In this document: positions 1 to 64,000 of the stretch, in pieces
Numbering within the stretch: position 1 is the stretch's first letter
Layout: every line of letters begins with the position of its first letter
Sequence record: OU509535.1
DNA: 64,000 nt
Reading direction: 5' to 3' (one strand)
Position numbers and translations under genes: made by a program
Notes under the pieces: generated by a model
The model's input: only the letters and a program-made list of their open reading frames with translations
What the model was told of the DNA's origin: nothing
Databases searched by the model: none

Positions 1-107
1 ATTCAAGGAATTTCGACAGCTACGAGCTTCAAGGCTTAGCTTTTTATTTCTCTTCCCCTCCCTGTGGGGGGATGAAAATATCTCGTGCAAACGCCTTCAA
101 GTATTGA

Positions 108-216
108 AATTCACGAAGTGAATTGAAATTACTTGTTCTGTAGTCGAACGACAGTGAGACGTGAGAACCAAGTAATTTCTGCATGTATCAACGAAGTGCA
201 AACGGAGTTGATACAT
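108..216. repeat. cluster of inverted repeats (branched hairpins) in non-coding DNA
   Basis: aattcac-gaa-gtgaatt; gaaattacttg...caagtaatttc (11 bp); atgtatcaac...gttgatacat (10 bp). Confidence 0.7.
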
Positions 217-291
217 AGCACTTTAAAACATTATTGAATTCAATAATTAATATTATTATGGTTATTGAATAAATCAAATCGGAGTACTGAA

Positions 292-492
292 ATGAACACT
301 ATTATTTTTTTGATTATACTGAGTACTGGAACAACTACTACAGTAATTAAAGAAATGCCTTCTTTAGTACAATGCAAAGTAATTATGAATTCTGTTTATA
401 AACAACAAAAAGAAAAACAAAAAGAAACAAGTAAAACAGATTACTATTGTTTGAATTCAACAACTAACACTGAGTACTACCCAGATGAATGA
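292..492 (+). CDS. hypothetical protein
   Basis: ORF track; start moved to ATG after GGAG. Confidence 0.6.
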   Translation: MNTIIFLIILSTGTTTTVIKEMPSLVQCKVIMNSVYKQQKEKQKETSKTDYYCLNSTTNTEYYPDE

Positions 493-667
493 ATTCACAT
501 TTCTTTGTACTTATTATTATTATACTTCTGCTAATTCAAAGAAGTATGTAAAGGAAGAAATAAACGTATATACCAGTTCAGTACAAAAAGCTATTTGTGA
601 AGTACATTTGTACTTAGTTTGTTGTGAAGTAATTGATATAGAATATATACATACTATACAGGAATAA
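485..667 (+). CDS. hypothetical protein
   Basis: ORF track; overlaps upstream stop. Confidence 0.65.
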   Translation: MNEFTFLCTYYYYTSANSKKYVKEEINVYTSSVQKAICEVHLYLVCCEVIDIEYIHTIQE

Positions 668-672
668 ATCCA

Positions 673-1563
673 ATGACTTTAAGACTTATTACTGAAGTAG
701 ATAAAACAGTAAGTGAATTAACAAATGAAGAATTGAATAAACTGGACTGGAGTTCAGTACCAAAATCACAACTTCTTTCTATTTCAGATGATCGTTTGAT
801 GAAATGTCCCATCGACATTTTAACTCAAAGTTTTTCTTGTGATAACTATAGCAATGATTTGTGTTTATATATACTCACTTCTAAAATAAAGAAGTGTAAA
901 GATTTTCGAAATGGTTATGCATTATATCATTTATTAAGTAATTTTTTTAATCCAGATTTTATCAAGAATAATAAAAAAGAAATTCTTGAAATGTTAAAAC
1001 GACATGAAGAGATTCATAGTACTGTTACGTTTCCATCAGTTATTCAATACTTGATGAAACATGGAATCATTTCATTTTTTGATTTAAATATGACATTTGA
1101 AACAATCAATGACACATGGGATGCCTTGGAATCCGATATTCCACAGGAAGATTGGATTAAATTAATCACACGTACAAATTACCTTTATTCAACACTCACC
1201 GAACACCATTCAATACAGAATAATGTAATACCATTAAGTACTGAAAACTTATGGAAATGTGGGATTAAAATTAATCCAGTTGTTGATCTTTCGTGGGTTA
1301 AAAATGGAACATATGAATGTGATGATGATTATGTAGACATTTTACTGGAAGATTTAATAGAACAATTAAATTGTACTTCAATCACATGGGATGAAGTACT
1401 AGAAAAATTCAATACATATAAACTTGATAGGGACAACAATCCCCCTTATGGTGTTAATTTTATCAGTACTGTATGGGAACATCACATAATTGACACAAAG
1501 TTTGAATTGAACAGAGATGATTTTTTCAAGAAAAATTTACATCTTTACAAAACTATTGGATAA
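673..1563 (+). CDS. hypothetical protein (296 aa)
   Basis: long ORF, AGGA RBS; no motif recognised. Confidence 0.85.
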   Translation: MTLRLITEVDKTVSELTNEELNKLDWSSVPKSQLLSISDDRLMKCPIDILTQSFSCDNYSNDLCLYILTSKIKKCKDFRNGYALYHLLSNFFNPDFIKNNKKEILEMLKRHEEIHSTVTFPSVIQYLMKHGIISFFDLNMTFETINDTWDALESDIPQEDWIKLITRTNYLYSTLTEHHSIQNNVIPLSTENLWKCGIKINPVVDLSWVKNGTYECDDDYVDILLEDLIEQLNCTSITWDEVLEKFNTYKLDRDNNPPYGVNFISTVWEHHIIDTKFELNRDDFFKKNLHLYKTIG

Positions 1564-1628
1564 AAGTCTTGACATGGAGTACTATTTGAGTAATAATACT
1601 CCTATCTTAATTTAATGAGGAAACACTG

Positions 1629-1793
1629 ATGAAAACTCTATTACTTATTGTAGTCGTGGCTTTTGGTGCATGGTGGTTTTCTGAAAATTTCAGTATAACT
1701 TCAAAAAATGAACCACAACCTGTTCCACAAGAAGTACATACAGATTCTATTGGAACTAAGGTTGATAAAATAATTAAAGTAATTACGGAATAA
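1629..1793 (+). CDS. small membrane-anchored protein (54 aa, not in track)
   Basis: GAGG RBS, upstream TTGACA promoter; MKTLLLIVVVAFGAWWF hydrophobic N-terminus. Confidence 0.65.
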   Translation: MKTLLLIVVVAFGAWWFSENFSITSKNEPQPVPQEVHTDSIGTKVDKIIKVITE

Positions 1794-1798
1794 ATGTT

Positions 1799-2191
1799 AT
1801 GGGATTAGATGTAACTGAAGCTCAAGCAATATTAGAAAACCTAAGAGAAATTAATTCAAAATTTGAACGTAATAATCTCTGTACTGAATGGGATAAAAAA
1901 CTACCCAATAGATTTAGTGAAATCACCAATGAAATTTTATTCAGTACTGGTTTAGTTTGGATTGAACATACTTCTCTGTATAATGTTACATATCGCCATG
2001 AAGGTTATGTTGTTGAATACAATGAATATCTAGATCAGGGCATGAAAGTACTCAAAATGTGGAGTACTGTTTATAACGAGCTAGTAATTATCTGGATTAA
2101 TGAAAGTAATGGTGTTGACTTTGGTGATTTAGAAGAAAGCACTACTAAGGTAGCACCAATTTTTATTGGTTTGTCTGATAATACTATGTAA
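1799..2191 (+). CDS. hypothetical protein
   Basis: ORF track. Confidence 0.75.
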   Translation: MGLDVTEAQAILENLREINSKFERNNLCTEWDKKLPNRFSEITNEILFSTGLVWIEHTSLYNVTYRHEGYVVEYNEYLDQGMKVLKMWSTVYNELVIIWINESNGVDFGDLEESTTKVAPIFIGLSDNTM

Positions 2192-2213
2192 GTATCAAAG
2201 AAAGGTTTTGGTA

Positions 2214-2423
2214 ATGAATGAAAAATTGTCTTTAATTTGGAAAAGTGGTTATGACTTTAAAGTAACACCAAAGGAACTTAGAGTATTTCGTACTGAATAC
2301 TGTGAGTATCTTGATTTAGACCAGTATAATACCATTGTTCGTATTGAACACAATGGTGATGTTGAAGGTCATATCAGTGAAGTACTTGATAAAGCTATTT
2401 CAATTATTGAGGCAAAATTATGA
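2214..2423 (+). CDS. hypothetical protein
   Basis: ORF track; start moved to ATG after AAGG. Confidence 0.7.
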   Translation: MNEKLSLIWKSGYDFKVTPKELRVFRTEYCEYLDLDQYNTIVRIEHNGDVEGHISEVLDKAISIIEAKL

Positions 2424-2617
2424 TTAGTTTTTATTTGGCAGTGATACTTATTAATGGTAATATCGAACGAACACTAGGAAATGGGTTTTATAAAACACCT
2501 GAAGAATGCTATACGACGACAAATTGGCCTCGTGATAGTGAAACTCGTGAAGAATTCAAATGCATCAAGGCTACTGGTGATTTTGTAAATTTCAAAGTTA
2601 TTGAGGTACAAAAATGA
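2420..2617 (+). CDS. hypothetical protein
   Basis: ORF track; ATGA overlap. Confidence 0.7.
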   Translation: MISFYLAVILINGNIERTLGNGFYKTPEECYTTTNWPRDSETREEFKCIKATGDFVNFKVIEVQK

Positions 2618-2895
2618 TTCTTTCAAAAGAAGAACGTGATATTGTATTACACGCTTTATATTTTCTTGAGAATGAAAGTATGCATACGGATGCTTCTATG
2701 GCGTTGATTGAACGTCTTCAGAAAGAAGAAATACCAAAGATTTATCGTATCCGTTATCTTGATGGGGCTGGTGGTGATCGTATTGCCATTGCTGAATCAC
2801 GAGAAGAAGCAGAACAAATCTTCACTGATAATTATTTGAATCCTTTTTTGATGGAAGAAGTTTGTGAAGTGAAAAATGGCACTTTTATTGGTTGA
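2614..2895 (+). CDS. hypothetical protein (MILSKEE N-terminus shared with 3529)
   Basis: ORF track; GAGG RBS. Confidence 0.75.
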   Translation: MILSKEERDIVLHALYFLENESMHTDASMALIERLQKEEIPKIYRIRYLDGAGGDRIAIAESREEAEQIFTDNYLNPFLMEEVCEVKNGTFIG

Positions 2896-2919
2896 CAGAT
2901 AATAAAAATACAGTATAAT
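2892..2919 (+). promoter_or_regulatory. sigma70-like promoter for tRNA-like RNA 1
   Basis: TTGACA-16nt-TATAAT. Confidence 0.75.
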
Positions 2920-2928
2920 GTTTATATC

Positions 2929-3022
2929 AAGACAAGTAGTAGCTTAATATGTTCAAGAGCAGCGAGCAAACACAGCATAATGGTACTCGTCTGTACAGGT
3001 TGCATTCCTGTTTACTTGTCTT
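2929..3022 (+). tRNA. tRNA-like RNA 1 (non-canonical, ~19-nt anticodon loop)
   Basis: 10-bp end stem aagacaagta/tacttgtctt; D-arm-like gcttaatatgttcaagagc; gcgag/ctcgt stem; T-arm acagg-ttgcatt-cctgt. Confidence 0.55.
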
Positions 3023-3052
3023 TGATTTCTTTTAATTCAACGAGGTTATAAT

Positions 3053-3256
3053 ATGTTTACACCAAACACATCAAATGTAGGTAAGCGTGTAGTACTGTTA
3101 GAAGATGTATCAACACTTCGTGGCACTTTCAGTAAAGGCCATGAAATGACTATCATCGGTGAAACATCTCGCGGTTGGGATCTCGAAGATGATGATGGTA
3201 ATCGCATTTTAGAAGCTGGGATGTTTGGTCATAAAGAATTTAAACTTCTTGACTAA
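3053..3256 (+). CDS. hypothetical protein
   Basis: ORF track; GAGG RBS. Confidence 0.8.
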   Translation: MFTPNTSNVGKRVVLLEDVSTLRGTFSKGHEMTIIGETSRGWDLEDDDGNRILEAGMFGHKEFKLLD

Positions 3257-3283
3257 ATGATTACGTGCTGCTAATATAAGAAC

Positions 3284-3358
3284 AAGACGGGGTGATAAAT
3301 TAACATTAACCTTAATCGATCAACAGGTGGCTGCGGTTATCATCCCGTCTTTCCTTTT
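3284..3358 (+). ncRNA. promoter-proximal 15-bp hairpin RNA candidate
   Basis: TTGACT-17-TAATAT at 3249-3277; aagacggggtgataa/ttatcatcccgtctt followed by T-rich tract. Confidence 0.45.
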
Positions 3359-3375
3359 TAACAATGAGGTTTATC

Positions 3376-3516
3376 ATGAGTAAAGATGTTCACGTTCCAG
3401 TACAAAATGGTATGTCAGCATGTGGTAAACGAGTGGATTTAACTGGTTGGGTACGTTCAATGATCACTTGTAAAAAATGCAAAAAAACCAAAGAGTATTT
3501 TGATTTGGAAAAATAA
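3376..3516 (+). CDS. small putative zinc-binding protein (46 aa, not in track)
   Basis: GAGG RBS; H..C..CKKC. Confidence 0.6.
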   Translation: MSKDVHVPVQNGMSACGKRVDLTGWVRSMITCKKCKKTKEYFDLEK

Positions 3517-3528
3517 CAAGGATTTATT

Positions 3529-3774
3529 ATGATACTATCTAAAGAAGAACAACAAATTGTTGCACAAGCAATGAGTCTTTTGCACTTAACCACTGACAAA
3601 GAAAAAGATTTATTCAATCGTCTTAAAACTGGGGTTGATACAGTTCAACGTATAAAAGAGAGTAATGAACGTAAAATGAAATTCCATGCATCACTCATAG
3701 CTATGTATGGTCCAAATGCACATTTACATTATAATGATTATTATCAATACTGTGAAAAAAATGGTTTTTGGTGA
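3529..3774 (+). CDS. hypothetical protein (MILSKEE N-terminus)
   Basis: ORF track; AAGGA RBS. Confidence 0.75.
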   Translation: MILSKEEQQIVAQAMSLLHLTTDKEKDLFNRLKTGVDTVQRIKESNERKMKFHASLIAMYGPNAHLHYNDYYQYCEKNGFW

Positions 3775-3783
3775 AATAAAAGA

Positions 3784-3811
3784 TTGACAAATAACATTAG
3801 TACTGTATAAT
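3784..3811 (+). promoter_or_regulatory. sigma70-like promoter for tRNA-like RNAs 2/3
   Basis: TTGACA-16nt(ending AGTACTG)-TATAAT. Confidence 0.75.
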
Positions 3812-3819
3812 GTTTACAA

Positions 3820-3904
3820 TCAAGACAAGATTAGTTCAGTAGGTAGGAACCGTTCTATGTGTATCTAAGAATAAGTTGTGGTTCGATTCCCTATCTTGTC
3901 TTGA
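3820..3904 (+). tRNA. tRNA-like RNA 2 (non-canonical, ~11-nt anticodon loop)
   Basis: 12-bp end stem tcaagacaagat/atcttgtcttga; D arm gttc-agtaggtag-gaac; GGTTCGATTCC T-loop. Confidence 0.6.
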
Positions 3905-3942
3905 TTTCAGTGGTGAGCTTTAGTGATACATCTATTGACGAT

Positions 3943-4035
3943 GCGGGTGTGAGGGTGGCTACCTCAGCAGTGGCGAATTATGTAGCAACTGTGCTGAAAG
4001 ATGCTAAGACAGTTCGATTCTGTCCACCCGCCGCA
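3943..4035 (+). tRNA. tRNA-like RNA 3 (long variable arm, enlarged anticodon loop)
   Basis: 7-bp acceptor gcgggtg/cacccgc; perfect T arm gacag-ttcgatt-ctgtc; tgagg/cctca stem. Confidence 0.65.
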
Positions 4036-4130
4036 CTAAAGGTAGGGTACTAAGTACCAGAAACTAACACGAGGCAGTCGGAATATACGCCTACACCACA
4101 ATTACTTTTAATTTAATTGAGGAACAAAAC

Positions 4131-4478
4131 ATGTCAGAATCACTTGTAAATAAAAACTCTCAAGGATTTGTAATTGCAAATAAAAACCCTCAAGGGTTTG
4201 TAATTATTGATCTGAATCTTAACAGTGGGAGAATGTTCCAAAGTACTGATGCATGTATGCAATTTGACTTCCTCGGTTATGAAATTAGTGTTAGTACAGG
4301 TGGTTCAGTACTACAAGGTGGTTTTCTTCAGGAAATTTTAGTTACTGATCCAGAAGAACGTCCTCACTTCATTCAGGGTTCGGTGCAAGATGCTATTATG
4401 TTTGTTATTCAGCGTGAACAAAATAGAAACTTTAATGAATTTACTAATGCAATGAGTAATAAGATTGAAGAAGTTTAA
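4131..4478 (+). CDS. hypothetical protein (N-terminal duplicated NKN(S/P)QGFVI)
   Basis: ORF track; GAGG RBS. Confidence 0.8.
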   Translation: MSESLVNKNSQGFVIANKNPQGFVIIDLNLNSGRMFQSTDACMQFDFLGYEISVSTGGSVLQGGFLQEILVTDPEERPHFIQGSVQDAIMFVIQREQNRNFNEFTNAMSNKIEEV

Positions 4479-4728
4479 AGTTTATGTTAAGTACTTCACA
4501 TTCTATAGTTTAGATCCAAATGATTGTCATCCAGGCTTTTATGAATGCACTCTAATCAGGGATAACGAATGTGAAGTATTATATTTTATATATAAAATGT
4601 ATAACAGAATAACTGTTTACAATCAAAGAACAAGAAATATATATAGATATCCGGGAGAATCCTTTTATTTCAACCAAACAATTATTGACTCATACCGTAT
4701 AATTTGTACTGGTGAATATGATGAATAA
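4465..4728 (+). CDS. hypothetical protein
   Basis: ORF track; TTG start. Confidence 0.6.
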   Translation: MKKFKVYVKYFTFYSLDPNDCHPGFYECTLIRDNECEVLYFIYKMYNRITVYNQRTRNIYRYPGESFYFNQTIIDSYRIICTGEYDE

Positions 4729-4912
4729 TAAGTATTATAATTTTGAATTGAAATATATACTTCCCATATCAGACGATGATACAGAATGTGTCGCACATAT
4801 ACAAACTTTGGCATGTAATCCGACAGACGCAGTAATTAAAATTATAGAAGCTAATATTTTACCATGTAAAAAATCAAATTTTATATTAATAACATCAATT
4901 AAGTTAACTTAA
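4718..4912 (+). CDS. small paralog family E (NPxxA motif)
   Basis: CNPTDAVIKII. Confidence 0.7.
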   Translation: MMNNKYYNFELKYILPISDDDTECVAHIQTLACNPTDAVIKIIEANILPCKKSNFILITSIKLT

Positions 4913-4917
4913 AAAAA

Positions 4918-5124
4918 ATGTCAGATTGTAAAAAATATATCATATCTGGAACATATTCAATAAATTTCAAAGGTCTAAAAGAACAACAACAACAAAAAAC
5001 ATTCAATGTCATATTTTGTTCAACTAATCCTATTCAAGCATTGAATCAATTAATACGCAATACTATCTATACAGTACTCCATTTTATATATATTATTAAA
5101 TCTTATAAAATTGTGGAAATATAA
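4918..5124 (+). CDS. small paralog family E
   Basis: TNPIQALNQLI. Confidence 0.7.
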   Translation: MSDCKKYIISGTYSINFKGLKEQQQQKTFNVIFCSTNPIQALNQLIRNTIYTVLHFIYIIKSYKIVEI

Positions 5125-5126
5125 AA

Positions 5127-5309
5127 ATGAATTATTATACTTTTGCATTGAAATATATTTCGGCATATTCTCCTAGTGTAGAAGGTAAATGTATTATAAA
5201 AGCACAAGGAACTAACCCAATTGAAGCCATTATGAAAATAATATCTACTAATTCATTCCCTGATAAAAATTCAACGTTTGTACTAATTACTTCAATTGTC
5301 ATTCAATGA
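5127..5309 (+). CDS. small paralog family E
   Basis: TNPIEAIMKII; similar to 4718. Confidence 0.7.
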   Translation: MNYYTFALKYISAYSPSVEGKCIIKAQGTNPIEAIMKIISTNSFPDKNSTFVLITSIVIQ

Positions 5310-5324
5310 TAATTTGGATATAGC

Positions 5325-5558
5325 ATGAATATATATACAGTAACTGGAATTCATATGGCTCAATTTACAGGAACATTTCCAATGATTGGTGGTGTTCCTG
5401 TATATCCAATTCCCAAAAAATTTGAATTACGAATTTCAGCAGATAATGAAGTACATGCATATTATAAAGTTATAGAAAAATATAATGTTTATAATACCTG
5501 CAATTCTTTTTATATGATTTATGATGTTAAAGTTGACATTCATTATGCCATAGGATAG
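5325..5558 (+). CDS. small protein, probable family E
   Basis: ADNEVHAYYKVI. Confidence 0.65.
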   Translation: MNIYTVTGIHMAQFTGTFPMIGGVPVYPIPKKFELRISADNEVHAYYKVIEKYNVYNTCNSFYMIYDVKVDIHYAIG

Positions 5559-5597
5559 AATAACCTCATTATATCTTAATCTAAAAGAGAAAATAAA

Positions 5598-6266
5598 ATG
5601 CTTGCTAATCTGAAATACATGATCAGTACTGAAGCACGTGATGAAAAAGGTTGCTACATTAAATCCGAAACCAAAACATTTGATGATCTTGGTATGAGTG
5701 GTGTTTTTCATGAATGTCATTTCGATCCATATCACCCATTTTGGTCTAAACACCAGGAACCAGAGAAAGTACAAAATACTCGAATTTTTTGTGCATTACA
5801 AACAAATACACCTGGCATCATTGCGGCGTATAATGCGGATGATGTAATCGACCACATGACGAATTATGAAGTAATCGATGAGCAACCAATGATTAGTCCA
5901 AGGGGTGAAGTTTATACACATCAAGATTTCTATTCAATGTTTAATGAAATGGAGAGGATCATTCTTCCTAGTGGTAAACAACGACCTGAATATATGAACT
6001 TGGTTGGTTCTTATGGTGTAGCCGATAACATTGAGCAAATTCTTCGTAAGTATAAATCATTGTTAAATAGTCCAGATGAAGTTGTATTAACTATCCATCC
6101 AGTACTGAAAAAGGATCAACCAGAAAGTGGTGGCTGGCGTTGGCATAAATGGGGGTCATATATCGGTAATCACAAGATTAAGTGTGAATATTTGTATGAT
6201 GAAGTTGGTATTGATAAAGTTTTGTGTTATAATTGGATCTACGTAAAACCCAAAAAAGGAATCTAA
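5598..6266 (+). CDS. hypothetical protein, GWRWHKWGxYIG domain
   Basis: C-terminal domain paralogous to 16655. Confidence 0.85.
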   Translation: MLANLKYMISTEARDEKGCYIKSETKTFDDLGMSGVFHECHFDPYHPFWSKHQEPEKVQNTRIFCALQTNTPGIIAAYNADDVIDHMTNYEVIDEQPMISPRGEVYTHQDFYSMFNEMERIILPSGKQRPEYMNLVGSYGVADNIEQILRKYKSLLNSPDEVVLTIHPVLKKDQPESGGWRWHKWGSYIGNHKIKCEYLYDEVGIDKVLCYNWIYVKPKKGI

Positions 6267-6268
6267 AA

Positions 6269-6538
6269 ATGATTAATGTATTAGCATTGGTACTTATTTT
6301 GCTCTTTATTATGTTACCAACACTTATTTCCGTTACACGCAATACAGTAGAAACTTCACTACGTGTATTTTTACTTAACTTTATGTTATTGGTTACTTCA
6401 ATCATCGTTCCTTACAGTGAATCACTTATTGATGGTATCAGTAACATTTTACTTGTTTGGTCTTTTTTGATTATGTTATCTTATATTCCAGACGAATCAG
6501 ATCCAAAAGATTTAAGAAATGTTGTAAGATACATGTGA
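6269..6538 (+). CDS. membrane protein
   Basis: three hydrophobic segments; AAGGA RBS. Confidence 0.7.
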   Translation: MINVLALVLILLFIMLPTLISVTRNTVETSLRVFLLNFMLLVTSIIVPYSESLIDGISNILLVWSFLIMLSYIPDESDPKDLRNVVRYM

Positions 6539-6551
6539 TTAAGGATTAATT

Positions 6552-6812
6552 GTGGCAAGTGGGTTTGTTGATGATGATGGTGTAAACAATACCATAGAAA
6601 GCACAGTACTTAATGCTATTGATTTTGCAAGAAGTAATTTATATTCAGGTGAATCATTTAAGTACTGTACTGACTGCGGTGATGAAATACCAGAAAAACG
6701 TCGGGCAGTTCTTAATGGTGTAAAACGTTGTGTGAAATGTCAATCTAAGGTAGACAATTCATATAAAGAGTATTATAATAGACGTGGGTCAAAAGATTCA
6801 CAATTACGTTAA
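6552..6812 (+). CDS. TraR/DksA family C4 zinc-finger protein
   Basis: CTDCGDEIPEKRRAVLNGVKRCVKCQ; N-terminal GFVDDD acidic motif. Confidence 0.9.
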   Translation: MASGFVDDDGVNNTIESTVLNAIDFARSNLYSGESFKYCTDCGDEIPEKRRAVLNGVKRCVKCQSKVDNSYKEYYNRRGSKDSQLR

Positions 6813-6823
6813 AAGGAAACAAA

Positions 6824-7147
6824 ATGATTGGATTAATTTCGGTTGTACTTACTATCCCATATATTATTATTGTGTGGGCGATGGTTTGCAGTTTGTTACA
6901 GGAAAATGGTTCACTGAAGGGGAGTAGATTTAATTATAAAGAAGATTTTCTATTAGATTCTAATACAGTGTCCTTACTATACAAAATCGTTTGGATTTGG
7001 TTAGGAGCTACAGTACTGAACTTCTTTTTCCCTGTATTTGGAATTGTACTATATATTATTAATATTGTTATTATTCTGGTATCATTGTATTGGTTGTACG
7101 AATGTTACAAAGCTGGAAAATTCAAAGTTTGGTTTAATAAAAAATAA
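6824..7147 (+). CDS. membrane protein
   Basis: hydrophobic segments; AAGGA RBS. Confidence 0.75.
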   Translation: MIGLISVVLTIPYIIIVWAMVCSLLQENGSLKGSRFNYKEDFLLDSNTVSLLYKIVWIWLGATVLNFFFPVFGIVLYIINIVIILVSLYWLYECYKAGKFKVWFNKK

Positions 7148-7151
7148 AAAT

Positions 7152-7159
7152 TATAAATA
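7152..7159 (+). promoter_or_regulatory. possible T4-type late promoter
   Basis: TATAAATA upstream of 7207; AT-rich background lowers specificity. Confidence 0.3.
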
Positions 7160-7206
7160 CCTTTGTATACTACCTACAAAGGTATTTTCTTTTTAGAGGA
7201 TTTATT

Positions 7207-7542
7207 ATGCATATAATACTAAGTTTAGTACTTAGTACTATTTTGCTATCCTTTCTACCTGCCAGTGTATCAGCTAACAATGGTTCATTGTGCTTGTCTA
7301 ATGATGGTGAATGGTACGAAGTACGTTCCGATCCTGATAATCCAAATAACCTCACCATTGATGGTGAAGTCTTTTACATTCTACAACAACAAACCCACCT
7401 TAATAAAAAAGTCTTGACATTTAAAAGTACCAGTGGTACACTGGCATTGTTAGTTCTGGTTGGTAATCCAGAAACTAAAAAGGTTTCAATTGACATGTTC
7501 CTCACATCTGAGATAAAATCAGTTAAAATTCAATGTAAATAG
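7207..7542 (+). CDS. signal-peptide protein (CxSNDGE pair with 7919)
   Basis: hydrophobic N-terminus ending ASVSA; CLSNDGEW. Confidence 0.75.
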   Translation: MHIILSLVLSTILLSFLPASVSANNGSLCLSNDGEWYEVRSDPDNPNNLTIDGEVFYILQQQTHLNKKVLTFKSTSGTLALLVLVGNPETKKVSIDMFLTSEIKSVKIQCK

Positions 7543-7551
7543 GGTATAACA

Positions 7552-7908
7552 ATGCTAGACAAAATTTTTGATATTTTGTTTTTAATTCCAGTTGTATCAA
7601 CTGCTATTGTAGTTTTTACAATGCTTAGTTCAGTACTGATTGGTATCCTTTGTCTGGTAATGGGTAGTGATTCTGTATTGAGATTCAGTTCTAAATATTT
7701 TGTTTGGGGAGACGTGCCAGCATTTAATGCTACATTCGTCTCCTTTTTTCTTTTTATTTGTTCTCTCATGTTACATGAATTTGAATTGCTTAGTTCGATT
7801 TATATCGTAAGCTTCTATTCAATTTTTAGTATGTGTTGTCTGTGGTACATGATCTACAGTATTGATGTTTGGTATACAAATTATGTTGAATATAAACACA
7901 AAAAATGA
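7552..7908 (+). CDS. membrane protein
   Basis: multiple hydrophobic segments. Confidence 0.75.
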   Translation: MLDKIFDILFLIPVVSTAIVVFTMLSSVLIGILCLVMGSDSVLRFSSKYFVWGDVPAFNATFVSFFLFICSLMLHEFELLSSIYIVSFYSIFSMCCLWYMIYSIDVWYTNYVEYKHKK

Positions 7909-7918
7909 GAATAAAAAT

Positions 7919-8281
7919 ATGAAAACTATTATCTTCTTTGTATTAATGATGATTTGTAGTATCAGTGCACGTGCAGAACTTATTGTTGATATGGTATGTG
8001 TTAGTAATGATGGGGAATATCATACTTATAAGGTAGACAGAGATAACTTATTAACAATATTAATTGATAACATTCCATATGATTATGAAAAAAATACAAC
8101 TATTGGTGATACTGATATTTCGAAATACACAAATACGAATAATAAATCCGAATTGGCTTATATTTCAGTTGATGTATATGAAGATATGCGTACTAAACAA
8201 CAATTTCCAGAAATTAAATTAGTACTAATGGAAAATGGTGCTAAAGTTGCTAAATTTGGAGGATTATGTCATGATAATTAA
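7919..8281 (+). CDS. signal-peptide protein (CxSNDGE pair with 7207)
   Basis: MKTIIFFVLMMICSISARA; CVSNDGEY. Confidence 0.75.
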   Translation: MKTIIFFVLMMICSISARAELIVDMVCVSNDGEYHTYKVDRDNLLTILIDNIPYDYEKNTTIGDTDISKYTNTNNKSELAYISVDVYEDMRTKQQFPEIKLVLMENGAKVAKFGGLCHDN

Positions 8282-8546
8282 TTTATCAATTATGTATGAC
8301 TCTTTTAATTTAGGAAAAAGTACTGAAAACATTTATTATTCTGGTGGTGCACATTTATTTTTTGAAGATCATAAAATACCATATAAATTAATTGAAATTA
8401 ATAATACTGATCGTATTCAATATCATGAAGATAAAAATAAAGTTAATGTTGAAATTGATAAATTGGAAGAATTAATTAAATTTATGAAAAAATATAATTG
8501 TAATATTGAATTAAAATCTGATTATGGTATAATTTATTTCAAGTGA
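8271..8546 (+). CDS. hypothetical protein
   Basis: ORF track; start moved to ATG after GGAGG-like site. Confidence 0.65.
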   Translation: MIINLSIMYDSFNLGKSTENIYYSGGAHLFFEDHKIPYKLIEINNTDRIQYHEDKNKVNVEIDKLEELIKFMKKYNCNIELKSDYGIIYFK

Positions 8547-8553
8547 GATCCAA

Positions 8554-9084
8554 ATGAAGCACTGGTCATATAAAAAAAGATTAAAGAAGAATAAATGGTA
8601 TCCAAGATATGATTACATACCATGGATATCGAGTTTTGCAAGATTATCTGCTTTATCTAAAAAATGTACTATTAATAAATTTCAAGTAAGTGATATAAGC
8701 ACTAAAGGTGTATATAAAGTAAAAGTTAACCCAAATGATGAAATTGGTATTTGTTTATTGAATTACAATGAATTTAGTATTAACTATATATCTTCTGCGG
8801 TGAAATATTTAAATATACTAAGTACTAATTATGAATTTTCAGATTTTTTTACTGGAGGCCGCCGACGTATAATTTGTACTAAATATTACGAAACTATTTC
8901 TAATGATATAGATTTTTCAAATTTAACTGAAGAGGAATATTTTCAGTACAGTACGTTATATGATAATCTTGATGATTTAGTCAAACTTAATACATTGTTT
9001 AAATGTATTGAAGAAAAAACCAAAGACAAATTTACATTAATGAATTTTCTACGTGGAATTCAGAAATTTGAGGCTGAACAATGA
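8554..9084 (+). CDS. paralog family A (EExFQ(Y/L)ST)
   Basis: DFSNLTEEEYFQYSTLYD. Confidence 0.8.
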   Translation: MKHWSYKKRLKKNKWYPRYDYIPWISSFARLSALSKKCTINKFQVSDISTKGVYKVKVNPNDEIGICLLNYNEFSINYISSAVKYLNILSTNYEFSDFFTGGRRRIICTKYYETISNDIDFSNLTEEEYFQYSTLYDNLDDLVKLNTLFKCIEEKTKDKFTLMNFLRGIQKFEAEQ

Positions 9085-9488
9085 AAACGGTACTCGTTTA
9101 TCGAGTTGAACTGTGTTTTACTGCTATCAGTATTAGTGGTATGAATTATGCTCAACAAGGACCATATACTACATATGATGCATGGATGAGCAAAGACAAT
9201 GGATATAAACCGTGTTTAGTTTCATACGATCCAATTAATCAGCCTGAACCTGAAAATGATGGATTAGAACATACATTTGCAGTAATTTATGGATTTCGTG
9301 ATAAAAACCAAATGTTTGATTGGTTTTGTTGTGATATCGTCTCTTTACATTATGCTGGATTTGTGTTAAGCGTATATGAAGTACCAATTGAAGATGTAAA
9401 TTATGGTAGAAAACAGTTGAATTTTTATCCAAATGAGAGTAGACTTATCTCTGTAGAATCGTTGTTGGACATTGCAGAGGATTATTAA
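9081..9488 (+). CDS. hypothetical phage protein
   Basis: ORF track; GAGG RBS. Confidence 0.8.
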   Translation: MKTVLVYRVELCFTAISISGMNYAQQGPYTTYDAWMSKDNGYKPCLVSYDPINQPEPENDGLEHTFAVIYGFRDKNQMFDWFCCDIVSLHYAGFVLSVYEVPIEDVNYGRKQLNFYPNESRLISVESLLDIAEDY

Positions 9489-9772
9489 TGAAAACTGTGA
9501 CAATCAAAGAAATCCAAAATAATTGGCAAGATTTAATTGAATTTAAATATAATTTTGAAGAATACAAGAAGGATACAGCGGCAAGAAATGCTTTAAATTC
9601 TGCATTTGGTTGTAAGTTAAAAGCAGCATTCTGTACTGTATATCCTGCTGTGACAGTTGATAAAACAGGCATCGATTTTGGTGCAGCACGTATTATTTTC
9701 ATTACAGAGAAAGGTGATGTAAGAATGATCTCTTCTTCTGAATGGGGTGGTATCAGTACTAAATTAAATTAA
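9488..9772 (+). CDS. hypothetical protein
   Basis: ORF track; GAGG RBS. Confidence 0.8.
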   Translation: MKTVTIKEIQNNWQDLIEFKYNFEEYKKDTAARNALNSAFGCKLKAAFCTVYPAVTVDKTGIDFGAARIIFITEKGDVRMISSSEWGGISTKLN

Positions 9773-9784
9773 AGGTATATTCCC

Positions 9785-10273
9785 ATGAAACCAAATAATG
9801 TTATTGTTAATGTTCCTGAATTCCATAATGTTGTTGTGCAAGGAAAGGATTATATGACATTGGGATGTTGTGGATATGAATTGTTTACAGTACTAAAAGA
9901 CCATAAACAAGATGATCGTCATCATGTTATTGTACAAAATACTGGATATCTTTGTACTATTGATAATAGTCCAAATATGCTCGCAGAGAATCCAACAACA
10001 ATTCAAAAATACTTAATTGAAAATCATGGTAATGACGCTGGTTTATTCTCTTTCAGTGACATGACCGAAGAAGAAGTAAATGGTTTTATTCCCCTTGATA
10101 AAAATAAAAATACACCTGTAGTATTTTTATACGAAGATGATGCATTCATTTATCGTGACAAACTTTATATTCTCATCAATGGAGAAGAAAAGACTTTTCA
10201 TGAAATTAGTGCTGATAAGAAATATATTTTTACTGTAGTACTCAATCGTATTAATGAAGTACTGATGGATTGA
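9785..10273 (+). CDS. hypothetical protein
   Basis: ORF track. Confidence 0.8.
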   Translation: MKPNNVIVNVPEFHNVVVQGKDYMTLGCCGYELFTVLKDHKQDDRHHVIVQNTGYLCTIDNSPNMLAENPTTIQKYLIENHGNDAGLFSFSDMTEEEVNGFIPLDKNKNTPVVFLYEDDAFIYRDKLYILINGEEKTFHEISADKKYIFTVVLNRINEVLMD

Positions 10274-10278
10274 TATTA

Positions 10279-10315
10279 AAAATGGTTGACTTTATGTCAA
10301 CCATTTTGTTATTAT
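10279..10315 (+). promoter_or_regulatory. terminator/promoter fusion cassette
   Basis: aaaatggTTGAC-ttta-tgtcaaccatttt hairpin then TGtTATTAT. Confidence 0.7.
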
Positions 10316-10348
10316 ACGCATATATTAAGTCAATAAGGATTTATTTTA

Positions 10349-10651
10349 ATGAAAAATAAATTAGTGCTTACTATCATTTTTTTAATTCCATCAATCCCTT
10401 CATATGCAGGTAAATTGAGTGAGCCAGTTTGTGAAGTACGAGTATGTAATAAAATTTCTCGTTTTTCTTTAGATATTATGTCACATATTAAAGATAAAAT
10501 GGGTGAGAAATGTGATACTGTATTATTACCCAAATCAGAATCATATGTCGGTAATGTATTATCTTCAGAAAGCCGCTGGTATCAAGGTAGTTCGATCAAT
10601 CCGACAAAGAAATCAGTGACGAAAGTTGTAGAAGTAATTGAATGTCAATGA
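10349..10651 (+). CDS. signal-peptide, Cys-containing small protein
   Basis: hydrophobic N-terminus ending PSYA; four Cys. Confidence 0.75.
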   Translation: MKNKLVLTIIFLIPSIPSYAGKLSEPVCEVRVCNKISRFSLDIMSHIKDKMGEKCDTVLLPKSESYVGNVLSSESRWYQGSSINPTKKSVTKVVEVIECQ

Positions 10652-10671
10652 TTAATAATTAAAGCCATTAA

Positions 10672-10714
10672 AAAAAGGTTGACTTCGGTCAGCCTTTTTG
10701 CTATTGTATAAATA
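10672..10714 (+). promoter_or_regulatory. terminator/promoter cassette followed by TATAAATA (possible late promoter)
   Basis: aggTTGACttcggtcagcctttt; TATAAATA at 10707-10714. Confidence 0.6.
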
Positions 10715-10751
10715 TACTCATAGGAATAGAATACTATAGAGGAATAATACA

Positions 10752-12446
10752 ATGCCTGGTCAATTCACTGACAAAAATGGCGGTAACATGGCAGGTCACA
10801 GCGACAAGTGGTCTGATAAGAACCGTCGCCCGAATTCATATCAAGCAGGTCAAGGTTCAAGAGGTTCACGAAATCAAGGTACTGGTCTTGCTGGTAAAGC
10901 AAATACTGTATCAAGTGATGAAGTAGATACTTCTAAAATGAATCCAGAAGAAAAGTTGCGTTATTTTAATAAACTTGGACTTCTTAATCCAACACAAAAA
11001 CAGCAACTTGCTGATATTGATGCTAAAAAAGCACAATCCAGTACTGCAAATGTTGAACCAGTACAGAAACCTAGTACTGAACAACCTAAACCAGATGTTA
11101 ATCCAGTAAAAGAATTATCTGATAAATTAGGTAAAATTTTCGCTAATAAACCACAATTAATTCAGGGTATCGTGAAAGCATTACAATCTGTGCCGAAAGA
11201 ACAATTAAAAGATAAAGCACAAGCTGTATTGAAAGCTATGAATAACAATACCAGTACTGAACCAACTGAAGTATTCAGTACTGTAATGCAAGCAATTGAA
11301 GGTTCTCCTGAAAAGGATGAAGATGATATTGATTTCGATGAAAAAGAACCAGTTAAATCTGAACCAGAAGAAGGTTCTATTGACTGGATCCGTAAAATAC
11401 ATAAGTTTGTTTTTGATAAGTATTTTAATCAAGATTTTGATAGTTATAAATCTTATAGGGATTTACTAAAAAATAAACACGATGCTAATATTTTTCAGGA
11501 TTATCTTGAAAAAATGGAAAAAAATCCAAAAATCAAACCATTATATGATCTAGCTATGCATAAATTAAATGACTTCGATCCAGAAGAAGGTGAAGATTCC
11601 AAATTCATTAACATTGGTGACGCAGTATTCAGTATCATCAAAGATGGTGAAAATGTGCAGCAAAGTGCCGGTACTGAAGAAAGTGATAAGTACGCTCAGG
11701 ATTATGAAAGAGAAGAAGAAAAAAGTCGTGATCTAGAACGTCAATACAGTACTATGTCAGAGAATGATTTTAGAAAAGATTTTCATTTCTTAGATAGTAA
11801 AGATGTAGAAGCATTAATTAAACAAGCTAAGCAATTCAAAAATTATCAATCAGCACTATCAGCTATTGCTTCTGGTGTTGATAATAGTACAGATGGTGAT
11901 AACAATGAAATTCTTTCTTCCATGTATGCTATCGCTGATGATTTAGGTAGTATGGGATTTGAATTGAAAGATAACGATAACAGTACTTCAGATAATAATG
12001 AATATGGTTTTGTTATGTCTCCAGAAGAATTATCATCTACTGGAAAACATAGTTATAATAATGATCCAGAAGTATATCAACAGCCAACATTGGATGATGC
12101 CTTAGTACTTGCACGTAAACATGCAGCGGCTGCACGTAAAGAAGATTTTGATAAATTCTTGAAATATGTAGCTGATGGTATGAAAGAACAGGGTACTAAA
12201 CCAGCAATTATTAACAGAACTCTTAGTCATTATATGCATGAACTAAAAAATAATGGTTTTAAATTTCAATCTGCACTAAATTCTATGGTAGATAATGCCG
12301 AGGCTTATGATCCAGATGATGATTATGGTACTGAATTTGACCACAACATAGCTTCATTTGAAGGTGGGATGGAAAACTATGATAAAGATCAATCAAAATA
12401 TGAAGATCAAATAATTCACGTTTACAATCAATTACACGGAAAATAA
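10752..12446 (+). CDS. large acidic hypothetical protein (564 aa)
   Basis: long ORF, GAGG RBS; G/S/N-rich N-terminus, D/E-rich body; no family recognised. Confidence 0.9.
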   Translation: MPGQFTDKNGGNMAGHSDKWSDKNRRPNSYQAGQGSRGSRNQGTGLAGKANTVSSDEVDTSKMNPEEKLRYFNKLGLLNPTQKQQLADIDAKKAQSSTANVEPVQKPSTEQPKPDVNPVKELSDKLGKIFANKPQLIQGIVKALQSVPKEQLKDKAQAVLKAMNNNTSTEPTEVFSTVMQAIEGSPEKDEDDIDFDEKEPVKSEPEEGSIDWIRKIHKFVFDKYFNQDFDSYKSYRDLLKNKHDANIFQDYLEKMEKNPKIKPLYDLAMHKLNDFDPEEGEDSKFINIGDAVFSIIKDGENVQQSAGTEESDKYAQDYEREEEKSRDLERQYSTMSENDFRKDFHFLDSKDVEALIKQAKQFKNYQSALSAIASGVDNSTDGDNNEILSSMYAIADDLGSMGFELKDNDNSTSDNNEYGFVMSPEELSSTGKHSYNNDPEVYQQPTLDDALVLARKHAAAARKEDFDKFLKYVADGMKEQGTKPAIINRTLSHYMHELKNNGFKFQSALNSMVDNAEAYDPDDDYGTEFDHNIASFEGGMENYDKDQSKYEDQIIHVYNQLHGK

Positions 12447-12450
12447 TAAA

Positions 12451-12486
12451 AAAGGGGTTGACTTAGGTCAGCCCTTTTGTTATTAT
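12451..12486 (+). promoter_or_regulatory. terminator/promoter fusion cassette
   Basis: gggTTGACttaggtcagccctttt-g-t-TATTAT. Confidence 0.75.
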
Positions 12487-12517
12487 ATATACATCCAAAC
12501 AAAATAGGAATACTACA

Positions 12518-12910
12518 ATGTCTTTAATTAAATTGGAAACTCATATCGCTGCTATCGAATCCATGATGAAACAACTGGATGTTCTTGAACTGACAACTGA
12601 TAGTCCAGTACTGAATCACTGTCTCAGCCTTGAAGATATGGGTGAATTGGGTAATGGTATTGAAGCCATTCGCCGTAATCTGATTAATGCTAAAGAATGG
12701 GCTGTTGAGCAATATAATACACAAGTGTTACAATTATCATACACTACTAACAAAGGTGATTTTGCTCGTTTCCACGGTACTAAAGATGAACTTCGTAAAT
12801 TCTGGAATTCATCAAAAGATAATATGAAGTACGTTGAAATCTATTACAATTATTCTCGTGCTCCAATATGTGGTGATAAAGCTGTTGGAATATTTTTATC
12901 CACAAATTAA
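12518..12910 (+). CDS. hypothetical protein
   Basis: ORF track; AGGA RBS. Confidence 0.8.
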   Translation: MSLIKLETHIAAIESMMKQLDVLELTTDSPVLNHCLSLEDMGELGNGIEAIRRNLINAKEWAVEQYNTQVLQLSYTTNKGDFARFHGTKDELRKFWNSSKDNMKYVEIYYNYSRAPICGDKAVGIFLSTN

Positions 12911-12913
12911 TTA

Positions 12914-12949
12914 AAAAGGGTTGATTTCGGTCAGCCCTTTTGTTATCAT
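12914..12949 (+). promoter_or_regulatory. terminator/promoter fusion cassette
   Basis: gggTTGATttcggtcagccctttt-gt-TATCAT. Confidence 0.7.
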
Positions 12950-12987
12950 ATCAGTACTGAATAGTTAATTTAAAAGGATATCACATC

Positions 12988-13539
12988 ATGATCGTATCTG
13001 TACAGCCATTTGTGCATGGAACTTTTGTTCTTAAAATTGAAAGTGGATACAAAATGGGTCAATTCGTTAGTAAACCAAAGCTTAAAGATACTGATATCGA
13101 ATTTCCAGTAACATTCGGCACTGAAGCGTCTGCATTAAAATGGGCAATTGAAACTGGATATCAAATTTTCAAATACCATGATGAAATTCTTCCTACTGAA
13201 GAAAAGAAAAAACTAGATACTAATGATTATAAAATCTTACACGCCGCCTTACAAAAAATAATGGAAGGCGAACGCAATGAAGATTATGGCATTTGTTATA
13301 ATCTACAATCTAAAGTACTAAACTGTATTGAAAAACGATTCATTTATCAATTCCTCCAAGAATCACTAAAAAGTATTCTTGGTGGTAAATGTGGTCAATA
13401 TCCAATTGAAGGGTCGTATGAAGATTTCAAACGAAACAATGAAAAATGGAATACATTTACTGAATTCGGATTTAAGCGTTTAAATCTACTTAAATCAATG
13501 ATTGAGCGTACTGAAAAACTTTCTTTGGGAGAAAAATAA
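12988..13539 (+). CDS. hypothetical protein, C-terminal YPIEGS domain
   Basis: GICYNL...YPIEGS...RLNLLKSMI, paralogous to 17726. Confidence 0.8.
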   Translation: MIVSVQPFVHGTFVLKIESGYKMGQFVSKPKLKDTDIEFPVTFGTEASALKWAIETGYQIFKYHDEILPTEEKKKLDTNDYKILHAALQKIMEGERNEDYGICYNLQSKVLNCIEKRFIYQFLQESLKSILGGKCGQYPIEGSYEDFKRNNEKWNTFTEFGFKRLNLLKSMIERTEKLSLGEK

Positions 13540-13961
13540 TGTCCAACTGTCCACATTGTAATAAAGAATTAAAAATTGACTACTGTGTATATATGAATGT
13601 AGAGACTTATGGTAAATCCGCATTAGCAACATCTAAATGTTGTGGGCGTGCTGTGGTGGTTTCTCGTGTAGTCAACTTTGGTATCAGTGCTTATAATGGT
13701 GAACGAACTGAAGATGATTGGGGTAACAGTATTCTTCATACAACTCCAGTATCACAAAGTTGTATCAATGATGAATTGGCTATTAATGTTACTGAACTTT
13801 TAAAAGCAGATAGACTATATGAAGCATTGGAAATTATTCGTGGTATTAAAAATCCACTGACTGCTGGTTGGTTAGTACAAGAAGTATTAAATGAATTAAA
13901 TGTTCCAAGTCGTACACAAACAAAAAACTGGCTAATTAATGCTCTTTATAATGGTAAATGA
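13539..13961 (+). CDS. hypothetical protein with N-terminal zinc-ribbon motif
   Basis: CPHC...CCG. Confidence 0.75.
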   Translation: MSNCPHCNKELKIDYCVYMNVETYGKSALATSKCCGRAVVVSRVVNFGISAYNGERTEDDWGNSILHTTPVSQSCINDELAINVTELLKADRLYEALEIIRGIKNPLTAGWLVQEVLNELNVPSRTQTKNWLINALYNGK

Positions 13962-14281
13962 TTATGTTTGAATTATACAGATTCGCTGGAATTGCTATTG
14001 TTTTATTGGGATTTATGTATATTTTAATTTGCCTTTTGTTGAAATTTTTCAAATACAATACATTATTGAATAAAATTTTTCCAAAAGGAATTGATGACAT
14101 AGACAGGTGTGGTTTTTTAATTACTTTTTCTATATTTGGATTATGTTCGTTGCTTTTTGATATATCGGTACCAACGGCGTGCGTAAGTGCATTTCTTTCT
14201 TCTATAATTTTGTTTACATTAATTGTATGTCTAGCAATTAATGTGCTAATTTCATTTCATAAAAAATTACCAGAAAGGTAA
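13958..14281 (+). CDS. 3-TM membrane protein, family D outlier
   Basis: ends ISFHKKLPER like array at 24-26.8 kb. Confidence 0.7.
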   Translation: MIMFELYRFAGIAIVLLGFMYILICLLLKFFKYNTLLNKIFPKGIDDIDRCGFLITFSIFGLCSLLFDISVPTACVSAFLSSIILFTLIVCLAINVLISFHKKLPER

Positions 14282-14312
14282 TATTGTAGTACTAAAAAAT
14301 AAAAACCAAAAG

Positions 14313-14338
14313 ACCACTTTAATATAAGTGGTTTTTTT
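14313..14338 (+). terminator. intrinsic terminator
   Basis: accactt-taatat-aagtggt + T run. Confidence 0.6.
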
Positions 14339-14356
14339 ATATTATAAGGAATAATT

Positions 14357-14731
14357 ATGTTGATCAAAGAAACTGGTAGTAAAGTTAATTTTATTGATGT
14401 AAACGATGTATACGTAGGATATGATATTAGCCAGTCCTGTTGTGAACACGCTGGTTGGTTTATTCATCCAATGCAATGTGAATCACCATATATTGAGGAA
14501 TATGGTGATTCATACAGTGGTATTGTTAATAAAGAATTTGATTTAAATGGATTTGTATTTGATACTAAGTTTGTTGAATACTCAACCAAAGATACAGATT
14601 CTGGTGCAATGGTTATTTTCCGCATGGTTAAAGGTAATAATCAATTGTTTTTGCATCTATTCAATGTCCATAACGGATACTATGGTCATGGTTTTGATAC
14701 CAATCTTCCATGTGGGAATGGTTGTTTGTAA
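14357..14731 (+). CDS. hypothetical phage protein
   Basis: SCCEHAGW and HNGYYGHGF motifs; AAGGA RBS. Confidence 0.8.
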   Translation: MLIKETGSKVNFIDVNDVYVGYDISQSCCEHAGWFIHPMQCESPYIEEYGDSYSGIVNKEFDLNGFVFDTKFVEYSTKDTDSGAMVIFRMVKGNNQLFLHLFNVHNGYYGHGFDTNLPCGNGCL

Positions 14732-14743
14732 GAAATTAATATT

Positions 14744-14776
14744 AAGGTTGACTTCGGTCAACCTTTTTGCTATTAT
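14744..14776 (+). promoter_or_regulatory. terminator/promoter fusion cassette
   Basis: aggTTGACttcggtcaaccttttt-gc-TATTAT. Confidence 0.75.
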
Positions 14777-14808
14777 GTAATTACAATTGTATACCGAGGA
14801 TATTTAAT

Positions 14809-15063
14809 ATGTTCGCATTGCAAAATAAAAATACTAAACAGATAATGAAAGTATCTTATTATTTCACGAATAGTGATGCAGGGGTAGAATTTGATTCACA
14901 TGGTGATTATTTTTATTTAGAAAATGATCGTGAAGAACTGGAAAAACTACTTGAATTCTATCGTGAAGAAGGTAAAATAACACAGTTTGATGATTATCCA
15001 GAATGTGGGGTAGGAGAGTTGGATGGTTACGAAATAGTTGAAATTGAATTGGTAGTTAAATGA
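14809..15063 (+). CDS. hypothetical protein
   Basis: start moved to ATG after GAGGA. Confidence 0.75.
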   Translation: MFALQNKNTKQIMKVSYYFTNSDAGVEFDSHGDYFYLENDREELEKLLEFYREEGKITQFDDYPECGVGELDGYEIVEIELVVK

Positions 15064-15084
15064 AAACACATTAGGAATTATATC

Positions 15085-15267
15085 ATGAAAAACATCATCA
15101 AAAAAGATTCAGGCGGTTATTCTGTAGTATTGAATGGTATCGTTATTGGCGACGCAACAACCATGAAAGAAGCACGTAATATGATTGCTCAATACAAACG
15201 CAAACTTAAATACTCAAATTTAGTTCATAAGTATACTAAATTTTCCAACGATTTTAAGTCGAAATAA
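15085..15267 (+). CDS. small basic hypothetical protein
   Basis: ORF track; AGGA RBS. Confidence 0.7.
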   Translation: MKNIIKKDSGGYSVVLNGIVIGDATTMKEARNMIAQYKRKLKYSNLVHKYTKFSNDFKSK

Positions 15268-15271
15268 AAAT

Positions 15272-15655
15272 ATGAAAATTCAATTAAGTACTACAATACA
15301 AGACACAGAAAACAAAGATGATGTTGAAGTACAAGTTTCTGTTGATGTTACAAAACAAGATTCAGTACTAATTAGTGTTGGTGGTAAAACTTTTAAGTTA
15401 ACAGATATCGAACGTATCATTGATTGTGCTGATAAATTAGTTAATTTAAGTACCGAATTCAATGAAGAAGATAGTACTGAAGTATCTGATTTAAAATATT
15501 TTGATATTGATTTCTTTAATCAACAGGGTGAACACAATAAAGTAACACTTTTAGCAAAAGATCCAGCACAAGCTGTGATATCTTTCTATGGTTCTGCTCA
15601 TGCGGAACTCCACCCAAACTCTACAATTGTCAGCGTAATGCTGAAAAAATATTGA
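15272..15655 (+). CDS. hypothetical protein
   Basis: ORF track. Confidence 0.75.
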   Translation: MKIQLSTTIQDTENKDDVEVQVSVDVTKQDSVLISVGGKTFKLTDIERIIDCADKLVNLSTEFNEEDSTEVSDLKYFDIDFFNQQGEHNKVTLLAKDPAQAVISFYGSAHAELHPNSTIVSVMLKKY

Positions 15656-15712
15656 CAGTATGGTTTTCTTTTGATATTATGTATACATGTTGAGTGTACA
15701 GAGGATTTAATC

Positions 15713-15985
15713 ATGCATGGCGTATTGACTTCACAAAGTATGAAAGTTGTATTCAAAGGTGAAGATGAAATCAGTTTAGAATCTGAGATTGTTCAAGAAT
15801 GTCGCAGCTTTTCTGAGTTTAAAGACTTAGACATTCATACACACGGTGATTATTTTCATCACTATACAATTCAGTACAGTACTAATAGTATTGAACCGAA
15901 AAACTTTGCACCACAAATTATGAAAGCAGCACTGCTATTGATTTCAATTGCAACAAAACGTGGATTAGTACTAGTTAATTTATAA
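15713..15985 (+). CDS. hypothetical protein
   Basis: start moved to ATG after GAGGA; upstream TTGACA promoter. Confidence 0.75.
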   Translation: MHGVLTSQSMKVVFKGEDEISLESEIVQECRSFSEFKDLDIHTHGDYFHHYTIQYSTNSIEPKNFAPQIMKAALLLISIATKRGLVLVNL

Positions 15986-16065
15986 TAGTGTTTGACAAAT
16001 CTTAATGACTGCGGTACTATATCTATGTACCGCAAAACAACAAATTTTAATCTAAGGATATAAAC

Positions 16066-16653
16066 ATGAACGTTACTTTCCATAAAACTGCTAACCACAA
16101 ACATGAAATCCACATCAATGGTTTTAAAGCTGGTCTTATTCAACTTCTATCACATCATCCTGATCATAAAGTTAATGAGGAACAGCGTATGGATTGGCGT
16201 GTATTCTTTTGGGGAAAATATCAACAATTCCAAATGGATTATCGTGCAGTAGGTATCTGGCCTCAGACTCGCGGTTGCAATAGTGATATCTCTCTGAATC
16301 AAATGAAAAAAGATTTGGAATTTCTTTTGCAAAATAATATCGATATTGTTCTTCCTAAAAAGTATTTTGAAGATAAAGGATATGTATTCGCCCATTTCAA
16401 TGACGGTGATATCTATACTATTGATACTGAATATCAAGATAAATGGACAGAATATTTCCATATCGGAGGAAAACATCATCTGTTTGCATCTGAACACGAA
16501 CTGACTGAACGCGTACAAAAACTGTTTGATTATGAAAAACGTAATTACGCTGGTAAACCCCACTTATTGAGTGAAAATAAAATCCTGGATATTGAATATC
16601 GTATGGTAAATGCAATGTTCGATACTTCTTATTATAATAGCATTAAGGATTAA
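16066..16653 (+). CDS. hypothetical protein
   Basis: ORF track; AAGGA RBS. Confidence 0.85.
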   Translation: MNVTFHKTANHKHEIHINGFKAGLIQLLSHHPDHKVNEEQRMDWRVFFWGKYQQFQMDYRAVGIWPQTRGCNSDISLNQMKKDLEFLLQNNIDIVLPKKYFEDKGYVFAHFNDGDIYTIDTEYQDKWTEYFHIGGKHHLFASEHELTERVQKLFDYEKRNYAGKPHLLSENKILDIEYRMVNAMFDTSYYNSIKD

Positions 16654-16654
16654 C

Positions 16655-17242
16655 ATGTTAGTTAAACTACATTTTGATTTAGAAAAAATGAATGCTGAAG
16701 GTGCCAGAAATGGCACCTCGTATGAAGTAATCGATCACGATGGAAAGTATGCTCATATTGTGAAAGTAGATTATTCTCATTCATTGTGGAATGGTTTTGG
16801 TGCAGAAGGTGTTCATGATATTGATTTCTTAATTGAACATCAACCTGGTGTATATGAAACTCTAAGTGCAAACTTTCATTTAGAGATCGAAGAAACACAA
16901 ATGAAAATTTGTGATAAGGATAACATTACCACAAACGGTGAAGTACTTGGATACGATGAATATGAACCGTATAGTACTGAATTCTTACCAAGTTATGGTG
17001 TATGTGATAACATCGAACAAGTATTAGAACTATATAAACCTTGTATTGATCATAGTACTAATAAATTTGTTATTTCATTGACACCTATATATAAAAATAC
17101 ACAACCAGAATTACATGGCTGGCGTTGGCATAAATGGGGTGAGTATATTGGTACTCAAGAAATTACAACCGAATACATTGCTGATGAACCACTAATTGAA
17201 ATGGTATATTGCTTCCATATCTATTGTGTAGAAGAAAAATAA
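16655..17242 (+). CDS. hypothetical protein, GWRWHKWGxYIG domain
   Basis: paralog of 5598; start moved to ATG after AAGGA. Confidence 0.85.
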   Translation: MLVKLHFDLEKMNAEGARNGTSYEVIDHDGKYAHIVKVDYSHSLWNGFGAEGVHDIDFLIEHQPGVYETLSANFHLEIEETQMKICDKDNITTNGEVLGYDEYEPYSTEFLPSYGVCDNIEQVLELYKPCIDHSTNKFVISLTPIYKNTQPELHGWRWHKWGEYIGTQEITTEYIADEPLIEMVYCFHIYCVEEK

Positions 17243-17243
17243 T

Positions 17244-17281
17244 AAAAGGGGTTGACTTATGTCGACCCTTTTTGTTATAAT
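17244..17281 (+). promoter_or_regulatory. terminator/promoter fusion cassette
   Basis: gggTTGACttatgtcgaccctttt-tgt-TATAAT. Confidence 0.7.
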
Positions 17282-17313
17282 AAAATCATATTAATTAAAA
17301 GTGATAATCAATT

Positions 17314-17712
17314 ATGTCAAAATATCGTTCAGTACTTAAAGTAAAGAAAGAAGAAATTAAACCAGAAATGTTTGAAAATAAGAAAAGTTATGAATACTTT
17401 ATGACTTTGTATTATGAATTTCGTTGGTTGGAATTATTACGTAAACAAGGTGCAATCATCTTTATGGATGGTGAACCTATGGATAAAAAAGAATTTTTCT
17501 CTTTCGGTATTGATGATGATGGAACTATGCCACGTCTTGGAACCAGTACTACTAATAATAGTATGACTGTGTATTGTGGTTTTACTTATGGTAACAAACC
17601 AAATACAGTATTCGTTTATAAGAAAGAGATCAATGAAGCATTGAAAAATATCACTTACGTAGAAAAGAAAGATATTAAAAAATTCACTACACAAAAATAT
17701 TCATTTCAATAA
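17314..17712 (+). CDS. hypothetical protein
   Basis: ORF track. Confidence 0.8.
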   Translation: MSKYRSVLKVKKEEIKPEMFENKKSYEYFMTLYYEFRWLELLRKQGAIIFMDGEPMDKKEFFSFGIDDDGTMPRLGTSTTNNSMTVYCGFTYGNKPNTVFVYKKEINEALKNITYVEKKDIKKFTTQKYSFQ

Positions 17713-17725
17713 AGGAATAGAAAAT

Positions 17726-18157
17726 ATGTTCCAAAAAGAAACAGTACTTAAAAAATTAGATGAATGTATTGATACTCTTCAATATTATATTTCTGAATCA
17801 AATAGTAGTACTGAAATTTTAGATCATACTTCAATACTTAATAAAAAAAAGAAAAAGAATTATAAATTGATTCTTTCTGCTCTTGAAGAAATTAAAAGTG
17901 GGAACAGAAATGAACTTCATGGTATTTGTAACAACTTGTACTTTAAAGTGGACAATACCGATATGGTAGAGGAATTTATTAAGTATTCTTTTAATAGCAT
18001 TTATGGAAGTAATCATGATTATCCAATTGAGGGTTCTCGATTTCACTATCAAATGAATAAAAACAAATGGGACGAATCAACAGTACACGGTAAAAATCGA
18101 TTAAATCTTTTGGACTCGATGATTCAGTACTGTAAATGTCGATTGCTTTCTATTTAA
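17726..18157 (+). CDS. hypothetical protein, YPIEGS domain
   Basis: paralog of 12988 C-terminus. Confidence 0.8.
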   Translation: MFQKETVLKKLDECIDTLQYYISESNSSTEILDHTSILNKKKKKNYKLILSALEEIKSGNRNELHGICNNLYFKVDNTDMVEEFIKYSFNSIYGSNHDYPIEGSRFHYQMNKNKWDESTVHGKNRLNLLDSMIQYCKCRLLSI

Positions 18158-18218
18158 AAATATTAAAATATATGTATCCTCTTTAAATTCTAAATATATT
18201 AAAAAGGGGATACATTAA

Positions 18219-18899
18219 ATGGTTAAATTATTAAAAACATTAGTTCTTATTACAATATTTTATATTCCATTTGCATTTGGTGATAATAATTGTAATGATA
18301 AGTTTCTTAATTCAACTCTACCTGATGTTAAATACAATCAACAAATTTGTTATACTAAATTTGTAGTACTATACAATTACAATTATAAAATACCTATGGT
18401 AAGTGCTGAATTCTTAACGCCAGATGATATCAACGCATCAAGTAAATTGAAGAGAAAAGATGCATTCCATTCAGATAAATCCATTCCACCAGAATTTAAT
18501 CAAACCGTAGCTATGTATAAAGGCACTGGATATGATAAAGGACATATGACACCAGCGGGTGATATGGATAATGCATTTGATCAATCAGAAAGTTTTAGTT
18601 TAGCAAATATGACTCCCCAGACTAAAAAGTTAAATGAAATAGTATGGAGAGGAATCGAAGAAAAAGTACGAAATTCTATATTATCTGATGGTGCTGCCTA
18701 TGTTATTACTGGTAGTATAGTTCAGAATGGTTCAAATAGACTTAATACTATTGTCATACCAGATTATATCTATAAAGCAGTATACTTTGTTAATACAAAA
18801 AAATCCATTGTATATGTAGCAAAAAATGATAATTCAGGTGGAGAAGAGGAATTATCAGAAAAAGATTTTGAAGTGAAATATAAAATTAAACTTTTTTAA
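18219..18899 (+). CDS. DNA/RNA non-specific endonuclease (NucA/Serratia-nuclease family) with signal peptide
   Basis: YDKGHMTPAGD (DRGH motif), FSLANMTPQ...LNEIVWRGIE; N-terminal hydrophobic segment ending AFG. Confidence 0.9.
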   Translation: MVKLLKTLVLITIFYIPFAFGDNNCNDKFLNSTLPDVKYNQQICYTKFVVLYNYNYKIPMVSAEFLTPDDINASSKLKRKDAFHSDKSIPPEFNQTVAMYKGTGYDKGHMTPAGDMDNAFDQSESFSLANMTPQTKKLNEIVWRGIEEKVRNSILSDGAAYVITGSIVQNGSNRLNTIVIPDYIYKAVYFVNTKKSIVYVAKNDNSGGEEELSEKDFEVKYKIKLF

Positions 18900-18900
18900 T

Positions 18901-18939
18901 AAAAAGGGGTTGACTTAGGTCATCCCTTTTCGCTATAAT
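18901..18939 (+). promoter_or_regulatory. terminator/promoter fusion cassette
   Basis: gggTTGACttaggtcatccctttt-cgc-TATAAT. Confidence 0.7.
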
Positions 18940-18966
18940 CATTGAATCAATTAAAGGAGATACACA

Positions 18967-19407
18967 ATGACTCGTATTAATTTAGTACATGTTAAAGAAC
19001 TTGCAGATCAACATTTGATGGCTGAATACAGAGAGCTTCCACGTGTGTTTGGGGCAGTTCGTAAACATGTACAAGATGGTAAGCGAGTTTCTGATTTCAA
19101 AATCAACCGTACTTACATCTTAGGTACAGGACATGTGACATTCTTCTATAACAAATTATTGTACTTGCAGAAGCGTCACATTGATATTGTAAATGAATGT
19201 TTACGCCGTGGAATGAAGATTCAAAACACCGACATAAACGACCTCAGTGGTATTCCTACAGCTTTCTGCAATGATTATAACCCATTACCTCATGAGATTG
19301 AAATGTCCCGTTCTAGATTGATTGAGAAGATTCAGATGAAGCCTACCTGGTATAAGTTTACCAATGTGGAGTTTCCATCTTATTATATTACTATGTTGGA
19401 TAAGTAA
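18967..19407 (+). CDS. denV: pyrimidine-dimer DNA glycosylase / endonuclease V
   Basis: MTRINL...[25 protein letters not shown]...GHVTFFY closely matches T4 DenV. Confidence 0.96.
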
Positions 19408-19450
19408 TAATATAGTATTTGAATAAAATAAATTAGGTGGTTTTTATACT

Positions 19451-19684
19451 ATGAAATTTAAAAAATTTGATGGTACTGTCTATTCATGTGACGATATATA
19501 CTGTAATCCGTCTTATCATGATGGATTTTTCATCAAAACAAAAGATCATGAAGTATTGAAAGTTTCCTTACAGTGGGAAGAGGGTAGAACAAATAACTAT
19601 AGATTTGTTCGCGGTGATAAATTTTCATACACTCCAAAAGATATAATTTGGCCGGATAGTGTCGTTGAAATAGAAATTAAATAA
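19451..19684 (+). CDS. hypothetical protein
   Basis: ORF track. Confidence 0.7.
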   Translation: MKFKKFDGTVYSCDDIYCNPSYHDGFFIKTKDHEVLKVSLQWEEGRTNNYRFVRGDKFSYTPKDIIWPDSVVEIEIK

Positions 19685-19685
19685 G

Positions 19686-19967
19686 GTGGGAAATATTATG
19701 CCATTTCTCCTTATGATACTGTACTATTTGATTATTGTTCCATCTTATAAGATTGGTGATTTAGTAGAATCCAGATTTGGTAATAAAGTTGGTACCGAGA
19801 TTAAATGGATAGTTGTGCATCTTATTGTTCATTTAATAATCTTTGCGTTATTCATCGCATTACCATTATGGTTGTTTGGTGTAAAAATATTAATAATTGC
19901 AATTATTTTTTTAGTTCTGGAAGTAATATGTTTCTATCTTATTCATAAACATAATTCGAAAAAATGA
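19686..19967 (+). CDS. membrane protein
   Basis: hydrophobic segments; start uncertain. Confidence 0.7.
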   Translation: MGNIMPFLLMILYYLIIVPSYKIGDLVESRFGNKVGTEIKWIVVHLIVHLIIFALFIALPLWLFGVKILIIAIIFLVLEVICFYLIHKHNSKK

Positions 19968-19968
19968 A

Positions 19969-20004
19969 AAAAGGGTTGACTTCGGTCAGCCCTTTTGTTA
20001 TTAT
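19969..20004 (+). promoter_or_regulatory. terminator/promoter fusion cassette
   Basis: gggTTGACttcggtcagccctttt-gt-TATTAT; leader nearly identical to 12451 copy. Confidence 0.8.
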
Positions 20005-20037
20005 ATATACATCCAAACAAAACAGGAATTTAATTTA

Positions 20038-20484
20038 ATGAAACTTCAATTCGCCGCGGTCAGTGCTGGTTCCAAAACAATCACGATCAATTGTGGCTCT
20101 ATGACTCGTGAATTTCTTGAAGAATATAATATCCCATATACAATGCACTATGATGATATCAAACTTGATATCAATGCAGAAGCAGACGTAGATATCCGTT
20201 CTTTTGAAGATATAAACCACTTCTGCAAAAAATATTGTGCAAACATTACATTCGGTAATGGTACACCTGAAATTGAATTCTACAGCCTCCATGAAGAAGA
20301 TTTACCATTACATTGTTCATGGGATTACAAAGATATACCAGTACAACAATTGCGTGCAATGTATGCATCTTTTATCCAAGAATGTAGTGAAATCAACGGT
20401 AGTACCGAAATGAATGAAGATGAAAAAGAACAAATGAAACTCTTCGAGGAAACCATCGAATGGGTAAAAGGCCGAAATAAATGA
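20038..20484 (+). CDS. hypothetical protein
   Basis: ORF track; AGGA RBS. Confidence 0.8.
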   Translation: MKLQFAAVSAGSKTITINCGSMTREFLEEYNIPYTMHYDDIKLDINAEADVDIRSFEDINHFCKKYCANITFGNGTPEIEFYSLHEEDLPLHCSWDYKDIPVQQLRAMYASFIQECSEINGSTEMNEDEKEQMKLFEETIEWVKGRNK

Positions 20485-20675
20485 AAGATTCAGTACTGAA
20501 ATGTTCAGAAGGTGCTGATTGGTTAGTTGACAGACTACCAAATGCAGAGTATAATGCAATGAAATCTGAGATTGAATTGTGTGTTCATACTATCTTCCAG
20601 AAATACGGATATGGTAAAGAATTACAAGATGCATTCAATGAAACTATTCCAGTAAAATTAGAAAGAAGGAAATAA
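20481..20675 (+). CDS. hypothetical protein
   Basis: ORF track; ATGA overlap. Confidence 0.7.
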   Translation: MKDSVLKCSEGADWLVDRLPNAEYNAMKSEIELCVHTIFQKYGYGKELQDAFNETIPVKLERRK

Positions 20676-20677
20676 CA

Positions 20678-20857
20678 ATGCATAAGGCACAAGAACTAAA
20701 ACTATGTATTCAACAACTATGCACACTTCGTTGCGAAAACCTTCGTGCTATCTATGAAGGAAATACTATTGAATTGTCACGTTGTGAAACTGCAATCAAA
20801 GCAAAAGAATTTGAAGTTAACCGCTTAATTGATGAACTTTGTGGAGAAAAGAAATGA
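20678..20857 (+). CDS. small hypothetical protein (59 aa, not in track)
   Basis: AAGGA RBS; stop overlaps next ATG. Confidence 0.65.
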   Translation: MHKAQELKLCIQQLCTLRCENLRAIYEGNTIELSRCETAIKAKEFEVNRLIDELCGEKK

Positions 20858-21147
20858 ACGTATTTAAGTTAAAATTCTATGCAAACGATACCCGCCCATT
20901 CGGAAAGAAATTAGATTATGATCTGTACTTTAATAGTACTGAACTGGCATTAGAGTACCTCAATACTAAAATGCCAGGACATAAAGAAATCACAGAAGAA
21001 GTTGTTAAGCCGTGGTTCACTAATTACAATACTCGCACTTTTACATGGGAAGGTAAACGTTATGGTGAAAATGGTGAATGGGATTATCCTGTGGAGTTCA
21101 CTGTTGAACTCGACCAAATTGAAGTAATTCAATCACTAGAGAAATAA
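20854..21147 (+). CDS. hypothetical protein
   Basis: start moved to ATG after GGAG. Confidence 0.75.
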   Translation: MNVFKLKFYANDTRPFGKKLDYDLYFNSTELALEYLNTKMPGHKEITEEVVKPWFTNYNTRTFTWEGKRYGENGEWDYPVEFTVELDQIEVIQSLEK

Positions 21148-21150
21148 TAT

Positions 21151-21393
21151 ATGCCATTACTACTTTGTCCAGTACTTTTAATATTACTAACAGTTTATTA
21201 TTTCAATCCATTACTAGCTGGTACATTATTTTTATTTTTATTCTGTGCAACAATATATAATATGTTGTTGGTACTATTATGGTTGATTGGTACTTATATT
21301 GTACCACAAAAATATGAAAACCATTTTGCTGTGGTGATGATTGTTTTATTTGTAGTACTGAATGGTGCATGGATCTGGGCTATCTGGTTTTAA
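21151..21393 (+). CDS. membrane protein
   Basis: highly hydrophobic. Confidence 0.7.
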   Translation: MPLLLCPVLLILLTVYYFNPLLAGTLFLFLFCATIYNMLLVLLWLIGTYIVPQKYENHFAVVMIVLFVVLNGAWIWAIWF

Positions 21394-21396
21394 TAA

Positions 21397-21432
21397 AAAA
21401 GGGTTGACTTTGGTCAGCCCTTTTGTTATTAT
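21397..21432 (+). promoter_or_regulatory. terminator/promoter fusion cassette
   Basis: gggTTGACtttggtcagccctttt-gt-TATTAT. Confidence 0.75.
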
Positions 21433-21464
21433 ATTTGTATATTAAGTCAATGAGGTGTTGTATT

Positions 21465-21737
21465 ATGATTCGTTATGCTCTGCGTCATAGAACTTCCAAA
21501 CAGTACGTTGGATTTCGTACTGTGCAATGGGAATTCGGTACTGATATTCATTTGGATTTCGATGATGATTATATTTGGTTGAAAGAAGATCGCACATTAA
21601 TGGATACACTTATTGAAAATAGAAAGTCAAGTGATGCATCGTTACAATTGAGTGATTCAGTACTGAAGGCGTTAAAAGATTATAAATTAGAAGTGATGGA
21701 AATTAATTTCCCAGATACTGATTGGTGGGATGATTAA
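21465..21737 (+). CDS. hypothetical protein
   Basis: start moved to ATG after GAGG. Confidence 0.75.
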   Translation: MIRYALRHRTSKQYVGFRTVQWEFGTDIHLDFDDDYIWLKEDRTLMDTLIENRKSSDASLQLSDSVLKALKDYKLEVMEINFPDTDWWDD

Positions 21738-21793
21738 TGATTGTGAAAATACAATCTTAATTTTATAAACTAAAATTATCCAAAGGTGAAATA

Positions 21794-21940
21794 ATGCAAT
21801 ACTCTATCTATGCTCGTATGGGAGTTGATTATGAATGGAACAGACTTCGTACAGTTTACAATGAAGAGAAAGCAATTGAACTGAAAGAGTATTACGAACA
21901 AACATGGCGTATCGTTGAAATTCGTAATGAAAGCAAATAA
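21794..21940 (+). CDS. small hypothetical protein (48 aa, not in track)
   Basis: AAGGTG RBS; hand translation. Confidence 0.6.
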   Translation: MQYSIYARMGVDYEWNRLRTVYNEEKAIELKEYYEQTWRIVEIRNESK

Positions 21941-22005
21941 GCGTTGACAACATATATCAGTACTGTATAATATATACAATCTTAATCGAAAAAGGTAAAA
22001 CAAAA

Positions 22006-22347
22006 ATGAAAGTTACTCTGACTGGTGGTACAATCAATGTAGCAACAATCAAATCAGTACTGGAAAACAATAGCCGAGTATATATTTCACTTCCAATTAA
22101 TGATGTTTGTGAAATTTTAGTAACTCGTTTGGAATCGCATTTTAACGGGTATATCAAACAAGATAGTATTGAAGTTAAATTCGCCGAACGAGATTGTGGT
22201 GAAATCCAGTGTATGGCAACAGAATACTTCAACATCAATATGATGGAAAAAGCTGCAATGGCTGCCGTCGAGCGATATAATTCAGAAGATCCATGTGAAT
22301 TTTCTAATTATTCAGTGGCATTTGAAAATACATTTATTAAAGAATAA
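22006..22347 (+). CDS. hypothetical protein
   Basis: ORF track; own TTGACA/TATAAT promoter. Confidence 0.8.
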   Translation: MKVTLTGGTINVATIKSVLENNSRVYISLPINDVCEILVTRLESHFNGYIKQDSIEVKFAERDCGEIQCMATEYFNINMMEKAAMAAVERYNSEDPCEFSNYSVAFENTFIKE

Positions 22348-22404
22348 CAAAATGAAGTCATACCTTTTCCTATAATATAGTATTACTAAAATAGAGAATA
22401 TTGT

Positions 22405-22755
22405 ATGAAACTTGATTATGAATTAATAAGCAAAACGTTTAAATTGATATATTTTATTTTTGGTTATAGTAAAAATTCTAAATTTTTTCCAATATTATTT
22501 GACCTTGATGAAAATGATATTCACCAAGAATACAATAAAATATTGAATAGAGAGTTACATTTATCAATTAAAGAATTAGTAATTAATAAGTATATTCATT
22601 ATAAAAATAAAAATTTTGATGGATATTTGCAAATTATTGGATATGATTTTGATACATCGAAATTAATAGTAAAGGCACCCAATAATACAGGAATTTTCCA
22701 AATAACTTGGGCGAATTTAAAAATTTTTGACAGTATACCATCAAAAAAAGGTTGA
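22405..22755 (+). CDS. hypothetical protein
   Basis: ORF track. Confidence 0.65.
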   Translation: MKLDYELISKTFKLIYFIFGYSKNSKFFPILFDLDENDIHQEYNKILNRELHLSIKELVINKYIHYKNKNFDGYLQIIGYDFDTSKLIVKAPNNTGIFQITWANLKIFDSIPSKKG

Positions 22756-22781
22756 CGAAAGTCAGCCTTTTTTGTTATAAT
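22743..22781 (+). promoter_or_regulatory. terminator/promoter fusion cassette
   Basis: aggTTGAC-gaaa-gtcagcctttt then TATAAT. Confidence 0.75.
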
Positions 22782-22808
22782 GTGTTTATTAAGAAAGGAG
22801 AAATAAAA

Positions 22809-23579
22809 ATGCATCCTCGTTTAGTTAGAAGTCAGAAAATCCAGAAAAACTTCGATTCAATGCTCGCAGTACTGGAAAGTATGCTTAAACCAAATAGCCC
22901 TATTAATAGCATGATTGTAAGTGGTGCTCCGGGTATTGGTAAAACATACTCACTCTCTAACCGACTCAATAAAGCACATTCTAATGCTGAATGTAATGTA
23001 ACTACCGTTAGCGGTAAAATGACTACCCTAGCACTCTTCGAAGTACTGTACAAAAACCGGTTCAGTACTAATATCATTGTACTTGATGATATGGACAGTA
23101 TTTTTGATTCAGAAGATGGTATGAATCTGCTCAAAGCAGTACTTGATACTTCAAAACGTACAGTATCATATATGTCATCTTCTAAGTACTTAAAAGATAA
23201 TGGTATTCCAAGTACTTTTGATTTTTTTGGTAAAATTGTATTCATTACAAATAAAGATTTAACACGTATTGCTGCATCTAAAAGCAAACAAGCACCACAT
23301 TGTCAAGCATTGATTTCTCGTTCAGTGTATATTGATCTTGAAATTCAAAGCAAAGAAGATATCATGATCCATATCGAAAATGTTATGCTCAGTACTAACA
23401 TTCTAGAAAAATACAATGTGAATCAAAATGGTAGTAACATGATTCTTAATTGGATGCTGAAACACCAGGAACGTCTACAGTCTCCATCATTACGTACACC
23501 TGTACTTATTAGTGCTCTGTATAATTCCAATCCATATGATTGGGAAGAAATTTGCGAAAATGTTTATCTGGAGAAGTAA
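22809..23579 (+). CDS. AAA+ / P-loop ATPase
   Basis: Walker A GAPGIGKT, Walker B IIVLDDMD, VFITN; start at ATG after AAGGAG. Confidence 0.85.
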   Translation: MHPRLVRSQKIQKNFDSMLAVLESMLKPNSPINSMIVSGAPGIGKTYSLSNRLNKAHSNAECNVTTVSGKMTTLALFEVLYKNRFSTNIIVLDDMDSIFDSEDGMNLLKAVLDTSKRTVSYMSSSKYLKDNGIPSTFDFFGKIVFITNKDLTRIAASKSKQAPHCQALISRSVYIDLEIQSKEDIMIHIENVMLSTNILEKYNVNQNGSNMILNWMLKHQERLQSPSLRTPVLISALYNSNPYDWEEICENVYLEK

Positions 23580-23893
23580 TGAAATACAAATGTACAGTAT
23601 ACAAAGAAGGAATTGTATTCATTGAAGTATATGTAGATGATGATATTTGGTTTGAAGTTGATGAATGTTTTGATACAAATGTATACGTATCAAAAAATGG
23701 ATATATCTATGAATATAATTTAAATCACGATTTTGGTTCAATGCAAGATGATGAATTATTTCAATTGAGTACTGTAAGTCCGATTCCTTTTGACTTAAAA
23801 ATCATTAGAGAAGCCCATAAACAATTCAGTACTATTATAAAAGAAAATTCATCATTATTGTATCATTATATATTAGTAACAGAGGACGAATAA
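23579..23893 (+). CDS. paralog family A
   Basis: MQDDELFQLSTV. Confidence 0.8.
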   Translation: MKYKCTVYKEGIVFIEVYVDDDIWFEVDECFDTNVYVSKNGYIYEYNLNHDFGSMQDDELFQLSTVSPIPFDLKIIREAHKQFSTIIKENSSLLYHYILVTEDE

Positions 23894-24021
23894 TGAAACC
23901 AGAACAATGGATCATTGATGATATGCGTGCTATGCGTAAGATTGAAAATAAATCATACGAAGAACAAGCATACTTAGATCTTCTTCAATGGTATGTTAAA
24001 GTAATCCAATCAAAGGAATAA
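23893..24021 (+). CDS. small hypothetical protein (42 aa, not in track)
   Basis: GAGG RBS; TAATG coupling. Confidence 0.55.
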   Translation: MKPEQWIIDDMRAMRKIENKSYEEQAYLDLLQWYVKVIQSKE

Positions 24022-24023
24022 TT

Positions 24024-24371
24024 ATGTTAGACTTTATGCTAAAAAGTGAACTATCACATACTATTGGGTATAGTATTGCAGTACTGGTCGTATTCAGCTT
24101 TATGTTTGAAAAAATCAATTGGCTATTCAAAACCAATATCTATAAAAAATGTTATAAAGTTAAAAGTTTTGACAGACAAATCTTTTTGGGTATAATGTAT
24201 ACATTAACATTATACTGTAGTATATTCGAAGTTGGATTTGTACTGGCTGATTCACCATTAACATTATATCTTTCATTGTATACACTTTTTCTTATACCAT
24301 TTTCTTTGTATATTTTTTGTACTAAAATGTTCAATAAAATTATTGAATTCCGAAATAAATTACCGGACTGA
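24024..24371 (+). CDS. 3-TM membrane protein, family D (array copy 1)
   Basis: ends IIEFRNKLPD. Confidence 0.8.
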   Translation: MLDFMLKSELSHTIGYSIAVLVVFSFMFEKINWLFKTNIYKKCYKVKSFDRQIFLGIMYTLTLYCSIFEVGFVLADSPLTLYLSLYTLFLIPFSLYIFCTKMFNKIIEFRNKLPD

Positions 24372-24386
24372 TATGGAGTAATATAA

Positions 24387-24734
24387 ATGATTGAGTTTAT
24401 ATTCAAAAGTGATTTCGCATATAGTGTTGGGTATTGTATCTTTATTGCTATTATTTTTAATTACTTATTTGAGAAAATTAATTATTTTTTTAAGACTAAT
24501 ATTCACAAAAAGTATTATACAAACAAGAGCAGTAAAAGAAAAAATATTGAATTCACTCTGTATATTAGTACTATATATCTGGTAACAATTGAACTTCCTT
24601 CAGTACTAACTGATAAAAATGTAACAATGCTATTTTGTGTATATAGTGTAGTGATTATCTTCTTTTGGATATATTATACAATCAAAGCATTGAATCAAAA
24701 ATTAACTGAATTCCATAATAAACTACCGGATTAA
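24387..24734 (+). CDS. 3-TM membrane protein, family D (copy 2)
   Basis: ends LTEFHNKLPD; close to copy 1. Confidence 0.8.
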   Translation: MIEFIFKSDFAYSVGYCIFIAIIFNYLFEKINYFFKTNIHKKYYTNKSSKRKNIEFTLYISTIYLVTIELPSVLTDKNVTMLFCVYSVVIIFFWIYYTIKALNQKLTEFHNKLPD

Positions 24735-24740
24735 TTAAAA

Positions 24741-25085
24741 ATGAATGAATTTCTACGAAGTGGACTATTGTGTTCAGTACTACAATGCTTTTTGTTGTTA
24801 TTCATTGTGTACCATTTGTATATTTTAGTACTATGGTACTTTAAACGTAAATCGTATTTGACATTATGGCAAAACAATAAGTTAGCAGTTCCATTTCTTA
24901 CTACTACAACAATAGCTTATGCTCTTTCCGGGATTTTCCTGTTTCCGGTAGATGATCCTGTAATGCAAGAAAGTGGGATAGCAATTGCTAATCTTATTAG
25001 ATCACTGTTCATTAGTGCATGGTTTTTCTTTGTATTAATCAGGTACTTAGTGCGTTTACGTACTAAAATCGAAGGGGCATTCTAA
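24741..25085 (+). CDS. 3-TM membrane protein, family D (copy 3)
   Basis: same size/topology; ends LRTKIEGAF. Confidence 0.75.
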   Translation: MNEFLRSGLLCSVLQCFLLLFIVYHLYILVLWYFKRKSYLTLWQNNKLAVPFLTTTTIAYALSGIFLFPVDDPVMQESGIAIANLIRSLFISAWFFFVLIRYLVRLRTKIEGAF

Positions 25086-25086
25086 A

Positions 25087-25422
25087 ATGCTGGAGTACAT
25101 TAATCTGTTTGATACATCATTTGTTATAGTTAGTACTTATTATATTTGTAGTACTATTTTTTACTTTTTGATGTGGTTCTTTAAACGTAAACTGGATAAC
25201 TTCATTAAGCAATATTCGTTACAACTGGCATTACAATTGTATTACTGGATTGGATTTGGTTTAATGTATTTGCATTACTATTTTGTATTATATAATATCC
25301 GTGAAAATAATACATTTATGCTTTATATGCTACAAATTATCGGTACTACAATCTATGTAGGTTATCTAATGTCGATTGTACTGTCAAAATTAAGAAACAA
25401 AATCCCTGATATGAGGAATTAA
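25087..25422 (+). CDS. 3-TM membrane protein, family D (copy 4)
   Basis: ends LRNKIPD. Confidence 0.75.
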   Translation: MLEYINLFDTSFVIVSTYYICSTIFYFLMWFFKRKLDNFIKQYSLQLALQLYYWIGFGLMYLHYYFVLYNIRENNTFMLYMLQIIGTTIYVGYLMSIVLSKLRNKIPDMRN

Positions 25423-25425
25423 AAA

Positions 25426-25731
25426 ATGACATATATTTTTATTGCATTAGCAATGTATTACTGGATTTCGTGGACTGGATATCTCTTTGCATTAAAATCT
25501 TTTGATTATTTCAGTGCTTCATGTAAAGAAATTTGGGGATGGCATGTAATGGCAACTTCGTCAGTAACATACTGTGCTTATGAAAGTATTACTGATAAAA
25601 CATTCAATGATTTGGTATTGAGTACAGTACTGATGTATTTGTGGGGTTTTGCATTTATTGTTCATATTTCACCTTTAATTAGAGATAAAATTGTAAAATT
25701 TCATAATAAACAAAAGGAAAAGCGTTCATGA
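25426..25731 (+). CDS. 3-TM membrane protein, family D (copy 5)
   Basis: ends IVKFHNK. Confidence 0.75.
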   Translation: MTYIFIALAMYYWISWTGYLFALKSFDYFSASCKEIWGWHVMATSSVTYCAYESITDKTFNDLVLSTVLMYLWGFAFIVHISPLIRDKIVKFHNKQKEKRS

Positions 25732-26081
25732 TCATTACATTAAATTTACTGACATTTTTTAGTGTATTAACGTGTTTAATCTTTATTGGAAAATTCTTTT
25801 GTGTTAAAATAGCAGAAAAGATTTATGATTCATGGGAAAACGAAATGTCTTTATGGGTTCCTATATTCTGGACTGTTAGTAATGTATTTTTAATTCCAGC
25901 CTGGATTGGTGCAACAAAGGAAATCTTCCCACTTTTTTTATTCAGTGCAATGTTCAGTGCTGGTTTTTGTTTTATGTATATGGCATTTGAATTGATTGTT
26001 GTACTAAATGCTGTATTAGTACCTGCATTAAAGAATGTGCATGTAAAAATTAAACTCAAGAAATCACAGGGCAAATTATGA
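25728..26081 (+). CDS. 3-TM membrane protein, probable family D (copy 6)
   Basis: hydrophobic with basic C-tail. Confidence 0.7.
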   Translation: MIITLNLLTFFSVLTCLIFIGKFFCVKIAEKIYDSWENEMSLWVPIFWTVSNVFLIPAWIGATKEIFPLFLFSAMFSAGFCFMYMAFELIVVLNAVLVPALKNVHVKIKLKKSQGKL

Positions 26082-26467
26082 CTTACAGAGATTATTTTTG
26101 TATATTCGAAGTACTGGTTTTCACTTCAGGTAGTTTAGTATTGTTATTGCATTATTTTTGTGTTGAGCCTTTTTACAAATTATTAAAACCAAAAACTGAA
26201 ATGGGTGTATTTTGTTTATTTCAGTTTATGTATTACTATTTTCTGTCTATTCTTTCTGTTGTTGTAGAAGTAATTTTCGGAGGATTTGTTAATGCAGACA
26301 AAATGCCGTCATACGAGTTGTTTACAACCTTCAATGTACTTATGATTGCTTTAATTGTGTTCGTATCAATACTTGCTGGAATTTACAAATTTTTTGTATT
26401 CCTTGGTAACAAACACAATGATATAGTACTAAAACGAAAAGGAACACTAACAGATGAACGTAATTGA
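26078..26467 (+). CDS. 3-TM membrane protein, probable family D (copy 7)
   Basis: hydrophobic with basic C-tail. Confidence 0.7.
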   Translation: MTYRDYFCIFEVLVFTSGSLVLLLHYFCVEPFYKLLKPKTEMGVFCLFQFMYYYFLSILSVVVEVIFGGFVNADKMPSYELFTTFNVLMIALIVFVSILAGIYKFFVFLGNKHNDIVLKRKGTLTDERN

Positions 26468-26798
26468 AATAATTGTAGTTGCATACCACATTTTAGCAGT
26501 ACTTCTTATTTTATCTGTTCTCGTGGATTATGCATTAGGATTTGATAAACTTAAATTTATCTATCAGCACTTTGATGATAATTTCGACAGTGATAATCCA
26601 GTACACGTATTTCTTGGATTAGAATTTATGTGCTTAATTCTTGTACTGTTTATTCCCATTATCGGTACTGGAACCTCTCTTTTCTTCATTACTGCAATTA
26701 CATTATTGTACTTCGTGGTAATAGTTCTTATTTTAGTACTATATTCTGTTGCATATGGAATAGAAAAAATTAGAAATAAACGCCTAACAAAAAAATAA
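26454..26798 (+). CDS. 3-TM membrane protein, probable family D (copy 8)
   Basis: ends IEKIRNK. Confidence 0.7.
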   Translation: MNVIEIIVVAYHILAVLLILSVLVDYALGFDKLKFIYQHFDDNFDSDNPVHVFLGLEFMCLILVLFIPIIGTGTSLFFITAITLLYFVVIVLILVLYSVAYGIEKIRNKRLTKK

Positions 26799-26870
26799 AA
26801 AATAGTTCCTGAACTTGACAATGTGGGATTTTTTATATATAATAACATAATAAAATAATAGAGGCACAAA

Positions 26871-27467
26871 ATGAAACGCATAAATCGCATAACTCGCAGT
26901 AAAAATGTGATCAGGGATAGATTTCGCAAGGTAAACATTATTAAGTACAGTACTATTGCATTAGCATTAAGTACTACATTTGTACTCACTGCATGTGATG
27001 AACCAACAAATGTAGACGTATACAAATCATTAGAACAATGCAAAACTTCTGGAAAAAATCCAGCACAATGTGAAGAAGATTACAAAAATGCCCTGAAACA
27101 AAGTGTCAGTACTGCACCGCATTACAAATCACAAAGCGAATGCTACGCAGACTTTGATACAGTATGCCAGGAAGGTCATTACAGTACTGGTGGTATGTTC
27201 TTCTATCCTATGATGACAGGATTCCATAGTTCAGGACAAGGATATCATTCACAACCTTTATATAGTCATAAAGGTAATTACGTTGATGCTGGTGGAAATA
27301 ATTACGGATCAACTTACAGTACCACTACTAACAGAACTGTACCAAGATCCGGTCTAACACAAAAAGCACCAACCAGTACTATAACCAGAAGTGGATTTGG
27401 TAGTACTGTTTCAAGTCGTAGCTTTTCAAGTTCTCATAGTTCATCAAGCCATTCATTTGGTGGTTAA
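26871..27467 (+). CDS. DUF1190 (YgiB-like) lipoprotein
   Basis: lipobox LTAC; YKSLEQC..C; APHY..QSECYADF; PMMTGF; TRSGFG...SFGG C-terminus. Confidence 0.85.
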   Translation: MKRINRITRSKNVIRDRFRKVNIIKYSTIALALSTTFVLTACDEPTNVDVYKSLEQCKTSGKNPAQCEEDYKNALKQSVSTAPHYKSQSECYADFDTVCQEGHYSTGGMFFYPMMTGFHSSGQGYHSQPLYSHKGNYVDAGGNNYGSTYSTTTNRTVPRSGLTQKAPTSTITRSGFGSTVSSRSFSSSHSSSSHSFGG

Positions 27468-27484
27468 ACAACAAAGGAAAATAA

Positions 27485-28117
27485 ATGAAATATTCTAGCC
27501 TGAATCTTTATAATAATCCAGCAGTCGCTACTCATGCAATCACTGGTAGTATCAATGATTCTTCTTATAAAGAATTCCGTGAGTTCATCAAAGCAGTACT
27601 GGAAAATAATCAAAAAATCGCCGACGAAGAACGTATCCATAAAGAAAAGGAAGAATTCAATAAAATTCATAATCCAGAAGCTAAACCAGAATTCTTTAGC
27701 CCTAAAACTAAAGTACAACGTATTAACCTTATCGTAGATTCATATGGCGGTCAATGTTCTTCTATGACCAGTATTGTTGCACTAATGAATAGTTCTCCTA
27801 TTCCTATTGATACATATTGCTTCGGTGCTGCCATGTCAGCAGGATTTATGATTTTTATTCATGGAAAAAATCGTTATGTAGGTAATGCAGCAGACCTTAT
27901 GATGCATAGTTTAAGTACTGGTGTATATGATCACGCACCTGGTATTAAATCAAAAGCCGAACACCTGCTGAAAATTAATACAGTCTATCAACAAATGGTA
28001 GCAAATAAAACTGGTCTTACAATGGAATGGCTTAAAGAGCACGAAGAAAAGGATATGCACTTCCTTGCAGATGATTGTATTGAATACAAAATTGCAGATG
28101 CAATCATTGAGGAATAA
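27485..28117 (+). CDS. ClpP-like serine protease subunit
   Basis: INLIVDSYGG, GAAMSAG (catalytic Ser), LMMH (catalytic His). Confidence 0.85.
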   Translation: MKYSSLNLYNNPAVATHAITGSINDSSYKEFREFIKAVLENNQKIADEERIHKEKEEFNKIHNPEAKPEFFSPKTKVQRINLIVDSYGGQCSSMTSIVALMNSSPIPIDTYCFGAAMSAGFMIFIHGKNRYVGNAADLMMHSLSTGVYDHAPGIKSKAEHLLKINTVYQQMVANKTGLTMEWLKEHEEKDMHFLADDCIEYKIADAIIEE

Positions 28118-28120
28118 TAT

Positions 28121-28327
28121 ATGACAATATTATTCAGTACTAAAGATCCGGTAGGCGATTCTAGTAATGTAGTTAGTAACTTCTACAATCATGCTCGTCG
28201 TAAGACACATCATGGTTCATGGGGTGCTGATAAACATGCACGTAAGCTATTCCCGAGGGGAAAGGCGTATGATCGTCTGTTTGAATTACAATTGGATTGT
28301 TGGAAAAACCGCTACGATTATTTCTAA
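28121..28327 (+). CDS. hypothetical protein
   Basis: ORF track; GAGG RBS. Confidence 0.7.
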   Translation: MTILFSTKDPVGDSSNVVSNFYNHARRKTHHGSWGADKHARKLFPRGKAYDRLFELQLDCWKNRYDYF

Positions 28328-28336
28328 GAGAATACT

Positions 28337-28780
28337 ATGACTCCAGACCAATCACGTGAGGTGGAAGAAGCCAGTACATTGTTTAGTCAATCCAGTAGTG
28401 ATATCACATCACCATATACTGGCCTCGCCAAACATTATATGCGAGGTTTAGAATCTATTCATCGCATTTATAATGAACGGGACTGGTATGATTCTGCTTC
28501 AATTGATGATGTTGAATACATTAAAAACATGTGCAAGTACTATGAAGATAACAAAGAGTTTTATGATAATATTGGTTATCACGACCACGATTATAATACA
28601 GTATTTGAGATTGTCGATATTCATAACTTAGCACATAAAAACGCAATTAAAAGTATGATGAACGTTTACAAAATGGCATACAATGAGTTTCATCGCACAC
28701 ACTATCCAAACGAACCCGATGTGATATACGCCGGAACCGTTCTCAAGAAAATGGAAGAAATATTCCCAGAACTATTCTAA
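28337..28780 (+). CDS. hypothetical protein
   Basis: ORF track. Confidence 0.8.
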   Translation: MTPDQSREVEEASTLFSQSSSDITSPYTGLAKHYMRGLESIHRIYNERDWYDSASIDDVEYIKNMCKYYEDNKEFYDNIGYHDHDYNTVFEIVDIHNLAHKNAIKSMMNVYKMAYNEFHRTHYPNEPDVIYAGTVLKKMEEIFPELF

Positions 28781-28783
28781 GAT

Positions 28784-28819
28784 AAAGGGTTGACTTCGGT
28801 CAGCCTTTTTTGTTATTAT
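28784..28819 (+). promoter_or_regulatory. terminator/promoter fusion cassette
   Basis: gggTTGACttcggtcagcctttt then TATTAT. Confidence 0.75.
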
Positions 28820-28849
28820 AACAGTACTATATCAAAGAGGTAATTAATA

Positions 28850-29455
28850 ATGAAAAAAGTCAAAAAATTATACAAAGATTGGTACAACAAAATTAAACAA
28901 CAACATTTAACAGAAAAACGTAACCCACAATATACTTATGCGTTTGACTGGACTTTCAAATCGTCTGATAGTATGAAGAATATTAAGCCCGATGCTACAT
29001 TCAAAATTGCTAAAGTACTAAAGATATATCTCAGAGCTAATAATATCTATCTCAAAGAAGTAGGATGGAATAATAGAGGGAAAATCACCTGTACTAATAA
29101 AATTAAATCAGCAACCTTTGATGTATATATCAAAAATATTCCATGCTCAATTATGATTAGTAAATTTTTTGGGGTATCCATTGTAACCAATTACCATAAA
29201 CATAATCCTAAAAATACTATTATTACTAATAATATTGTATATAATGCACTGAATGATATCTTTGTACAGGATCGTCAAAAACATAAAGAATTAAACATCG
29301 ATTACAATAACTTAACAGAAGAAGAAATATTTCAACTAAGTACAGTACTTGATATCGATTTCTATAAAACCATCAAAAATATAGGAACAGAACTGTACAA
29401 CACACAAAACCTAAACTGTAATAAACTCGTAGCAGTACTAAACAAATACAAATAA
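28850..29455 (+). CDS. paralog family A (long form, like 8554)
   Basis: DYNNLTEEEIFQLSTVLD. Confidence 0.8.
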   Translation: MKKVKKLYKDWYNKIKQQHLTEKRNPQYTYAFDWTFKSSDSMKNIKPDATFKIAKVLKIYLRANNIYLKEVGWNNRGKITCTNKIKSATFDVYIKNIPCSIMISKFFGVSIVTNYHKHNPKNTIITNNIVYNALNDIFVQDRQKHKELNIDYNNLTEEEIFQLSTVLDIDFYKTIKNIGTELYNTQNLNCNKLVAVLNKYK

Positions 29456-29477
29456 AACCAATGAAGGATTTAAGTAA

Positions 29478-30035
29478 ATGATCATCCAAATCAATAGTTA
29501 TAAAACAAAAGAAGAACTGACCACTCTTATCATTAAAGCTATTCAAAAAGGGGAAAGTTATATCAAAATTCCATTAGATAAAACAAGCAATCGTAATATG
29601 GTTATTTCCCAAATTGATAAAGATTTTGATATCAATATATGCTATATGGAAGAAACCAGTACTGATATCATTTACTCAGGTACTGAATCATTTAAACCAG
29701 ACCAAATCATTACAGCAGCGGATAATTGCGTCCAACGTTATTTCAGTACTGAACCAAATAAAACAATCAGAGAACAACAAAAATATAATACACGAAATAT
29801 GCAAGAAGTAGAAAAACATAGTAAAAACTTCCCCAGTGGTATGACCGTTAAAGAACTAAAAGAATTAATTAGAGATTGGCCTGAAACCAATCAGTACGGA
29901 GAAGATACTTTAGTCTATATCAGTACTGAATCAGATACGGATTGTACTGTACATTCTTCGTGGTGTTCATCAGTAAGAACTAATGATAATGGCACACTTG
30001 TGTATGACTTGACTCTTGATACAGAACAAAGATAA
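29478..30035 (+). CDS. hypothetical protein
   Basis: ORF track; AAGGA RBS. Confidence 0.75.
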   Translation: MIIQINSYKTKEELTTLIIKAIQKGESYIKIPLDKTSNRNMVISQIDKDFDINICYMEETSTDIIYSGTESFKPDQIITAADNCVQRYFSTEPNKTIREQQKYNTRNMQEVEKHSKNFPSGMTVKELKELIRDWPETNQYGEDTLVYISTESDTDCTVHSSWCSSVRTNDNGTLVYDLTLDTEQR

Positions 30036-30043
30036 TTAAAAAG

Positions 30044-30083
30044 ACTCCCCGTAAAACTCGATCAAACGGATTCTACGGGGAGT
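30044..30083. terminator. large hairpin closing the left gene block
   Basis: actccccgta/tacggggagt 10-bp stem, no T run. Confidence 0.45.
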
Positions 30084-30140
30084 ATACTATATTGGACGAT
30101 ATGGTCATTATAGTAGACAATTTAATGGATATAGGTGATT

Positions 30141-30248
30141 CAGTACTGATAATAATGAATAGGAATTGATAAGAATGATTCAGTACTAATAATAATGATT
30201 CAGTACTATTCAGTACTATTCAGTACTATTCAGTACTATTCAGTACTG
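30141..30248. repeat. phased CAGTACT array; tandem 10-mer CAGTACTATT x4 plus CAGTACTG
   Basis: CAGTACT at 30141, 30181, 30201, 30211, 30221, 30231, 30241. Confidence 0.95.
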
Positions 30249-30504
30249 ATATGCCACTAAGTCCGTTTATAAAGTCGCACCCTGTGGGCTACATTTGTAA
30301 CTATTCAGTACTTAATAATTCAATTCATCAACTATTTCAAATCTAATTACCCCATTAACTAAATCCCCAAATTATATATTAGCAAAAATCCCAGTACTAA
30401 ATCAAGAAAAATCTGGATTACCAACGAGAAAAAATCTGGATTTTAAAAATTTTGAAATGTCGTTTATAGTTCAGGAAAAAAATGAAATTATAACAAGAAA
30501 ATTG

Positions 30505-30533
30505 TTGACACGGATATGGTGCCATTATATAAT
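30505..30533 (+). promoter_or_regulatory. consensus sigma70 promoter for ncRNA candidate
   Basis: TTGACA-17-TATAAT. Confidence 0.85.
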
Positions 30534-30539
30534 GTAATC

Positions 30540-30845
30540 CTCAAGACGAGAGAATGTTCTCTCATAGAAATGCGAAGAAGCCGAGTTTATCTGTCCCTGC
30601 GTTAGTGGGCTAACATTTGAATAGGACAATACGTAGATGAATGAAAAAGGTTCAAAGGGAAGTATTTGATTCCCTGTAGTATATAGTTAATGAGTTAGTA
30701 CTGATATAGTTTTAATCATTGAGTAGTACTACTGTCGCAAAGGGAAACCTTTGGCTTCCTTGGGGAGTGATGACAGAAGGGCATTATCCTCCATATGAGT
30801 TACTGCGAATAACTCGGTAAGTTGGGTTTTGGCAAACCTCGTTTC
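30540..30845 (+). ncRNA. ~305-nt highly structured ncRNA candidate
   Basis: no + strand ORF; 5'/3' ends pair (agacgag/ctcgttt); at least eight internal helices. Confidence 0.65.
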
Positions 30846-31031
30846 AATAATAAAATAATTACAGTACTACCAATCAGTAGTACTGCTTTTAATTCAAAGT
30901 GTTTCTTTCCATAGAGAAAAGGTGCATGTAACTTGAACATGTGAACTACGGGAACAGTACTGAACAATTCCAGTACTGATTCCTCTCCAAATTTTGGATA
31001 CAATAATGCTAGGCTTCAGTTAGTACTGAGT

Positions 31032-31148
31032 GAGAATGATAATGATTCTCATTTGAATTGGATGAGAACGATTCTCATTTACTATTGAAAATGATAATAG
31101 ATTGCATTTACTAATGGTTCTCATTCGCAGATGATAATGATTCTTATT
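31032..31148. promoter_or_regulatory. tandem Fur-box-like array
   Basis: GAGAATGATAATGATTCTC (16/19 to GATAATGATAATCATTATC) at 31032 plus further boxes near 31061, 31089, 31111, 31130. Confidence 0.7.
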
Positions 31149-31281
31149 CAAAATTGATTTTTCCGATTTTTTCCATTAGTCCCCCTTCAGCGTAGGGTTA
31201 ATTTTTCCCCTGCCGAATCGGTTTTATATTTTCAAAATCTGGATTAATCATATCAGTACTAACCAAGATAAACAATACCCC

Positions 31282-31296
31282 TTTACAAATCTTTAC
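31282..31296. promoter_or_regulatory. TTTAC-N5-TTTAC (CpxR-box-like) site
   Basis: TTTACAAATCTTTAC. Confidence 0.5.
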
Positions 31297-31320
31297 AAAA
31301 AGATTCTAAATGCGAATATA

Positions 31321-31339
31321 AATGATAATGATTCTCATT
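31321..31339. promoter_or_regulatory. Fur-box-like site
   Basis: TGATAATgATTCTCA, 13/14 to 7-1-7 core. Confidence 0.7.
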
Positions 31340-31344
31340 TACAG

Positions 31345-31394
31345 TACTGAATACTTTTTCCCACGCCCTGGCGTCTCCGGTTCCTCCCGTCTAT
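31345..31394 (-). ncRNA. degenerate small non-coding unit
   Basis: minus-strand TTGACT-16-TATAAT at 31401-31428; GC-rich motif variant, no ORF. Confidence 0.35.
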
Positions 31395-31496
31395 ATAAAC
31401 ATTATACAGTACTGAAATATTAAGTCAATACTATTTTTTCAAAAAGATTAAAATAAAATACTTGCAATGCTGATATTATTATATTATAATGTTTAT

Positions 31497-31545
31497 AGTA
31501 CTGAGAAAGTGCTTTTTGCCCACTAGGGTGCTGGGGAGTATGCGT
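31497..31545 (+). ncRNA. small non-coding unit (degenerate copy)
   Basis: TTGCAA-17-TATAAT at 31462-31490; 5' hairpin; CCCACTAGGGTGC. Confidence 0.5.
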
Positions 31546-31550
31546 TAAAT

Positions 31551-31569
31551 GAGAATGATAATCATTTAC
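31551..31569. promoter_or_regulatory. Fur-box-like site
   Basis: GAGAATGATAATCATTTAC, 16/19. Confidence 0.7.
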
Positions 31570-31615
31570 AGTACTGGACGGATTTTCCCACCCTCGGGGG
31601 TCTCTTTTTGTCTAT
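31570..31615 (-). ncRNA. degenerate small non-coding unit
   Basis: minus-strand TTGATA-16-TATAAT at 31622-31649; CCCCCGAGGGTGG. Confidence 0.35.
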
Positions 31616-31654
31616 GTAGTAATTATACAGTACTGAGATACTATATCAAGTCTC

Positions 31655-31669
31655 TTTACAAATCTTTAC
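31655..31669. promoter_or_regulatory. CpxR-box-like site
   Basis: TTTACAAATCTTTAC. Confidence 0.5.
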
Positions 31670-31763
31670 AAATCACCCGGGTAGATTTATCTTTACAATA
31701 AAAGTACTTGCTTTAATCTTTCAGTACTGTTATTATATATTCATACCAAACAGGAGAACTACC

Positions 31764-31934
31764 ATGAAATACGCGTACTCTTATTTTATTGTAAACGGTG
31801 AACGTTTGACCATCGGCCAGGCTGCTGTAAAACATGAAATCATTTGCGATGATCTGGCAAAGATGCTACCAGGTGAAACGCAAGAGTTTTACAAAGGCTT
31901 TCAGAAAGTCACTGTGACCCGCTGTGAAGATTGA
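31764..31934 (+). CDS. small hypothetical protein (56 aa, not in track)
   Basis: AGGAG RBS, own promoter. Confidence 0.7.
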   Translation: MKYAYSYFIVNGERLTIGQAAVKHEIICDDLAKMLPGETQEFYKGFQKVTVTRCED

Positions 31935-31998
31935 TCCAGTACTGGGGTAGGAATACCCCTAAAACGTCCTGTAACGCATTGTAAGAGGTTTTTATAAT

Positions 31999-32226
31999 AT
32001 GGCTATAGAAGTTAACGCTGGGGATATAAAGGCGGCTGTACTGCGTACCCTGAAAGCATACGGCAGAAAGCTGAATGATCGCAACGTTCCCTATTATTTC
32101 CTTGCTGCTACTCATAAAATGGCAATAGCTGAGGCTCGCGGGTGGCTGAATGATCGCAGTACTGTAAAGAGTACCAGAACAAGAAACGCAATTGAGCGAT
32201 GGATAAAAGAATTAAATCATTTCTAA
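31999..32226 (+). CDS. small basic hypothetical protein
   Basis: ORF track; GAGG RBS. Confidence 0.7.
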   Translation: MAIEVNAGDIKAAVLRTLKAYGRKLNDRNVPYYFLAATHKMAIAEARGWLNDRSTVKSTRTRNAIERWIKELNHF

Positions 32227-32299
32227 TAGTTCAGCTAAGGGAATCAGTACTGATTCCCTGTTTAGTACTGAAATTATAAGGGGAGTTAATTAATTCCCC

Positions 32300-32314
32300 T
32301 TTACAAATCTTTAC
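32300..32314. promoter_or_regulatory. CpxR-box-like site
   Basis: TTTACAAATCTTTAC 10 bp upstream of TTGACA at 32325. Confidence 0.5.
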
Positions 32315-32359
32315 AAAAGAATGGTTGACATAGTATTCCAGTACTGGTATTATGTATTC

Positions 32360-32410
32360 ATAGACAGAACAAGTCTTTGGCCCACCGGGTGCGGAGGAGT
32401 ATCTATTAGA
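32360..32410 (+). ncRNA. small non-coding unit (conserved family)
   Basis: promoter 32325-32353; agac-agaacaa-gtct; CCCACCGGGTGC; GTATCTAT. Confidence 0.6.
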
Positions 32411-32414
32411 TTGA

Positions 32415-32439
32415 ATGAGAATGAGAATGATTTGCATTT
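32415..32439. promoter_or_regulatory. Fur-box-like site
   Basis: TGAGAATgATTTGCA preceded by extra AATGAG hexamer. Confidence 0.6.
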
Positions 32440-32444
32440 ACTGT

Positions 32445-32494
32445 ACTGAATATATTTCCGCACCCTTTTGGGCTTTTCGATTACTTTCTACTTG
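32445..32494 (-). ncRNA. small non-coding unit (degenerate copy)
   Basis: minus-strand TTGCAT-16-TATACT; CCCAAAAGGGTGC. Confidence 0.45.
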
Positions 32495-32533
32495 TTAATA
32501 AGTATACCATAATCAGTACTGAATGCAATGGTC

Positions 32534-32548
32534 TTTACAAATCTTTAC
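32534..32548. promoter_or_regulatory. CpxR-box-like site
   Basis: TTTACAAATCTTTAC. Confidence 0.5.
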
Positions 32549-32645
32549 AAAAGAAAATAATTATAAAAAGTACTGAAAAAGTACTTGACGTAATAATGTA
32601 GTACTGGCATAATGAGTACATACCAAACAGAACGGAGTAACTAAA

Positions 32646-32933
32646 ATGTTTAATGAAAATGATCATATTGTTAAAGAGTTTTCTTTCAGTAAGCCGATCC
32701 ATTTAGAAAACGGTGAAACGCTGGACAATAAATTTTATGGTAGTATTATTAAGCGTTATACATCGCGTAGTAGTACTGGAATTTTGTGGGAAGTGAATAA
32801 ACAGTACAATGGTAATTCGCTGGTTGTCAATGAGTGGGAAAGTTATGCAGTAGCGGAAATGGATTTTTCTAACTTCATTACTGAATCTTTGAACGATGAT
32901 ATCTTTTACAAGTTCACAGCGGAAAGGGTTTAA
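32646..32933 (+). CDS. hypothetical protein
   Basis: ORF track; GGAG RBS, own promoter. Confidence 0.8.
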   Translation: MFNENDHIVKEFSFSKPIHLENGETLDNKFYGSIIKRYTSRSSTGILWEVNKQYNGNSLVVNEWESYAVAEMDFSNFITESLNDDIFYKFTAERV

Positions 32934-33053
32934 AAAGTTTTAAAGAGTACTTGACAACATAAACCAGTACTGTATAATGTATTGCATAGAAAGGAGATTC
33001 CATTATTCTGGAATCTCCGATAAAACAAACTAATCAGTGAAGGAGTAATTGCC

Positions 33054-33665
33054 ATGAATGTTATCGATACCATCTATTCTAAATCTTTCGATGAACTGAA
33101 TGCAGAGCAGAAAGAAAAAGCAATTGATATTATGCGGGATCTGGAACGCCACGATTCAGATCCATTCTGGGCACAATTAATTAATGAAGATAAACGCGAA
33201 TTAATGGATAATGAATATGGTTTTACTGATACTGTAATTCATTATAGCGGCTTTTGCTCACAAGGCGATGGGGCGTCAATTAGTACTGAATCAATCGACG
33301 CCGAGACGTTTTTACGCAAAATTAAAGCATGGTCGAAATTCCGTGTATTGCATAAACATTTCAATGATGGTAATATTACATTAAAGATCGCTCGCAACGA
33401 TCATCGTTATTCTCATGAAAATACCGTTTATGGTGTGGTGGATCTGGACTACGGCACTGAATTCACTGCTAAACAGGAAGAGAAAGCGGAAGAACTTGAA
33501 ACGCTTTTGACTGAAACTATTCGTGATCTTTCACGCCAGCATTATCAGGTTCTGAGCGATGAAAACGATTATCAAAATAGTGATGAAGCATTGATTGAAT
33601 CGATTAATGCAAATGATTATAATTTCAAAGTGGATAGTACTGGTAACGTATTGGGGTTAGCGTAA
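33054..33665 (+). CDS. conserved phage/ICE protein of the family often labelled antitoxin of toxin-antitoxin stability system
   Basis: YSGFCSQGDGAS, RYSHENT, YQNSDEALIESINANDYNF motifs recalled from that family; function unverified. Confidence 0.6.
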   Translation: MNVIDTIYSKSFDELNAEQKEKAIDIMRDLERHDSDPFWAQLINEDKRELMDNEYGFTDTVIHYSGFCSQGDGASISTESIDAETFLRKIKAWSKFRVLHKHFNDGNITLKIARNDHRYSHENTVYGVVDLDYGTEFTAKQEEKAEELETLLTETIRDLSRQHYQVLSDENDYQNSDEALIESINANDYNFKVDSTGNVLGLA

Positions 33666-33755
33666 TGACTAAATTATATATTCGTTTCTGTTTTGCCTGG
33701 TACTTGTATAATCTGCAAAATGGTTATACAGTGAAATAATGCACTGATATACTGT

Positions 33756-33787
33756 AAAACGTCCTGTAAACGATTATGGGACGTTTT
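33756..33787. repeat. AAACGTCCTGTAA hairpin repeat (also 31961, 41244, 46416)
   Basis: aaaacgtcc...ggacgtttt; ~43 bp near-identical to 41238-41280. Confidence 0.75.
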
Positions 33788-33954
33788 AAGGAATATTAGT
33801 ACAATGTTAGTACTGAATGATTTAAACGCCTTACAGTGGCTTACAGAGCGTTTAAAAAGTACTTGACGCAATAATGTAGTACTGGCATAATTCATCTATA
33901 CCAAATAAGCAACAAATGGAATCAGTACTGATTCCCTTGTAAGGAGTAACCAAA

Positions 33955-34269
33955 ATGAGTACTAAAGAACTGAATGTAACTACCAACACTTATAAGACGT
34001 TATGCGGTCGGTTGTTACGTGATTATTACACTGTTGAAATCGAAGAACGCGAATTACCCGAAGATAAACACTATTGGGAAAGTGGTGTGAGTCCTCTGTT
34101 ACGGGTAACAACGTCTAAGCATGTTTTCTTTACTTCCCGCATTCATGTTAATAAGCGTGTTGAATTGACTTTCTCTTTCAGTGGTAGTTATAAAGATCAT
34201 GAGATATTAAATGATCATATCGTTATTAGCAAATTTATCCAAATGTACGGGGCGGATTCTTTGCTTTAA
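33955..34269 (+). CDS. hypothetical protein
   Basis: ORF track; AAGGAG RBS. Confidence 0.8.
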   Translation: MSTKELNVTTNTYKTLCGRLLRDYYTVEIEERELPEDKHYWESGVSPLLRVTTSKHVFFTSRIHVNKRVELTFSFSGSYKDHEILNDHIVISKFIQMYGADSLL

Positions 34270-34355
34270 GTACTTGACAATGCGATCCAGTACTGTATAA
34301 TGTATTACACCAAAGGGGATACATAGTGTATCCCTGATATAAAGGAGTAGCGACT

Positions 34356-34715
34356 ATGCGAGCTTTTAACGTTTATAAGAATGACAAGAAAATTGACGTT
34401 GTTTATTATTCCGAAGTAATGACGGCAAAAGAAGTAACCGATTTGCTGAATAGCCGTGGTGAATACAACGGCGAAGTAAAAGCATTTCGGTCATTGAATA
34501 GTGCGAATATTCGCACAGTACTGAAAAATGCTAAAACTGTTTTATTCAATGATGACGAATATTTTAATAAAGATGTTACGGGTATTAAAAACCTGGAAGA
34601 TCTGAAAAGCCTTATTGGTATTAAAGGCAACGTATACAAAGTGGGGGAAGTCGGATCTCGCCATGAATATAAATTAGCCAATAGTGATTATAAATTTTCA
34701 ATCCTGGTAATGTAA
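34356..34715 (+). CDS. hypothetical protein
   Basis: ORF track; AAGGAG RBS. Confidence 0.8.
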   Translation: MRAFNVYKNDKKIDVVYYSEVMTAKEVTDLLNSRGEYNGEVKAFRSLNSANIRTVLKNAKTVLFNDDEYFNKDVTGIKNLEDLKSLIGIKGNVYKVGEVGSRHEYKLANSDYKFSILVM

Positions 34716-34716
34716 T

Positions 34717-34920
34717 ATGAAAGTTTATATTTTGGAAGTGGAAGAATGTAATTCATATTCTTACAGTGGTACACTATCACGTGTGGAGGCGGTATTTGCC
34801 AGCGAGAAAGAAGCCCATGCCGCCGGGATTCAAAAAGTAAAAGAAGGCTATGAAGGTTATAGCGTCGATGCTTATGATATTCAGGGCGATCTTTCAGTAC
34901 TGTTAAAGGAATTAAAATAA
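34717..34920 (+). CDS. hypothetical protein
   Basis: ORF track. Confidence 0.75.
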   Translation: MKVYILEVEECNSYSYSGTLSRVEAVFASEKEAHAAGIQKVKEGYEGYSVDAYDIQGDLSVLLKELK

Positions 34921-35135
34921 TGGAATATGAATTAATATATCACACTCGGTTATATGTTATTTTCTTTGAAATAGCGTTATGGGGAGTAAAGGCAACGATT
35001 TATAATAAAGACGTTGCCGACGATCAAGAATGGATCGTTGTTGCAGAAGATAAAACGCCTCATGATTCGTTAAGTACTGATTTTAAATTATGCCGTGAAT
35101 TATTAAAGAGAATAAGAAAAGATAATAATATATAA
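34920..35135 (+). CDS. hypothetical protein
   Basis: ORF track; AAGGA RBS. Confidence 0.7.
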   Translation: MEYELIYHTRLYVIFFEIALWGVKATIYNKDVADDQEWIVVAEDKTPHDSLSTDFKLCRELLKRIRKDNNI

Positions 35136-35234
35136 AACAAAGGGGATCAATCGATCCCCTTTTTGCTTCAGTACTGAATTAATAATAGATACACTACGGC
35201 ACCCTATGGGTCAGTGCCTTGTGTCCGGCTTATG
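35134..35234 (-). ncRNA. complete ~100-nt small RNA gene (conserved family)
   Basis: minus TTGACT-17-CATAAT (35241-35269); gcc-ggacacaa-ggc; ACCCATAGGGTGC; GTGTATCTAT; ends in terminator 35139. Confidence 0.7.
35139..35165. terminator. bidirectional intrinsic terminator
   Basis: aaaggggatc-aatc-gatccccttttt. Confidence 0.85.
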
Positions 35235-35279
35235 TGATACATTATGCCAGTACTGCGAACATAAGTCAATAGATGATTT

Positions 35280-35294
35280 GTAAAGAAGTGTAAA
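35280..35294. promoter_or_regulatory. CpxR-box-like site
   Basis: GTAAAGAAGTGTAAA. Confidence 0.5.
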
Positions 35295-35499
35295 TGCACA
35301 GGAAGCGTTTTAAGGCGTTAATCTGTTGCTGGTGGCTGATAGTACAGAGAAGTGTTTTAGATTGATTGTAGGCCGTTGTAGGCGTTTATAGATAGTAAAG
35401 TACTGATAATGTTTAATGATCCTGGTATGTGCGAATTATTTTAATTTTTTTCGTATTGGGTATTGACGGATTATGTCAGTACTGGCATAATGTATCACA

Positions 35500-35622
35500 T
35501 GAAGCGGCGAGATAGAAAATCATCTCAGTAGCTGGCCAGTAAAGCATACGAAGTCCTGGTGTCGCCTCAAACGGTTTTAGGTATCAAATAGAACGTAACA
35601 TCTAAACGTTGATGATACTGAA
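35500..35622 (+). ncRNA. structured RNA candidate upstream of H-NS-like gene
   Basis: promoter TTGACG-17-CATAAT at 35463; ggcga/tcgcc enclosing gagat/atctc and ccag/ctgg; gtatca/tgatac; second promoter follows at 35643. Confidence 0.4.
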
Positions 35623-35724
35623 AACTAAAAAGAAAAAAGTAGTTGACAAGTACTAACGAGAATGAGATAATCTCTCTCGTTGAAACAAACAAACAATCTT
35701 AATCAAAACTTAAAGGTGAATAAA

Positions 35725-36225
35725 ATGGCTAAACTGAATTCTGTTGTTGTTGCTCTGATCGCTGGTGATATCGCTGCTCTGAATGCTTCTTTCGCGTCGG
35801 TATCGATGGAAGATATGAAAACTGTTCGTAACAACTTTAACGATTTTTACTCCAAATTCAAAGCTGCAAATGAAGCGGCGGAAGCGGCTGCAAAAGAGCG
35901 TAAAGCACAGATCGAAACCGAAACTAAAGAACTGGTAGACGCCCTGGTAGCTGCTGGCCTGGATCTGGAAATGGCCGCCGAAGTCGCCAGCCAGAAAATG
36001 GCGGTGAAATATCCCGAACTGGCTCCGAAGTCGGGAACTGGTAAAACCTGGTCGTTTGAAACCGTATTCGTTAACGTTGACGGTGAAAAACTGGAAATTG
36101 GCACCAAAGGCAACAAAGGCAGTATGAAAGCACTGGCGGCGGCACGCGAAGCAATTGCCGCTGGCAAATACAAAGATCGTGCTGAATGGATCGCCGCTCA
36201 CGCCTGGACTGAAACCGAAGCGTAA
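35725..36225 (+). CDS. putative H-NS/StpA-like N-terminal domain protein
   Basis: SMEDMKTV..AAEAAAKERKAQIE..LVAAGLD resembles H-NS TLETLEEM..AAAAEVEERTRKLQ..LIADGID; strongly host-optimal codons; C-terminal H-NS TWTGQG motif absent. Confidence 0.45.
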   Translation: MAKLNSVVVALIAGDIAALNASFASVSMEDMKTVRNNFNDFYSKFKAANEAAEAAAKERKAQIETETKELVDALVAAGLDLEMAAEVASQKMAVKYPELAPKSGTGKTWSFETVFVNVDGEKLEIGTKGNKGSMKALAAAREAIAAGKYKDRAEWIAAHAWTETEA

Positions 36226-36246
36226 TAATTCAGTACTGTAATAATT

Positions 36247-36277
36247 AGCCTCCTGTAATTAGGAGGCTTTTTATTTT
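36247..36277 (+). terminator. intrinsic terminator
   Basis: agcctcct-gtaatt-aggaggct + T run. Confidence 0.9.
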
Positions 36278-36367
36278 GTTCAAAAAAATATTTTAATTTA
36301 TTTTTTGAACGAACTCGAAAAATCAGCTATAATAATAAAGGGTGTTAATTACAGAGACCCCCCATAG

Positions 36368-36420
36368 TGTTCGCTACGCTCACATAATGATCTTACTCGT
36401 TGCACTCGTAAGATCATTAT
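36368..36420. repeat. 13-bp inverted repeat with GTGCAA-containing loop
   Basis: ataatgatcttac-tcgttgcactc-gtaagatcattat. Confidence 0.8.
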
Positions 36421-36842
36421 CCAATCGGCCTTTGGCTATTTCTTTTTGATTTCCTACGGAAACCAAACGAAACCACCAGCAAAGGCAGATCCCATTATTT
36501 GATTTAGTTAGTACTGCAATGAATTAGTTTAATCGCACTACAAAGCAATCAATCCCTTTTGTAATAGCTCACAGAACGCAATAAGACGCGTTTAAATGAC
36601 TTCCCTATGTAATGCCATTCCTTTTTAATAAGTCCTCTTAAAACGCGTTACAGTGCGTTATACGGAGTTTAATAATACTCATCATTTCTTTTTCAAAAAG
36701 TACTTGCATTAATGATCCAGTACTGCAATAATGTACTTCACTGAAACGCAGTAGCGAAGTAAGTAAATGCAAATAAGTACTTGACAAAGTGTTGTAGTAC
36801 TGGCATAATGAATACATCAAAACGATTAAGGAGAAACACCAA

Positions 36843-37316
36843 ATGTTAAAACTTCATAAAGTACTTGATAACGCAGTTGTGACCGACTTTTTCCTGTCTC
36901 TTAACAACGAACCGAAAACAGCGAAGGAAATTGTTTTGAGTGGTTACATTGCCAGCAAGTCAGAGATCGCACATTTGGAAAGTGCTTTCAAGTCCGGCGA
37001 TGAATTGTATCGAAAAATGCAAAATACCATCGAAGATTTGCAATATATCAATTTACGTGATATTGTAGACAACAAATTGGATATTTCAGAAGAAGCACGC
37101 GAAAACCTGGTAAGTAAATTATGTTACCGCTGCCGAACTGCAAAATGGAATCGAATTCGTAGTATTATTACTTACGATTTAAGTAATATCGATTCCAAAT
37201 CAATTCTTGAACGTATGTTATTAAATTTACAAAGCAATGAGTGGTTTTATACCGCCGCTCAATCTCATAGCGAAGAAATTGCATATATTCGTGATTATGT
37301 AATTTACAGCAAGTAA
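36843..37316 (+). CDS. hypothetical protein
   Basis: ORF track; AAGGAG RBS. Confidence 0.85.
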   Translation: MLKLHKVLDNAVVTDFFLSLNNEPKTAKEIVLSGYIASKSEIAHLESAFKSGDELYRKMQNTIEDLQYINLRDIVDNKLDISEEARENLVSKLCYRCRTAKWNRIRSIITYDLSNIDSKSILERMLLNLQSNEWFYTAAQSHSEEIAYIRDYVIYSK

Positions 37317-37389
37317 TTAATAATTGATTAGCCATCATTAAAGCTGGTGGCTAATAGAATATTAATAACCTGTTAGGAGAATAATCTTT

Positions 37390-37659
37390 ATGAAAGGTAT
37401 TAGTACTTTAATTGATAAAAACACTCATGTAAGACGTTCAATGATTGCCGTATCACTGGCTAAAGTTGTTGCAAGTGGTTATCTGGTTTTTGTTGTAGAT
37501 GGTAAATTGCAAGAGCGTTCAATTGCATTTAGTACTAAAGAAAATTGCCGTTATATTGTATTCAAGAAAGAAGCATACAAGATAGATTTACCAGCGAAAC
37601 CGATCTCCGGCGGTTACAATGTTGAAAGCCTTTATGAAAGGCCACCGTATACTGCGTAG
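37390..37659 (+). CDS. hypothetical protein
   Basis: ORF track; AGGAG RBS. Confidence 0.8.
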   Translation: MKGISTLIDKNTHVRRSMIAVSLAKVVASGYLVFVVDGKLQERSIAFSTKENCRYIVFKKEAYKIDLPAKPISGGYNVESLYERPPYTA

Positions 37660-37913
37660 AATCGATTTTGAGCGGCTTTAATGAAATATAGGGTATCAGT
37701 ACTGATACCCGTTTAAAACAGTGTAGGAGTGATTCTGTGAAGCGTGAACAAGCTTTATTGACGCCTGAAGAGGCAAGACGCTATGAAATGTTTTCAAACC
37801 AGGAAACGATCAAAGCGGCACAATATAATCCGGTTGCTTGTACAGTACAAAGAAAGAATTTTGTACTAAATGAAGTAGAAAGTATTATCAAATCAAATAA
37901 GGAGTAAAACGCT

Positions 37914-38186
37914 ATGCAAAATAACCGTCCAATGATCCGCAACATGCTTTTCGTATTCCAGAAAAAAGTTAATGTAACTTCGGTAAATGGTGAACGTAAA
38001 TTAAATGCAGCATTCGCCAAATATACCCAAAGCAAAAACATCCATTACTTTTATCTTACTCTGAATGAGTTTAATGATCTGGTAAAAGAAATGTTTGTCA
38101 GTACTGAAATTGTTGCACCTGTAAGCACTGATATCATTCTAAAAGAATGGGAAAGTTTTTACAAAAGTTCTGTTGTAATCGCTTGA
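37914..38186 (+). CDS. hypothetical protein
   Basis: ORF track; AAGGAG RBS. Confidence 0.8.
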   Translation: MQNNRPMIRNMLFVFQKKVNVTSVNGERKLNAAFAKYTQSKNIHYFYLTLNEFNDLVKEMFVSTEIVAPVSTDIILKEWESFYKSSVVIA

Positions 38187-38240
38187 CAACATAATCCAGT
38201 ACTGGCATAATAACTACATAGACCACAAAGGAGAAACATA

Positions 38241-38420
38241 ATGGAAACTGTAATTGCTACTACCAAAATCAATGGACTGGATAATGAAGTTTCATTGATC
38301 CATGACGGTAACGAATATGTTGTGTCATATGGTATCTATAAAACCTATCATGACGCTATCAATGAAGCTTTTGAGGATTATATGAAAGCAATTGAAATTG
38401 CTTATGATGATTATCGTTAA
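38241..38420 (+). CDS. small acidic hypothetical protein (59 aa, not in track)
   Basis: AAGGAG RBS, own promoter. Confidence 0.7.
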   Translation: METVIATTKINGLDNEVSLIHDGNEYVVSYGIYKTYHDAINEAFEDYMKAIEIAYDDYR

Positions 38421-38503
38421 AAGTACTTGCATAATTCTTTCAGTACTGTATAATGTATTATATCAAAGGGAATGAATGATTCATTCCCACATAACCAGGA
38501 GTA

Positions 38504-38866
38504 ATGACTATGTTTGATAAAGTTTTATTTTCTGATAACACCTCTGAAACCGAGATCCCGGAAGCGGTAAAAGCTTTTGCTCAATTAGTTGCCCAGCGTC
38601 AAACTGATAATTACGACGGGCCTTATTCTTTTCTTACTGAGATTAGTAAAGGCAAAAAGTTTATTAAACTTATTCGCCGCGAGAAGTGGAAAGATAACGG
38701 ACAATTAACAGGCGGATCGGTATTTGCCTTTATTGATCCCGATGGTAACATTTACAAATCAGCGACAGCTAAAGCACCAGCTAAAGGCATTCGCGGAAAT
38801 GTTAACATCAACGGCGGCGGCGATGCAATCGGGCGTGATGGTTATATTCGTTACTTTCGTAATTGA
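38504..38866 (+). CDS. conserved phage hypothetical protein
   Basis: GKKFIKLI..SVFAFID.DGNIYKSA..KAPAKGIRGN motif. Confidence 0.8.
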   Translation: MTMFDKVLFSDNTSETEIPEAVKAFAQLVAQRQTDNYDGPYSFLTEISKGKKFIKLIRREKWKDNGQLTGGSVFAFIDPDGNIYKSATAKAPAKGIRGNVNINGGGDAIGRDGYIRYFRN

Positions 38867-38917
38867 CAAATCTTTACAAATCCAGGGGTTGACTTCGGTC
38901 GCCCCTTTTGTTATTAT
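38863..38917 (+). promoter_or_regulatory. CpxR-like half-match plus terminator/promoter fusion cassette
   Basis: TTGACAAATCTTTAC then ggggTTGACttcggtcgccccttttgtTATTAT. Confidence 0.7.
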
Positions 38918-38923
38918 ATATTC

Positions 38924-38975
38924 ATACCACAGAGCAAGTGGTTTAGCCCACAGGGTGCCGAGATGTATCTATAGT
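38924..38975 (+). ncRNA. small non-coding unit (conserved family)
   Basis: accac-agagcaa-gtggt; GCCCACAGGGTGCCGAGATGTATCTATAG. Confidence 0.7.
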
Positions 38976-39105
38976 TTAATGATTTGAAGTACTGAAAAAT
39001 AATTATAAAAAGTACTTGCTAGACGTGAATTCTTTTAAGAATTCACTTGTATTTGTGATTCAGTACTGCTATTATATATTCATACCAATTAAGGAGATTA
39101 TCCAA

Positions 39106-39264
39106 ATGAATACACAATATGTGCCGGTGATGAATATCACTATCGGAAATGGAAAAGGTATGCATCGATTCAGTACTACAAAGAGTTATACTCAGCGTAC
39201 ATTAGAATCGTGTGCAATTACTAAATGGCAAATCAAACATTACTTCACTACGGACAAGAAATAA
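39106..39264 (+). CDS. small hypothetical protein
   Basis: start moved to ATG after AAGGAG. Confidence 0.65.
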   Translation: MNTQYVPVMNITIGNGKGMHRFSTTKSYTQRTLESCAITKWQIKHYFTTDKK

Positions 39265-39376
39265 TGATTGTAAAAGTATTGACAACGATAATTCAGTACT
39301 GTATCATAACTGGTGTAGCGTTCGTGTTAGCAGTAGCTATAGTGTTTAGTACTGTAATTGTATTGGGGAATGTATT

Positions 39377-39682
39377 ATGATTAAAAATATTGAATCATTT
39401 GATAAAGCATATCTTTATACCAGTACCTTTCGGAATAGCGATGGCGATCCGGTTGAATTTAAAAATGTAGTACTGCTCCGGCCAGGGTTCGATATTATTC
39501 ATATCTGGAATTCATGGAATCAGGCGGCGGGCAATCGCTATACTATTGATAAAGAAATTTCAATAGAAGAAGCGTTGAAACTCCCATCATTACCGGATCG
39601 TTTATCACTGGCTAGTCGTGTGGAACTGGTAGGTGATACCGCACAATATATCACGCATGAGTATGAATTTAAGTACTTATAA
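39377..39682 (+). CDS. hypothetical protein
   Basis: ORF track. Confidence 0.75.
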   Translation: MIKNIESFDKAYLYTSTFRNSDGDPVEFKNVVLLRPGFDIIHIWNSWNQAAGNRYTIDKEISIEEALKLPSLPDRLSLASRVELVGDTAQYITHEYEFKYL

Positions 39683-39768
39683 GTGTTGACAACACGATTC
39701 AGTACTGTATAATGTATTACATCAAAGGGGATACATAGTGTATCCCTGAATTAACAGGAGTAAACCAT

Positions 39769-40017
39769 ATGTCTAGTATCGTTATCAATGAAACCTTATT
39801 ATCTGTTACCTATGACAATGACAGTGTTTTTCCGGGTAAAGATTATGGGGACGAAATTCCCGTAAAAGTTGAACTCGATCAAAGTGTCGGTAATTCCGAT
39901 GATATTAAACGCACTATGGTAGTTAAAATCGGTGATATCACTTTATTACCTAGTGATATTGACTATATCAAAAGTATGATTGATCGTGCAAATAGTATTG
40001 CCGACACTTTCAAATAA
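39769..40017 (+). CDS. hypothetical protein
   Basis: ORF track; AGGAG RBS. Confidence 0.8.
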   Translation: MSSIVINETLLSVTYDNDSVFPGKDYGDEIPVKVELDQSVGNSDDIKRTMVVKIGDITLLPSDIDYIKSMIDRANSIADTFK

Positions 40018-40110
40018 GTACTTGACAACTGATTTCAGTACTGTATAATGTATTACATAGAAAAGAGATTCCAGTACTGGAATCTCTAAGATAACCCCAG
40101 GAGATTAAAA

Positions 40111-40299
40111 ATGGCAGTAGTATACGGTTATATCAGCAACTATGATTTGACTTTCCGGGAAGTCGGTACTGAATTAGGTGCAAAGAATGCAGCAACGCGA
40201 AACGGCTCAACCCGTGTGGGATATCGCAGTAGTATTAATAATATGTATATTGAAACGCATATCCGCAACGATAAAAAGGGTAAATGGGAAAAAGTGTAA
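40111..40299 (+). CDS. hypothetical protein
   Basis: ORF track; AGGAG RBS. Confidence 0.8.
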   Translation: MAVVYGYISNYDLTFREVGTELGAKNAATRNGSTRVGYRSSINNMYIETHIRNDKKGKWEKV

Positions 40300-40309
40300 T
40301 CTAATTCCA

Positions 40310-40324
40310 TTTACAAATCTTTAC
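40310..40324. promoter_or_regulatory. CpxR-box-like site
   Basis: TTTACAAATCTTTAC upstream of promoter 40336-40364. Confidence 0.5.
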
Positions 40325-40370
40325 AAAACCAGTACTTGATTTAATTATTGAGTACTGGTATTATATATTC

Positions 40371-40418
40371 ATTGGCAGATAAGCCGTAGCCCACAGGGTG
40401 CCGAGGTGTATCTATAGT
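40371..40418 (+). ncRNA. small non-coding unit (conserved family)
   Basis: ggc-agataa-gcc; GCCCACAGGGTGCCGAGGTGTATCTATAG. Confidence 0.7.
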
Positions 40419-40689
40419 TTATTGAATTGAATTACAGAAAAATATTTCTTGCATAATTCATTTCTTATGTTATAATAGTAATCACATAAATTAATTGGAG
40501 TGAACAAAAATGTTATTAGATTGGCTCAATACTTTATCCCCTGCTGCTGGACGTCGCTGGGCTATCGGCTCGTCGGTTGCCATCGTTGTAGGCGTCATTG
40601 TACTTTTAGTGATGATTTTCTAAAAAGTACTTGCTTTAATGATCCAGTACTGTATAATGTACTTATACCAAATAACAGGAGTAAAACCG

Positions 40690-41046
40690 ATGAAAGATGT
40701 AACTTTACCAGTAGTTCAAACTAACTTTGAAAACCAATTCCTGGCCGAAGTATTCAAGATTGATAATGGCGTTGTATCAATCAATTACGGTTTCAATAGC
40801 GGTGGTTATGAAAAATTCATTTATTTCGTTACTGCCGATGGTGGATGCCTGGCAATTGATACGGTACTGAATGAATTCAGTAAAGTAGATTTTAATGATG
40901 ATAATGATCCTCAGTGGTATATCGTCGGCTATGACGTGAACTATGAAGATGAAGATCTTTATGATGATCATACTAATCAAAAAATTGAATCAGCTTGGGG
41001 TGATATTGAGGACGATTATCAGTCAGTCCCCGAGGATTTTGAATAA
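40690..41046 (+). CDS. acidic hypothetical phage protein
   Basis: start at ATG after AGGAG; GGY..FVTADG..IVGYDVNYED motif. Confidence 0.8.
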   Translation: MKDVTLPVVQTNFENQFLAEVFKIDNGVVSINYGFNSGGYEKFIYFVTADGGCLAIDTVLNEFSKVDFNDDNDPQWYIVGYDVNYEDEDLYDDHTNQKIESAWGDIEDDYQSVPEDFE

Positions 41047-41076
41047 AAAAACACTGGCATATACAGGGGAATAAAA

Positions 41077-41232
41077 ATGATCATCGTACTATCAGAGAAA
41101 GAAAAGAAATTAGTTCTTTCAGTACTGAAAGAATATCCCAGAAATATGCGGGAGCCGTTTGAAACAAATGGTGAATTCGAAGAGCATTTAAACGATATCG
41201 ATTTATTGATATCCAAGATCGAATCACAATAG
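41077..41232 (+). CDS. small hypothetical protein (51 aa, not in track)
   Basis: AGGGGA RBS; LSEKEKKLV resembles MILSKEE genes. Confidence 0.6.
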   Translation: MIIVLSEKEKKLVLSVLKEYPRNMREPFETNGEFEEHLNDIDLLISKIESQ

Positions 41233-41391
41233 TGATGTACTGTAAAACGTCCTGTAATCGATTATGGGACGTTTTAAGGAATAGCACTATGATTTATTCA
41301 GTACTGTAAAAAAACGCTTGTAAATTGATTCCAGTACTGTATAATGTTTTACATAGGAAAATTATTCTCCCCATTATTAGGAATAAAGAAT

Positions 41392-41619
41392 ATGTTTTAT
41401 CTTGGAACTGTTAAAGAAAATTCGAATGTAATTGAGGCGTCATTGATTTGTACTAATAATGAAGTCGCTGGCTATGATTTTGCAAAAGAGCGATTCATGA
41501 AATATTACACTGGTGATAATTCAGTGTCATTCGATTTTGAACGTATCGGTGATGGTGTTACAATTATGAAATTTGAAGATCTCCCTGAAATCGATTTTGA
41601 TTTTGTCGTTACACTGTAA
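41392..41619 (+). CDS. hypothetical protein
   Basis: start moved to ATG after AGGA. Confidence 0.7.
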   Translation: MFYLGTVKENSNVIEASLICTNNEVAGYDFAKERFMKYYTGDNSVSFDFERIGDGVTIMKFEDLPEIDFDFVVTL

Positions 41620-41717
41620 AAAAGTACTTGCATAATTCTTTCAGTACTGTATACTGTACTTATACCAAACAAAAGCAAATGGAATCAGTACTGATTCCCT
41701 GTAAAGGAGATAGACCA

Positions 41718-41969
41718 ATGTCAGATCGTATCACTCGCAAAATGGTAGCAGATAAAGTTGCTGGGCTGAATCTTGCTATTGACCGTCGTGGATTACCTGA
41801 AAAATATCAGGTAGTACTGGAAGATGGTAAATTCAATATTGAATTACAGCCGTCTCATGTTTATACTAATCCAAAAGTAATACAAAAGGATTTGAGTACA
41901 CGAGAAGCATATTTTTATCTGAAAGGTATGTTTCAAATTCTTCTCGACAATGTACCACATAAAGATTAA
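41718..41969 (+). CDS. hypothetical protein
   Basis: start moved to ATG after AAGGAG. Confidence 0.8.
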   Translation: MSDRITRKMVADKVAGLNLAIDRRGLPEKYQVVLEDGKFNIELQPSHVYTNPKVIQKDLSTREAYFYLKGMFQILLDNVPHKD

Positions 41970-42070
41970 AGAAAAAGGGGAGACAACAAGTCTCCCTTTT
42001 TTGTATTCAGTACTAAATTATATAGATACATTTATGCACCCTGTGGGTTAGTAGCTTGTTCTGCTTTATG
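41968..42070 (-). ncRNA. complete ~100-nt small RNA gene (conserved family)
   Basis: minus TTGACA-17-TATAAT (42076-42104); agc-agaacaa-gct; ACCCACAGGGTGCATAAATGTATCTAT; ends in terminator. Confidence 0.7.
41974..42002. terminator. bidirectional intrinsic terminator
   Basis: aaaaggggagac-aacaa-gtctcccttttt. Confidence 0.85.
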
Positions 42071-42195
42071 TAGTAATTATATGATAAAGCTGGTGGCTTG
42101 TCAACACTTATTTTAAAATAAAAAGTACTGAATAGTACTTGCAAAAAGTATTCAGTACTGTATAATGTTTATATTGAGATTAAGGAGTACTTACT

Positions 42196-42735
42196 ATGTT
42201 AATCAAAATGTATCACGGTTCTAATAATTTTGATCACCGCCAGGGATATCTGGGTGGAAAACCTGGCAATTTTCATATGGGTTTTGGACTATATCTAACT
42301 AACTCTTATCGCTGGGCTGATAATTATGGGCGACGTCATTATGAGTTAGATTTAGATATTTGTAGTACTGGTGCCGCACATAATGTATGGATTCCTACTA
42401 AACACTTTATGGAATTCATAAGAGTATATTGTACTAAAAAGTTTTATACAATGTGCTGTAAAGAATTTAAAGACCGTGAATCTTTGAATGTAGAACGCGT
42501 TGAATTGCTTATTATCAATATGGAAAGGCACGTTACGAAAATCGCTAAACCATTTGCTGAATTCGTCGCTGCCTGGGGTTGCACGCATAGTATTGAAATA
42601 TCCGGTAACTATGGTGGTGTTTGCGTGCGGCTTTATGATTTCAGTACTATAAAGAATTGTATCATAAGCCAGGAAACGCAGGATTTTTATTATCCAGATG
42701 AATTGACAAGATATCCTCAAAAAAACTTGTATTAA
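42196..42735 (+). CDS. putative ADP-ribosyltransferase-fold protein (H-Y class)
   Basis: YHGS near N-terminus and GFGLYLTNSYRWADNYG, the PARP/DUF3990-like signature. Confidence 0.55.
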   Translation: MLIKMYHGSNNFDHRQGYLGGKPGNFHMGFGLYLTNSYRWADNYGRRHYELDLDICSTGAAHNVWIPTKHFMEFIRVYCTKKFYTMCCKEFKDRESLNVERVELLIINMERHVTKIAKPFAEFVAAWGCTHSIEISGNYGGVCVRLYDFSTIKNCIISQETQDFYYPDELTRYPQKNLY

Positions 42736-42785
42736 TGATTCAGTACTGATATAATGTATTAAATTAATCAGGAGGAATATCTTAA

Positions 42786-42914
42786 ATGAATAACCGTCAA
42801 TTGATGATCGATGCATCTCGTTTTCGTTCAAAAGAAGAAAAGAGAAGTTGCATTAAATGGGTTTTGTCAACTTTCATTATTGGATTACTTATTGTTGCTT
42901 TTGTTTATAGTTAG
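42786..42914 (+). CDS. small membrane peptide (42 aa, not in track)
   Basis: GGAGG RBS; hydrophobic C-terminus. Confidence 0.55.
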   Translation: MNNRQLMIDASRFRSKEEKRSCIKWVLSTFIIGLLIVAFVYS

Positions 42915-42999
42915 TACTTGACAATATAATCCAGTACTGTATAATGTTTATCAAAGGGAATGAATTATTCATTCCCAAAATAATCAAAGGAGTTTTACC

Positions 43000-43224
43000 A
43001 TGATCTATATTATCAAAGTATCCACGACCGTAGGAAAATCAGAAGTTGTGGCTGTTATCACTTCCCTGGAAGCGAAAGATCTTCATACCCCGTTTAATGT
43101 ATGGGTGGAGGATAATTTCGGCCAATTCAGTACTGCTGAATATATCGAACAATTCGCCGTCCCGGATACTGGTAAAATCAAAGTGGATCGTATCCTGGAT
43201 TTTGATAACAGTAATTACTTTTAA
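43000..43224 (+). CDS. hypothetical protein
   Basis: ORF track; AAGGAG RBS. Confidence 0.8.
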   Translation: MIYIIKVSTTVGKSEVVAVITSLEAKDLHTPFNVWVEDNFGQFSTAEYIEQFAVPDTGKIKVDRILDFDNSNYF

Positions 43225-43310
43225 AAACGTTTGACAACTGATTTCAGTACTGTATAATGTTTATCAAAGGGAATGAATTATTCATTCCCGATTAATCAAA
43301 GGGGTTTATC

Positions 43311-43457
43311 ATGAAAGAGTATATCTTTGAAGTAACTTTCACCTTTGGCCCGCACCAACTGATCCGGTCTTCTGGCTACAACCGCGAACAAGCATTCAGC
43401 AACCTTCGCCGTATGTACCCCAATGTCGTGACCTGGGTCAAGTGTGAAGAAGCATAA
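43311..43457 (+). CDS. small hypothetical protein (48 aa, not in track)
   Basis: AGGGG RBS, own promoter and 5' hairpin. Confidence 0.65.
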   Translation: MKEYIFEVTFTFGPHQLIRSSGYNREQAFSNLRRMYPNVVTWVKCEEA

Positions 43458-43537
43458 AATAATTAGTCAGTACTATTGACAACGGGTGATAGTACTGCTA
43501 TAATTATTTTAACTTATACGGAATGGAGTTAAAACAA

Positions 43538-43774
43538 ATGTTCAGTGTCAGCAAACAAGGCGACAAATTTCTGGTTCAATACCATCATTTTGATCTGGTA
43601 TACACTCAGCCAGATTGTGTATTCAGTACTCAGGAAGGTGCTGAAAAGCACAAAAAAGCCTTGATCGAAAATAGCAACAGTGGTACATTAGATTTCATCC
43701 AACAGTACTGGAATGAATCTAAGCTGGTGGACGGTTATTCCAACACAGTTTATTATGTAGGTATCACTGATTAA
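43538..43774 (+). CDS. hypothetical protein
   Basis: start moved to ATG after GGAG. Confidence 0.75.
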   Translation: MFSVSKQGDKFLVQYHHFDLVYTQPDCVFSTQEGAEKHKKALIENSNSGTLDFIQQYWNESKLVDGYSNTVYYVGITD

Positions 43775-44052
43775 TCGGGAGTACTGTTAATGTATATGCC
43801 AATTATCATACCGTTAGCAGTACTGTTAATCGCCGCCGTTATCTGCGAACAATATCATTTGTTAGGAATGTAAACTATGATTCAATGTGAATTGTCAGTA
43901 CTGATCACGCTGTTCTATATGTTGGGGCAAAAGAAACAAGATATTTCTGGTGATAATGCATTATTGTATCAATCATTAGACCAATGGCAACGATCTGAAT
44001 TAAGCAATGCATGGGCGAAAGGTTACAACGATAGTACTGCAAAATAATTTAA

Positions 44053-44089
44053 AAAAGGGGTTGACTTACGTCAGCCCTTTTGTTATCAT
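44053..44089 (+). promoter_or_regulatory. terminator/promoter fusion cassette
   Basis: gggTTGACttacgtcagccctttt-gt-TATCAT. Confidence 0.75.
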
Positions 44090-44095
44090 TAGTAC

Positions 44096-44145
44096 ATAGC
44101 AAGAACAATGCTCAAGCCCACAGGGTGCCGAAGTGTATCTATAGT
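44096..44145 (+). ncRNA. small non-coding unit (conserved family)
   Basis: agca-agaacaa-tgct; GCCCACAGGGTGCCGAAGTGTATCTATAG. Confidence 0.7.
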
Positions 44146-44233
44146 TTATGTAGTACTGAATCATTAATTTTCTTGACAATTGGTTTAGTACTGGATATAA
44201 TAGCCGCCATTGAATACAGGAGGATTTTAAAAA

Positions 44234-44500
44234 ATGGCCTATCATACACCACATAGACACTTCATTGATAAACGCGGTATGGCTTTTAAAGCAATGAGTG
44301 ACAATCGTAACACACAAATGTACTTTAAAGATATGACGTTAGAAGAAGCTATTGAAGCTGTAAGGAATGATCGTAAGCTTTCCAAGAAAGTTGCATCAGT
44401 ACTTAATGCTTTTTGGTTTGAACGTACTACCAACAAAGAATACAAAGAAAAGATGATTGCACTTGGTAAAGTAGTAAGAGAAGAAAAATTATATCTTTAA
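44234..44500 (+). CDS. hypothetical protein
   Basis: ORF track; GGAGG RBS. Confidence 0.8.
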   Translation: MAYHTPHRHFIDKRGMAFKAMSDNRNTQMYFKDMTLEEAIEAVRNDRKLSKKVASVLNAFWFERTTNKEYKEKMIALGKVVREEKLYL

Positions 44501-44751
44501 GTACTTGACTATGTGATTCAGTACTGCTATTATATATTCATACCAATTAAGGAGATTAACCAAATGAAACAAGCTAAATTTAATTCAGAAATCAAAGCTG
44601 CAAAAGCACATAAAGTACAGTTAGTAGTACTGGCTATTGTATCAATCTTTTTGCTGTGCAACATCGGCTAAAATAATTATTACAGTACTATTGACAACAC
44701 GTGATAGTACTGGTATAATTACTTTACCAAATCAAAAAGGAGTAACCAAAA

Positions 44752-45027
44752 ATGCGGATTAAACTTACCAGTGATGAGATTCATTCAGTACTGACTACCA
44801 ATATGCAGGACTGGAAAAAGTACGCTGATATCGAAGAAGTCCAGGAACTCAATGATGATTTGAGTGTAGATGAAATTATCACTATTTGCTCATCTCAATT
44901 CTTTGATGATATCAATGATGAAGAGCAAGATGTATTTGATATCATGGATAAACATTTTATTGCGTATGATGTTTTTCCGTACACTCGCCAGGCTTATATT
45001 CTTATTCACAACATTTACAACAAATAA
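44752..45027 (+). CDS. acidic hypothetical protein
   Basis: ORF track; AAGGAG RBS. Confidence 0.8.
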   Translation: MRIKLTSDEIHSVLTTNMQDWKKYADIEEVQELNDDLSVDEIITICSSQFFDDINDEEQDVFDIMDKHFIAYDVFPYTRQAYILIHNIYNK

Positions 45028-45039
45028 GGAATAATAATC

Positions 45040-45405
45040 ATGGAAAAAGAATTTAGAATCAAATACAATATCAGTACCGATGGCGGTTTTGAAGTACCAG
45101 AAGAAGATCAAGAACGTCTTAATGATGTTATTATGATTGACATTTCAAATAAAATCATTCAAGGCTACCGCGAAGGCGAATTGTGTGAATCGTTGATGGA
45201 TCAATTCAATGAAGTGGAAACGTTTTATCGTGGCTGGTGGAGTATCGAAGAAGTTCACAAAGTACACGAATACCGTGTATTCTGGATTAACGGCGTTAAT
45301 GATATCGAAGATATCATTGTAAAAGAAAGTAGTGAATCCGCCGCCATTCAGTACTTTAAAGATCACTACCCCAATAAACGTTATCACCATTTAGAAAAAA
45401 TTTAA
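45040..45405 (+). CDS. acidic hypothetical protein
   Basis: ORF track; AAGGA RBS. Confidence 0.8.
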   Translation: MEKEFRIKYNISTDGGFEVPEEDQERLNDVIMIDISNKIIQGYREGELCESLMDQFNEVETFYRGWWSIEEVHKVHEYRVFWINGVNDIEDIIVKESSESAAIQYFKDHYPNKRYHHLEKI

Positions 45406-45493
45406 AAAGTACTTGACACCTAATATCAGTACTGCCATAATATACACATCAAGGGGAGAATAGTTCTCCCCACCATAAAAGGAGTATAATACT

Positions 45494-45925
45494 ATGTCTA
45501 AATCTATTTCTCTCGCACCAATTGAAGTACAGAATGCTTTTGCTCATGTACGTTCGTTTTTTCCTGATGTTGTTAGTGTTTCATTTGATGAAGATTGCCG
45601 CTGGAGTTATGAAACGCCTGGTGGATATTCCCCGGACTTTGATGATCATGATATTGACCAAGATATTCTAGAAGCTGCCGCTGATGCTCAATATAACATT
45701 ATGGTTCCAGTTGAATATATTGCGGATTGCTTTATTGAAATTGAACTAGCTCGCAGTACTGTAAAAGATAAACCAACTATTGTATTAACACAAATTGATG
45801 AAGAATTGTGGGACGTTACTGTGGGCGAAGGTGCTGCAACAACTTGGGAAACATTAGAAAGTGCTGTGTGTGAATATACCGATTCAATCCGTGAATATCA
45901 GTTTAAAGTTTCACGTAGTGCATAA
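45494..45925 (+). CDS. acidic hypothetical protein
   Basis: ORF track; AAGGAG RBS. Confidence 0.8.
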   Translation: MSKSISLAPIEVQNAFAHVRSFFPDVVSVSFDEDCRWSYETPGGYSPDFDDHDIDQDILEAAADAQYNIMVPVEYIADCFIEIELARSTVKDKPTIVLTQIDEELWDVTVGEGAATTWETLESAVCEYTDSIREYQFKVSRSA

Positions 45926-46013
45926 AAAAGGTATTGACAACATAATCCAGTACTGATATATTAATACACATAGGGGCAAACAACTTGCCCCACTAAACAA
46001 AAGGAACTACCAA

Positions 46014-46370
46014 ATGATTACTAAATTCTACGCTACTCGTGAACTGGCTCGGAACGTCGCTCGTGAAGAAGGTGAAACCTTCAAAGATATGGGTAAAGAT
46101 TCCCCTGCTGGTCAACGCTGGGCAGTGCTGTTCCGCGAGGTCAAAGACCTGGTAGAAAACGCTAAAGCCGTTGAAATGAACGTTCCCACCAAAGAAGATA
46201 AAGATCTGACTGATGCCCTCGCCGCTGCATTCTCCGCGATGGATAAAGCAGCAGCGGTAGTACTGAAAGTGCCGGAATTCGTAACCCGCAAAGTGCATTC
46301 AGTACTACAAAATAAATTCAACGGTAAACAGGTTCAAGTGTTTACTAAACGTAAAATTCCGGTCATGTAA
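46014..46370 (+). CDS. hypothetical phage protein, host-optimal codons
   Basis: FYATRELAR..KDMGKDSPAGQRWAV. Confidence 0.85.
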   Translation: MITKFYATRELARNVAREEGETFKDMGKDSPAGQRWAVLFREVKDLVENAKAVEMNVPTKEDKDLTDALAAAFSAMDKAAAVVLKVPEFVTRKVHSVLQNKFNGKQVQVFTKRKIPVM

Positions 46371-46393
46371 AATCTGACTATTACAGTACTAAC

Positions 46394-46415
46394 AAAGGGG
46401 CTTCAATGCCCCTTT
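46394..46415. terminator. intrinsic terminator
   Basis: aaaggggc-ttcaat-gccccttt. Confidence 0.7.
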
Positions 46416-46448
46416 AAACGTCCTGTAAACCATTCTAAGAGGTTTTAC

Positions 46449-46697
46449 ATGAAAAAGGTACAACTACACAAAGGAGTGATGAAAGTTCATTATAATGCCC
46501 CGCAACGCATTATAGATAGAGCCATTGAACTAGCCAATCAATACCTAGCTGGTGGATTAACTCCCAGGAAGTTAAGCAACGGGAAGTTATATGTAATCAA
46601 CGTTGATACTAATAATCGTATAGTAATCAAAGGTGAAAGCATATCACTGTATGAACATCAGCAGTATAACAAGAAAGTAAAAAATATTAGTAGATAA
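46449..46697 (+). CDS. small basic protein, possible ParE/RelE-like fold
   Basis: YVINV..NNRIVI..SLYEHQQYN resembles ParE-like small phage proteins (recall only). Confidence 0.35.
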   Translation: MKKVQLHKGVMKVHYNAPQRIIDRAIELANQYLAGGLTPRKLSNGKLYVINVDTNNRIVIKGESISLYEHQQYNKKVKNISR

Positions 46698-46776
46698 GTG
46701 TTGACAACTCATTTCAGTACTGCCATAATGTATACATACAAGGCAATACCGCCTAATAACATAGGAGTAACTGAAA

Positions 46777-47199
46777 ATGAAAAAATCCACTAAAATTGTC
46801 TTAGGTGTATTTGTTGTTCCGACAGTCGCCTTTTTTACTTGTGCTATGATTTTTGGTGATGCTTCTCGGGTTGCCGCAAAAATCGAAAAAGAAAAACAAG
46901 TCCAGGCACAAGTTAAGAAAGAAGAAAAACCAAATTATAACACTGTATGGGAAGCAATTTGCCATACCAGTAATGGTAAAAGGATCTCCATCCTTACAGC
47001 GATGAATAATGGAAAATCAATCGTCGGAAACGAATATATGGAAGTTACTTCCAGTACTGGTAAAGAATTTGTAATGACGAACTATAATAACAATAACGTT
47101 GCAATTGTTACACAAGATTTTAAAGGTAATGCAGTACTTGAATATCATACGGAATATGAAGTAATATTTGCAAAATGCACATTTGAATGGGGTGCATAA
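46777..47199 (+). CDS. membrane-anchored exported protein
   Basis: N-terminal KK + hydrophobic segment; AGGAG RBS. Confidence 0.75.
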   Translation: MKKSTKIVLGVFVVPTVAFFTCAMIFGDASRVAAKIEKEKQVQAQVKKEEKPNYNTVWEAICHTSNGKRISILTAMNNGKSIVGNEYMEVTSSTGKEFVMTNYNNNNVAIVTQDFKGNAVLEYHTEYEVIFAKCTFEWGA

Positions 47200-47214
47200 A
47201 ATAAACAAAAAATC

Positions 47215-47256
47215 AAAAAAGGGGGGGTTGACATATGTCAGCCCCTTTGCTATTAT
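47215..47256 (+). promoter_or_regulatory. terminator/promoter fusion cassette
   Basis: gggTTGACatatgtcagcccc-tttgc-TATTAT. Confidence 0.7.
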
Positions 47257-47262
47257 TAATAT

Positions 47263-47307
47263 CAAGAAAACAAGCTAACCCACAGGGTGCATAAATGTAT
47301 CTATAGT
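47263..47307 (+). ncRNA. small non-coding unit (conserved family)
   Basis: CTAACCCACAGGGTGCATAAATGTATCTATA identical to reverse complement at 42021-42051. Confidence 0.65.
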
Positions 47308-47382
47308 TTATTAAAGAATTTTAGTACTTGACAACGTAGTACAGCAGTACTAAAATATCTACATACAAAGGAGATTACCAAA

Positions 47383-47967
47383 ATGAACAAACATCTTAAA
47401 GTACTGAATAAATGTAAATCCAATACCGAAATGTTACTGTACTGTTACAAAAATTTAATTAAACTCGGGAGAGGTTCATCCAGAACAGTATTTTTGTTAA
47501 CAAAAAATAAAGTACTGAAAGTTGCTCATAACCATATTGGCAACCAACAGAATACGGCGGAAATCACCGCCTGGCTGTATGTTGATTATGATCGCTATTA
47601 TAATAAACGTTTTTTCGCTAAAGTGTTCCCTGATATGTCGCATTTCAAAGATGTATACATAGTACAGGAGTACTGCGACAATATCAGTACTAAAGAAGCG
47701 AAGCCATACATTGAACATTACTTGACACCTCGCACAATTGAAAATGAGCGTGCTAAACGCTTCCACACGGCGTTAAGAGATGTAGACAATACCCTTAACT
47801 ATAAAACGCTGGTGGACTTAAACATGGGCAATATAGGCCGTTCTGTAAGGGGTGCAATCAAAATCCGTGATTATGGATTATCTGAGCATATTGCTAAACA
47901 GTACCGAGAAGCCCGCTTCCAATACCAGAAGCTCAAAAGTATTAGTAAAATAAGTATTGATTTATAA
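47383..47967 (+). CDS. putative Ser/Thr protein kinase (protein-kinase-like fold)
   Basis: Gly loop LGRGSSRTV, VLK lysine, NTAE, catalytic DLNMGN, DYG. Confidence 0.75.
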   Translation: MNKHLKVLNKCKSNTEMLLYCYKNLIKLGRGSSRTVFLLTKNKVLKVAHNHIGNQQNTAEITAWLYVDYDRYYNKRFFAKVFPDMSHFKDVYIVQEYCDNISTKEAKPYIEHYLTPRTIENERAKRFHTALRDVDNTLNYKTLVDLNMGNIGRSVRGAIKIRDYGLSEHIAKQYREARFQYQKLKSISKISIDL

Positions 47968-48034
47968 TTTCAGTACTGGTATAGTACTTTCACAGGGGAG
48001 ATAATCTCCCCCAAATCACAAAGGAGATTTTACC

Positions 48035-48397
48035 ATGAGTACTAAACCATTTGTAACCACTCGTTCCAATCTGACTGAGATCTATGTACATGGTGGATAT
48101 GAGGAAACGTATGTCACTGGTATTATGGTAGAATTCCATCAGGGTTATCGGTTTATGTTGGTAGATTCAGAAATCTATCATACCCAACAAGATAAACATG
48201 GTTATGTCAATAAGTACTCCACCGATGAAGTACTGAAACGCCTGGATAATAAAATTAAACAAATTCAAAAACATCTTGACAACGGCGGAAAACTTAATCA
48301 TTTACTTTGGGATAGCTTAGATCCCTGCTACGGTTCGGATGCATATGGTAAAAGCCGTGACACTGCAATGAAAGTACTTAAAGATTATTTCTTTTAA
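48035..48397 (+). CDS. hypothetical protein
   Basis: ORF track; AAGGAG RBS. Confidence 0.8.
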   Translation: MSTKPFVTTRSNLTEIYVHGGYEETYVTGIMVEFHQGYRFMLVDSEIYHTQQDKHGYVNKYSTDEVLKRLDNKIKQIQKHLDNGGKLNHLLWDSLDPCYGSDAYGKSRDTAMKVLKDYFF

Positions 48398-48488
48398 GTA
48401 TTGACATAGGTTATCAGTACTGTATAATGTTTTGCATACACAAGAGATTCCAGTACTGGAATCTCTAATCTAAAGGAGAATACCGAAA

Positions 48489-48770
48489 ATGATTACTGGT
48501 CACATTACTAACTATGCAAAACGCCGCGATGTAGAAATCGAAGTACTGAAAGCTGGCGAAGTTGACGATGACGCCCAGGTATGGTTCTACACCGCAGACA
48601 ATGACTGCGAACCAGTACTGATGTACCTGATTAATAATGATGGTTCTCTTACTTATCGTAGCAAACTGATGAAGTCACTGGAAGATATGCCAGCACATAT
48701 CAATAATAAAGAAGTACTGAAACGCGTAATCTGCTACATCTCAGACCAGCACAAAGCGGATATGATGTAA
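48489..48770 (+). CDS. hypothetical protein
   Basis: ORF track; AAGGAG RBS. Confidence 0.8.
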   Translation: MITGHITNYAKRRDVEIEVLKAGEVDDDAQVWFYTADNDCEPVLMYLINNDGSLTYRSKLMKSLEDMPAHINNKEVLKRVICYISDQHKADMM

Positions 48771-48783
48771 TCTTTACAAATAT

Positions 48784-48817
48784 GGGGGTTGACTAATGTC
48801 AGCCCTATTGGTATTAT
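48784..48817 (+). promoter_or_regulatory. terminator/promoter fusion cassette (degenerate T run)
   Basis: gggTTGACtaatgtcagccc-tattgg-TATTAT. Confidence 0.65.
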
Positions 48818-48823
48818 ATATTC

Positions 48824-48873
48824 AATCCAGCGAAATGGTCTAACCCTCAAGGGTGCCGAGATGTATCTATAGT
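48824..48873 (+). ncRNA. small non-coding unit (conserved family)
   Basis: cca-gcgaaa-tgg; ACCCTCAAGGGTGCCGAGATGTATCTATAG. Confidence 0.65.
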
Positions 48874-49022
48874 TTAATGATTTGAAGTACTGAAAAATAA
48901 TTATAAAAAAAGTACTTGTATTTGTGATTCAGTACTGCCATAATATATCCATACAAGGGAAACATAGTGTTTCCCGATAATCCACAGCAATAGTGCTGGT
49001 GGATGAACCAGGAGTAATAACC

Positions 49023-49319
49023 ATGCAAGACAAATCAATTCATGTTCAAGTAGTTTCAAGCCGTGGCTATGACGATGTAGTACTGGATATCATGGTTAAA
49101 GATCTGCGGGACTATGCAATCATTGCACGTCATATCATGGTTAACTCCATTTGTATCAGTACTGGTGCTGATATGGAAGAAAACCGCTTACATATAGAGG
49201 AACATCTATACAAAGCACGTATGAATGATAGTAGTGTATTCATCATTGAAGGTGCCGAGGGTAAAGAGTATACCGTATACCTTCGCCAGTACCTGGAAGT
49301 AGAAAAAGAAGAAGATTAA
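49023..49319 (+). CDS. hypothetical protein
   Basis: start moved to ATG after AGGAG. Confidence 0.8.
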   Translation: MQDKSIHVQVVSSRGYDDVVLDIMVKDLRDYAIIARHIMVNSICISTGADMEENRLHIEEHLYKARMNDSSVFIIEGAEGKEYTVYLRQYLEVEKEED

Positions 49320-49410
49320 TTTATATAAAGTACTTGCTTTAATAGTTCAGTACTGTATACTGTTTATCAAGGGGAAGCAATAGTGCCTCCCCACTCATAG
49401 GAGATACACC

Positions 49411-49809
49411 ATGTTTACTATCACTTCTCGCCAGGATGTTCTGTACGTTGCTAAAACTTTTGGTCTGGAAGCACTGGATCATATCATCCGCAACAGTACA
49501 ATGAATGCTGATGCAAATGGGATTATCATTGATACTCGGGCATGGGCCGCCAATGAAGTCATTGCCATCGAACATGTTAACGATGGTAACAATGTCTATG
49601 AAGTGGATGCATGTTTCAATGCTGTTAATGTAGCAGGTATGTATATCACTGGTATTGATGATATCACTATCATCCGCTCCGGTATGGGTAACTTCTCCAT
49701 GCCTTTACGTTCAGCAATGGAAAGAAAAGAGATCAGTACTGAACAATGTGCAAATTTAATCAATGAGATTACCGCACGCAATGAAGCTGCTGCTATCCTT
49801 TACCCGTAG
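49411..49809 (+). CDS. hypothetical protein
   Basis: ORF track; AGGAG RBS. Confidence 0.8.
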   Translation: MFTITSRQDVLYVAKTFGLEALDHIIRNSTMNADANGIIIDTRAWAANEVIAIEHVNDGNNVYEVDACFNAVNVAGMYITGIDDITIIRSGMGNFSMPLRSAMERKEISTEQCANLINEITARNEAAAILYP

Positions 49810-49828
49810 TAGTTCAGTACAGTACTGT

Positions 49829-49860
49829 AAGCCCATAGGATAAACCCTGTGGGCTTTTTC
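49829..49860 (+). terminator. intrinsic terminator ending the central block
   Basis: aagcccatagg-ataaac-cctgtgggcttttt. Confidence 0.8.
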
Positions 49861-50115
49861 TTTATTGGTAATATGATTGGGTAGGTTATGGTGTAAGTAC
49901 TGTCAGAATTGATTACAGGAGGATAGCGTAAAAATTGATTAATTGATTTCAGTACTGAATTGTCATTGAGAAAAAATATTAGTCAAAAAATAATTGACTT
50001 AGAAAATAATTAAACCAATACCTTATACTGTATGAAATAGTTTCGGACTGTTATTATATATTTGACTAAGTAAAGTGGTATTAGGCTTAGCACTTTTATA
50101 TAGTATTACAGTACT

Positions 50116-50199
50116 GAACAATTTATACTATTCTGTACACTATTCTGTACATCATTCTGTACTGGAACAATTTATACTATTCTGTACACTATTCTGTAC
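50116..50199. repeat. 35-bp direct repeat x2 (period 49) built from TATTCTGTAC units
   Basis: gaacaatttatactattctgtacactattctgtac at 50116 and 50165. Confidence 0.9.
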
Positions 50200-50305
50200 T
50201 ACACTAATTGAAATTCATGGATATAAAACCCTTGCCTCTTCAATAAAAGTGTGCTATGATGTAATTAATATGTGTGTTTCTATTATGTGAAATTATGGGT
50301 ACAAA

Positions 50306-50494
50306 ATGAAAACCAGACCGTATCACACTGAAATAAAAGAAGCTTTTTATAATGGTAATCCATTAAGAAGTATTGAATTAGTTTTGCTTCGTAATTTAGG
50401 TACACCATCACAAGAAGAGTGTGTTCAAGAATATATAAATCGTTTGATATATAATGTAAAGTACAAAGCAAAAGGTATTTTTATCATTACTTAA
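50306..50494 (+). CDS. paralog family C (LGTxxQE..YI..LI)
   Basis: LRNLGTPSQEECVQEYINRLI. Confidence 0.7.
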   Translation: MKTRPYHTEIKEAFYNGNPLRSIELVLLRNLGTPSQEECVQEYINRLIYNVKYKAKGIFIIT

Positions 50495-50586
50495 ATCGTA
50501 ATACATAAAGAATTAGATGATATTTAATGCTGTACTAATATCTTGACTCTTTTCTTTTTCTATAATTGTATATAACAGGAATAGTA

Positions 50587-50952
50587 ATGCAACCTAAATT
50601 AATAAATTTTAAAAAATTCGATTCAAGAGTTAGTAAATCATGTCAAGAGTATACAAAAAGATATTCAATTCAACCCAATACTGTTAGGGTAAAAGAAATC
50701 TATCTACTTCATGCACTGGATACTAATGTACAATACGGGTACTCATTGCAGTACATTGATGCATTAATGCAAGAAATAAAAAGAAAGTGTATATGTGTGT
50801 ACATTACTGGTATGAATTATGAAAAGTTCAGATTTGCAGTAAAAGACTGGAACGATCCTGCTGTGGTACTGAAAGAATGTGAAACGATGGAAGAAGCCCT
50901 GTTGTTTATCAAGGCCAACAATTATCTTTGTGTAGAAAATTTATCAATTTGA
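50587..50952 (+). CDS. family C domain fused to C-terminal domain (like 54274)
   Basis: HALDTNVQ..QYIDALM; CETMEEALLFIKANNY. Confidence 0.75.
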   Translation: MQPKLINFKKFDSRVSKSCQEYTKRYSIQPNTVRVKEIYLLHALDTNVQYGYSLQYIDALMQEIKRKCICVYITGMNYEKFRFAVKDWNDPAVVLKECETMEEALLFIKANNYLCVENLSI

Positions 50953-51049
50953 CTAACCTTTGTTTGCAAAAAGTAGACAAAGGTTTTTCTTTTTGCTATG
51001 ATATCAGTACTACATAATCGTATCAACTCATTGCTGAGGAATCAAAAAA

Positions 51050-51457
51050 ATGGCAAAGAAAAAGAAAAAGATTGACAGAACATTACGGCATCCTAAGTAC
51101 AGAGTTCAATATCATGATAGTGAACAGATAGAAGTAGATTTGGGAGGTGGAAGTAGGTTAAAATATGCTAACAATGCATATGTGAATAATAAATTTGTAT
51201 TAACATTGTATAAAAATTTCAAGTATCATTCAAGTAATGATCTTCTTGATTATACATTTATTAGTACTGAAGAAGAATTATTTCAGCATTCTTTGTTGTG
51301 TACTGTTGATATTGATTTTTCTGTACTCGTACAGTTACAGAAAGCTTTAAAGCATCAAATGTATCAATATATTTTTCCAAATAAACTGGAAATGATCAAT
51401 ATGAAGAATAGATATGTTTTGGATATTACTGGTGCTGGGATTGAATTAGAAGAATGA
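51050..51457 (+). CDS. paralog family A
   Basis: STEEELFQHSLL. Confidence 0.8.
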   Translation: MAKKKKKIDRTLRHPKYRVQYHDSEQIEVDLGGGSRLKYANNAYVNNKFVLTLYKNFKYHSSNDLLDYTFISTEEELFQHSLLCTVDIDFSVLVQLQKALKHQMYQYIFPNKLEMINMKNRYVLDITGAGIELEE

Positions 51458-51642
51458 AAACAATATCGGAATCTGAGTACAATGAAATAGTTTCTGAATG
51501 TATTAGAAAACGCAATGGAAATTTTAATTTTGGTAATGTAAGAGGTAGAGAAATTTTACTTATTGCATTTTTAGATACAAATTTACAAGAGAGCTATTAT
51601 CAAGAATATATTAAACATTTAATTCATAGTTTACACAAATGA
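51454..51642 (+). CDS. paralog family C
   Basis: IAFLDTNLQESYYQEYIKHLI. Confidence 0.7.
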   Translation: MKTISESEYNEIVSECIRKRNGNFNFGNVRGREILLIAFLDTNLQESYYQEYIKHLIHSLHK

Positions 51643-51956
51643 AAATAAAAGAACATAAAAAAGTACGTATAGAGAGAATGGGTAAATTATATACTTTTAA
51701 TTACAATAATAATGTTATATTTTACAGTACTGTAATGAAACATTTCTATTCTAAGCACGGAGTAGTTCCTACATTTATAGATTTACCCAGTGATGAGTTA
51801 TTCCAGCAATTATGTTCTTACGATGAATCAGAATTGGGATTATCTATATCTGAATTTGAAGGATTACAGATATTGTTTAAATTCAATGAAATTCCTAATT
51901 TGTGTTATGTAAACATACAAGATGGATACAGTTATATCTATGAAGTTTTTAACTGA
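51639..51956 (+). CDS. paralog family A
   Basis: DLPSDELFQQLCSYD. Confidence 0.75.
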   Translation: MKIKEHKKVRIERMGKLYTFNYNNNVIFYSTVMKHFYSKHGVVPTFIDLPSDELFQQLCSYDESELGLSISEFEGLQILFKFNEIPNLCYVNIQDGYSYIYEVFN

Positions 51957-51970
51957 GGTCGCGTACAGCA

Positions 51971-52334
51971 ATGAAAACTACTAAATTTGAATACAGAATT
52001 CAAGTATTTGATGAGGATATTTTGTGGTCTTACGAATATTATAAAAATGAGTACAAGAGTGAAGCGATAGATAAGGTTCTGAGAAAAATGATACGATTAA
52101 AGTACTGAATAATCATCTAATATTAGAATTTTTTATAGAGAAGATACATGCAGGTTATTGTGTATTATTACATCCTTGGAGATGACCGAGGAATATGTAT
52201 TTCAATTAAGTACAGTACATGAATATTTTTCTGCTATTATAATGATCACAGAGTTAAAGAAAAGAATTAATCGCAAGATGCGTGTTCATATACCTGATTT
52301 CAGTACTGAATTGATCAAGTACATTGAGCATTGA
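51971..52334 (+). pseudogene. possibly frameshifted family A gene (or two tiny ORFs)
   Basis: 45-aa ORF stops at 52108; a different frame carries MTEEYVFQLSTVHE to 52334. Confidence 0.35.
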
Positions 52335-52420
52335 GATATAAAATGTCTTGACATTGGCTTTTCTTTTTGCTATTATAATTATAAACCCGTATTATCCTTT
52401 ACAAAGAGTAAGAAAATAAA

Positions 52421-53059
52421 ATGACTACAAGTGAATTATCTGAACTGTTTGGGATTTTATCAGTACTGATGCCTAAGATCGAAAGTAATCCACATCATTT
52501 ATTGAGTCCAAAAGCACAATCTATTTTCAGTATTGAAAAACATGTGCAAATGGAATACCATGAATACCATGCTTATTTCAAAGCTATTAAAAATGGTGAG
52601 ATCATCCCAAAAGTATATCATGTTAGTATTAATGAATTGAGTTCTTACACTCGCTGCGAAGTTACTCGTCGTGAAAATTATTATAATGCTACTTGTACTT
52701 GTGAACGAGTATTAACATTGAAAGAAAATTCACATGATTTTAATGTAATTAATCTTACTGATGATGGTAAAGTGAAAGAAGTTATGTATCATCCTACATC
52801 AGAAGAAATTATGATCAACAAAGGTGGTTTTTGGGGAAGTCGACATAAAATTAAAATTCCTAATTACAAAGACTATGATGATGTTGATGCTTACATGTTT
52901 CAGTTAAGTACTGTAAAGAATATTAGTACTGAAGAAGAAAATATTATGAAGTTCTTTATGTTCTTACAGAAGTTTAAAAGTTCACGAAAGCGTTTACCTA
53001 AATTTAGTACAAACATTGAACTGATTTCATTATCTAAACTGCTAGAGTTATATGACTAA
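52421..53059 (+). CDS. paralog family A (long form)
   Basis: YDDVDAYMFQLSTV; similar to 63574. Confidence 0.85.
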   Translation: MTTSELSELFGILSVLMPKIESNPHHLLSPKAQSIFSIEKHVQMEYHEYHAYFKAIKNGEIIPKVYHVSINELSSYTRCEVTRRENYYNATCTCERVLTLKENSHDFNVINLTDDGKVKEVMYHPTSEEIMINKGGFWGSRHKIKIPNYKDYDDVDAYMFQLSTVKNISTEEENIMKFFMFLQKFKSSRKRLPKFSTNIELISLSKLLELYD

Positions 53060-53330
53060 AAGTGAATACTATTCAGTACTGAATATACAGGAAGTATGCA
53101 ACGAATTATACTTCACTCCTTATACAGAAGTATTGCGTTCTGTACTACAATCACTACAGAAGGAATTCAATGCAAAGTACAAAGGAACGCCAGTGCGAAC
53201 AAAAAACAATGAATTTGTCTATGAGACTGTAATTGATCATTATATTATATCCTTCATTGATTGTGTGTTCAAAACTGATATTGGATGGAACAGATATTTT
53301 GATGAAACCGTTATGATCATTGGGAAATAA
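53052..53330 (+). CDS. paralog family B (LQxxFNxKY)
   Basis: MTKSEYYSVLNIQE..LQKEFNAKYKGTP. Confidence 0.8.
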   Translation: MTKSEYYSVLNIQEVCNELYFTPYTEVLRSVLQSLQKEFNAKYKGTPVRTKNNEFVYETVIDHYIISFIDCVFKTDIGWNRYFDETVMIIGK

Positions 53331-53334
53331 AAAA

Positions 53335-53616
53335 ATGACTAAAGATGAATATAAATCTGTTTCTATTATTAGAAAAATGTGTGATTCTTTTTACAGAAAT
53401 ACAGAATACGGTACTGCTATGCGTTCAGTACTGAATACTTTATCAAAAGATTTTACTCATAAGTATCATGGACGAAAGATAAAAATTAATACTATTAATG
53501 CAGAATATTACACAAAAATTAAAAAGTACAAGATTACATTGGGTGAATGTGATTTTCGTACTAACACCGGAATCAATGGTTCATTTTTTGGTGATTATGT
53601 GACGCTATGTGATTAA
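53335..53616 (+). CDS. paralog family B
   Basis: MTKDEYKSV..LSKDFTHKY. Confidence 0.8.
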   Translation: MTKDEYKSVSIIRKMCDSFYRNTEYGTAMRSVLNTLSKDFTHKYHGRKIKINTINAEYYTKIKKYKITLGECDFRTNTGINGSFFGDYVTLCD

Positions 53617-53688
53617 AAAATGTTTTTTTACTTACCATGTTAGTACATAGATAAAAACAACCATGATATTTAATATAAAGGAAACGTT

Positions 53689-53937
53689 ATGAAACAATTT
53701 TTTAAAACCATCTGGAATTCACTGTTTAGTAAAAATGCAAGTACTGTTGATAGTACTGTTACTGTTACTACAAATACACAAAGTACATACATTCCAGTAT
53801 ATAGCGATGAAAATCCATTCTATACAGAAGAAGAGAAGAAACAATGGATTGAGGATGAGATTCGTTTACGCAAAGAAGAAGCAGAGCGTATGAAACTTGA
53901 AAAAAGTAATAAGAAATGCAACCAATGCAACAAATAA
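53689..53937 (+). CDS. hypothetical protein
   Basis: ORF track; AAGGA RBS. Confidence 0.75.
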   Translation: MKQFFKTIWNSLFSKNASTVDSTVTVTTNTQSTYIPVYSDENPFYTEEEKKQWIEDEIRLRKEEAERMKLEKSNKKCNQCNK

Positions 53938-54098
53938 ATTCTGACTATTATTACAGTACTGTACAGTACAATATGTATTTAAGTTCTTTTATGAATTTAA
54001 AAACGAGTTCAATAGACAAAGACGTATATGAAAGTATATTGGGTTGTTTGAATCATAGTATTCATAAATTATATAAATTAAAAGGTACGTTGGGATGA
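53916..54098 (+). CDS. small family F (LYKLKGTL)
   Basis: C-terminus like 54095 and 55024. Confidence 0.6.
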   Translation: MQPMQQINSDYYYSTVQYNMYLSSFMNLKTSSIDKDVYESILGCLNHSIHKLYKLKGTLG

Positions 54099-54277
54099 TT
54101 GATAATTACCAGCAAATAAAAATACTATCTGAGTATTATAAAATTGATACTAATTATATAGTACGGATGCCTGTAGAGTTGGATGAATCTTTACATAAGT
54201 GGAGATATTTTTCAGTACTACAGAATTTGAATTTTGTCATTAATAGTTTATATGAATTACAAGGTAAATTACCATGA
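54095..54277 (+). CDS. small family F
   Basis: LYELQGKLP. Confidence 0.65.
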   Translation: MIDNYQQIKILSEYYKIDTNYIVRMPVELDESLHKWRYFSVLQNLNFVINSLYELQGKLP

Positions 54278-54621
54278 AATATAAACGATGTGATGATGGA
54301 TATCTGGCTGCCAGGTATTACAGTAAATTTGTATCTACAACTAACAAAGATGATTTGTTATTGCTTATGTTAGTGGGTACAATTAAACAAGAAATGGCGG
54401 CGGAAAGATATATCAACACATTAATACATAAAATGGTACTGAAACACAGGCTGGTTAAAATTAGAACTATTGGTGGTTATGAACCTTATAAATTTGGTGT
54501 ATTTTATCTTGACAATACTAAATTAGCTGCTGCTGATTCTATTATAATTTGTGAGTCCATTGAAAAAGCGGTTCAGTACTGTAAAAATAATAATTATAAA
54601 TTGATTGGTACAGAGGTATGA
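54274..54621 (+). CDS. family C fusion protein (like 50587)
   Basis: MLVGTIKQE..YINTLIHK; CESIEKAVQYCKNNNY. Confidence 0.75.
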   Translation: MKYKRCDDGYLAARYYSKFVSTTNKDDLLLLMLVGTIKQEMAAERYINTLIHKMVLKHRLVKIRTIGGYEPYKFGVFYLDNTKLAAADSIIICESIEKAVQYCKNNNYKLIGTEV

Positions 54622-54624
54622 ATT

Positions 54625-54876
54625 ATGATGAGTTTAAAATTTTATGACCATTTACCAAAAAGTATTAAATTCAGTAATATACAATATTATACATTAGAAG
54701 ATTGGGAAATGCATTTTCGAAAGATACTCGGTTTTTCTTTGGGATTTGAAGAAACTGAGTACCATGAAATATATTATAATTATTATATTGAAATATTAAA
54801 ATGTATGATACATAAAGATTATGAAATTTTAATTTCCAGATATATAGTGACGAGTAAAAATGGATCAAGAAACTAA
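54625..54876 (+). CDS. hypothetical protein
   Basis: ORF track. Confidence 0.65.
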   Translation: MMSLKFYDHLPKSIKFSNIQYYTLEDWEMHFRKILGFSLGFEETEYHEIYYNYYIEILKCMIHKDYEILISRYIVTSKNGSRN

Positions 54877-55027
54877 GAAGAAGTTAACAGAACTTATTGA
54901 AGCATCTATTAAAGCCGAGGGTGCTTTCTTTGAGCACTACGATAAGTACGATAAAAAAGGACGAGTATTGTGGGAGAAGCGTAATAGTACCAGGAAGGAG
55001 TTGGATGAATTTGTTTCTAAATTGTGA
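54860..55027 (+). CDS. small charged protein (55 aa, not in track)
   Basis: hand translation; stop overlaps next start. Confidence 0.55.
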   Translation: MDQETKKKLTELIEASIKAEGAFFEHYDKYDKKGRVLWEKRNSTRKELDEFVSKL

Positions 55028-55227
55028 GGAAATTAGTGAATAGTCCAAATGGTCGTGCATCAAGAACCCAAGTGCATATGTTTTATATTAATTTATCTTA
55101 TATTATCAAAGCAGGAAAAAACACTAAATTCAAATTGTACATAAATGTAATGGAAAGAGATTTAGATCAATTTAGCAAGTATATGATAGAAATATATAAA
55201 ATTCAGGGTAAGTTACCACCATTTTAA
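55024..55227 (+). CDS. small family F
   Basis: IYKIQGKLPPF. Confidence 0.6.
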   Translation: MRKLVNSPNGRASRTQVHMFYINLSYIIKAGKNTKFKLYINVMERDLDQFSKYMIEIYKIQGKLPPF

Positions 55228-55339
55228 TACATTCTGTGTACTTTTCACTTCAGACTCACCGTGTGTATTTTTAAACACTTGACATGTAGTAAGATCTGTG
55301 TTATTGTTCTTATTGTAATAATCAAAATGGTACAATATA

Positions 55340-55624
55340 ATGACCAAAATTGAATACTATTCTGTACTGAATATTCAGGAAGCGTGCAAAGGTTTATACT
55401 TTACTCCTTATACTGAAGTTATGCGTTCTGTGTTACACTCATTACAGATGGAATTTAATGCAAAGTACAAAGGGACACCCATTTCCATAAAATGCTATAA
55501 TGAAGATTTTGGTGTTTTAATTAATAGTTATAGTATAACATTTATTGTTTGTTATTTTGAAACATCGGGTTCTATAGCAGTGACAAGAAAATATTTTGAT
55601 TCTGATACAAAGATTAGGAAATAA
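55340..55624 (+). CDS. paralog family B (near-duplicate of 53052)
   Basis: MTKIEYYSVLNIQE..LQMEFNAKYKGTP. Confidence 0.8.
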   Translation: MTKIEYYSVLNIQEACKGLYFTPYTEVMRSVLHSLQMEFNAKYKGTPISIKCYNEDFGVLINSYSITFIVCYFETSGSIAVTRKYFDSDTKIRK

Positions 55625-55685
55625 AAATAGTGTAATCTTTTATACATCCAATAATCTTTAAAAAATAACGGGTAATTACTTTATC

Positions 55686-55961
55686 ATGACTGAACAAGAA
55701 TACAAATGCACAACGCATGTAATCGGAGTATTAGGTAATATTGAATCAAAGTATCGCAGTACAATGCTTACTATCTTATCAATGCTACAAACTGATTTTA
55801 ATAAAAAGTACGCACAAAGAAAGGTACAACTAACTGTAGGTTCAGGTGTTAAAACCAAAACAATCAAAGGGTATTGTATTGGATTTAGATATGTGTATTT
55901 TACTATTACCAAAGGATATAAAAGAGATCATTTCAATGAATTCACTACTTTGTGTTCATAA
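55686..55961 (+). CDS. paralog family B
   Basis: LQTDFNKKYAQ. Confidence 0.8.
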   Translation: MTEQEYKCTTHVIGVLGNIESKYRSTMLTILSMLQTDFNKKYAQRKVQLTVGSGVKTKTIKGYCIGFRYVYFTITKGYKRDHFNEFTTLCS

Positions 55962-55970
55962 AGAGGGATT

Positions 55971-56237
55971 ATGAAAAGAGATAAACATTATAAACAAATT
56001 GAATTCATTTATAAACTCGCACGAAATAGTGATGCTTACACTTATATTTCTTATGAATCATATCTCAAAGAAGTTGTTGTTTTGTATCTTAAAAAGTATA
56101 AATCAAAAAAGGTTGATTCTGGTACTTACATCATAGACGATATTAAATTTTTATACGGCGAACTTCGTGTATACCAGAGAAGAGTAAGTGATGGTATGCT
56201 TTTGTGGGATTCTATCTGGAATACAAAAATAGATTAA
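55971..56237 (+). CDS. hypothetical protein, possible family B variant
   Basis: ORF track; similar to 60127. Confidence 0.7.
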   Translation: MKRDKHYKQIEFIYKLARNSDAYTYISYESYLKEVVVLYLKKYKSKKVDSGTYIIDDIKFLYGELRVYQRRVSDGMLLWDSIWNTKID

Positions 56238-56239
56238 TT

Positions 56240-56668
56240 ATGAAAACATTAGAAGAATTAATTAGAATAAGTAAAAATATAATTTATATTAACAATATAT
56301 TCAGTACAGGAAAAGGTCATCTTATTATTGATGATGTTGAGTACTTTTATTCACACTTTTCTCATGTATGGTACAAATCATTCTATGTTCGTGGTTTTGA
56401 TCCTGAGTGGGATTGTATTTCTTATTCGAGGGGTTTGAGTACAGTCACGACTATTACTTCTATACATGAACATAATCACACACTCGATTGTTCAGAATTT
56501 GATTTAAGTGAAGAGATGATTTTTCAGTACAGTACCATGTATTCCAGTCTTGAACTGGAAGCTATATTCGTTAAAGTGTACCTGGATAAATTCACTGATA
56601 TAGATGAATTTTGTATAAATCTCTCACAATACCCTTCGTATTGCGAAAAACTTGGATTAATACCATGA
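56240..56668 (+). CDS. paralog family A
   Basis: DLSEEMIFQYSTMYS. Confidence 0.8.
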   Translation: MKTLEELIRISKNIIYINNIFSTGKGHLIIDDVEYFYSHFSHVWYKSFYVRGFDPEWDCISYSRGLSTVTTITSIHEHNHTLDCSEFDLSEEMIFQYSTMYSSLELEAIFVKVYLDKFTDIDEFCINLSQYPSYCEKLGLIP

Positions 56669-57081
56669 GTTACAGAAGTTCATTATTTTTTGCACAAAAG
56701 GTATACTACACCGTTCAGTGCTTTTATAATTCTGAATTTGATAATACAGTACTAAAAAAGACAGGAAATGACAGTGTATTTGATTACTACGATTATCAGA
56801 ATTTATTTTTTGGTTATCCGGTCTTCAATACTACACAGATGGATTGTCATATTTCTCTTGATTTTTCTTTTATGACATTCAATTCAAATAACACAGACTA
56901 TATGTCACTCGATTCCGTGGTTAGATTAAATTCTGATAACATAGTGTTAATTCATAATAGCGAGGATTATGATTTCTTTAGTAATTCTTATACTGAAAAA
57001 GAATTGTTTGTTTGTACTGTATTTTCGTACCTAATTCTTAACAAATGTAAACCATTCTATCTGGATTTGAGTATAATTTAA
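56665..57081 (+). CDS. family G (pair with 57703)
   Basis: SLFFAQKVY..CKPFYLDLSII. Confidence 0.8.
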   Translation: MSYRSSLFFAQKVYYTVQCFYNSEFDNTVLKKTGNDSVFDYYDYQNLFFGYPVFNTTQMDCHISLDFSFMTFNSNNTDYMSLDSVVRLNSDNIVLIHNSEDYDFFSNSYTEKELFVCTVFSYLILNKCKPFYLDLSII

Positions 57082-57100
57082 AGAGGGGATTTTCATTATC

Positions 57101-57703
57101 ATGCTAGAGAATTTTTATTCAAATTTAATGAAAGCTTTCCCTACAAAAGAGGAAGTTGGATTAGGCCATGTATCAGATTTGGATTATGATATTTACGTTG
57201 CTATGGTAATTGTTGGTCAAGCAAAAAATGTTCATGAAGTACATGAACGATTTACAAAACTAGAGAATGAAAGAAATTATACAAATGAATTGAAATCTGA
57301 ACCTGAAATACAAGGTAGATTGTTTATTGTAAAAAATACAAGAACATTAGAATTAATTTTGATACCCACCAAGGAAACATTTAATGAGATATCAAAAACC
57401 GAAGAATATCTTTTGAATAATCATGGAATTTCTTATAAATCAAAAGACTGGATTATAGATACAGTACTGTACGTTTCTCGCAAAGATAGAGGATTAACAA
57501 GAGTACATGATTTATATTCTTCTGTTCTAAAAATTGCTACACCAAATGAATTTGGAATATTCAATTCAGAACAATATGATACAATCATGAACTGTATTAA
57601 TGATAAAATATCAAGATGTTATAATCGTTGTGTATATCCAAATGGATATCATAGTAATAAAATTTTTCACTACAATTACAATGAAATATGGAATAAAGTA
57701 TAA
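57101..57703 (+). CDS. hypothetical protein
   Basis: ORF track. Confidence 0.8.
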   Translation: MLENFYSNLMKAFPTKEEVGLGHVSDLDYDIYVAMVIVGQAKNVHEVHERFTKLENERNYTNELKSEPEIQGRLFIVKNTRTLELILIPTKETFNEISKTEEYLLNNHGISYKSKDWIIDTVLYVSRKDRGLTRVHDLYSSVLKIATPNEFGIFNSEQYDTIMNCINDKISRCYNRCVYPNGYHSNKIFHYNYNEIWNKV

Positions 57704-58098
57704 TGAACAACAACGAATCACTTTTTCTTGCTAAAAAGATATATAACACTGCACAACTTTTTTATAATTCAAGTTTCAACTGTACTGGATTTAAGAGAAG
57801 TTTTGTGGGGCTGGATTATGAATACAAATTTTCCAATTTAATTGTTTTCAGTACTGAAAATACATATGGCTGTTTCTTTTCTTTTAAAAAAAATATTATA
57901 ATTTTTGATAATGAATTCGCCGGTATAATTGAATGTGAATACAAAGATGGAACACGTAATTATCTTTCCCGTATAATGAATTTACATCAACAGTGTCAAC
58001 CTGTGCATACAAAGGATAATATGTCAGTACTGACAATTTTTTCGTACTTAGCACAGATGAAGTGTCAACCATTCTATATGGATTTACGCATAATTTAG
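57703..58098 (+). CDS. family G (pair with 56665)
   Basis: SLFLAKKIY..CQPFYMDLRII. Confidence 0.8.
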   Translation: MNNNESLFLAKKIYNTAQLFYNSSFNCTGFKRSFVGLDYEYKFSNLIVFSTENTYGCFFSFKKNIIIFDNEFAGIIECEYKDGTRNYLSRIMNLHQQCQPVHTKDNMSVLTIFSYLAQMKCQPFYMDLRII

Positions 58099-58111
58099 GG
58101 GGGTATATTTT

Positions 58112-58408
58112 GTGTTAAAAATTCACTGTCACAACGGTATATTTTTTTGTAACACTGCAATACATAACGGAAAGTTGATTTATCATAAAAGTGAGGATTC
58201 TTTTTATTATACCCATGTGAATTCTGAAAAAATGCACAAAATTATTGATTATTCAGGATTACAAGAGGATGAACTTTTCCAGATGCATTTAGTATATGAT
58301 AAAGTACTTAATTTGGATTTTTACACTTTAACATATATTCAAACCAAAATGCGAGAATTATCAAAAATTTATACTGCTGATTTTAAGATTATAACACCTG
58401 AAATATAA
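58112..58408 (+). CDS. paralog family A
   Basis: DYSGLQEDELFQMHLVYD. Confidence 0.75.
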   Translation: MLKIHCHNGIFFCNTAIHNGKLIYHKSEDSFYYTHVNSEKMHKIIDYSGLQEDELFQMHLVYDKVLNLDFYTLTYIQTKMRELSKIYTADFKIITPEI

Positions 58409-58409
58409 G

Positions 58410-58742
58410 ATGAATAAAAATATTAGAACCAATCGTAATATGTGGTGCACTGTATATAAACTGATTTATTCTACTTTTACCCTTATACGATTAGTTAACA
58501 AAAATAATATAAAAATTGATGTTTATTTCCATAACAACGGTAATAAAGAGTATTACTTAACAGAGGGTAACATATATGAAATTAATGATTTATCCTCTTT
58601 GAGTACTGAAGAATATTTTCAATTACTTACTGTATGGGACTATAAAACTGATATTGATTTTGTTATTTCTGCACATAAACGCATAGAGGAACTTAAAAAG
58701 GATGAGTTTTTCAATCGTGTCGATACAGTGATTGAATATTAA
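58410..58742 (+). CDS. paralog family A
   Basis: DLSSLSTEEYFQLLTVWD. Confidence 0.8.
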   Translation: MNKNIRTNRNMWCTVYKLIYSTFTLIRLVNKNNIKIDVYFHNNGNKEYYLTEGNIYEINDLSSLSTEEYFQLLTVWDYKTDIDFVISAHKRIEELKKDEFFNRVDTVIEY

Positions 58743-58909
58743 AAGAGTGTACTAAAAAATGATTTATGATGAAAATGTTAAGTATATAACACAATTCATA
58801 GTACTATCATACACCAGATATGGCAGTTCTGGTTCTAGGTATATTGATAGCATACTTAAACAACATATTAAGTTCAATGTTATCAATAACAAGAAAGGTT
58901 AATATAGAA

Positions 58910-59374
58910 ATGATTTTTGATACAAGGGAGGGTGCACTTTTTTATGCCAATCAAATATGCAATTTAGTATTGTATTACAAAAGTAATGAAAATTTATTAG
59001 ATGAATATAAATGTTTGTATTCTAAAGTAGATGATATAGAAAGAGTTTCTTTGGAAATCGAAAACGACGACCCATTCCCTGAATCAATTATTGATTTTCA
59101 AGAAAAATATATTAATTATATTCCAGGTGAAGAATGTGAAATAATTCTTTCCGATGTATTTGGTCATAGTATCAAAATCAATCCCAGTGACCAAAATGAA
59201 GAATTCAATACCAGTACAGAAGAAGGTTATTTCCAGAAGAGTACTATATACAATTCTGATGAATTGTTCTGCATTATTCTTTTTGAAAATATAGTACGTA
59301 AAATTCCCTTTCAATTCTATATTGATTTAGAAACAATTAATGACATAATAAAAGAGAAAAATTATGCGATATAA
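58910..59374 (+). CDS. paralog family A
   Basis: STEEGYFQKSTIYN; start moved to ATG after AAGG. Confidence 0.75.
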   Translation: MIFDTREGALFYANQICNLVLYYKSNENLLDEYKCLYSKVDDIERVSLEIENDDPFPESIIDFQEKYINYIPGEECEIILSDVFGHSIKINPSDQNEEFNTSTEEGYFQKSTIYNSDELFCIILFENIVRKIPFQFYIDLETINDIIKEKNYAI

Positions 59375-59702
59375 AATATATAAAACCAACCACCTGGTTG
59401 TAGCTGAGTACCTTTGTGATAATATGTTAGATATGTTCGAAAATGAACATGATTTTGTTTTAAATTTAAGTACTAAAAAATTTAAGTTGAACTATTATGG
59501 TTCACATGAATTATCTGAACAATATTCAGTTGAATTGCAAGATTGTACTCAGATGCAGGATGATGAATTGTTTCAGTACTCTTTGATTTTTGATTTTAAT
59601 TTATTAAGTTTAAAGAATATTGTATTACTTCAGAAAGAAATGCTTACCATACAAGATGATGATACTCATGATACTAAAGAAATTAATTTTATTGACTTTT
59701 GA
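59364..59702 (+). CDS. paralog family A
   Basis: DCTQMQDDELFQYSLIFD. Confidence 0.8.
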   Translation: MRYKIYKTNHLVVAEYLCDNMLDMFENEHDFVLNLSTKKFKLNYYGSHELSEQYSVELQDCTQMQDDELFQYSLIFDFNLLSLKNIVLLQKEMLTIQDDDTHDTKEINFIDF

Positions 59703-59762
59703 ATGTATATGTGATAGCATATGTTGTATGGGTGATACAAAACCATAAAAGGGGAATATATA

Positions 59763-60137
59763 GTGCAGACAAAACAAGAAATACAAATAAAATTAAAAAT
59801 TAATAATTATTTTAATAAAGTTGTTAGTGCTTCGTATAATGAAGAAGTTTTGTACGAAATAAATTATTCCATGAATTGTTCATCCTTTTCATTTCGTGAG
59901 TATAATGGTATAACTTTAATTAGATCTTATGTAATTCCAGTGATTGATTATACTGAAATGCAAGATGATGAATTGTTCCAGTACTCTTTAATATACGATC
60001 TGGAACATGTTATCCCCTTTGACTCTATGGTTGAATTACAGGGTATTATGAAATCATGTACACAATTAGACCAATTGCAGGGTGGTATTGAATACACATT
60101 TAGTACAATGAATAAGAAGAATTATTATGTACAATGA
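59763..60137 (+). CDS. paralog family A
   Basis: DYTEMQDDELFQYSLIYD. Confidence 0.8.
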   Translation: MQTKQEIQIKLKINNYFNKVVSASYNEEVLYEINYSMNCSSFSFREYNGITLIRSYVIPVIDYTEMQDDELFQYSLIYDLEHVIPFDSMVELQGIMKSCTQLDQLQGGIEYTFSTMNKKNYYVQ

Positions 60138-60366
60138 ATGTATTAAATCTCACATAGAAAAAATAACTCTAATGTCTCCTGAGTATTTTACTTTACGAAA
60201 TGCAAAAATTTATCGTAAAATACAAAAAGATGTTGTGAATTATTATCTTTCATTGTACTGCAATGGAACCAAATCGAATTATATGATAATAGATATAAGG
60301 TCGATAATTGATGGTACCTTTAGTATCCAGTACAGGGTTTATCAAAGGAAATATAATGATGACTAG
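60127..60366 (+). CDS. hypothetical protein, possible family B variant
   Basis: ORF track; similar to 55971. Confidence 0.65.
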   Translation: MYNECIKSHIEKITLMSPEYFTLRNAKIYRKIQKDVVNYYLSLYCNGTKSNYMIIDIRSIIDGTFSIQYRVYQRKYNDD

Positions 60367-60640
60367 AGATGAATATTTTGTATTGCAATGCATCAATTCA
60401 TTTTACTACGATAATACGATTAATTACAAATACAGGGATGTATTTTTTGACTATATTTGTGAAGCTCAGGAGTACTACAGCAAAAAAATAAAAGGTACAC
60501 CATGCACAATAAAAAACATAAATGAAGATGCTATACTGGAGAATATACACTGTATTGGGTTTAAACATATATTATTCACTGTATATATGTTTAATCTAAA
60601 GAATTCAACAATAACTCGATACGAGAATATAGAATTTTGA
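60356..60640 (+). CDS. paralog family B
   Basis: MTRDEYF..YSKKIKGTP. Confidence 0.75.
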   Translation: MMTRDEYFVLQCINSFYYDNTINYKYRDVFFDYICEAQEYYSKKIKGTPCTIKNINEDAILENIHCIGFKHILFTVYMFNLKNSTITRYENIEF

Positions 60641-60864
60641 AAACAACAAAAAATATATCAAAACAACAAAGTACTGACCTCATGTTTAAAGCTTATTTAC
60701 AAGTGGAATTGGAAAGTAGTACTTCTCCAGAGTTGTCGAGTTATCGTTTATCTGAATTGTTCATGTTGTATCATTTGGGTACTACGAGTCAGAATGAAAT
60801 GTCGGAGTTCTACATTTATGCACTTATTCATAAAATGAATTATACCCACAAGGTAAGTAAATGA
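60637..60864 (+). CDS. paralog family C
   Basis: YHLGTTSQNE..YIYALIHK. Confidence 0.7.
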   Translation: MKTTKNISKQQSTDLMFKAYLQVELESSTSPELSSYRLSELFMLYHLGTTSQNEMSEFYIYALIHKMNYTHKVSK

Positions 60865-61064
60865 AAACATTAACAATTCCTCAGTGGTCTAAATTATATG
60901 ATTATTATCATGAAAAATACAAAACCAATTGCAAATCCAGTAAAGACGTGATAAGATGTATTGAAGTGACATTGATTGCTTCACTTGGTACAGATAAACA
61001 AACATATTGTGTAGAGCAATATGTTGCAATTCTAATTGATTACACAAAGGAGTTTCAACATTAG
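60861..61064 (+). CDS. paralog family C
   Basis: IASLGTDKQ..QYVAILI. Confidence 0.7.
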   Translation: MKTLTIPQWSKLYDYYHEKYKTNCKSSKDVIRCIEVTLIASLGTDKQTYCVEQYVAILIDYTKEFQH

Positions 61065-61494
61065 TACAAATTTATCAAGTGCAGAATTAGATTTTTTGGT
61101 ACGTAAATGTGATCCTTATGTACAAAAATTACTAAAGAAATGTAAAACATATTCATACACAAATATTAAATTACAGTTCGAATTTACTACAATAAAAATT
61201 TATTCCTGTGTGTTAATTGATTCTGATATTATACCAAAAAGAAGTTCATGTGAAATTCCTTTGGAAATCTTTTATAAGAAACATTATAAATTATTAAAGA
61301 AGTTGAATTATATTCAGTACTACAGTAATGCACATTTATATACTGAATTACAATGTATGTATAATCAGTACCTTGAAAGTATGGGGGTATCTATTGACGA
61401 TTTTGATGGATATCCTTTAAGTACTGAACAGATTAATTTATACAAATTTGTTTTTAATTTTAATTGTTCATTTTTAAGGAATCAATTAATATGA
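61036..61494 (+). CDS. hypothetical protein
   Basis: ORF track; start uncertain. Confidence 0.65.
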   Translation: MITQRSFNISTNLSSAELDFLVRKCDPYVQKLLKKCKTYSYTNIKLQFEFTTIKIYSCVLIDSDIIPKRSSCEIPLEIFYKKHYKLLKKLNYIQYYSNAHLYTELQCMYNQYLESMGVSIDDFDGYPLSTEQINLYKFVFNFNCSFLRNQLI

Positions 61495-61835
61495 AAAACG
61501 AATTGCGTGGTTTATTGAGTACTCAATCGTTTCTTAAACGAATATCCACGGAAGAAATAGATTTTATCAGGAAAGAATTACTAAATCAATTATTTGATAG
61601 TGCCATTAAAAATTTCGCAAATGATCTTACTGTAATACATAAAGATAAAATTGTATCAATTAAAATTCTAGTGTGTAATACAAATACAAATACAAATACG
61701 TTTGAATACATTAAATCTGATTTTGTTATAAATGAATTCAGTTGTTCTTTATTCAATGCTACATGTCTTGTTGATAGTGTTGAGGGTTACAGCAGAATAA
61801 CACGAGTGCATTGTAAATTTATAGTGGATGAGTAA
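61491..61835 (+). CDS. hypothetical protein, possible family B variant
   Basis: start moved to ATG after AAGGA. Confidence 0.7.
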   Translation: MKNELRGLLSTQSFLKRISTEEIDFIRKELLNQLFDSAIKNFANDLTVIHKDKIVSIKILVCNTNTNTNTFEYIKSDFVINEFSCSLFNATCLVDSVEGYSRITRVHCKFIVDE

Positions 61836-62107
61836 TGCAAAAATATGAATTTGACTCAGTACATATCATCATAAGTACTTTATGGGATATGGATCCTTCT
61901 TATACAACAGTGTATTATAAAATATTCTCTTCAATACAAGATGATTTTAATAAAAAATACGCACAAAAAGAAGTACTCATAGAATCGAATAATAAAGTGA
62001 TAAAAGAAAAAATATCGTACTACATTATTTCCTTTGGTGTATTGAAATTTATTTGTACAAATTCATTTAGTATACAATACTTCGGCGACTGGTGTCAATT
62101 ATTATGA
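61835..62107 (+). CDS. paralog family B
   Basis: IQDDFNKKYAQ. Confidence 0.8.
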   Translation: MQKYEFDSVHIIISTLWDMDPSYTTVYYKIFSSIQDDFNKKYAQKEVLIESNNKVIKEKISYYIISFGVLKFICTNSFSIQYFGDWCQLL

Positions 62108-62403
62108 CTAAAGAAGAATATATGAAAGTTTTGTTCATTAAAGAAATTTTTGTCCAAATGGTATTGGGTACTGATTATTTGTACAAAAATGCATTCATTA
62201 ACATTCTTGAAGTACTACAAGATGATTTTGATTCAAAGTATAATGGAATGAAGATAAATTACAAAACATATAATCAGGATTATATTAAAATTATCAAAAA
62301 ATATACAATTAATTTAAGTTCTGTAAATTTTGAAACTGCACTTGGTATGAAGTTTAAACATTTTGATTATTATTTAATTCCAATTGGATTTAAAGATGAA
62401 TAA
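62104..62403 (+). CDS. paralog family B
   Basis: MTKEEY..LQDDFDSKY. Confidence 0.8.
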   Translation: MTKEEYMKVLFIKEIFVQMVLGTDYLYKNAFINILEVLQDDFDSKYNGMKINYKTYNQDYIKIIKKYTINLSSVNFETALGMKFKHFDYYLIPIGFKDE

Positions 62404-62701
62404 ATTCGAATACCAATCAATACAATTAATTAAAGAGTATTCAAATTCTTTACATAGTTCTTTTATTTTAAAAAATAATAATTATTCCACTAAAATTTGT
62501 GATATAATTAATAATTATTTTAAATGTATATCTAAAGAATTTTCTACAAAATATAAGAATAAAAATATAAAAACCGATGTAGATGTTTTTGTAATAGTGG
62601 GTTTCATTATACAACAAGATTTATGTGTTGTAAAATCACTAGCGAATAGTACTAATTATTTCTTTAATTGTAAATCCCTTATAGAAGGTGAACTTTTGTG
62701 A
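62396..62701 (+). CDS. paralog family B
   Basis: MNKFEY..ISKEFSTKY. Confidence 0.75.
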   Translation: MNKFEYQSIQLIKEYSNSLHSSFILKNNNYSTKICDIINNYFKCISKEFSTKYKNKNIKTDVDVFVIVGFIIQQDLCVVKSLANSTNYFFNCKSLIEGELL

Positions 62702-63030
62702 ATAAACCAAACATTTATCTGGAATTTGATAACAGCATAAAGCAAGTTAATATGTTGAGATCAATTTTGAGAGATTGTTATATAGAAGCATATTACTACA
62801 AGAACTGGAATACTAAAATGTATTCTAATACATTATATTACTCATTCAATGAATATTTAGATTACATTTCCGAAGAATTCAATGAAAAATATAATTCAAT
62901 TGTACTTACCTATAATTCAAAAAAGCATGTACTGAATAATATAGAAATGAGTTTGAAATTTATCACATTACATTTATCCAGTTCAGAATTACCAACGACA
63001 ATTATTATACATCCTTCATATCTGGAATAA
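62698..63030 (+). CDS. paralog family B
   Basis: ISEEFNEKY. Confidence 0.75.
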   Translation: MNKPNIYLEFDNSIKQVNMLRSILRDCYIEAYYYKNWNTKMYSNTLYYSFNEYLDYISEEFNEKYNSIVLTYNSKKHVLNNIEMSLKFITLHLSSSELPTTIIIHPSYLE

Positions 63031-63036
63031 AATATA

Positions 63037-63240
63037 ATGAATGATTTGGATTCCATGTTGTGGTATACTTTATCCGTTCTTTCATTTGAACGCGATAAAC
63101 ACAAAGTACAAGCATCAAAAAATCCAGATATATTACAGAAAAAGAAAGAATACGCATTAGTGTATTCTTTGGAAAAAACATTTATTTCTATGCATCTGGA
63201 ATACAGAGAATACATAACATCAAATGGTATTAAAAAATGA
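63037..63240 (+). CDS. hypothetical protein
   Basis: ORF track. Confidence 0.65.
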   Translation: MNDLDSMLWYTLSVLSFERDKHKVQASKNPDILQKKKEYALVYSLEKTFISMHLEYREYITSNGIKK

Positions 63241-63572
63241 AATATAAATCCATAGTACACAAAAGATTTAAGTCAATATATTACACGGAAATTAATGTTC
63301 ATAAAAAAGTAAAAGGTATTGATTTTTATATTGATAAAGTATATCTGGATTATGATGTAGTTACTAATACATTCGAATGCACAGATCTCTTTGATTCAAT
63401 ACCAGTACCTAACTTGGCTGAATTAAGTGAAGAAGAAGAATTTCAGTACTCACTAGTATATGAAGATATATGGGGATTTAAATGGGATTATTATCGAATG
63501 GTGTCTTATCAAAAAGCACTAATATCCTCTATAAAAAAACAAAATTACTTATTAATTAATCTGGAATATTAA
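63237..63572 (+). CDS. paralog family A
   Basis: NLAELSEEEEFQYSLVYE. Confidence 0.8.
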   Translation: MKYKSIVHKRFKSIYYTEINVHKKVKGIDFYIDKVYLDYDVVTNTFECTDLFDSIPVPNLAELSEEEEFQYSLVYEDIWGFKWDYYRMVSYQKALISSIKKQNYLLINLEY

Positions 63573-63573
63573 T

Positions 63574-64000
63574 ATGCAAAACAAGTACAATTATAATGAC
63601 CCCGAATTTGCTACACTCGCATATGATATAGCAAAAATGGTAAAAGATTTAAAGGAATGTGCTATTGGTACAAAGGATATCAGTACTGTGATGAATACCG
63701 ATGTAAATTTTAAGAAAGAATTACAGGTAACTGATTCGACAAATCCTTTGGCTGCATTCAAGAATTGTGTGGTAAATTACTATGGTGTAGTACAATGTAA
63801 CATCGGATATAAATCCCACGAATGTAATATAGTAACTTTTGATGCATATGGAAATCTCCATGAAATTGATATTTATAAGGGTCAAAAATTAATCATTAAA
63901 TTCATGGATAGATACCTATTTACCAAATCATATCATTTCGAATTACCAAAAATTGATGGTGCATTCATTGATAATTATGATGCTTATATTTTTCAGTTAA
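63574..64000 (+). CDS. paralog family A long form, truncated by window end
   Basis: open to the edge, ends DNYDAYIFQL like 52421. Confidence 0.75.
   Translation, partial: MQNKYNYNDPEFATLAYDIAKMVKDLKECAIGTKDISTVMNTDVNFKKELQVTDSTNPLAAFKNCVVNYYGVVQCNIGYKSHECNIVTFDAYGNLHEIDIYKGQKLIIKFMDRYLFTKSYHFELPKIDGAFIDNYDAYIFQL

Follow-up and report, generated by a model that had tools for sequence, protein, structure and literature searches.

The question raised by this stretch of DNA is why one palindromic hexamer, AGTACT, is so abundant in it, and what might read it. The window (the whole stretch analysed, 64,000 nucleotides) comprises bases 1-64000 of the Klebsiella jumbo phage OU509535.1 (RaK2/K64-1-like). 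The first-pass annotation had counted about 12 sites in the first 3 kb, which is the exact number for positions 1-3000. Over the full length the count was:

1-64000, no strand: 301 AGTACT sites, 101 of them within the context CAGTACTG.

Base composition predicts 21.5 sites, order-1 and order-2 Markov models predict 15.0 and 45, respectively, and 100 dinucleotide-preserving shuffles rendered 14.8 ± 3.9 (maximum 26). The context CAGTACTG, already named as the preferred one, was present in 101 copies compared to 0.59 ± 0.68 in the shuffles; the extended consensus in the window was TTCAGTACTGAA, and the flanks of AGTACT were symmetric under reverse complement. Density was 23-34 sites per 4 kb at 28-52 kb, in agreement with the rise claimed at 30-50 kb, and 9-20 per 4 kb in the rest of the window; whether the DNA is coding or not, the background is ∼2.4-3.3 sites per kb. 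Sites had been said to lie between genes and in all three reading frames; non-coding copies were indeed present, and in plus-strand genes the frames AGT-ACT, nnA-GTA-CTn and nAG-TAC-Tnn contained 84, 78 and 21 sites, respectively, Ser-Thr and Val-Leu dipeptides being used about twice as often as a consequence. Protein sequence is insufficient as a cause, since coding sequences contained 203 sites compared to 59.2 ± 6.2 when synonymous codons were shuffled with the protein kept, and 22.0 ± 4.5 when codon order was shuffled. The excess therefore outlasts correction for codon and dinucleotide content. Nor was it shared by other palindromes: AT-rich 6-bp palindromes were found at 0.7-1.1 times expectation, and the runner-up among all 6-bp palindromes, GAATTC, reached 2.1 times. 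The AGTACT excess is thus confirmed as real and very strong. No earlier description of it was found in the literature searched.

The complete genome (347.5 kb) contains 945 AGTACT sites, eight times the 117 expected, each 50-kb piece lying 5.6-7.6 times above expectation. Neither ScaI nor RsaI sites are avoided, AGTACT being over-represented 8-20 times and GTAC 2.5 times, while CGTACG has zero copies in the genome. The octamer CAGTACTG was enriched 83 times, and TTCAGTACTGAA was present in 31 copies compared to an expected 0.04. When single-nucleotide variants of CAGTACTG were considered, those at the outer positions were enriched 8-19 times and those in the inner GTAC 1-3 times; the inner GTAC is strict, and the outer positions are graded. 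A multiplicative half-site model accounted for the xGTACy spectrum with R² = 0.93. These two features, together with the symmetric flanks, give the specificity the look of a binding energy, unlike the all-or-none response to an enzyme site. Spacings of 10 bp (×8) and 20 bp (×20) between sites were over-represented here, and one of 21 bp (×11) in phage CBB.

The rise in density coincides with the region equivalent to the direct terminal repeat (DTR) of the close relative Muenster, a repeat of 20,030 bp predicted by PhageTerm. BLAST placed Muenster base 1 at window position 30260 and base 20030 at ∼50087; the termini considered here are PhageTerm or author predictions in relatives, carried over to OU509535.1. 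The region and its edges are as follows:

30260-50087, plus strand: DTR-equivalent region, an early-gene block, from BLAST mapping of Muenster.
30136-30251, no strand: tandem array (ATTCAGTACT)n with seven AGTACT, at the left DTR edge.
50106-50205, no strand: one CAGTACTG (50109-50116) followed by (ACTATTCTGTAC)x6, past the inferred right DTR end.

Within the DTR there were 7.9 AGTACT sites/kb (12.2/kb in non-coding and 4.9/kb in coding DNA); the 794 sites outside it were equally dense in coding and non-coding DNA. In the left-edge array, AGTACT starts at 30142, 30182, 30202, 30212, 30222, 30232 and 30242, with an exact 10-bp register over the last five; the array, the densest AGTACT cluster of the 347.5-kb genome, stops 12 bp short of the inferred left DTR end, and in the Muenster record it fills the final 100 bp. 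The right-edge array (ACTATTCTGTAC)x6 has TGTAC cores and a period of ∼12 bp. Among the GTAC clusters of the window it ranks second in density, and the top two lie at the two DTR edges. In CBB and Munch, AGTACT is found 17 and 15 bp before the terminus, respectively.

A subset of the DTR sites lies in predicted promoters. A sequence scan for TTGACA-like and TATAAT-like hexamers 16-18 bp apart with a same-strand gene downstream rendered 38 predicted σ70 promoters on the plus strand of the DTR matching at least 10 of 12 positions, 12 of them perfectly, with start codons 40-95 bp downstream. A spacer AGTACT was present in 25 of the 38, and both sites in 11. Pairs of AGTACT 20 bp apart, as in the double-site type, occur 19 times in the window, and the fixed positions are kept in three genera. 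Double-site promoters and AGTACT-centred palindromes include:

32580-32613, plus strand: double-site predicted σ70 early promoter (AGTAC-TTGACG, CATAAT).
34269-34301, plus strand: double-site predicted early promoter, 12/12 match (TTGACA-N16-TATAAT).
40017-40049, plus strand: double-site predicted early promoter, 12/12 match, followed by a 5′-leader hairpin at 40064-40087.
42913-42945, plus strand: double-site predicted early promoter, 12/12 match.
45408-45441, plus strand: double-site predicted early promoter, 11/12 match.
32238-32259, no strand: 22-bp perfect palindrome with AGTACT at its centre and hairpin potential.
33918-33935, 37691-37710, 40064-40087, 41681-41698 and 48443-48466: AGTACT-centred palindromes resembling that at 32238-32259.

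At 32580-32613 the first AGTACT is fused to the -35 hexamer (AGTAC-TTGACG); the second begins 20 bp downstream and stops 2 nt before the -10 hexamer (CATAAT). In promoters with a 17-bp spacer, the TG of AGTACTG is an extended -10 element, so part of the promoter signal could reflect ordinary RNA polymerase recognition.

Because almost all genes share one strand, most sites end up in transcripts, and several of the long palindromes fall in 5′ leaders, as might be expected if AGUACU were an RNA processing or structure motif. The promoter-spacer sites, the sites upstream of the -35 hexamer and the terminus arrays nevertheless lie outside mRNA, and reverse-complement symmetry of the flanks speaks against it as well. 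An origin of the excess in codon, dipeptide or repeat content is countered by its survival under the codon and dinucleotide nulls and by the 794 sites outside the DTR. Both possibilities are largely refuted and appear extremely improbable.

The excess is common to Asteriusvirus, Mimasvirus, Eneladusvirus and phage Munch (6-13 times; at least five lineages), with values of 13 times for 121Q, 6.8 for GAP32, 6.7 for CBB, 6.1 for BF and 6.0 for Munch. Laboratory strains of Klebsiella and E. coli K-12 are among the hosts of the AGTACT-rich clade. The Pseudomonas phage PA5oct is not enriched (3 sites; 16.6 expected), E. coli phage arall contains none (13.8 expected), and 50 kb of E. coli DNA contained 3 (11.6 expected). 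AGTACT is 45-130 times denser in the phage DNA than in host-type DNA. GGTACC had zero copies in the samples from four relatives. When orthologous genes were compared, AGTACT totals were nearly identical (55 and 58, 56 and 59, 56 and 56), but only 9-25% of the sites were at a shared position; density is kept while positions turn over. Polarisation of changes among four genomes (only 10 gains and 13 losses) showed gains per one-off neighbour at 6.4 times the control rate (P = 5e-6) and losses at 0.6 times (P = 0.018), a gain/loss ratio of 10.8 that is in line with the equilibrium excess. A directional force is therefore maintaining AGTACT abundance at present. Recently exchanged tail-spike genes had AGTACT at background density only.

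Such a force could be a functionless molecular drive, in which biased repair or gene conversion (e.g. by a very-short-patch-like nickase) creates AGTACT from near-cognate words; the promoter and terminus sites would then have been co-opted secondarily. Gains that far exceed the control while losses fall merely to 0.6 times, the free turnover of positions, the equal coding and non-coding density outside the DTR and the foreign genes not yet 'ameliorated' would all suit it; weak selection, however, yields the identical gain/loss asymmetry. No class of neighbours shows depletion, variants at the outer positions even being enriched 2.5-3.6 times, and no gene resembling Vsr was noticed in passing. 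The repair bias offered by the first-pass annotation, if of Vsr type, predicts depletion of the T:G-mismatch precursor AGTATT/AATACT, which was found 561 times compared to 500 expected (1.12 times). Drive also leaves unexplained the promoter registers shared across genera, the 10-bp phased arrays and their placement at the DTR edges, and we consider it unlikely.

The main rival is a DNA modification encoded by the phage (by an orphan methyltransferase or other base modifier) and aimed at AGTACT. The mark would protect the DNA or serve as an epigenetic switch at the early promoters and the termini, and a high density of sites, by spreading it, would be selected or driven. A role of this kind has been proposed for HIP1 with its cognate methyltransferases, which is a precedent, and for Dam/GATC; AGTACT-specific orphan methyltransferases exist in other viruses, such as mollivirus; the single-nucleotide deviations favour outer positions, as in HIP1; and methylation of RaK2 DNA, with resistance to methylation-sensitive enzymes, has been reported (data not shown there). 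The scarcity of AGTACT in arall, PA5oct and E. coli suggests counter-selection, which modification would relieve, and the 945 ScaI-type sites, avoided by other enterobacterial phages, would suit a protective mark too. On the other hand, no AGTACT-specific methyltransferase was found in the genome. The search for a GTAC-specific enzyme, proposed with the original observation, recognised only two methyltransferases, a C5-methyltransferase and a T1-Dam-like one, neither of which tracks the enrichment: a homologue of the former, 46% identical, is present in arall, a phage with no AGTACT at all, and the latter belongs to a very widespread family (>1200 phage records). A novel enzyme may be present among the hypothetical proteins. 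In RaK2, bisulfite analysis reportedly points to CpG, and the Mom-like gene of RaK2 has shrunk to a 34-aa remnant in OU509535.1, where the enrichment is still present. The absence of CGTACG here, and of GGTACC in the samples from four relatives, speaks against general protection of GTAC; AGTATT/AATACT, the deamination neighbour, shows no depletion; and a graded half-site spectrum with helical phasing is not expected of an enzyme site. A GTAC/AGTACT modification thus gained no support, and we regard it as rather unlikely.

A host protein might instead read the motif, the candidate being the nucleoid-occlusion factor SlmA of Enterobacterales, which the phage would titrate or activate. SlmA is not known to occur in Pseudomonas. 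The SlmA site GTGAGTACTCAC shares the central hexamer AGTACT, and the enriched phages all infect Enterobacterales, the Pseudomonas relative not being enriched. Binding by SlmA, however, requires G1, T2, a purine at position 3, A4 and G5 in each half-site (PMC3020112), and the phage consensus instead carries T1 and C3. In every lineage, flanks of the SlmA type, G..C, are the rarest (7/945, 0/221, 0/114, 0/112, 1/100 and 0/51), and the full match GT.AGTACT.AC occurs only three times in 347 kb. These flanks exclude the phage sites as SlmA sites, and a host reader of this kind is very improbable.

Among the three mechanisms suggested with the original observation (modification, repair bias and a genome-wide binding protein), the last fits the data best, because of the graded multiplicative half-sites, the helical phasing at 10, 20 and 21 bp and the fixed promoter and terminal-repeat-edge positions. 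Abundance, rarity in the host, the early-promoter sites and the edge arrays make AGTACT look like a tag read by a phage factor. Our best reading, which we hold tentatively, is that AGTACT is the putative binding site of a phage-encoded, symmetric DNA-binding factor; its reader would be a protein rather than an enzymatic mark. AGTACT would form the core of a ∼12-bp palindromic recognition site (consensus in the genus TTCAGT-ACTGAA), and the factor, probably dimeric and binding double-stranded DNA, would be encoded by this enterobacterial jumbo phage clade. The motif may serve as a sequence-only 'self' tag, since it is 45-130 times denser in phage than in host-type DNA. The sites fall into three grades. 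Isolated copies make up the first, a coat spread evenly at ∼2.4 per kb over genes and non-coding DNA and upheld by a weak, continuous directional pressure that bends even protein sequences. The second consists of the paired, helically phased sites in the predicted σ70 early promoters within the terminal repeat, over the -35 hexamer and in the spacer beside the -10, where an occupant might occlude host RNA polymerase and shut off early transcription. The third consists of the phased arrays at both terminal-repeat edges, the left one ending 12-17 bp from the predicted physical genome end; these arrays may position end formation or packaging initiation by a T4-type terminase presumed to have no sequence specificity of its own.

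Among the phage proteins considered, no candidate reader was found. An H-NS/StpA-like early protein (35725-36222) has the look of a non-specific binder of AT-DNA and turned up in Alcyoneus- and Asterius-type phages only; the Cro-like regulator CBB_511 is confined to Mimasvirus. Both were rejected.

It is possible, though doubtful, that the RaK2/121Q/GAP32/BF group of jumbo phages distinguishes self from non-self by sequence only, one factor lending site specificity to the 20-kb terminal repeat ends made by a T4-type headful terminase, shutting off the σ70 early promoters and marking the whole chromosome as phage; the tag would lie on chemically ordinary DNA and be kept up by weak selection that nevertheless reshapes proteins across >300 kb. 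If so, a virus would be marking its own DNA as self by sequence density alone. The Muenster authors noted that the DTR is precise although the terminase is gp17-like; if the tag sets the terminal-repeat ends, this puzzle would be explained. AGTACT also offers a simple diagnostic mark of the phage group, and it flags recently acquired genes, since the tail-spike modules lack the enrichment. Promoter architecture, the terminal-repeat link and conservation across the clade go beyond the first-pass annotation.

Highly iterated palindromes are a decades-old puzzle in cyanobacteria that is now seen in a tractable lytic phage clade. The likeness to HIP1 drawn in the first-pass annotation holds as a statistical analogy: HIP1 (GCGATCGC) and AGTACT are each one short palindrome in many-fold genome-wide excess beyond composition and codon usage, in genes (in all frames) and between them, with single-nucleotide variants biased to the outermost positions (here in the CAGTACTG profile) and copies that turn over. 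Unlike HIP1, AGTACT belongs to a virus clade, has an AT-rich hexamer core and no cognate methyltransferase found, and occupies fixed promoter positions and terminus arrays; these handles, without counterpart in HIP1, should make its reader, protein or enzyme, directly fishable. DUS/USS and Chi are likewise short words denser in self than in foreign DNA, present in coding DNA at a cost to protein sequence, under weak continuous pressure and with positional turnover; they are read by specific machines that are known, and are asymmetric, orientation-dependent and cellular, whereas AGTACT is palindromic. The SlmA site of E. coli and Klebsiella and the phage site are both 12-bp palindromes with a central AGTACT, but the latter lacks G1 and the purine at position 3, and its G..C flank is the rarest. 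The same word is the target of ScaI-type restriction-modification; phages normally avoid such sites (as arall does), while this clade accumulates them. Small terminase subunits act at pac/cos arrays, phased short repeats beside the genome-end site, pac sites being unique loci. The AGTACT arrays are similarly phased and adjoin the predicted termini in Muenster, CBB and Munch, but the motif is also scattered ∼940 times across the genome. In SPO1 (TF1) and T4 (hmC/hmU in T4/SPO1), a phage factor tells phage from host DNA by means of a modified base. The factor proposed for AGTACT would resemble these in acting on strong early promoters that lie together in a long terminal redundancy, but its discrimination would rest on sequence alone.

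The window proved identical to bases 1-64000 of OU509535.1, an unannotated 347,546-bp assembly of a Klebsiella pneumoniae phage whose relatives RaK2, K64-1, RCIP0023, KP13-7 and Muenster (94-97% identity across shared segments) are T4-related jumbo myoviruses of the genus Alcyoneusvirus. Its GC content was 31.8%, and nearly all its ORFs lay on the plus strand. The palindrome AGTACT occurred 301 times, against 21.5 copies expected from base composition, 15 under an order-1 and 45 under an order-2 Markov model; dinucleotide-preserving shuffles gave 14.8 ± 3.9 copies, with a maximum of 26. The first-pass annotation, whose tally of 12 for the first 3 kb was exact, had thus rightly described the word as highly iterated across the window. 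Its favoured context, CAGTACTG, was present 101 times (0.59 ± 0.68 expected). Genes contained 203 sites, compared to 59 ± 6 when synonymous codons were shuffled with the protein kept, and 22 ± 4.5 when codon order was shuffled. All other 6-bp palindromes reached at most 2.1 times their expectation, the AT-rich ones lying at or below it. The two findings that the first-pass annotation had named as evidence against its claim, loss of the excess after codon and dinucleotide correction and equal enrichment of other AT-rich palindromes, were therefore not obtained. The pressure also shows in protein sequences: Ser-Thr was found 146 times (71.5 expected; reverse order Thr-Ser, 64) and Val-Leu 190 times (96 expected; Leu-Val, 83), and 95 of the 146 Ser-Thr pairs were encoded by AGT-ACT when codon usage predicted 22. 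An artefact of composition, codons or dipeptides is ruled out by the Markov models, the dinucleotide shuffles and the two codon shuffles, and RNA-level or compositional explanations rank low.

The rest of the genome was retrieved and counted beside the window, giving a total of 945 sites against 117 expected; each 50-kb piece showed a 5.6- to 7.6-fold excess, and the window a 14-fold one. An excess limited to repeats or promoters is ruled out, since 794 sites lay outside the terminal-repeat region described below, at similar densities in coding (2.39/kb) and non-coding DNA (2.63/kb). Relatives were sampled at 25-50 kb each, and AGTACT was the top palindrome in every sampled genus showing an excess.

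AGTACT counts in sampled genomes (observed, expected, outcome)
121Q (Asteriusvirus): 221, 17.0, 13.0-fold
GAP32 (Mimasvirus): 114, 16.8, 6.8-fold
CBB (Mimasvirus): 112, 16.8, 6.7-fold
Munch (unclassified): 100, 16.7, 6.0-fold
Serratia phage BF (Eneladusvirus): 51, 8.3, 6.1-fold
PA5oct (Pseudomonas relative): 3, 16.6, depleted
arall (unrelated E. coli phage): 0, 13.8, absent
E. coli K-12, 50 kb: 3, 11.6, depleted

The phages with the excess thus have 45-130 times the tag density of the E. coli K-12 sample. The flank preference varied: Alcyoneusvirus and Asteriusvirus favoured C..G, other lineages had A..T or no preference, and G..C was the rarest flank in all of them.

Restriction-site avoidance in the OU509535 genome is extreme. 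GCGC was entirely absent, CTTAAG occurred 0 times (~117 expected), and some 20 further 6-bp palindromes were missing genome-wide, among them CTGCAG, GAGCTC, CAGCTG, GCATGC, GCTAGC and CGTACG. The lists of absent palindromes in 121Q, GAP32, CBB and Munch were similar; PA5oct had none. The KpnI site GGTACC was not avoided in OU509535 (44 copies, 1.7-fold), and was found zero times in the 121Q, GAP32, CBB and Munch samples.

Site numbers were maintained between genera while positions were not. In orthologous gene sets whose proteins were ~58% identical, 55/58, 56/59 and 56/56 sites were counted, of which just 6, 5 and 14, respectively, fell at common aligned positions; the non-shared positions mostly encoded different amino acids. 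Within the genus, AGTACT was conserved modestly better than control hexamers (92-93.5% kept versus 88.6%). Polarisation over 20.6 kb of clean alignment of four genomes (the OU509535 phage, K64-1, RaK2 and KP13-7) showed 88 sites to be invariant; the singleton changes comprised 13 losses and 10 gains. The loss rate was 0.129, compared to 0.216 for hexamers of the same composition (P = 0.018), and the gain rate per one-off neighbour was 0.066 versus 0.0103 (P = 5 × 10–6). The gain/loss ratio of 10.8 agrees with the equilibrium excess and gives a scaled advantage of ~2.4 per site, which is weak selection or biased conversion acting at present; a functionless drive ranks low among the explanations. 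Two big ORFs with ~42% GC (genome 133-142 kb) had only background levels of 0.3-0.4 AGTACT/kb:

L002 (a piece of OU509535.1 beyond the window) 19270-21696, minus strand, tail-spike/depolymerase-type gene
L002 24316-27696, minus strand, tail-spike/depolymerase-type gene

A β-helix tail-spike module is present in one, a Peptidase_S74 (chaperone) domain in the other. Both look like recent horizontal acquisitions, and their background AGTACT content is the state expected of new DNA under a lineage-specific pressure.

When single-position variants of CAGTACTG were counted, the inner GTAC was strict (variants at 1- to 3-fold), the A/T positions were semi-strict, and the outer pair was graded, with C..G at 83-fold and the remaining bases at 7- to 19-fold. 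The extended 12-mer TTCAGTACTGAA was present in 31 copies (0.04 expected). The spectrum of xGTACy words followed a multiplicative half-site model (R² = 0.93; weights A 2.4, G 1.4, T 1.2, C 0.55), the full palindrome standing somewhat higher than predicted. Judged from these counts, such a graded, symmetric and additive spectrum is what a dimeric DNA-binding protein would produce, and would be less expected of a restriction- or methylase-type site. Repair bias was one of the maintaining forces proposed in the first-pass annotation. For its Vsr type these words gave no support: no depletion of one-off neighbours was seen genome-wide (AGTATT/AATACT, 1.12-fold), and the Vsr-type signature was absent from them.

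The main rival to a binding protein is a modification carried by AGTACT; this would account, too, for the tolerance of ~940 ScaI-type sites. Two methyltransferase genes were recognised, both in pieces of OU509535.1 beyond the window:

L006 8953-9843, C5-methyltransferase (PF00145)
L001 22431-22949, T1-Dam-like methyltransferase (PF05869)

Neither could be linked to AGTACT. The C5 family is conserved across the clade, and is ruled out as the driver by arall, which has a 46%-identical member yet zero AGTACT; the T1-Dam-like gene has no specific link, as it belongs to a very widespread family and exists as two divergent alleles among equally enriched Alcyoneusviruses. The Mom-like DNA modification gene of RaK2 (ORF149, 30506-31090 of the RaK2 sequence L012) is ruled out as well, its counterpart in OU509535 being a 34-aa remnant (L005 28243-28344). 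Three more ORFs with (D/N)PP(Y/F) motifs were not methyltransferases, one being the tail tube protein. The RaK2 paper reports two methyltransferases, to which the two genes above correspond, and methylation (data not shown), and contains nothing about promoters or AGTACT.

Sites exactly 20 bp apart were strongly over-represented, with 19 pairs in the window and 1 in the remaining genome. These pairs coincide with predicted σ70-type promoters: the last T of the first site is also part of the -35 hexamer, the second site ends 1-2 nt upstream of the -10 hexamer, and start codons follow 40-95 bp downstream. Among the 38 strong plus-strand promoters at 30.2-50.2 kb, 25 had the spacer AGTACT and 11 both sites. 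The early promoters of 121Q retained the site fused to the -35, some of them both, while those of CBB retained both, with 21-bp spacing in 11 cases. Several 5'-leader hairpins were long perfect palindromes centred on AGTACT. In 121Q (L007 17089-31255), intrinsic terminators behind paralogous RCC1-like 'DNA condensation' genes had CCAGTAC...TACTGG stems, and thus the motif has been recruited into terminator stems too. A second early-promoter class lacked AGTACT and had its -35 (TTGACT/TTGACA) within a GC-rich stem-loop:

window 38889-38917, stem-loop early promoter
window 44054-44081, stem-loop early promoter
window 47221-47248, stem-loop early promoter
window 48785-48806, stem-loop early promoter

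The repeat ATCTTTACAAA was often found upstream of these, and also at 31653-31674 and 32532-32551. In this they are similar to the promoter-early stem-loop cassettes known from T4-type phages.

Every double-site promoter of the window lay within the interval equivalent to the 20,030-bp direct terminal repeat that PhageTerm predicted for Muenster, whose authors nevertheless noted a terminase resembling the headful-type T4 gp17. By alignment, Muenster base 1 corresponds to window position 30260 and base 20030 to ~50087, and it is between these points that AGTACT is dense (7.9/kb versus 3.25/kb outside). An array ends 12 bp ahead of the inferred left end:

window 30136-30251, (ATTCAGTACT)n array, 7 AGTACT, five in exact 10-bp register

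It is the strongest tandem repeat of the window and the densest AGTACT cluster genome-wide (7 in 120 bp; runner-up, 4). The inferred right end is directly followed by one CAGTACTG and by TGTAC cores arrayed with a 12-bp period, the window's second densest GTAC cluster. The annotated 22,456-bp repeat of CBB had 6.4 AGTACT/kb, against 2.2/kb in its structural region, with four sites upstream of the repeat, the last ending 17 bp from the boundary; the Munch record has one 15 bp before its last base. The junction CCCCTTCCGCTA/TATC across the left terminus (slash) was common to CBB (Pectobacterium; L019 1912-1930) and Munch (Salmonella; end of L020, start of L022); Alcyoneusviruses have GCCACTA/AGTCCG in its place.

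Chi (GCTGGTGG) had 16 copies on the plus strand of the whole genome, where 0.8 were expected; the minus strand had 4. Eight of the 16 fell in the 20-kb terminal-repeat region in a single orientation, which suggests protection of one genome end from RecBCD:

window 35328, 37343, 42089, 43723, 45233, 46548, 47808 and 48995, plus strand, Chi in the terminal repeat
window 2767 and 27288, further Chi

Early genes of the repeat at 33054-33665 and ~46.4-46.7 kb carry in relatives the names YeeU-like antitoxin and YafQ-like ribonuclease toxin (identified through their homologues, gp417/gp471 in K64-1 and 006/041 in Muenster).

We favour the idea that AGTACT is a self-tag, used by a symmetric DNA-binding factor that the phage encodes. 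Its phased sites of high affinity would serve occlusion or shut-off at early promoters and end formation or packaging at repeat boundaries, the remaining genome being covered by a weakly selected coat. The genome-wide binding protein put forward in the first-pass annotation is thus the preferred maintainer on account of the graded half-site spectrum, the helical phasing, and the fixed positions in promoters and at the repeat edges, although the candidates at hand do not fit. One of them is encoded in the terminal repeat:

window 35725-36225, plus strand, H-NS/StpA-like early protein, 166 aa, PF22470 N-terminal domain

The Muenster annotators reported an HHpred match of this protein to NP_417155.1. 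Homologues with ~34% identity occur in Asteriusvirus-type phages, and none was detected in Mimasvirus or Munch; this distribution and its non-specific type of binding make it an unlikely reader of AGTACT, and it may serve to silence the 32% GC genome or to counter such silencing. The Cro-like CBB_511 does not fit, having been found only in Mimasvirus. A host reader ranks low; the SlmA site has the AGTACT core too, but SlmA is rejected on its flank requirements (G1, T2, a purine at position 3), which the phage sites do not have. A domain check of genes near the sigma factor and near the repeat boundaries returned no informative domains.

No earlier description was found by full-text searches on AGTACT or CAGTACTG in these phages, on over-represented phage palindromes, or in the CBB supplementary tables. 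Of the likeness to cyanobacterial HIP1 drawn in the first-pass annotation, the iterated palindrome holds genome-wide, and an origin in modification is the less favoured reading, neither of the two recognised methyltransferases showing a link to the word. AGTACT is best classed with the iterated palindromes or genome tags, as a variant borne by phages.

Follow-up and report, generated by a model that had tools for sequence, protein, structure and literature searches.

A perfect sigma-70 promoter followed by sequence without a recognizable open reading frame (ORF) raises the question of what such a promoter would transcribe. One lies in a 64,000-nt stretch of record OU509535.1 (hereafter the window, whose coordinates are used throughout), where an initial annotation had proposed that it drives a large, undescribed structured phage RNA. 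Our tentative reading is that the locus is a stand-alone early noncoding RNA (ncRNA) gene, the leftmost of the transcription units in the ~20-kb direct terminal repeat (DTR) of an Alcyoneusvirus jumbo phage.

A consensus promoter near the left end of the terminal repeat

The phage in the window is a Klebsiella jumbo phage of the RaK2/K64-1 type (Alcyoneusvirus), and what was initially called a central block is its ~20-kb DTR, with a left edge at ~30260. In phage Muenster, PhageTerm predicts a terminal repeat of 20,030 bp that starts at position 1, and this position corresponds to 30260 of the window in the alignment. A GC-richer block covers ~30–50 kb of the window, and read depth rises ∼2-fold at the left DTR edge in a wastewater run (X3). 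On the basis of the Muenster alignment, GC content and depth, the first DTR bases (30260–30299, + strand) are predicted to form the left physical end of the virion DNA. Just outside this boundary is a tandem array of five copies of the 10-bp repeat TCAGTACTAT (30200–30250, repeat family D1), and a similar array, TATTCTGTAC, occupies 50125–50200, immediately before the right DTR boundary.

The promoter lies 245 bp from the left end of the DTR, on the + strand at 30505–30533. Its −35 element TTGACA (30505–30510) and −10 element TATAAT (30528–30533) are separated by a 17-nt spacer, and judged against the sigma-70 consensus (hexamers 16–18 bp apart) it is a predicted promoter with a match at 12/12 bases, as the initial annotation had noticed. 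In nine Alcyoneusvirus sequences, both hexamers are invariant and five spacer positions vary. The spacer lacks CAGTACTG, unlike those of ∼26 other near-consensus promoters in the DTR. Upstream are two direct repeats of AAAAATCTGGATT, 23 bp apart (30407–30442, + strand, repeat family D15) and unchanged in seven relatives, followed by an A/T-rich tract that resembles an UP element. A related element, AAATCT..AAAAATTTTGGAGTAC, is found in the leaders of phages fEgEco12, fENko-Kae01 and CBB.

The transcribed region is conserved and has no conserved ORF

Judging from promoter geometry, the transcript probably begins at ∼30540, and the position of a terminator-like hairpin (30862–30885) suggests that it probably ends at ∼30893. 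This gives a predicted ncRNA of ∼354 nt (30540–30893, + strand) and makes a 3′ limit at ∼30893 more likely than the one originally drawn, a ∼305-nt unit ending at 30845. Between 30541 and 30845, every frame is interrupted by stops, and the ORFs of at least 30 aa in the region have only TTG starts and are broken in relatives by frameshifting indels at 30568, 30681–82, 30713 and 30796. GC content is 0.40 here, compared to 0.28 upstream and 0.34 downstream, so that the description of this segment as ORF-free and GC-richer was accurate. Identity to relatives is 96–97% in 30401–30700, versus 63–99% (mostly 75–95%) in other 100-nt bins, and the downstream sequence is the best conserved stretch nearby.

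To our reading, the literature searched holds no description of an RNA at this locus. Among public 'RNA' runs, the sequence occurs only in wastewater libraries; because their coverage is patchy and low over the whole 6 kb, with a 2-fold step at the DTR edge, the reads look like virion DNA rather than transcript, and we rejected these runs as transcript data. For the 5′ ∼240 nt, no homologue was found outside Alcyoneusvirus. A host origin of this 5′ domain was rejected, as it had no blastn match among 5,426 E. coli genomes. Internal duplication was likewise rejected, since the alignment score of the two halves of the RNA was reached by 93/500 shuffles. A search for antisense targets within the window returned only AGTACT-based 12-mers, with no seed or target.

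To what extent is the region structured? The MFE of 30540–30895 is −99.4 kcal/mol (z = −3.74 versus shuffles), and 30540–30850 also folds better than shuffled sequence (z = −2.6). The mean folding energy is −80 kcal/mol for the + strand versus −67 kcal/mol for the − strand. Single-base differences located in predicted stems are mostly changes from G-C or A-U to G-U among the relatives. Since base-pairing rules tolerate G-U only in the + strand RNA, these changes point to selection on that RNA. Within Alcyoneusvirus, 0/60 pairs change on both sides, and shuffles give the observed values; with sequences ∼97% identical, and hence too similar, this absence of covariation is uninformative rather than negative. 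A wider search for divergent Alcyoneusvirus copies returned only RaK2 from IMG/VR and two near-identical contigs from a metagenome scan.

Local hairpins are more robust than the global fold

When MFE folds were compared for the nine sequences, just three short hairpins recurred in at least 8/9, and the predicted global folds varied between near-identical relatives. The global multi-helix layout is therefore not robust. The two long-range helices of the original model are both specific to this sequence: pairing of the ends (30544–30550 with 30838–30844) needs a GTTT unique to the window, its 3′ strand being missing in the other eight sequences, and the ccgagtt/aactcgg pairing, suggested to form a pseudoknot or switch, has a C-C mismatch in 8/9 (AACTCCG). 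Hence, the idea of one closed multi-helix fold does not survive. The gttag/ctaac helix is broken in 7/9 sequences, and the last pair of ggttt/aaacc in 8/9, leaving a GGUU/AACC hairpin. The remaining proposed helices (gagaga/tctctc, tgtcc/ggaca, aggga/tccct, ctgtc/gacag, aaagg/ccttt, cttcc/gggag and gagtta/taactc) are all present, and pairing is kept in every relative that carries them. What stands of the proposed undescribed structured RNA is a unit with a promoter, no ORF, conservation and strand-biased folding; what falls is the large closed ∼305-nt structure.

All of the local elements lie on the + strand. Nearest the 5′ end is a GAGAGA-AUGU-UCUCUC hairpin (30548–30563), with a mean pair probability of 0.95 over nine sequences; phiKp_21 has a single G-C pair replaced by G-U. 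The AGGGAA/UUCCCU hairpin (30656–30675) has the same mean pair probability (0.95), an invariant stem and a variable loop. It is followed by a long imperfect central hairpin (30676–30732), seen in MFE folds with pair probabilities of 0.5–0.73, in which substitutions and indels are confined to the loop and bulges. It contains two AGTACT motifs (30696, 30724), and could possibly serve as an RNase III-type duplex or as a pair of protein-binding sites. Altogether, four AGTACT copies form the two longest hairpins of the unit.

A CUGUC/GACAG helix (30732–36 with 30772–76) encloses two small hairpins (30732–30776). In phiKp_21, clean deletion of 30737–30766 reduces it to CUGUC-GUGAU-GACAG. This helix competes with an alternative 12-bp hairpin, UUGGGGAGUGAUG/CAUUAUCCUCCAU (30760–30794; mean pair probability, 0.66), which sequesters a CCUCC motif (30788–30792). 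CCUCC is locally enriched, with 2–3 copies per RNA versus 7 in 64 kb; the copies are mostly predicted to pair with nearby GGUGG or GGGGAG, and the Munch group lacks the motif. That these motifs might mimic an anti-Shine-Dalgarno sequence is a weak idea. Further 3′ are the hairpin GAGUUA-CUGCGAA-UAACUC (30797–30815); the small GGUU/AACC hairpin followed by an AACCUC motif (30825–30840); and a 16-nt A/U-only stretch (30846–30861), single-stranded in the predicted fold and just 5′ of the terminator-like hairpin.

A covarying RNA occupies the same position in Asteriusvirus

Asteriusvirus coliphages (the 121Q, PBECO4 and fEgEco12 group) have an unannotated, predicted RNA of ∼167 nt at the equivalent position, which we defined from fEgEco12 399–565 (z = −3.98) and described by a covariance model, R1. 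In this RNA, 6 pairs comprising 13 cells change on both sides, a covariation score reached by 0/500 shuffles. Its hairpin P1 is homologous to 30797–30815 of the window: 16/19 bases, counted by hand, match fEgEco12 409–427, and one A-U pair is replaced by G-C in compensatory fashion. Across the two genera, 4/6 P1 pairs have changed at both positions, and pairing holds in 87.5% of cells, compared to 29–54% in slid controls. The P1 element of the model, a CUGCGAA/CCGCAAA loop on a covarying stem, is thus present in the window. P2 of Asteriusvirus, CUGUC-GUGA-GACAG, resembles the CUGUC/GACAG helix in its shortened phiKp_21 form and shows a compensatory C-G to A-U change at its closing pair. Because gagtta/taactc and ctgtc/gacag recur, with compensatory changes, at an equivalent place in the Asteriusvirus genomes, these two helices of the initial annotation gain support from outside the genus.

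The two RNAs have much in common. Both lie ∼250–400 bp inside the left end of the DTR, right after a consensus sigma-70 promoter; both contain a GAGUUR-CUGCGAA-YAAYUC hairpin, a CUGUC/GACAG helix (CUGUC-GUGA-GACAG in Asteriusvirus) and an AACCUC motif; and both close with a hairpin of two CAGUACUG palindromes, followed by UUUUAAU. In Asteriusvirus this last hairpin is P4 (CAGUACUG..CAGUACUG plus AUUUUAAUC). They differ in length (∼167 versus ∼354 nt), the 5′ ∼240 nt of the window RNA having no counterpart, and in the order of the two common hairpins, as the P2-like helix lies upstream of P1 in the window, with a 30-nt insert, and downstream of P1 in Asteriusvirus. The promoters differ as well, that of Asteriusvirus carrying CAGTACTG in its spacer.

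Model R1, built from Asteriusvirus alone, finds its best match in the whole 346-kb K64-1 genome at the RNA locus (21.1 bits). In the window it matches 30758–30894 with 17.7 bits (E = 0.1), a weak score, with similar chance matches elsewhere in the window, and matches to other Alcyoneusvirus sequences are also weak (17–26 bits). Taking these comparisons of sequence and covariation together, the 3′ third of the predicted RNA is homologous to the covarying Asteriusvirus RNA at the same position.

We extended this line of inquiry to other genera. A promoter followed by a short ORF-free unit was also seen in two further genera, making four in total, the architecture being the same in fEgEco12, whose termini have been confirmed by restriction digestion (PMC13070987), in fENko-Kae01 and Munch, and in CBB. 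For the equivalent segments in the Munch group and CBB, folding is not significantly more stable than that of shuffled sequence (z = −1.2 and −1.5). Following synteny via the ClpP-like head protease to Xanthomonas phage XaC1 and Serratia phage BF, we found that the junction is not conserved, and model R1 gave nothing convincing in these two genomes.

A stand-alone unit or the leader of a longer transcript

A both-strand scan identified a bidirectional terminator-like hairpin of two AGTACT palindromes and 9 bp at 30862–30894. The hairpin proper (30862–30885) has 4 G-C pairs; CUUUUAAUU follows it on the + strand, and AAUUAUUUUA on the − strand. Its stem is invariant in 9/9 sequences, with a pair probability of 0.70. 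One caveat here is that the U run is short (4 U) and is interrupted in divergent Asteriusvirus members (AUAUUAAUC); termination may therefore be leaky. On the opposite strand, a convergent sigma-70 promoter, TTGACT-16-TATAAT with CAGTACTG abutting the −10 element, lies at 31401–31428, a second copy lies at 31622–31649, and fEgEco12 shows a homologous promoter, likewise leftward, at ∼1345–1390. A leftward transcript from 31401–31428 would head for the same bidirectional hairpin. The unit is followed by ∼650–900 nt free of ORFs, and the next + strand genes have consensus promoters of their own. Downstream hairpin repeats of the form TTCCCAC..GGCG/GGGGG look, by eye only, like type I-E CRISPR repeats; Rfam returned no match there.

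These features bear on whether the RNA could instead be a cis-acting leader of a longer early transcript, containing RNase III or RNase E processing sites or a put/nut-like antitermination element that would carry RNA polymerase through the numerous early-region hairpins. The early leaders of T7 are processed by RNase III, and HK022 put and lambda nut act by polymerase-modifying antitermination. The unit is directly 3′ of the first early promoter, its short and sometimes interrupted U tract makes read-through plausible, and the imperfect duplex at 30676–30732 is long enough for RNase III. The hairpins common to the two genera are short stems with GNRA-type loops (GUGA, GCGA/GCAA), and short GNRA-capped stems resemble boxB. 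Against this, the downstream region offers no ORF for such a leader to serve within ∼650–900 nt, the genes beyond it have their own promoters, and convergent promoters, together with a hairpin resembling a terminator in both orientations, isolate the unit from what lies beyond. Moreover, the order of the hairpins differs between genera, which would be unexpected for a put-like two-hairpin unit, and no boxA-like element was found by eye. We consider a leader function unlikely. Because the hairpin is terminator-like on both strands, the promoters converge and the next genes have promoters of their own, we treat the locus as a stand-alone unit, and an undescribed stand-alone early ncRNA as a plausible candidate for its product.

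DNA sites, replication origins, small proteins and known RNA families

A further possibility is that the function resides in the DNA, as a landing pad near the terminus for proteins that bind AGTACT or CAGTACTG (for end recognition, packaging or control of early promoters), with transcription incidental. CAGTACTG occurs 101 times in the window versus 0.6 expected, and lies in the spacer of the ∼26 near-consensus DTR promoters mentioned above. The four AGTACT copies that make the two longest hairpins could be conserved as DNA. In addition, the non-transcribed segment 30401–30500 is conserved as well as the transcribed part, and the − strand, like the + strand, folds better than its own shuffles (z = −2.84). 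However, the conserved stretch 30540–30800 is far longer than the AGTACT sites and mostly free of repeats, and the G-U-compatible substitutions and better folding of the + strand indicate RNA. The compensatory changes in P1 and P2, which lack AGTACT, are likewise hard to explain by protein binding. A purely DNA-level role seems to us quite unlikely.

The locus could also be a replication origin near the left end of the DTR, at which an R-loop formed by the transcript in the A/T-only stretch primes leading-strand synthesis and the repeats act as iterons, as at T4 oriF, oriG and oriE. The order of elements is right for this, with a strong early promoter followed by structured RNA and the 16-nt pure A/T stretch at 30846–30861, and short repeats surround the unit (the 10-bp tandem array, the two copies of AAAAATCTGGATT and the paired AGTACT sites). 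RaK2-like phages have T4-like replication genes (PMC5259590). That position is kept across genera as sequence diverges would fit a case in which the act of transcription matters more than the sequence. On the other hand, no turning point in GC skew is seen at the locus, although this is weak evidence, as skew in such phages is dominated by the direction of transcription. The hairpin covariation in Asteriusvirus points to stronger selection on RNA structure than a primer would require, and neither an origin-binding protein nor a cluster of DnaA boxes was identified. We regard an origin as distinctly unlikely.

Production of one or more very small proteins is highly improbable. The chief candidate is a 22-codon ORF on the − strand (30790 to 30722), which tolerates two in-frame indels (30 nt in phiKp_21 and 3 nt in Muenster) and has GGAGG 3 nt upstream of its ATG. 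But all of its substitutions (3/3) are non-synonymous, two of them radical (R to W, P to Q, V to I), and the spacing from Shine-Dalgarno to start is too short. This ORF is also antisense to the only strong promoter, and the terminator-like hairpin separates it from the leftward promoters. All other small ORFs are broken by indels in relatives. Small ORFs on either strand were rejected given these stops, indels and substitution patterns.

Finally, we give practically no credence to a diverged member of a known family (RNase P RNA, 6S RNA, tmRNA, phi29-type pRNA, a riboswitch or a ribozyme), for which the only hint, short sequence echoes of RNase P RNA in the initial annotation, is unsupported, because Rfam 15, whose families also include GOLLD and ROOL, gave no match in the whole 64-kb window at gathering thresholds, none within 30505–30895 at E values up to 10, and nothing on the downstream leader or the leaders of Asteriusvirus and fENko-Kae01, and ARAGORN found 0 tRNA/tmRNA genes in the window.

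Comparison with known systems

Phage ncRNAs encoded in terminal repeats are a known kind, to which this locus adds an undescribed candidate. The Pseudomonas jumbo phage PA5oct makes two highly transcribed ncRNAs from its DTR, ncRNA001 and ncRNA002, of 236 and 451 nt, for which DNA similarity only to isolate MIJ3 and no known promoter were reported (PMC7318152). Compared by description, these too are ORF-free units within a long DTR, and PA5oct is a relative of the RaK2 group. They differ in lying 8 and 22 kb into a 39-kb DTR rather than at its left edge, and in being backed by RNA-seq, whereas the RNA of the window is a sequence-based prediction. Three putative small ncRNAs have been placed in the terminal repeat of phage K (PMC9241854).

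The predicted unit also recalls Hfq-dependent enterobacterial sRNAs, being a stand-alone sigma-70 unit with an A/U-rich strand 5′ of a terminal hairpin and U tract, but it is much longer than most of them and has only 4 U. With the T4 oriF/oriG R-loops and oriE RNA it shares a short transcript (here a predicted one) made from an early or middle promoter, along with an A/T-rich stretch, nearby short repeats and a T4-like replisome; the covariation in the sister genus, in contrast, suggests a folded RNA and not a mere primer.

In T7, the early promoters A1–A3 are strong host-polymerase promoters a few hundred bp from the first-entering end, followed by several hundred nt of structured non-coding RNA. 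The resemblance lies in a promoter near a genome end (here the presumed first-entering one) and a structured, non-coding product; the T7 leaders, however, form the 5′ portion of a polycistronic mRNA, from which RNase III frees them, whereas the unit described here is closed by a terminator-like hairpin and convergent promoters. The pRNA of phi29 (RF00044) is a structured RNA of ∼170 nt made from an early promoter beside the left end of a linear genome. The location and structured nature are similar, but the RNA of the window has no Rfam match and no sign of ring formation. Phages of the phi29 type have protein-primed DNA and a pRNA-dependent motor, whereas RaK2-like phages have a T4-like terminase (PMC5259590).

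A proposed role in early infection

If the locus is a stand-alone early ncRNA gene, infection might proceed as follows. The left end of the DTR would enter the cell first, and host sigma-70 RNA polymerase would initiate at ∼30540 from the promoter 245 bp away from that end. It would make ∼350 nt of protein-free, hairpin-rich RNA and halt at the bidirectional hairpin (30862–30885) and its short U tract, the same hairpin also ending the convergent leftward unit. We infer that the transcript accumulates with ends close to those given here, and that it acts in trans. The product would work as an RNA rather than as the leader of a gene, most likely in host take-over. Its targets, at a time before any phage protein exists, could be a host RNA-binding protein, a nuclease, or host or phage transcripts with which it pairs. 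More speculatively, and we regard this as rather doubtful, the first left-end unit in at least four genera of RaK2-like phages might be a fast-evolving, host-genus-specific, structured 'leading-end RNA', made by host polymerase seconds after DNA entry, that would disarm or re-program a host factor (a nuclease, an RNA chaperone or a defence system) before translation.

Jumbo phages of the RaK2, 121Q and K64-1 group are under development for therapy against Klebsiella and E. coli, and most records either leave the first kilobase of the genome empty or, like the K64-1 RefSeq entry, populate it with tiny spurious ORFs. Even if the RNA were inert, the terminus, promoter, bidirectional stop and convergent unit would improve annotation, and the predicted promoter–terminator pair would provide a strong, compact natural cassette. 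If the RNA is expressed first, it would be a candidate for the earliest event in taking over the host or countering its defences and a new RNA family to curate, and it would offer a clean system for what an infecting genome does before translation.

Position of the locus in the phage genome

The segment 30400–31000 is identical to one Klebsiella pneumoniae phage assembly and 87–95% identical to the Alcyoneusvirus jumbo phages K64-1, RaK2, Muenster, KP13-7, RCIP0023 and phiKp_21 (∼346–358 kb). In Muenster, the homologous sequence spans positions 168–755 of a record for which PhageTerm predicts a 20,030-bp terminal repeat at the start, and base 1 of this record aligns with window position 30260. 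In the Muenster record, the ClpP-like head protease found upstream of this locus maps ∼2.1 kb from the right end. G+C content rises from ∼0.30 to 0.34–0.38 between ∼30 and 50 kb and then drops, and read depth in a wastewater sequencing run (X3) is 4–9 to the left of ∼30200 and 15–30 to the right. These four lines of evidence place a boundary of the direct terminal repeat (DTR) at 30260. What the initial annotation called the central block is, on this comparison, the DTR, and the locus sits at its left edge, the physical left end of virion DNA.

Tandem 10-bp arrays flank the DTR edges, with five copies of TATTCAGTAC just outside the left boundary (30200–30250) and TATTCTGTAC-type units just before the right one (50125–50200). 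These are candidate recognition or cutting signals for making the terminal repeat. The early region of the DTR also encodes a YeeU-like (CbeA-type) antitoxin homologue (33054–33665), so annotated in Muenster and K64-1, which is likely an anti-defence or host-manipulation gene.

A conserved promoter followed by non-coding sequence

The promoter proposed initially is a perfect sigma-70 match (12/12) on the + strand, in which a 17-bp spacer separates TTGACA, beginning at 30505, from TATAAT, whose last base is 30533. Both hexamers are invariant in all nine Alcyoneusvirus sequences compared (seven phages and two metagenome contigs) and five spacer positions vary, the pattern expected of a working promoter.

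The description of the downstream sequence as ORF-free and GC-richer also holds. Stops occur in every frame of both strands, and G+C is 0.40 for 30541–30845, compared to 0.28 upstream and 0.34 downstream. ORFs of at least 30 aa have TTG starts and are broken in relatives by 1–2-base indels at 30568, 30681–82, 30713 and 30796. One 22-codon minus-strand ORF (30790 to 30722), preceded by GGAGG, has two in-frame indels, but all three of its substitutions are non-synonymous, two of them radical, and we do not consider it coding. The region is unannotated in most related records. In the K64-1 RefSeq record, four 'hypothetical proteins' of 63–132 nt (gp402–gp405) cover the promoter and RNA candidate (3017–3531, corresponding to ∼30418–30930 of the window); the frameshifting indels in related phages make it probable that these annotations are spurious.

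Across the whole window there are 101 copies of the palindrome CAGTACTG, versus 0.6 expected, with the highest density at 30000–50300. In ∼26 DTR cases it occupies the spacer of a near-consensus sigma-70 promoter, abutting the –10 element (TTGACA-N8-CAGTACTG-TATAAT), compared to 2.9 ± 1.8 cases in a random-position control; nine of these promoters score 12/12. The motif, which is also pervasive in the leaders of Asteriusvirus, CBB and the Munch group, resembles an operator incorporated into early promoters. No description of it was found in the literature searched.

Extent and structure of the predicted RNA

The RNA was originally taken to end at 30845. A hairpin at 30862–30885, made of two AGTACT palindromes and followed by CUUUUAAUU on the + strand and AAUUAUUUUA on the – strand, was scored as terminator-like in both directions, and near-consensus leftward promoters at 31428–31401 and 31649–31622 (– strand) face it from the far side. 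Taking the 3′ end from this hairpin and the 5′ end from promoter geometry, we infer a unit of about 30540–30893 (354 nt). The leftward promoters predict a second ORF-free transcript of ∼500 nt (30895–31428, – strand) converging on the hairpin, which on our reading would halt transcription from both directions where the two ORF-free units meet. The Asteriusvirus coliphage fEgEco12 has a homologous leftward promoter at ∼1345–1390.

The local helices listed in the initial annotation are present in the sequence, but the single large closed fold assembled from them loses several defining features among the nine Alcyoneusvirus sequences. Pairing of the ends (30544–50 with 30838–44) needs a GTTT found in this window only, gttag/ctaac is mismatched in seven sequences, and a C-C mismatch interrupts the long-range ccgagtt/aactcgg pairing in eight. 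No more than three hairpins, all short, are common to eight or more of the nine MFE folds. Averaged across the nine sequences, ensemble pair probabilities support, on the + strand, a 5′ hairpin (30548–63), an AGGGAA/UUCCCU hairpin (30656–75), a long imperfect hairpin with two AGTACT motifs (30676–30732), a CAAAGG/CCUUUG helix, a 12-bp hairpin that competes with ctgtc/gacag (30760–94), and a 9-bp hairpin (30862–85). Folding is more stable than that of shuffled sequences, with z = –2.6 for 30540–30850 and –3.7 for 30540–30895. The minus strand, too, folds more stably than its shuffled versions (z = –2.8), although its absolute energy is ∼13–19 kcal/mol weaker than that of the + strand. For the 5′ two-thirds of the unit, the structure is a thermodynamic prediction.

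In 100-nt bins, identity to relatives is 96–97% for 30401–30700 and 63–99%, mostly 75–95%, in other bins, flanking genes included. The few differences in 30541–30845 fall in predicted loops or bulges, convert G-C or A-U to G-U in predicted stems, or disrupt helices already found to be non-conserved. By base-pairing rules, such G-U changes in stems are tolerated only by the + strand RNA. A clean 30-nt deletion in phiKp_21 (30737–30766) removes exactly the two inner hairpins and leaves CUGUC-GUGAU-GACAG. None of 60 pairs is changed on both sides and the shuffle control is flat, the genus being too uniform for this comparison to be informative.

Repeats near the E. coli Fur-box consensus GATAATGATAATCATTATC cluster farther downstream, at 31027–31160, 31313–31342, 31546–31573 and 32412–32439. 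Three copies have at most three mismatches (0.13 expected), all in the ORF-free leader, and the leader of fENko-Kae01 contains comparable GAGAAT/GATAAT repeats. They could serve Fur titration or iron-responsive early transcription. A ∼59-nt module that combines a Fur-like box with TTTACAGTACTG and with a small G+C hairpin (TTTTCCCACGCCCTGGCGTCTC and variants) is found three times (31319–31377, 31546–31604, 32418–32476). By eye, the hairpin looks similar to the type I-E CRISPR repeats of enterobacteria; an Rfam search of the module region gave no match.

Counterparts in other genera

The fEgEco12 record begins with the left end of the DTR, and no gene is annotated in it before the one at 1689. 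A promoter (TTGACT-16-TATAAT, 366–393) precedes ∼167 nt that fold with z = –3.98 into four hairpins: P1, an extended stem with a CUGCGAA cap; P2, CUGUC-GUGA-GACAG; P3; and P4, two CAGUACUG palindromes followed by AUUUUAAUC. The element is present over at least 80% of its length in 36 phage records, with 79–100% identity. In a covariance-model realignment of nine representatives, 93% of cells were paired, versus 21–55% with partners slid; six pairs (13 cells) showed two-sided changes, and none of 500 column shuffles reached the observed covariation score.

P1 matches window positions 30797–30815 at 16 of 19 bases (manual count), with one compensatory A-U to G-C pair, and four of its six pairs are changed on both sides in the two-genus alignment. 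Both also have the CUGUC/GACAG helix, which carries a 30-nt insert in the window, together with an AACCUC motif and an AGUACU-pair hairpin that ends in a UUUUAAU tail. These shared elements are collinear with the promoter and, further downstream, with ∼500 bp of homologous leader. However, P1 and the CUGUC hairpin occur in reversed order. An Asteriusvirus-only covariance model scores Alcyoneusvirus loci weakly (17–26 bits), and its best match in the entire 346-kb K64-1 genome is the RNA-candidate locus. No counterpart of the 5′ ∼240 nt was found in other phages, E. coli genomes or elsewhere in the window. Short elements and position are the basis of the proposed homology between genera.

In Asteriusvirus and Munch-group phages, the RNA is followed by a second hairpin, CCACCAGC-loop-GCTGGTGG (577–597 and 485–505 in related-phage records L012 and L013). 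Its loop is TTGTG in most phages, TTAAG in fENko-Kae01 and, in vB_Ec-M-J (L014), the reverse complement CACAA, which suggests that the loop was inverted through recombination of the arms.

In two additional genera the layout is the same, although the sequences show no recognisable similarity. The promoter lies ∼331–359 from the end in fENko-Kae01 and Munch; in Pectobacterium phage CBB, TTGACG-17-TACTAT (294–322) is followed by ∼120 nt and a terminator-like hairpin. These short units fold no significantly better than shuffles.

RNA-seq has revealed two highly expressed ncRNAs inside the terminal repeat of PA5oct (PMC7318152) and three putative ones inside that of phage K (PMC9241854), so this kind of element is already known. 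The literature searched held no description of the RNA candidate, its Asteriusvirus relative or the fixed DTR-edge position. Neither RNA matches an Rfam family; a known family is thereby rejected, which fits the initial view of an undescribed RNA.

Interpretation

We consider it likely that this is a genuine non-coding transcription unit driven by its own promoter. The promoter and its conservation, the missing coding capacity, the conservation of the local sequence, the changes compatible with G-U pairing and the covarying homologue point to selection on the + strand RNA, beyond any need for transcription as such. One alternative is a leader, processed or antiterminating, in which the RNA would be the 5′ part of an mRNA; the bidirectional hairpin, the convergent promoters and the fact that the next genes have consensus promoters of their own favor a stand-alone unit. 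The RNA might also act as an R-loop primer at a terminus-proximal origin. Further alternatives are an array of protein-binding sites acting at the DNA level and, less probably, small peptides.

If, as assumed by analogy with T7 and T5, the left end enters the cell first, host polymerase would meet the predicted ncRNA unit before any other, at the leading end of the DTR. The full reading, which we hold tentatively and at somewhat less than even odds, is that this early, self-contained ncRNA may act as an RNA during take-over of the host.

Follow-up and report, generated by a model that had tools for sequence, protein, structure and literature searches.

Near the predicted left end of the genome of a Klebsiella jumbo phage, about 1.4 kb of non-coding DNA holds a cluster of Fur-box-like sites, five of them in a tandem array; to judge from their sequence, these boxes are probably genuine Fur-type operators, which would recruit host Fe2+-Fur to the first ~2 kb of the predicted leading end of the phage genome. 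There they may act as an iron-dependent roadblock, as a Fur sponge or as a structural platform. No prior report of such a Fur-like cluster was found in the literature searched.

The Phage and the End of Its Genome

The window, that is, the whole 64-kb stretch of DNA that was analysed (record OU509535.1), belongs to a RaK2/K64-1-like Klebsiella jumbo phage (Alcyoneusvirus), the full genome of which is 347,546 bp long; no tRNAs were found in these 64 kb. Alignment to relatives places the predicted left physical end, which is also the start of a direct terminal repeat of ~20 kb, at 30254..30266 (about 30260); in particular, position 1 of the Muenster record, where the terminal repeat called by PhageTerm starts (1-20030), aligns at about 30260, and the CRJP21 record begins at the point of A4 homologous to the predicted left end. 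The GC content shifts at about 30 kb and about 50 kb of the window, and a tandem 10-bp repeat, ATTCAGTACT, is present in about seven copies directly to the left of the predicted genome end (30178..30247). The terminal repeat carries early genes and occurs twice in packaged DNA; the Fur-like boxes lie within it, 0.8–2.2 kb inside the predicted left end, with the five-box array at a distance of 772 bp from it. Since restriction digests of a related phage agree with the in-silico patterns (PMC13070987), the phage DNA is probably not heavily modified, and hence accessible. Current annotations wrongly list as small hypothetical proteins what are, at this end of the genome, conserved early units of non-coding DNA.

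Fur-Like Boxes: Scores and Statistics

When the 19-bp Fur consensus is allowed up to three mismatches, it matches the 64 kb only at 31032, 31324 (minus strand) and 31551, each site agreeing at 16/19 positions; 0.13 such matches would be expected by chance, and none of 100 shuffles gave three. The 7-1-7 core is matched at 13/14 positions at 31037 and 31323. A symmetrised weight matrix, built from the best site of each of 13 E. coli K-12 Fur-regulated upstream regions and partly circular in that it was seeded with the Fur consensus, places the top eight scores of the window within 31032–32423; eight of the nine positions reaching at least 12 bits fall in the cluster, a Markov-1 simulation predicting 1.9 such positions per 64 kb, and for a stretch of 1.46 kb the eight positions observed compare with about 0.04 expected. 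Over the whole genome (347,546 bp), the top seven matrix scores all lie in 31032–32441, and the same 1.4 kb contains 8 of the 12 positions with at least 13.5 bits, scoring 13.6–18.4 bits; real E. coli Fur sites, scored leave-one-out, have a median of 12.9 bits (range 3.4–19.1). Chance occurrence in AT-rich DNA is thus ruled out by the shuffles, by the Markov simulation on the phage background and by the genome-wide ranking.

The fine structure of the boxes is also that of Fur sites. Paired matches exactly 6 bp apart are found in five of the eight boxes (31032/31038, 31087/31093, 31127/31133, 31318/31324 and 32417/32423), and this offset is the spacing seen in real clusters of Fur sites, in which two dimers bind on opposite faces of the DNA (PMC2189734); the 19-bp Fur box is also that of K. 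pneumoniae Fur (PMC3423075). The GAGAAT/ATTCTC variant of the phage boxes also occurs in the real sites of fhuA, ryhB, fecI, fepB-entC and exbB. To our knowledge, none of the consensus sequences of ArgR, Zur, PerR, TyrR and TrpR matches the motif as well as that of Fur.

These results agree with a preliminary description of the same DNA, made from its letters alone: the eight Fur-box-like sites that it claimed are all present at their positions, its best matches (16/19, and 13/14 for the 7-1-7 core) were reproduced, and its impression that the cluster has no counterpart elsewhere in the window now extends to the genome, the top seven scores of 347.5 kb being here. The comparison of a Fur matrix with background, which it had proposed as a check, gave more high-scoring positions in the cluster than the Markov simulation predicts, and placed there the seven highest scores of the genome. 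Its view of the sites as Fur-operator-like is borne out, as far as sequence goes, by the matrix scores, the 6-bp pairs, the uniqueness within the genome, the likeness kept across lineages and the failure to find a phage Fur.

Arrangement of Boxes, Promoters, and Hairpins

From left to right, the region opens with a sigma-70 promoter, P1, at 30505..30533 on the plus strand (12/12 to the consensus in the promoter scan), from which a non-coding transcript of ~335 nt is predicted; a terminator-like hairpin at 30862..30885, scored on both strands, would end this transcript and insulate the array from the left. The tandem array of five Fur-like boxes (31032..31151) follows, with scores of 18.4/15.3, 13.6, 11.1/9.3, 14.5 and 8.7/10.3 bits; it spans about 120 bp between terminator-like hairpins, with 23–32 bp between boxes. 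To its right, a hairpin with a T-rich tail can be read from the sequence at 31178..31200 (plus strand), in a block that is conserved in all lineages and is recovered by blastn in 40 phage records. The first copy of CTTTACAAATCTTTACAAA lies at 31281..31299 (plus strand); this element has just four copies genome-wide, the others being at 31654, 32299 and 32533, and three of the four are upstream of rightward promoters.

Three single boxes follow, each downstream of a predicted strong sigma-70 promoter, at +46 to +72. Box C (31318..31342; 10.7/16.5 bits), followed by CAGTACTG and the 3' arm of a half-unit, occupies +52 to +70 from a leftward sigma-70 promoter (31401..31428, minus strand, 11/12) reading through it toward the array. 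Boxes A and B are at the apex of long hairpins ending in T runs, in what are predicted to be small-RNA cassettes of ~115 nt, made of promoter, hairpin and T run and each faced by a leftward promoter. Unit A, with a conserved GC-rich base, extends over 31516..31609 on the plus strand, with box A at 31551–31569 (17.5 bits) and a terminator-like site at 31585–31600; its rightward promoter is at 31462..31490 (plus strand, 10/12), and a leftward sigma-70 promoter converges on it from 31622..31649 (minus strand, 11/12), the −10/start region of which is conserved in all lineages and near-consensus homologues of which can be read in related phages. Unit B (32378..32478, plus strand) has its rightward promoter at 32325..32353 (plus strand, 11/12) and box B at 32417–32441 (14.4/14.6 bits). 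No box overlaps a promoter −35, −10 or start, and the array adjoins no promoter. The preliminary description had already suggested small RNAs reading into the boxes, and two of the boxes do form the apex of promoter–hairpin–T-run units; new with respect to that description are the leftward promoters converging on the boxes, the location at the predicted genome end within the terminal repeat, and the MetJ-like array of sister phages described below. No convincing small ORFs were found in the leftward transcripts.

Computed folding of the hairpin units gave z-scores of −3.4 to −6.4 in six of the eight tested; unit B has −5.3, Hallingskeid unit 1, Munch and Kae01 have −5.1 to −6.4, and unit A reaches only −1.5. 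In all 14 units compared, the plus-strand RNA folds better, with more G-U pairs. No covariation was found in the hairpin helices, the 12 consensus pairs being almost all invariant, with a double change in one of them and a covariation term of −0.19. A known RNA family as the identity of the units was ruled out: against Rfam 15, the 64-kb window had no match reaching the gathering score, and 30000–33200 had none even with the E-value cutoff raised to 5.

Relatives: Fur-Like Boxes and a MetJ-Like Array

The boxes recur in related phages. Sites of at least 12 bits, at the same array and hairpin-apex positions, number nine in Muenster, eight in Erwinia phage Hallingskeid, six in Salmonella phage Munch and seven in K. 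aerogenes phage Kae01, and Fur-like scores of up to 19.2 bits are reached in a 360-kb metagenomic relative; the array sequences themselves have diverged between lineages, and Fur-likeness is retained. The array is 95–150 bp long across lineages, whichever motif it carries, and in three lineages lies about 700–900 bp from the end. Fur-like boxes are also found in operator-like places distant from the genome end, for example in a 5' leader of Hallingskeid. No array was found in the stretches of Kaldavass-like contigs examined. Scans of IMG/VR with the short anchors GTCTATGTAGTAATTATA, GCTAGCCTACCGCG and GGATTTTGGGCGTA returned mostly chance matches, L039 being the sole useful result.

At the homologous position, the Asteriusvirus phages of E. 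coli carry about 19 phased 8-mers resembling MetJ metboxes, and no Fur-like site was found in them. In A4 the match to the MetJ consensus is 78/104 over 13 boxes, averaging 6/8, against 49 for the best shuffle; CRJP21, SD-2_S15, UE-S1 and EJP2 reach 75–77/104. Natural MetJ operators consist of two or more tandem metboxes, with the consensus AGACGTCT (PMC4239095); box for box, the phage array (24–25/32) is no worse a match than the metJ-metB operator itself (24/32). The 64-kb Klebsiella window contains no metbox array, its best run of eight boxes scoring 30/64. The type of array tracks the phage lineage and not the host, metbox-like arrays being present in Salmonella-infecting Asteriusvirus phages as well. 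The whole module persists in Asteriusvirus without a Fur-like box, its hairpins keeping their base under unrelated apices, so that the module can do without Fur; the presence of look-alikes of two host repressors at one locus argues against coincidence.

Proposed Role of the Boxes and Alternative Explanations

If the boxes are Fur operators, in an iron-replete cell Fur would coat them and stop RNA polymerase arriving from both sides, and the block would tie the transcription of small RNAs and antisense RNAs in the early region to the iron status of the host; replication of the genome would then add Fur-binding capacity, roughly 13–16 dimers per copy of the repeat. A wider proposal, offered tentatively and less likely than not to be correct, is that RaK2-like phages possess, at a constant location close to the leading end, an exchangeable operator cassette for host metabolite-sensing repressors, addressed to MetJ (SAM) in the Asteriusvirus phages of E. 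coli and to Fur (Fe2+) in the lineages of Klebsiella, Salmonella and Erwinia, by which the metabolic state of the host would be read, or rewired by titration, through DNA sites alone and with no phage protein.

The boxes could instead act primarily as decoys, sequestering Fur while genome copies accumulate and so derepressing host iron uptake (in Klebsiella also RyhB and the capsule), the metbox array of the E. coli phages likewise soaking up MetJ and raising the synthesis of methionine and SAM. Such a primary function seems rather unlikely; it overlaps with the operator role described above, the sole difference being which effect was selected. Arrays of five and of ~19 boxes far exceed a normal operator (two or more metboxes; PMC4239095), they lie away from promoters and are insulated by terminator-like hairpins, and their place in the terminal repeat gives two copies per packaged DNA; moreover, Fur boxes present in many copies relieve the repression of a reporter in the Fur titration assay (PMC3423075), and the distant relative PA5oct relies on host RNA polymerase, with host transcripts lasting far into the infection (79% of the reads early and 7% late; PMC7318152). 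A sponge, however, needs no fixed position, yet the place and length (95–150 bp) of the array are kept in all lineages, and the single boxes are precisely positioned between convergent promoters. In addition, an incoming genome brings about 16 dimer sites into a cell that contains several thousand Fur molecules, so that a sponge effect would need a hundred or more copies, late in infection. It is unlikely, too, that the natural ligand is a phage-encoded protein, be it a replication initiator, the small terminase subunit at a pac site or an early regulator; the likeness to Fur boxes and metboxes would in that case be coincidental or convergent. Lineage-variable repeat arrays near a genome end, such as this one at 772 bp, are typical of packaging sites and origins, and the array type follows the phage instead of the host; besides, in a comparison across lineages that is partly circular, its phage sites having been picked by the same Fur matrix, the phage consensus consistently favours G or A at position 3 of the 19-mer where the Fur consensus has T, a departure that could point to a different binding protein. 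Nevertheless, two independent look-alikes would be required, one equal to the best real Fur sites and the other to the 8-bp tandem pattern of the metJ-metB operator; the Fur-like boxes in operator-like places distant from the end, such as the 5' leader of Hallingskeid, do not fit, and such sites would in any event be contested by host Fur. The search for a binder was likewise negative: when 50,697 phage records were searched by tblastn with Fur and MetJ of E. coli, no RaK2-like phage was matched, and a phage-encoded Fur or MetJ was rejected on this basis; Pfam revealed no sequence-specific DNA-binding domain in ten neighbouring ORFs, and the small adjacent ORFs of 56 and 75 aa are confined to Alcyoneusvirus and do not share the distribution of the boxes; the neighbouring ORFs were therefore rejected as box-binders.

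Two further explanations appear improbable. The motif might matter only in RNA, as the apical stem-loop of small RNAs that are abundant early or as hairpins in longer non-coding transcripts, Fur playing no part: both units, like their homologues, consist of promoter, hairpin and T run, with the folding scores reported above, the palindromic box itself forms the apex, abundant non-coding RNAs arise from the terminal repeat of a distant relative (PMC7318152), and the consistent preference for the plus strand suggests that a constraint at the RNA level may contribute at the apex boxes. The five-box array and box C, however, are outside any hairpin unit; the helices are conserved and not covarying, Rfam has no match even at E = 5, and the fact that Asteriusvirus units retain the base of the hairpin although their apices are unrelated implies that the apex sequence is dispensable for the RNA fold. 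It is just as doubtful that filaments of host repressor act as a physical device at the DNA end presumed to enter, anchoring or ratcheting the genome during entry or serving as an insulator; for this purpose any abundant, cooperatively binding host repressor would suffice, which would explain the exchange of Fur for MetJ, and the constant distance of the array from the end in three lineages, its similar length regardless of motif and its insulation by terminator-like hairpins are consistent with such a device. This explanation is built by inference only, and it leaves the single boxes inside transcription units unaccounted for.

Comparison with Known Systems

With the enterobacterial Fur operators (fepA-fes, fhuF, ryhB, fecI), the phage boxes share the 19-bp pattern of GATAAT-type hexamers and the 6-bp overlaps, with scores in the upper range; they differ from classical operators in lying off the −35 and −10 elements, in the non-coding end of a lytic phage, with five of them in spaced tandem and with a preference for the GAGAAT variant. 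Fur boxes are also found upstream of cargo genes of temperate phages, as in the case of stx1 and of the sitABCD operon in lambdoid phages; these, however, are single operators for one cargo operon on prophages, whereas the virulent jumbo phage of Klebsiella has eight boxes and no iron-related gene.

Titration of a regulator by DNA has a chromosomal precedent in the datA locus, which titrates DnaA. As in the multicopy Fur titration assay (PMC3423075), many strong sites that regulate no gene could deplete the pool of free repressor with increasing copy number, although for the phage such titration is inferred; the literature searched yielded no example of a natural decoy array for Fur or MetJ on a phage. 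The phased 8-mers of Asteriusvirus match the MetJ pattern as well as true operators do, but number about 19 and are not upstream of a met gene. The non-coding left ends of T7 and T5 hold early promoters, repeats and sites for host factors in the first DNA to enter the cell; in the phage described here, too, the terminal repeat with its early genes opens with a promoter-dense non-coding region, which has no sequence relationship to either, and we know of no Fur or MetJ box arrays at the T7 or T5 left ends.

Significance

Phages are known to manipulate host metabolism by means of proteins and small RNAs. If the reading of the boxes as host-repressor operators is correct, conserved operators without a cargo gene in a virulent phage would represent DNA-only sensing or rewiring of host iron status, and the sister phages of E. 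coli would do the same for methionine and SAM. With Fur-like and MetJ-like sites replacing each other at a single locus, the idea lends itself to a simple test by exchange of the cassettes. Capsule synthesis in K. pneumoniae is likewise under the control of Fur (PMC3423075), and the capsule is the receptor layer attacked by these depolymerase-rich phages, so that the binding or titration of Fur could affect phage–host dynamics and the therapeutic use of such phages.

Fur-Like Sites and Their Position in the Genome

The cluster of sites resembling the operator of the host iron repressor Fur is real, strongly non-random and conserved; all eight sites claimed in the preliminary description at 31032–32439 are found at those positions. 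The 19-mer consensus is matched with at most three mismatches only at 31032, 31324 and 31551 in 64 kb (expected, 0.13), and the 7-1-7 core is matched at 13/14 at 31037 and 31323. Thirteen upstream regions under Fur control in E. coli K-12 (fepA-fes, fepD-entS, fepB-entC, fhuA, fiu, cirA, tonB, exbB, fecI, fecA, ryhB, fhuF, and fur) served to derive a weight matrix, taking the best site per region after consensus-seeded refinement, followed by symmetrisation, with the phage's own base composition as background; owing to this seeding, it is not fully independent of the consensus. Real E. coli sites score 3.4–19.1 bits (median 12.9) on leave-one-out. The matrix scan, which the preliminary description had named as its own refutation test, places the eight best scores of the window (13.6–18.4 bits) all within 31032–32423; eight of the nine positions scoring at least 12 bits fall in this interval (expected, 1.9 per 64 kb). 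In the whole genome (347,546 bp), the top seven scores, and 8/12 of those reaching 13.5 bits, lie in the 1.4-kb box stretch. Paired matches in five boxes are exactly 6 bp apart, as has been described for clusters of real Fur sites (PMC2189734), and the GAGAAT/ATTCTC variant favoured by the phage is also present in the real fhuA, ryhB, fecI, fepB-entC, and exbB sites. The identity of the boxes as enterobacterial Fur operators is well supported at the sequence level.

The stretch 30400–33000 is identical to the Klebsiella phage record OU509535.1 and shares 95–96% identity with RaK2, K64-1, Muenster, and RCIP0023, Alcyoneusvirus jumbo myoviruses of ~346 kb. Its Muenster homologue occupies positions 168–3005 of a record which opens with a 20,030-bp terminal repeat (PhageTerm prediction); by alignment, window ~30260 is the counterpart of Muenster position 1, and is directly preceded by a 10-bp repeat containing AGTACT, present in seven tandem copies. 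The record of the E. coli relative CRJP21 begins at the homologous point of phage A4, and in the related phage fEgEco12 terminal repeats of ~21 kb have been confirmed by restriction digests (PMC13070987). GC content is 0.34–0.38 at ~30–50 kb (30000–50300, the predicted terminal repeat) and 0.25–0.33 in the flanks; the fall to 0.25–0.29 beyond ~50 kb agrees with where the 20-kb repeat is predicted to end in Muenster. On the basis of these record starts, terminal repeats and GC shift, the boxes are predicted to lie 0.8–2.2 kb inside the left physical end, in a ~2.5-kb stretch before the early genes whose only ORFs are two small ones, of 56 and 75 aa.

Anatomy of the End Region

Inward from the predicted end, the first promoter (30505, +, 12/12 to consensus) starts a ~335-nt non-coding transcript (30540–30890, +), structured, with several hairpins and CCTCC-containing stretches, which ends at a terminator-like hairpin (30862–30885); the homologous A4 RNA also carries hairpins and CCTCC-containing stretches. 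Next comes the five-box array (31032–31151), then a conserved block in which a hairpin leads into a T-rich tail (31178–31200). Box C (31318–31342) lies at +52 to +70 from a leftward promoter (31428–31401, −, 11/12). Boxes A and B occupy the hairpin apex of two paralogous units, A and B. Both units have a rightward promoter (31462 and 32325, +) and a short 5′ hairpin, together with a long hairpin, conserved in its GC-rich base, and a T run (31516–31609 in unit A, 32378–32478 in unit B). Unit A is faced by a leftward promoter (31649–31622, −, 11/12), and a weaker one, recognized by eye, follows unit B; given these positions, the single boxes stand ~50–70 bp downstream of promoters converging on them. 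No part of the module is more conserved than the −10 and start region of the leftward promoter, whose hexamers, as read from the sequence, are near-consensus in Hallingskeid, Munch, and CRJP21.

Other short elements recur in this region. The genome has only four copies of CTTTACAAATCTTTACAAA, all in this region (31281–31299, 31654–31672, 32299–32317, and 32533–32551). Three of them lie ahead of rightward promoters, 8–35 bp upstream of the −35, and could act as an UP element or bind an activator. AGTACT occurs 945 times in the whole genome of OU509535.1 (~119 expected; for example at 30136–30252, 31343–31350, and 32341–32348) and CAGTACTG 246 times (~3 expected); the latter makes up the tandem 10-bp repeat that adjoins the predicted end and, in early promoters, is found in the spacer adjoining the −10 and beside the −35. 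The motif AAATCTGGA(A/T)T (30410–30445 and 31233–31245, with homologous places in Hallingskeid, Munch, and A4) recurs near the genome end and just 3′ of the array in all lineages. In RaK2, K64-1, and Hallingskeid, annotation places small "hypothetical proteins" over the hairpin units, boxes and convergent promoters (31549–31701, RaK2 ORF323; 3981–4082 and neighbours in the Hallingskeid sequence); these are probably not genes.

Distribution among Relatives

The module is common to the whole RaK2-like group. Fur-like boxes of at least 12 bits occur in the same two kinds of position in Muenster (9), Hallingskeid of Erwinia (8, one of them in a small gene's leader), Kae01 of K. aerogenes (7), Munch of Salmonella (6), and XaC1 (3); a 360-kb metagenomic contig carries a six-box array, diverged in sequence from that of Munch, with scores up to 19.2 bits. 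XaC1, whose recorded host is Xanthomonas, shares the early promoters of AGTACT type and has two Fur-like boxes within half-units (2880–3060 of its sequence). The Munch group also has a very strong Fur-like site (18.2 bits, 2 mismatches) within the coding sequence of a 203-aa early gene, annotated in Muenster as a YeeU-like antitoxin (Munch 2343–2361; 2342 and 2039 in the Munch-group sequences L010 and L039); its counterpart at window 33561 scores 11.3 bits.

No Fur-like site is present in the Asteriusvirus phages A4, CRJP21, SD-2_S15, UE-S1, and EJP2, which infect E. coli and Salmonella. The corresponding position in Asteriusvirus, bounded by the same flanking blocks, holds ~19 in-phase 8-mers matching AGACGTCT at a mean of 6/8 (A4, 2084–2236; CRJP21, ~763–905; Asteriusvirus sequences L030, L031, and L032, ~1290–1470); tandem AGACGTCT defines the operator of MetJ, the host methionine repressor (PMC4239095). 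The A4 array scores 78/104 over 13 boxes, the best shuffle reaching 49 (200–1000 shuffles), and the Asteriusvirus arrays score 24–25/32, the real metJ-metB operator 24/32. The EJP2 array has diverged in sequence and kept the phased pattern. In all lineages the arrays are 95–150 bp long.

Candidate Ligands and Possible Functions

Binding of the boxes by host Fur is likely, judging from scores which equal those of the best natural operators and from a pattern preserved under sequence turnover; coincidence is also improbable given that a look-alike of a second host repressor's operator occupies this locus in Asteriusvirus. The same box is used by K. pneumoniae Fur, and the K. pneumoniae ryhB promoter titrates Fur in E. 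coli (PMC3423075). Against Fur stand the placing of the boxes away from the classical site overlapping a promoter, the phage consensus at position 3, G or A instead of the T of Fur's (the sites being matrix-chosen), and the lack of Fur-like boxes in Asteriusvirus. Recognition by a phage-encoded protein, serving for example packaging or replication, seems rather improbable: no sequence-specific DNA-binding domain was found in ten neighbouring ORFs, and the two ORFs closest to the boxes are confined to Alcyoneusvirus, so that their distribution differs from that of the boxes. tblastn with E. coli Fur and MetJ as queries found no homologue in any RaK2-like phage. Among the ten, a 181-aa early ORF (35680–36222, +) gives a hit to the H-NS N-terminal domain (PF22470) at 26.5 bits, above the cut-off, and may encode an H-NS-like protein within the terminal repeat.

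Several results bear on whether the units form true RNA hairpins on the rightward transcript: folding z-scores are −3.4 to −6.4 in six of the eight units tested (−5.3 for window unit B, only −1.5 for unit A) and the + strand RNA folds better than the − strand, with more G-U pairs, in 14/14 units; the nearly invariant helices give no covariation support, and the units have no Rfam match. A role of the motif at the RNA level only is unlikely: neither the array nor box C is part of a hairpin, and unrelated sequences can stand at the apex above the hairpin base.

If Fur is indeed the ligand, the location of the single boxes between convergent promoters suggests an iron-dependent roadblock on small RNAs and antisense transcripts, while the arrays, long, insulated and promoter-less, suggest a binding platform, which could act as a Fur sponge at a hundred or more genome copies or, alternatively, as a physical device at the entering DNA end; the surplus of sites speaks for avidity or titration, and the constant position and length of the array point to a position-dependent role. 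In the distant relative PA5oct, host RNA polymerase is used and the terminal repeat is transcribed early, yielding abundant non-coding RNAs (PMC7318152), so that transcription-linked and titration effects are both feasible. The known phage Fur boxes reside on prophages and control cargo operons (PMC6969025); the literature searched yielded no account of arrays of Fur or MetJ boxes in these phages. The Fur-like and MetJ-like arrays may represent exchangeable host-repressor operator cassettes, a reading somewhat less likely than not.
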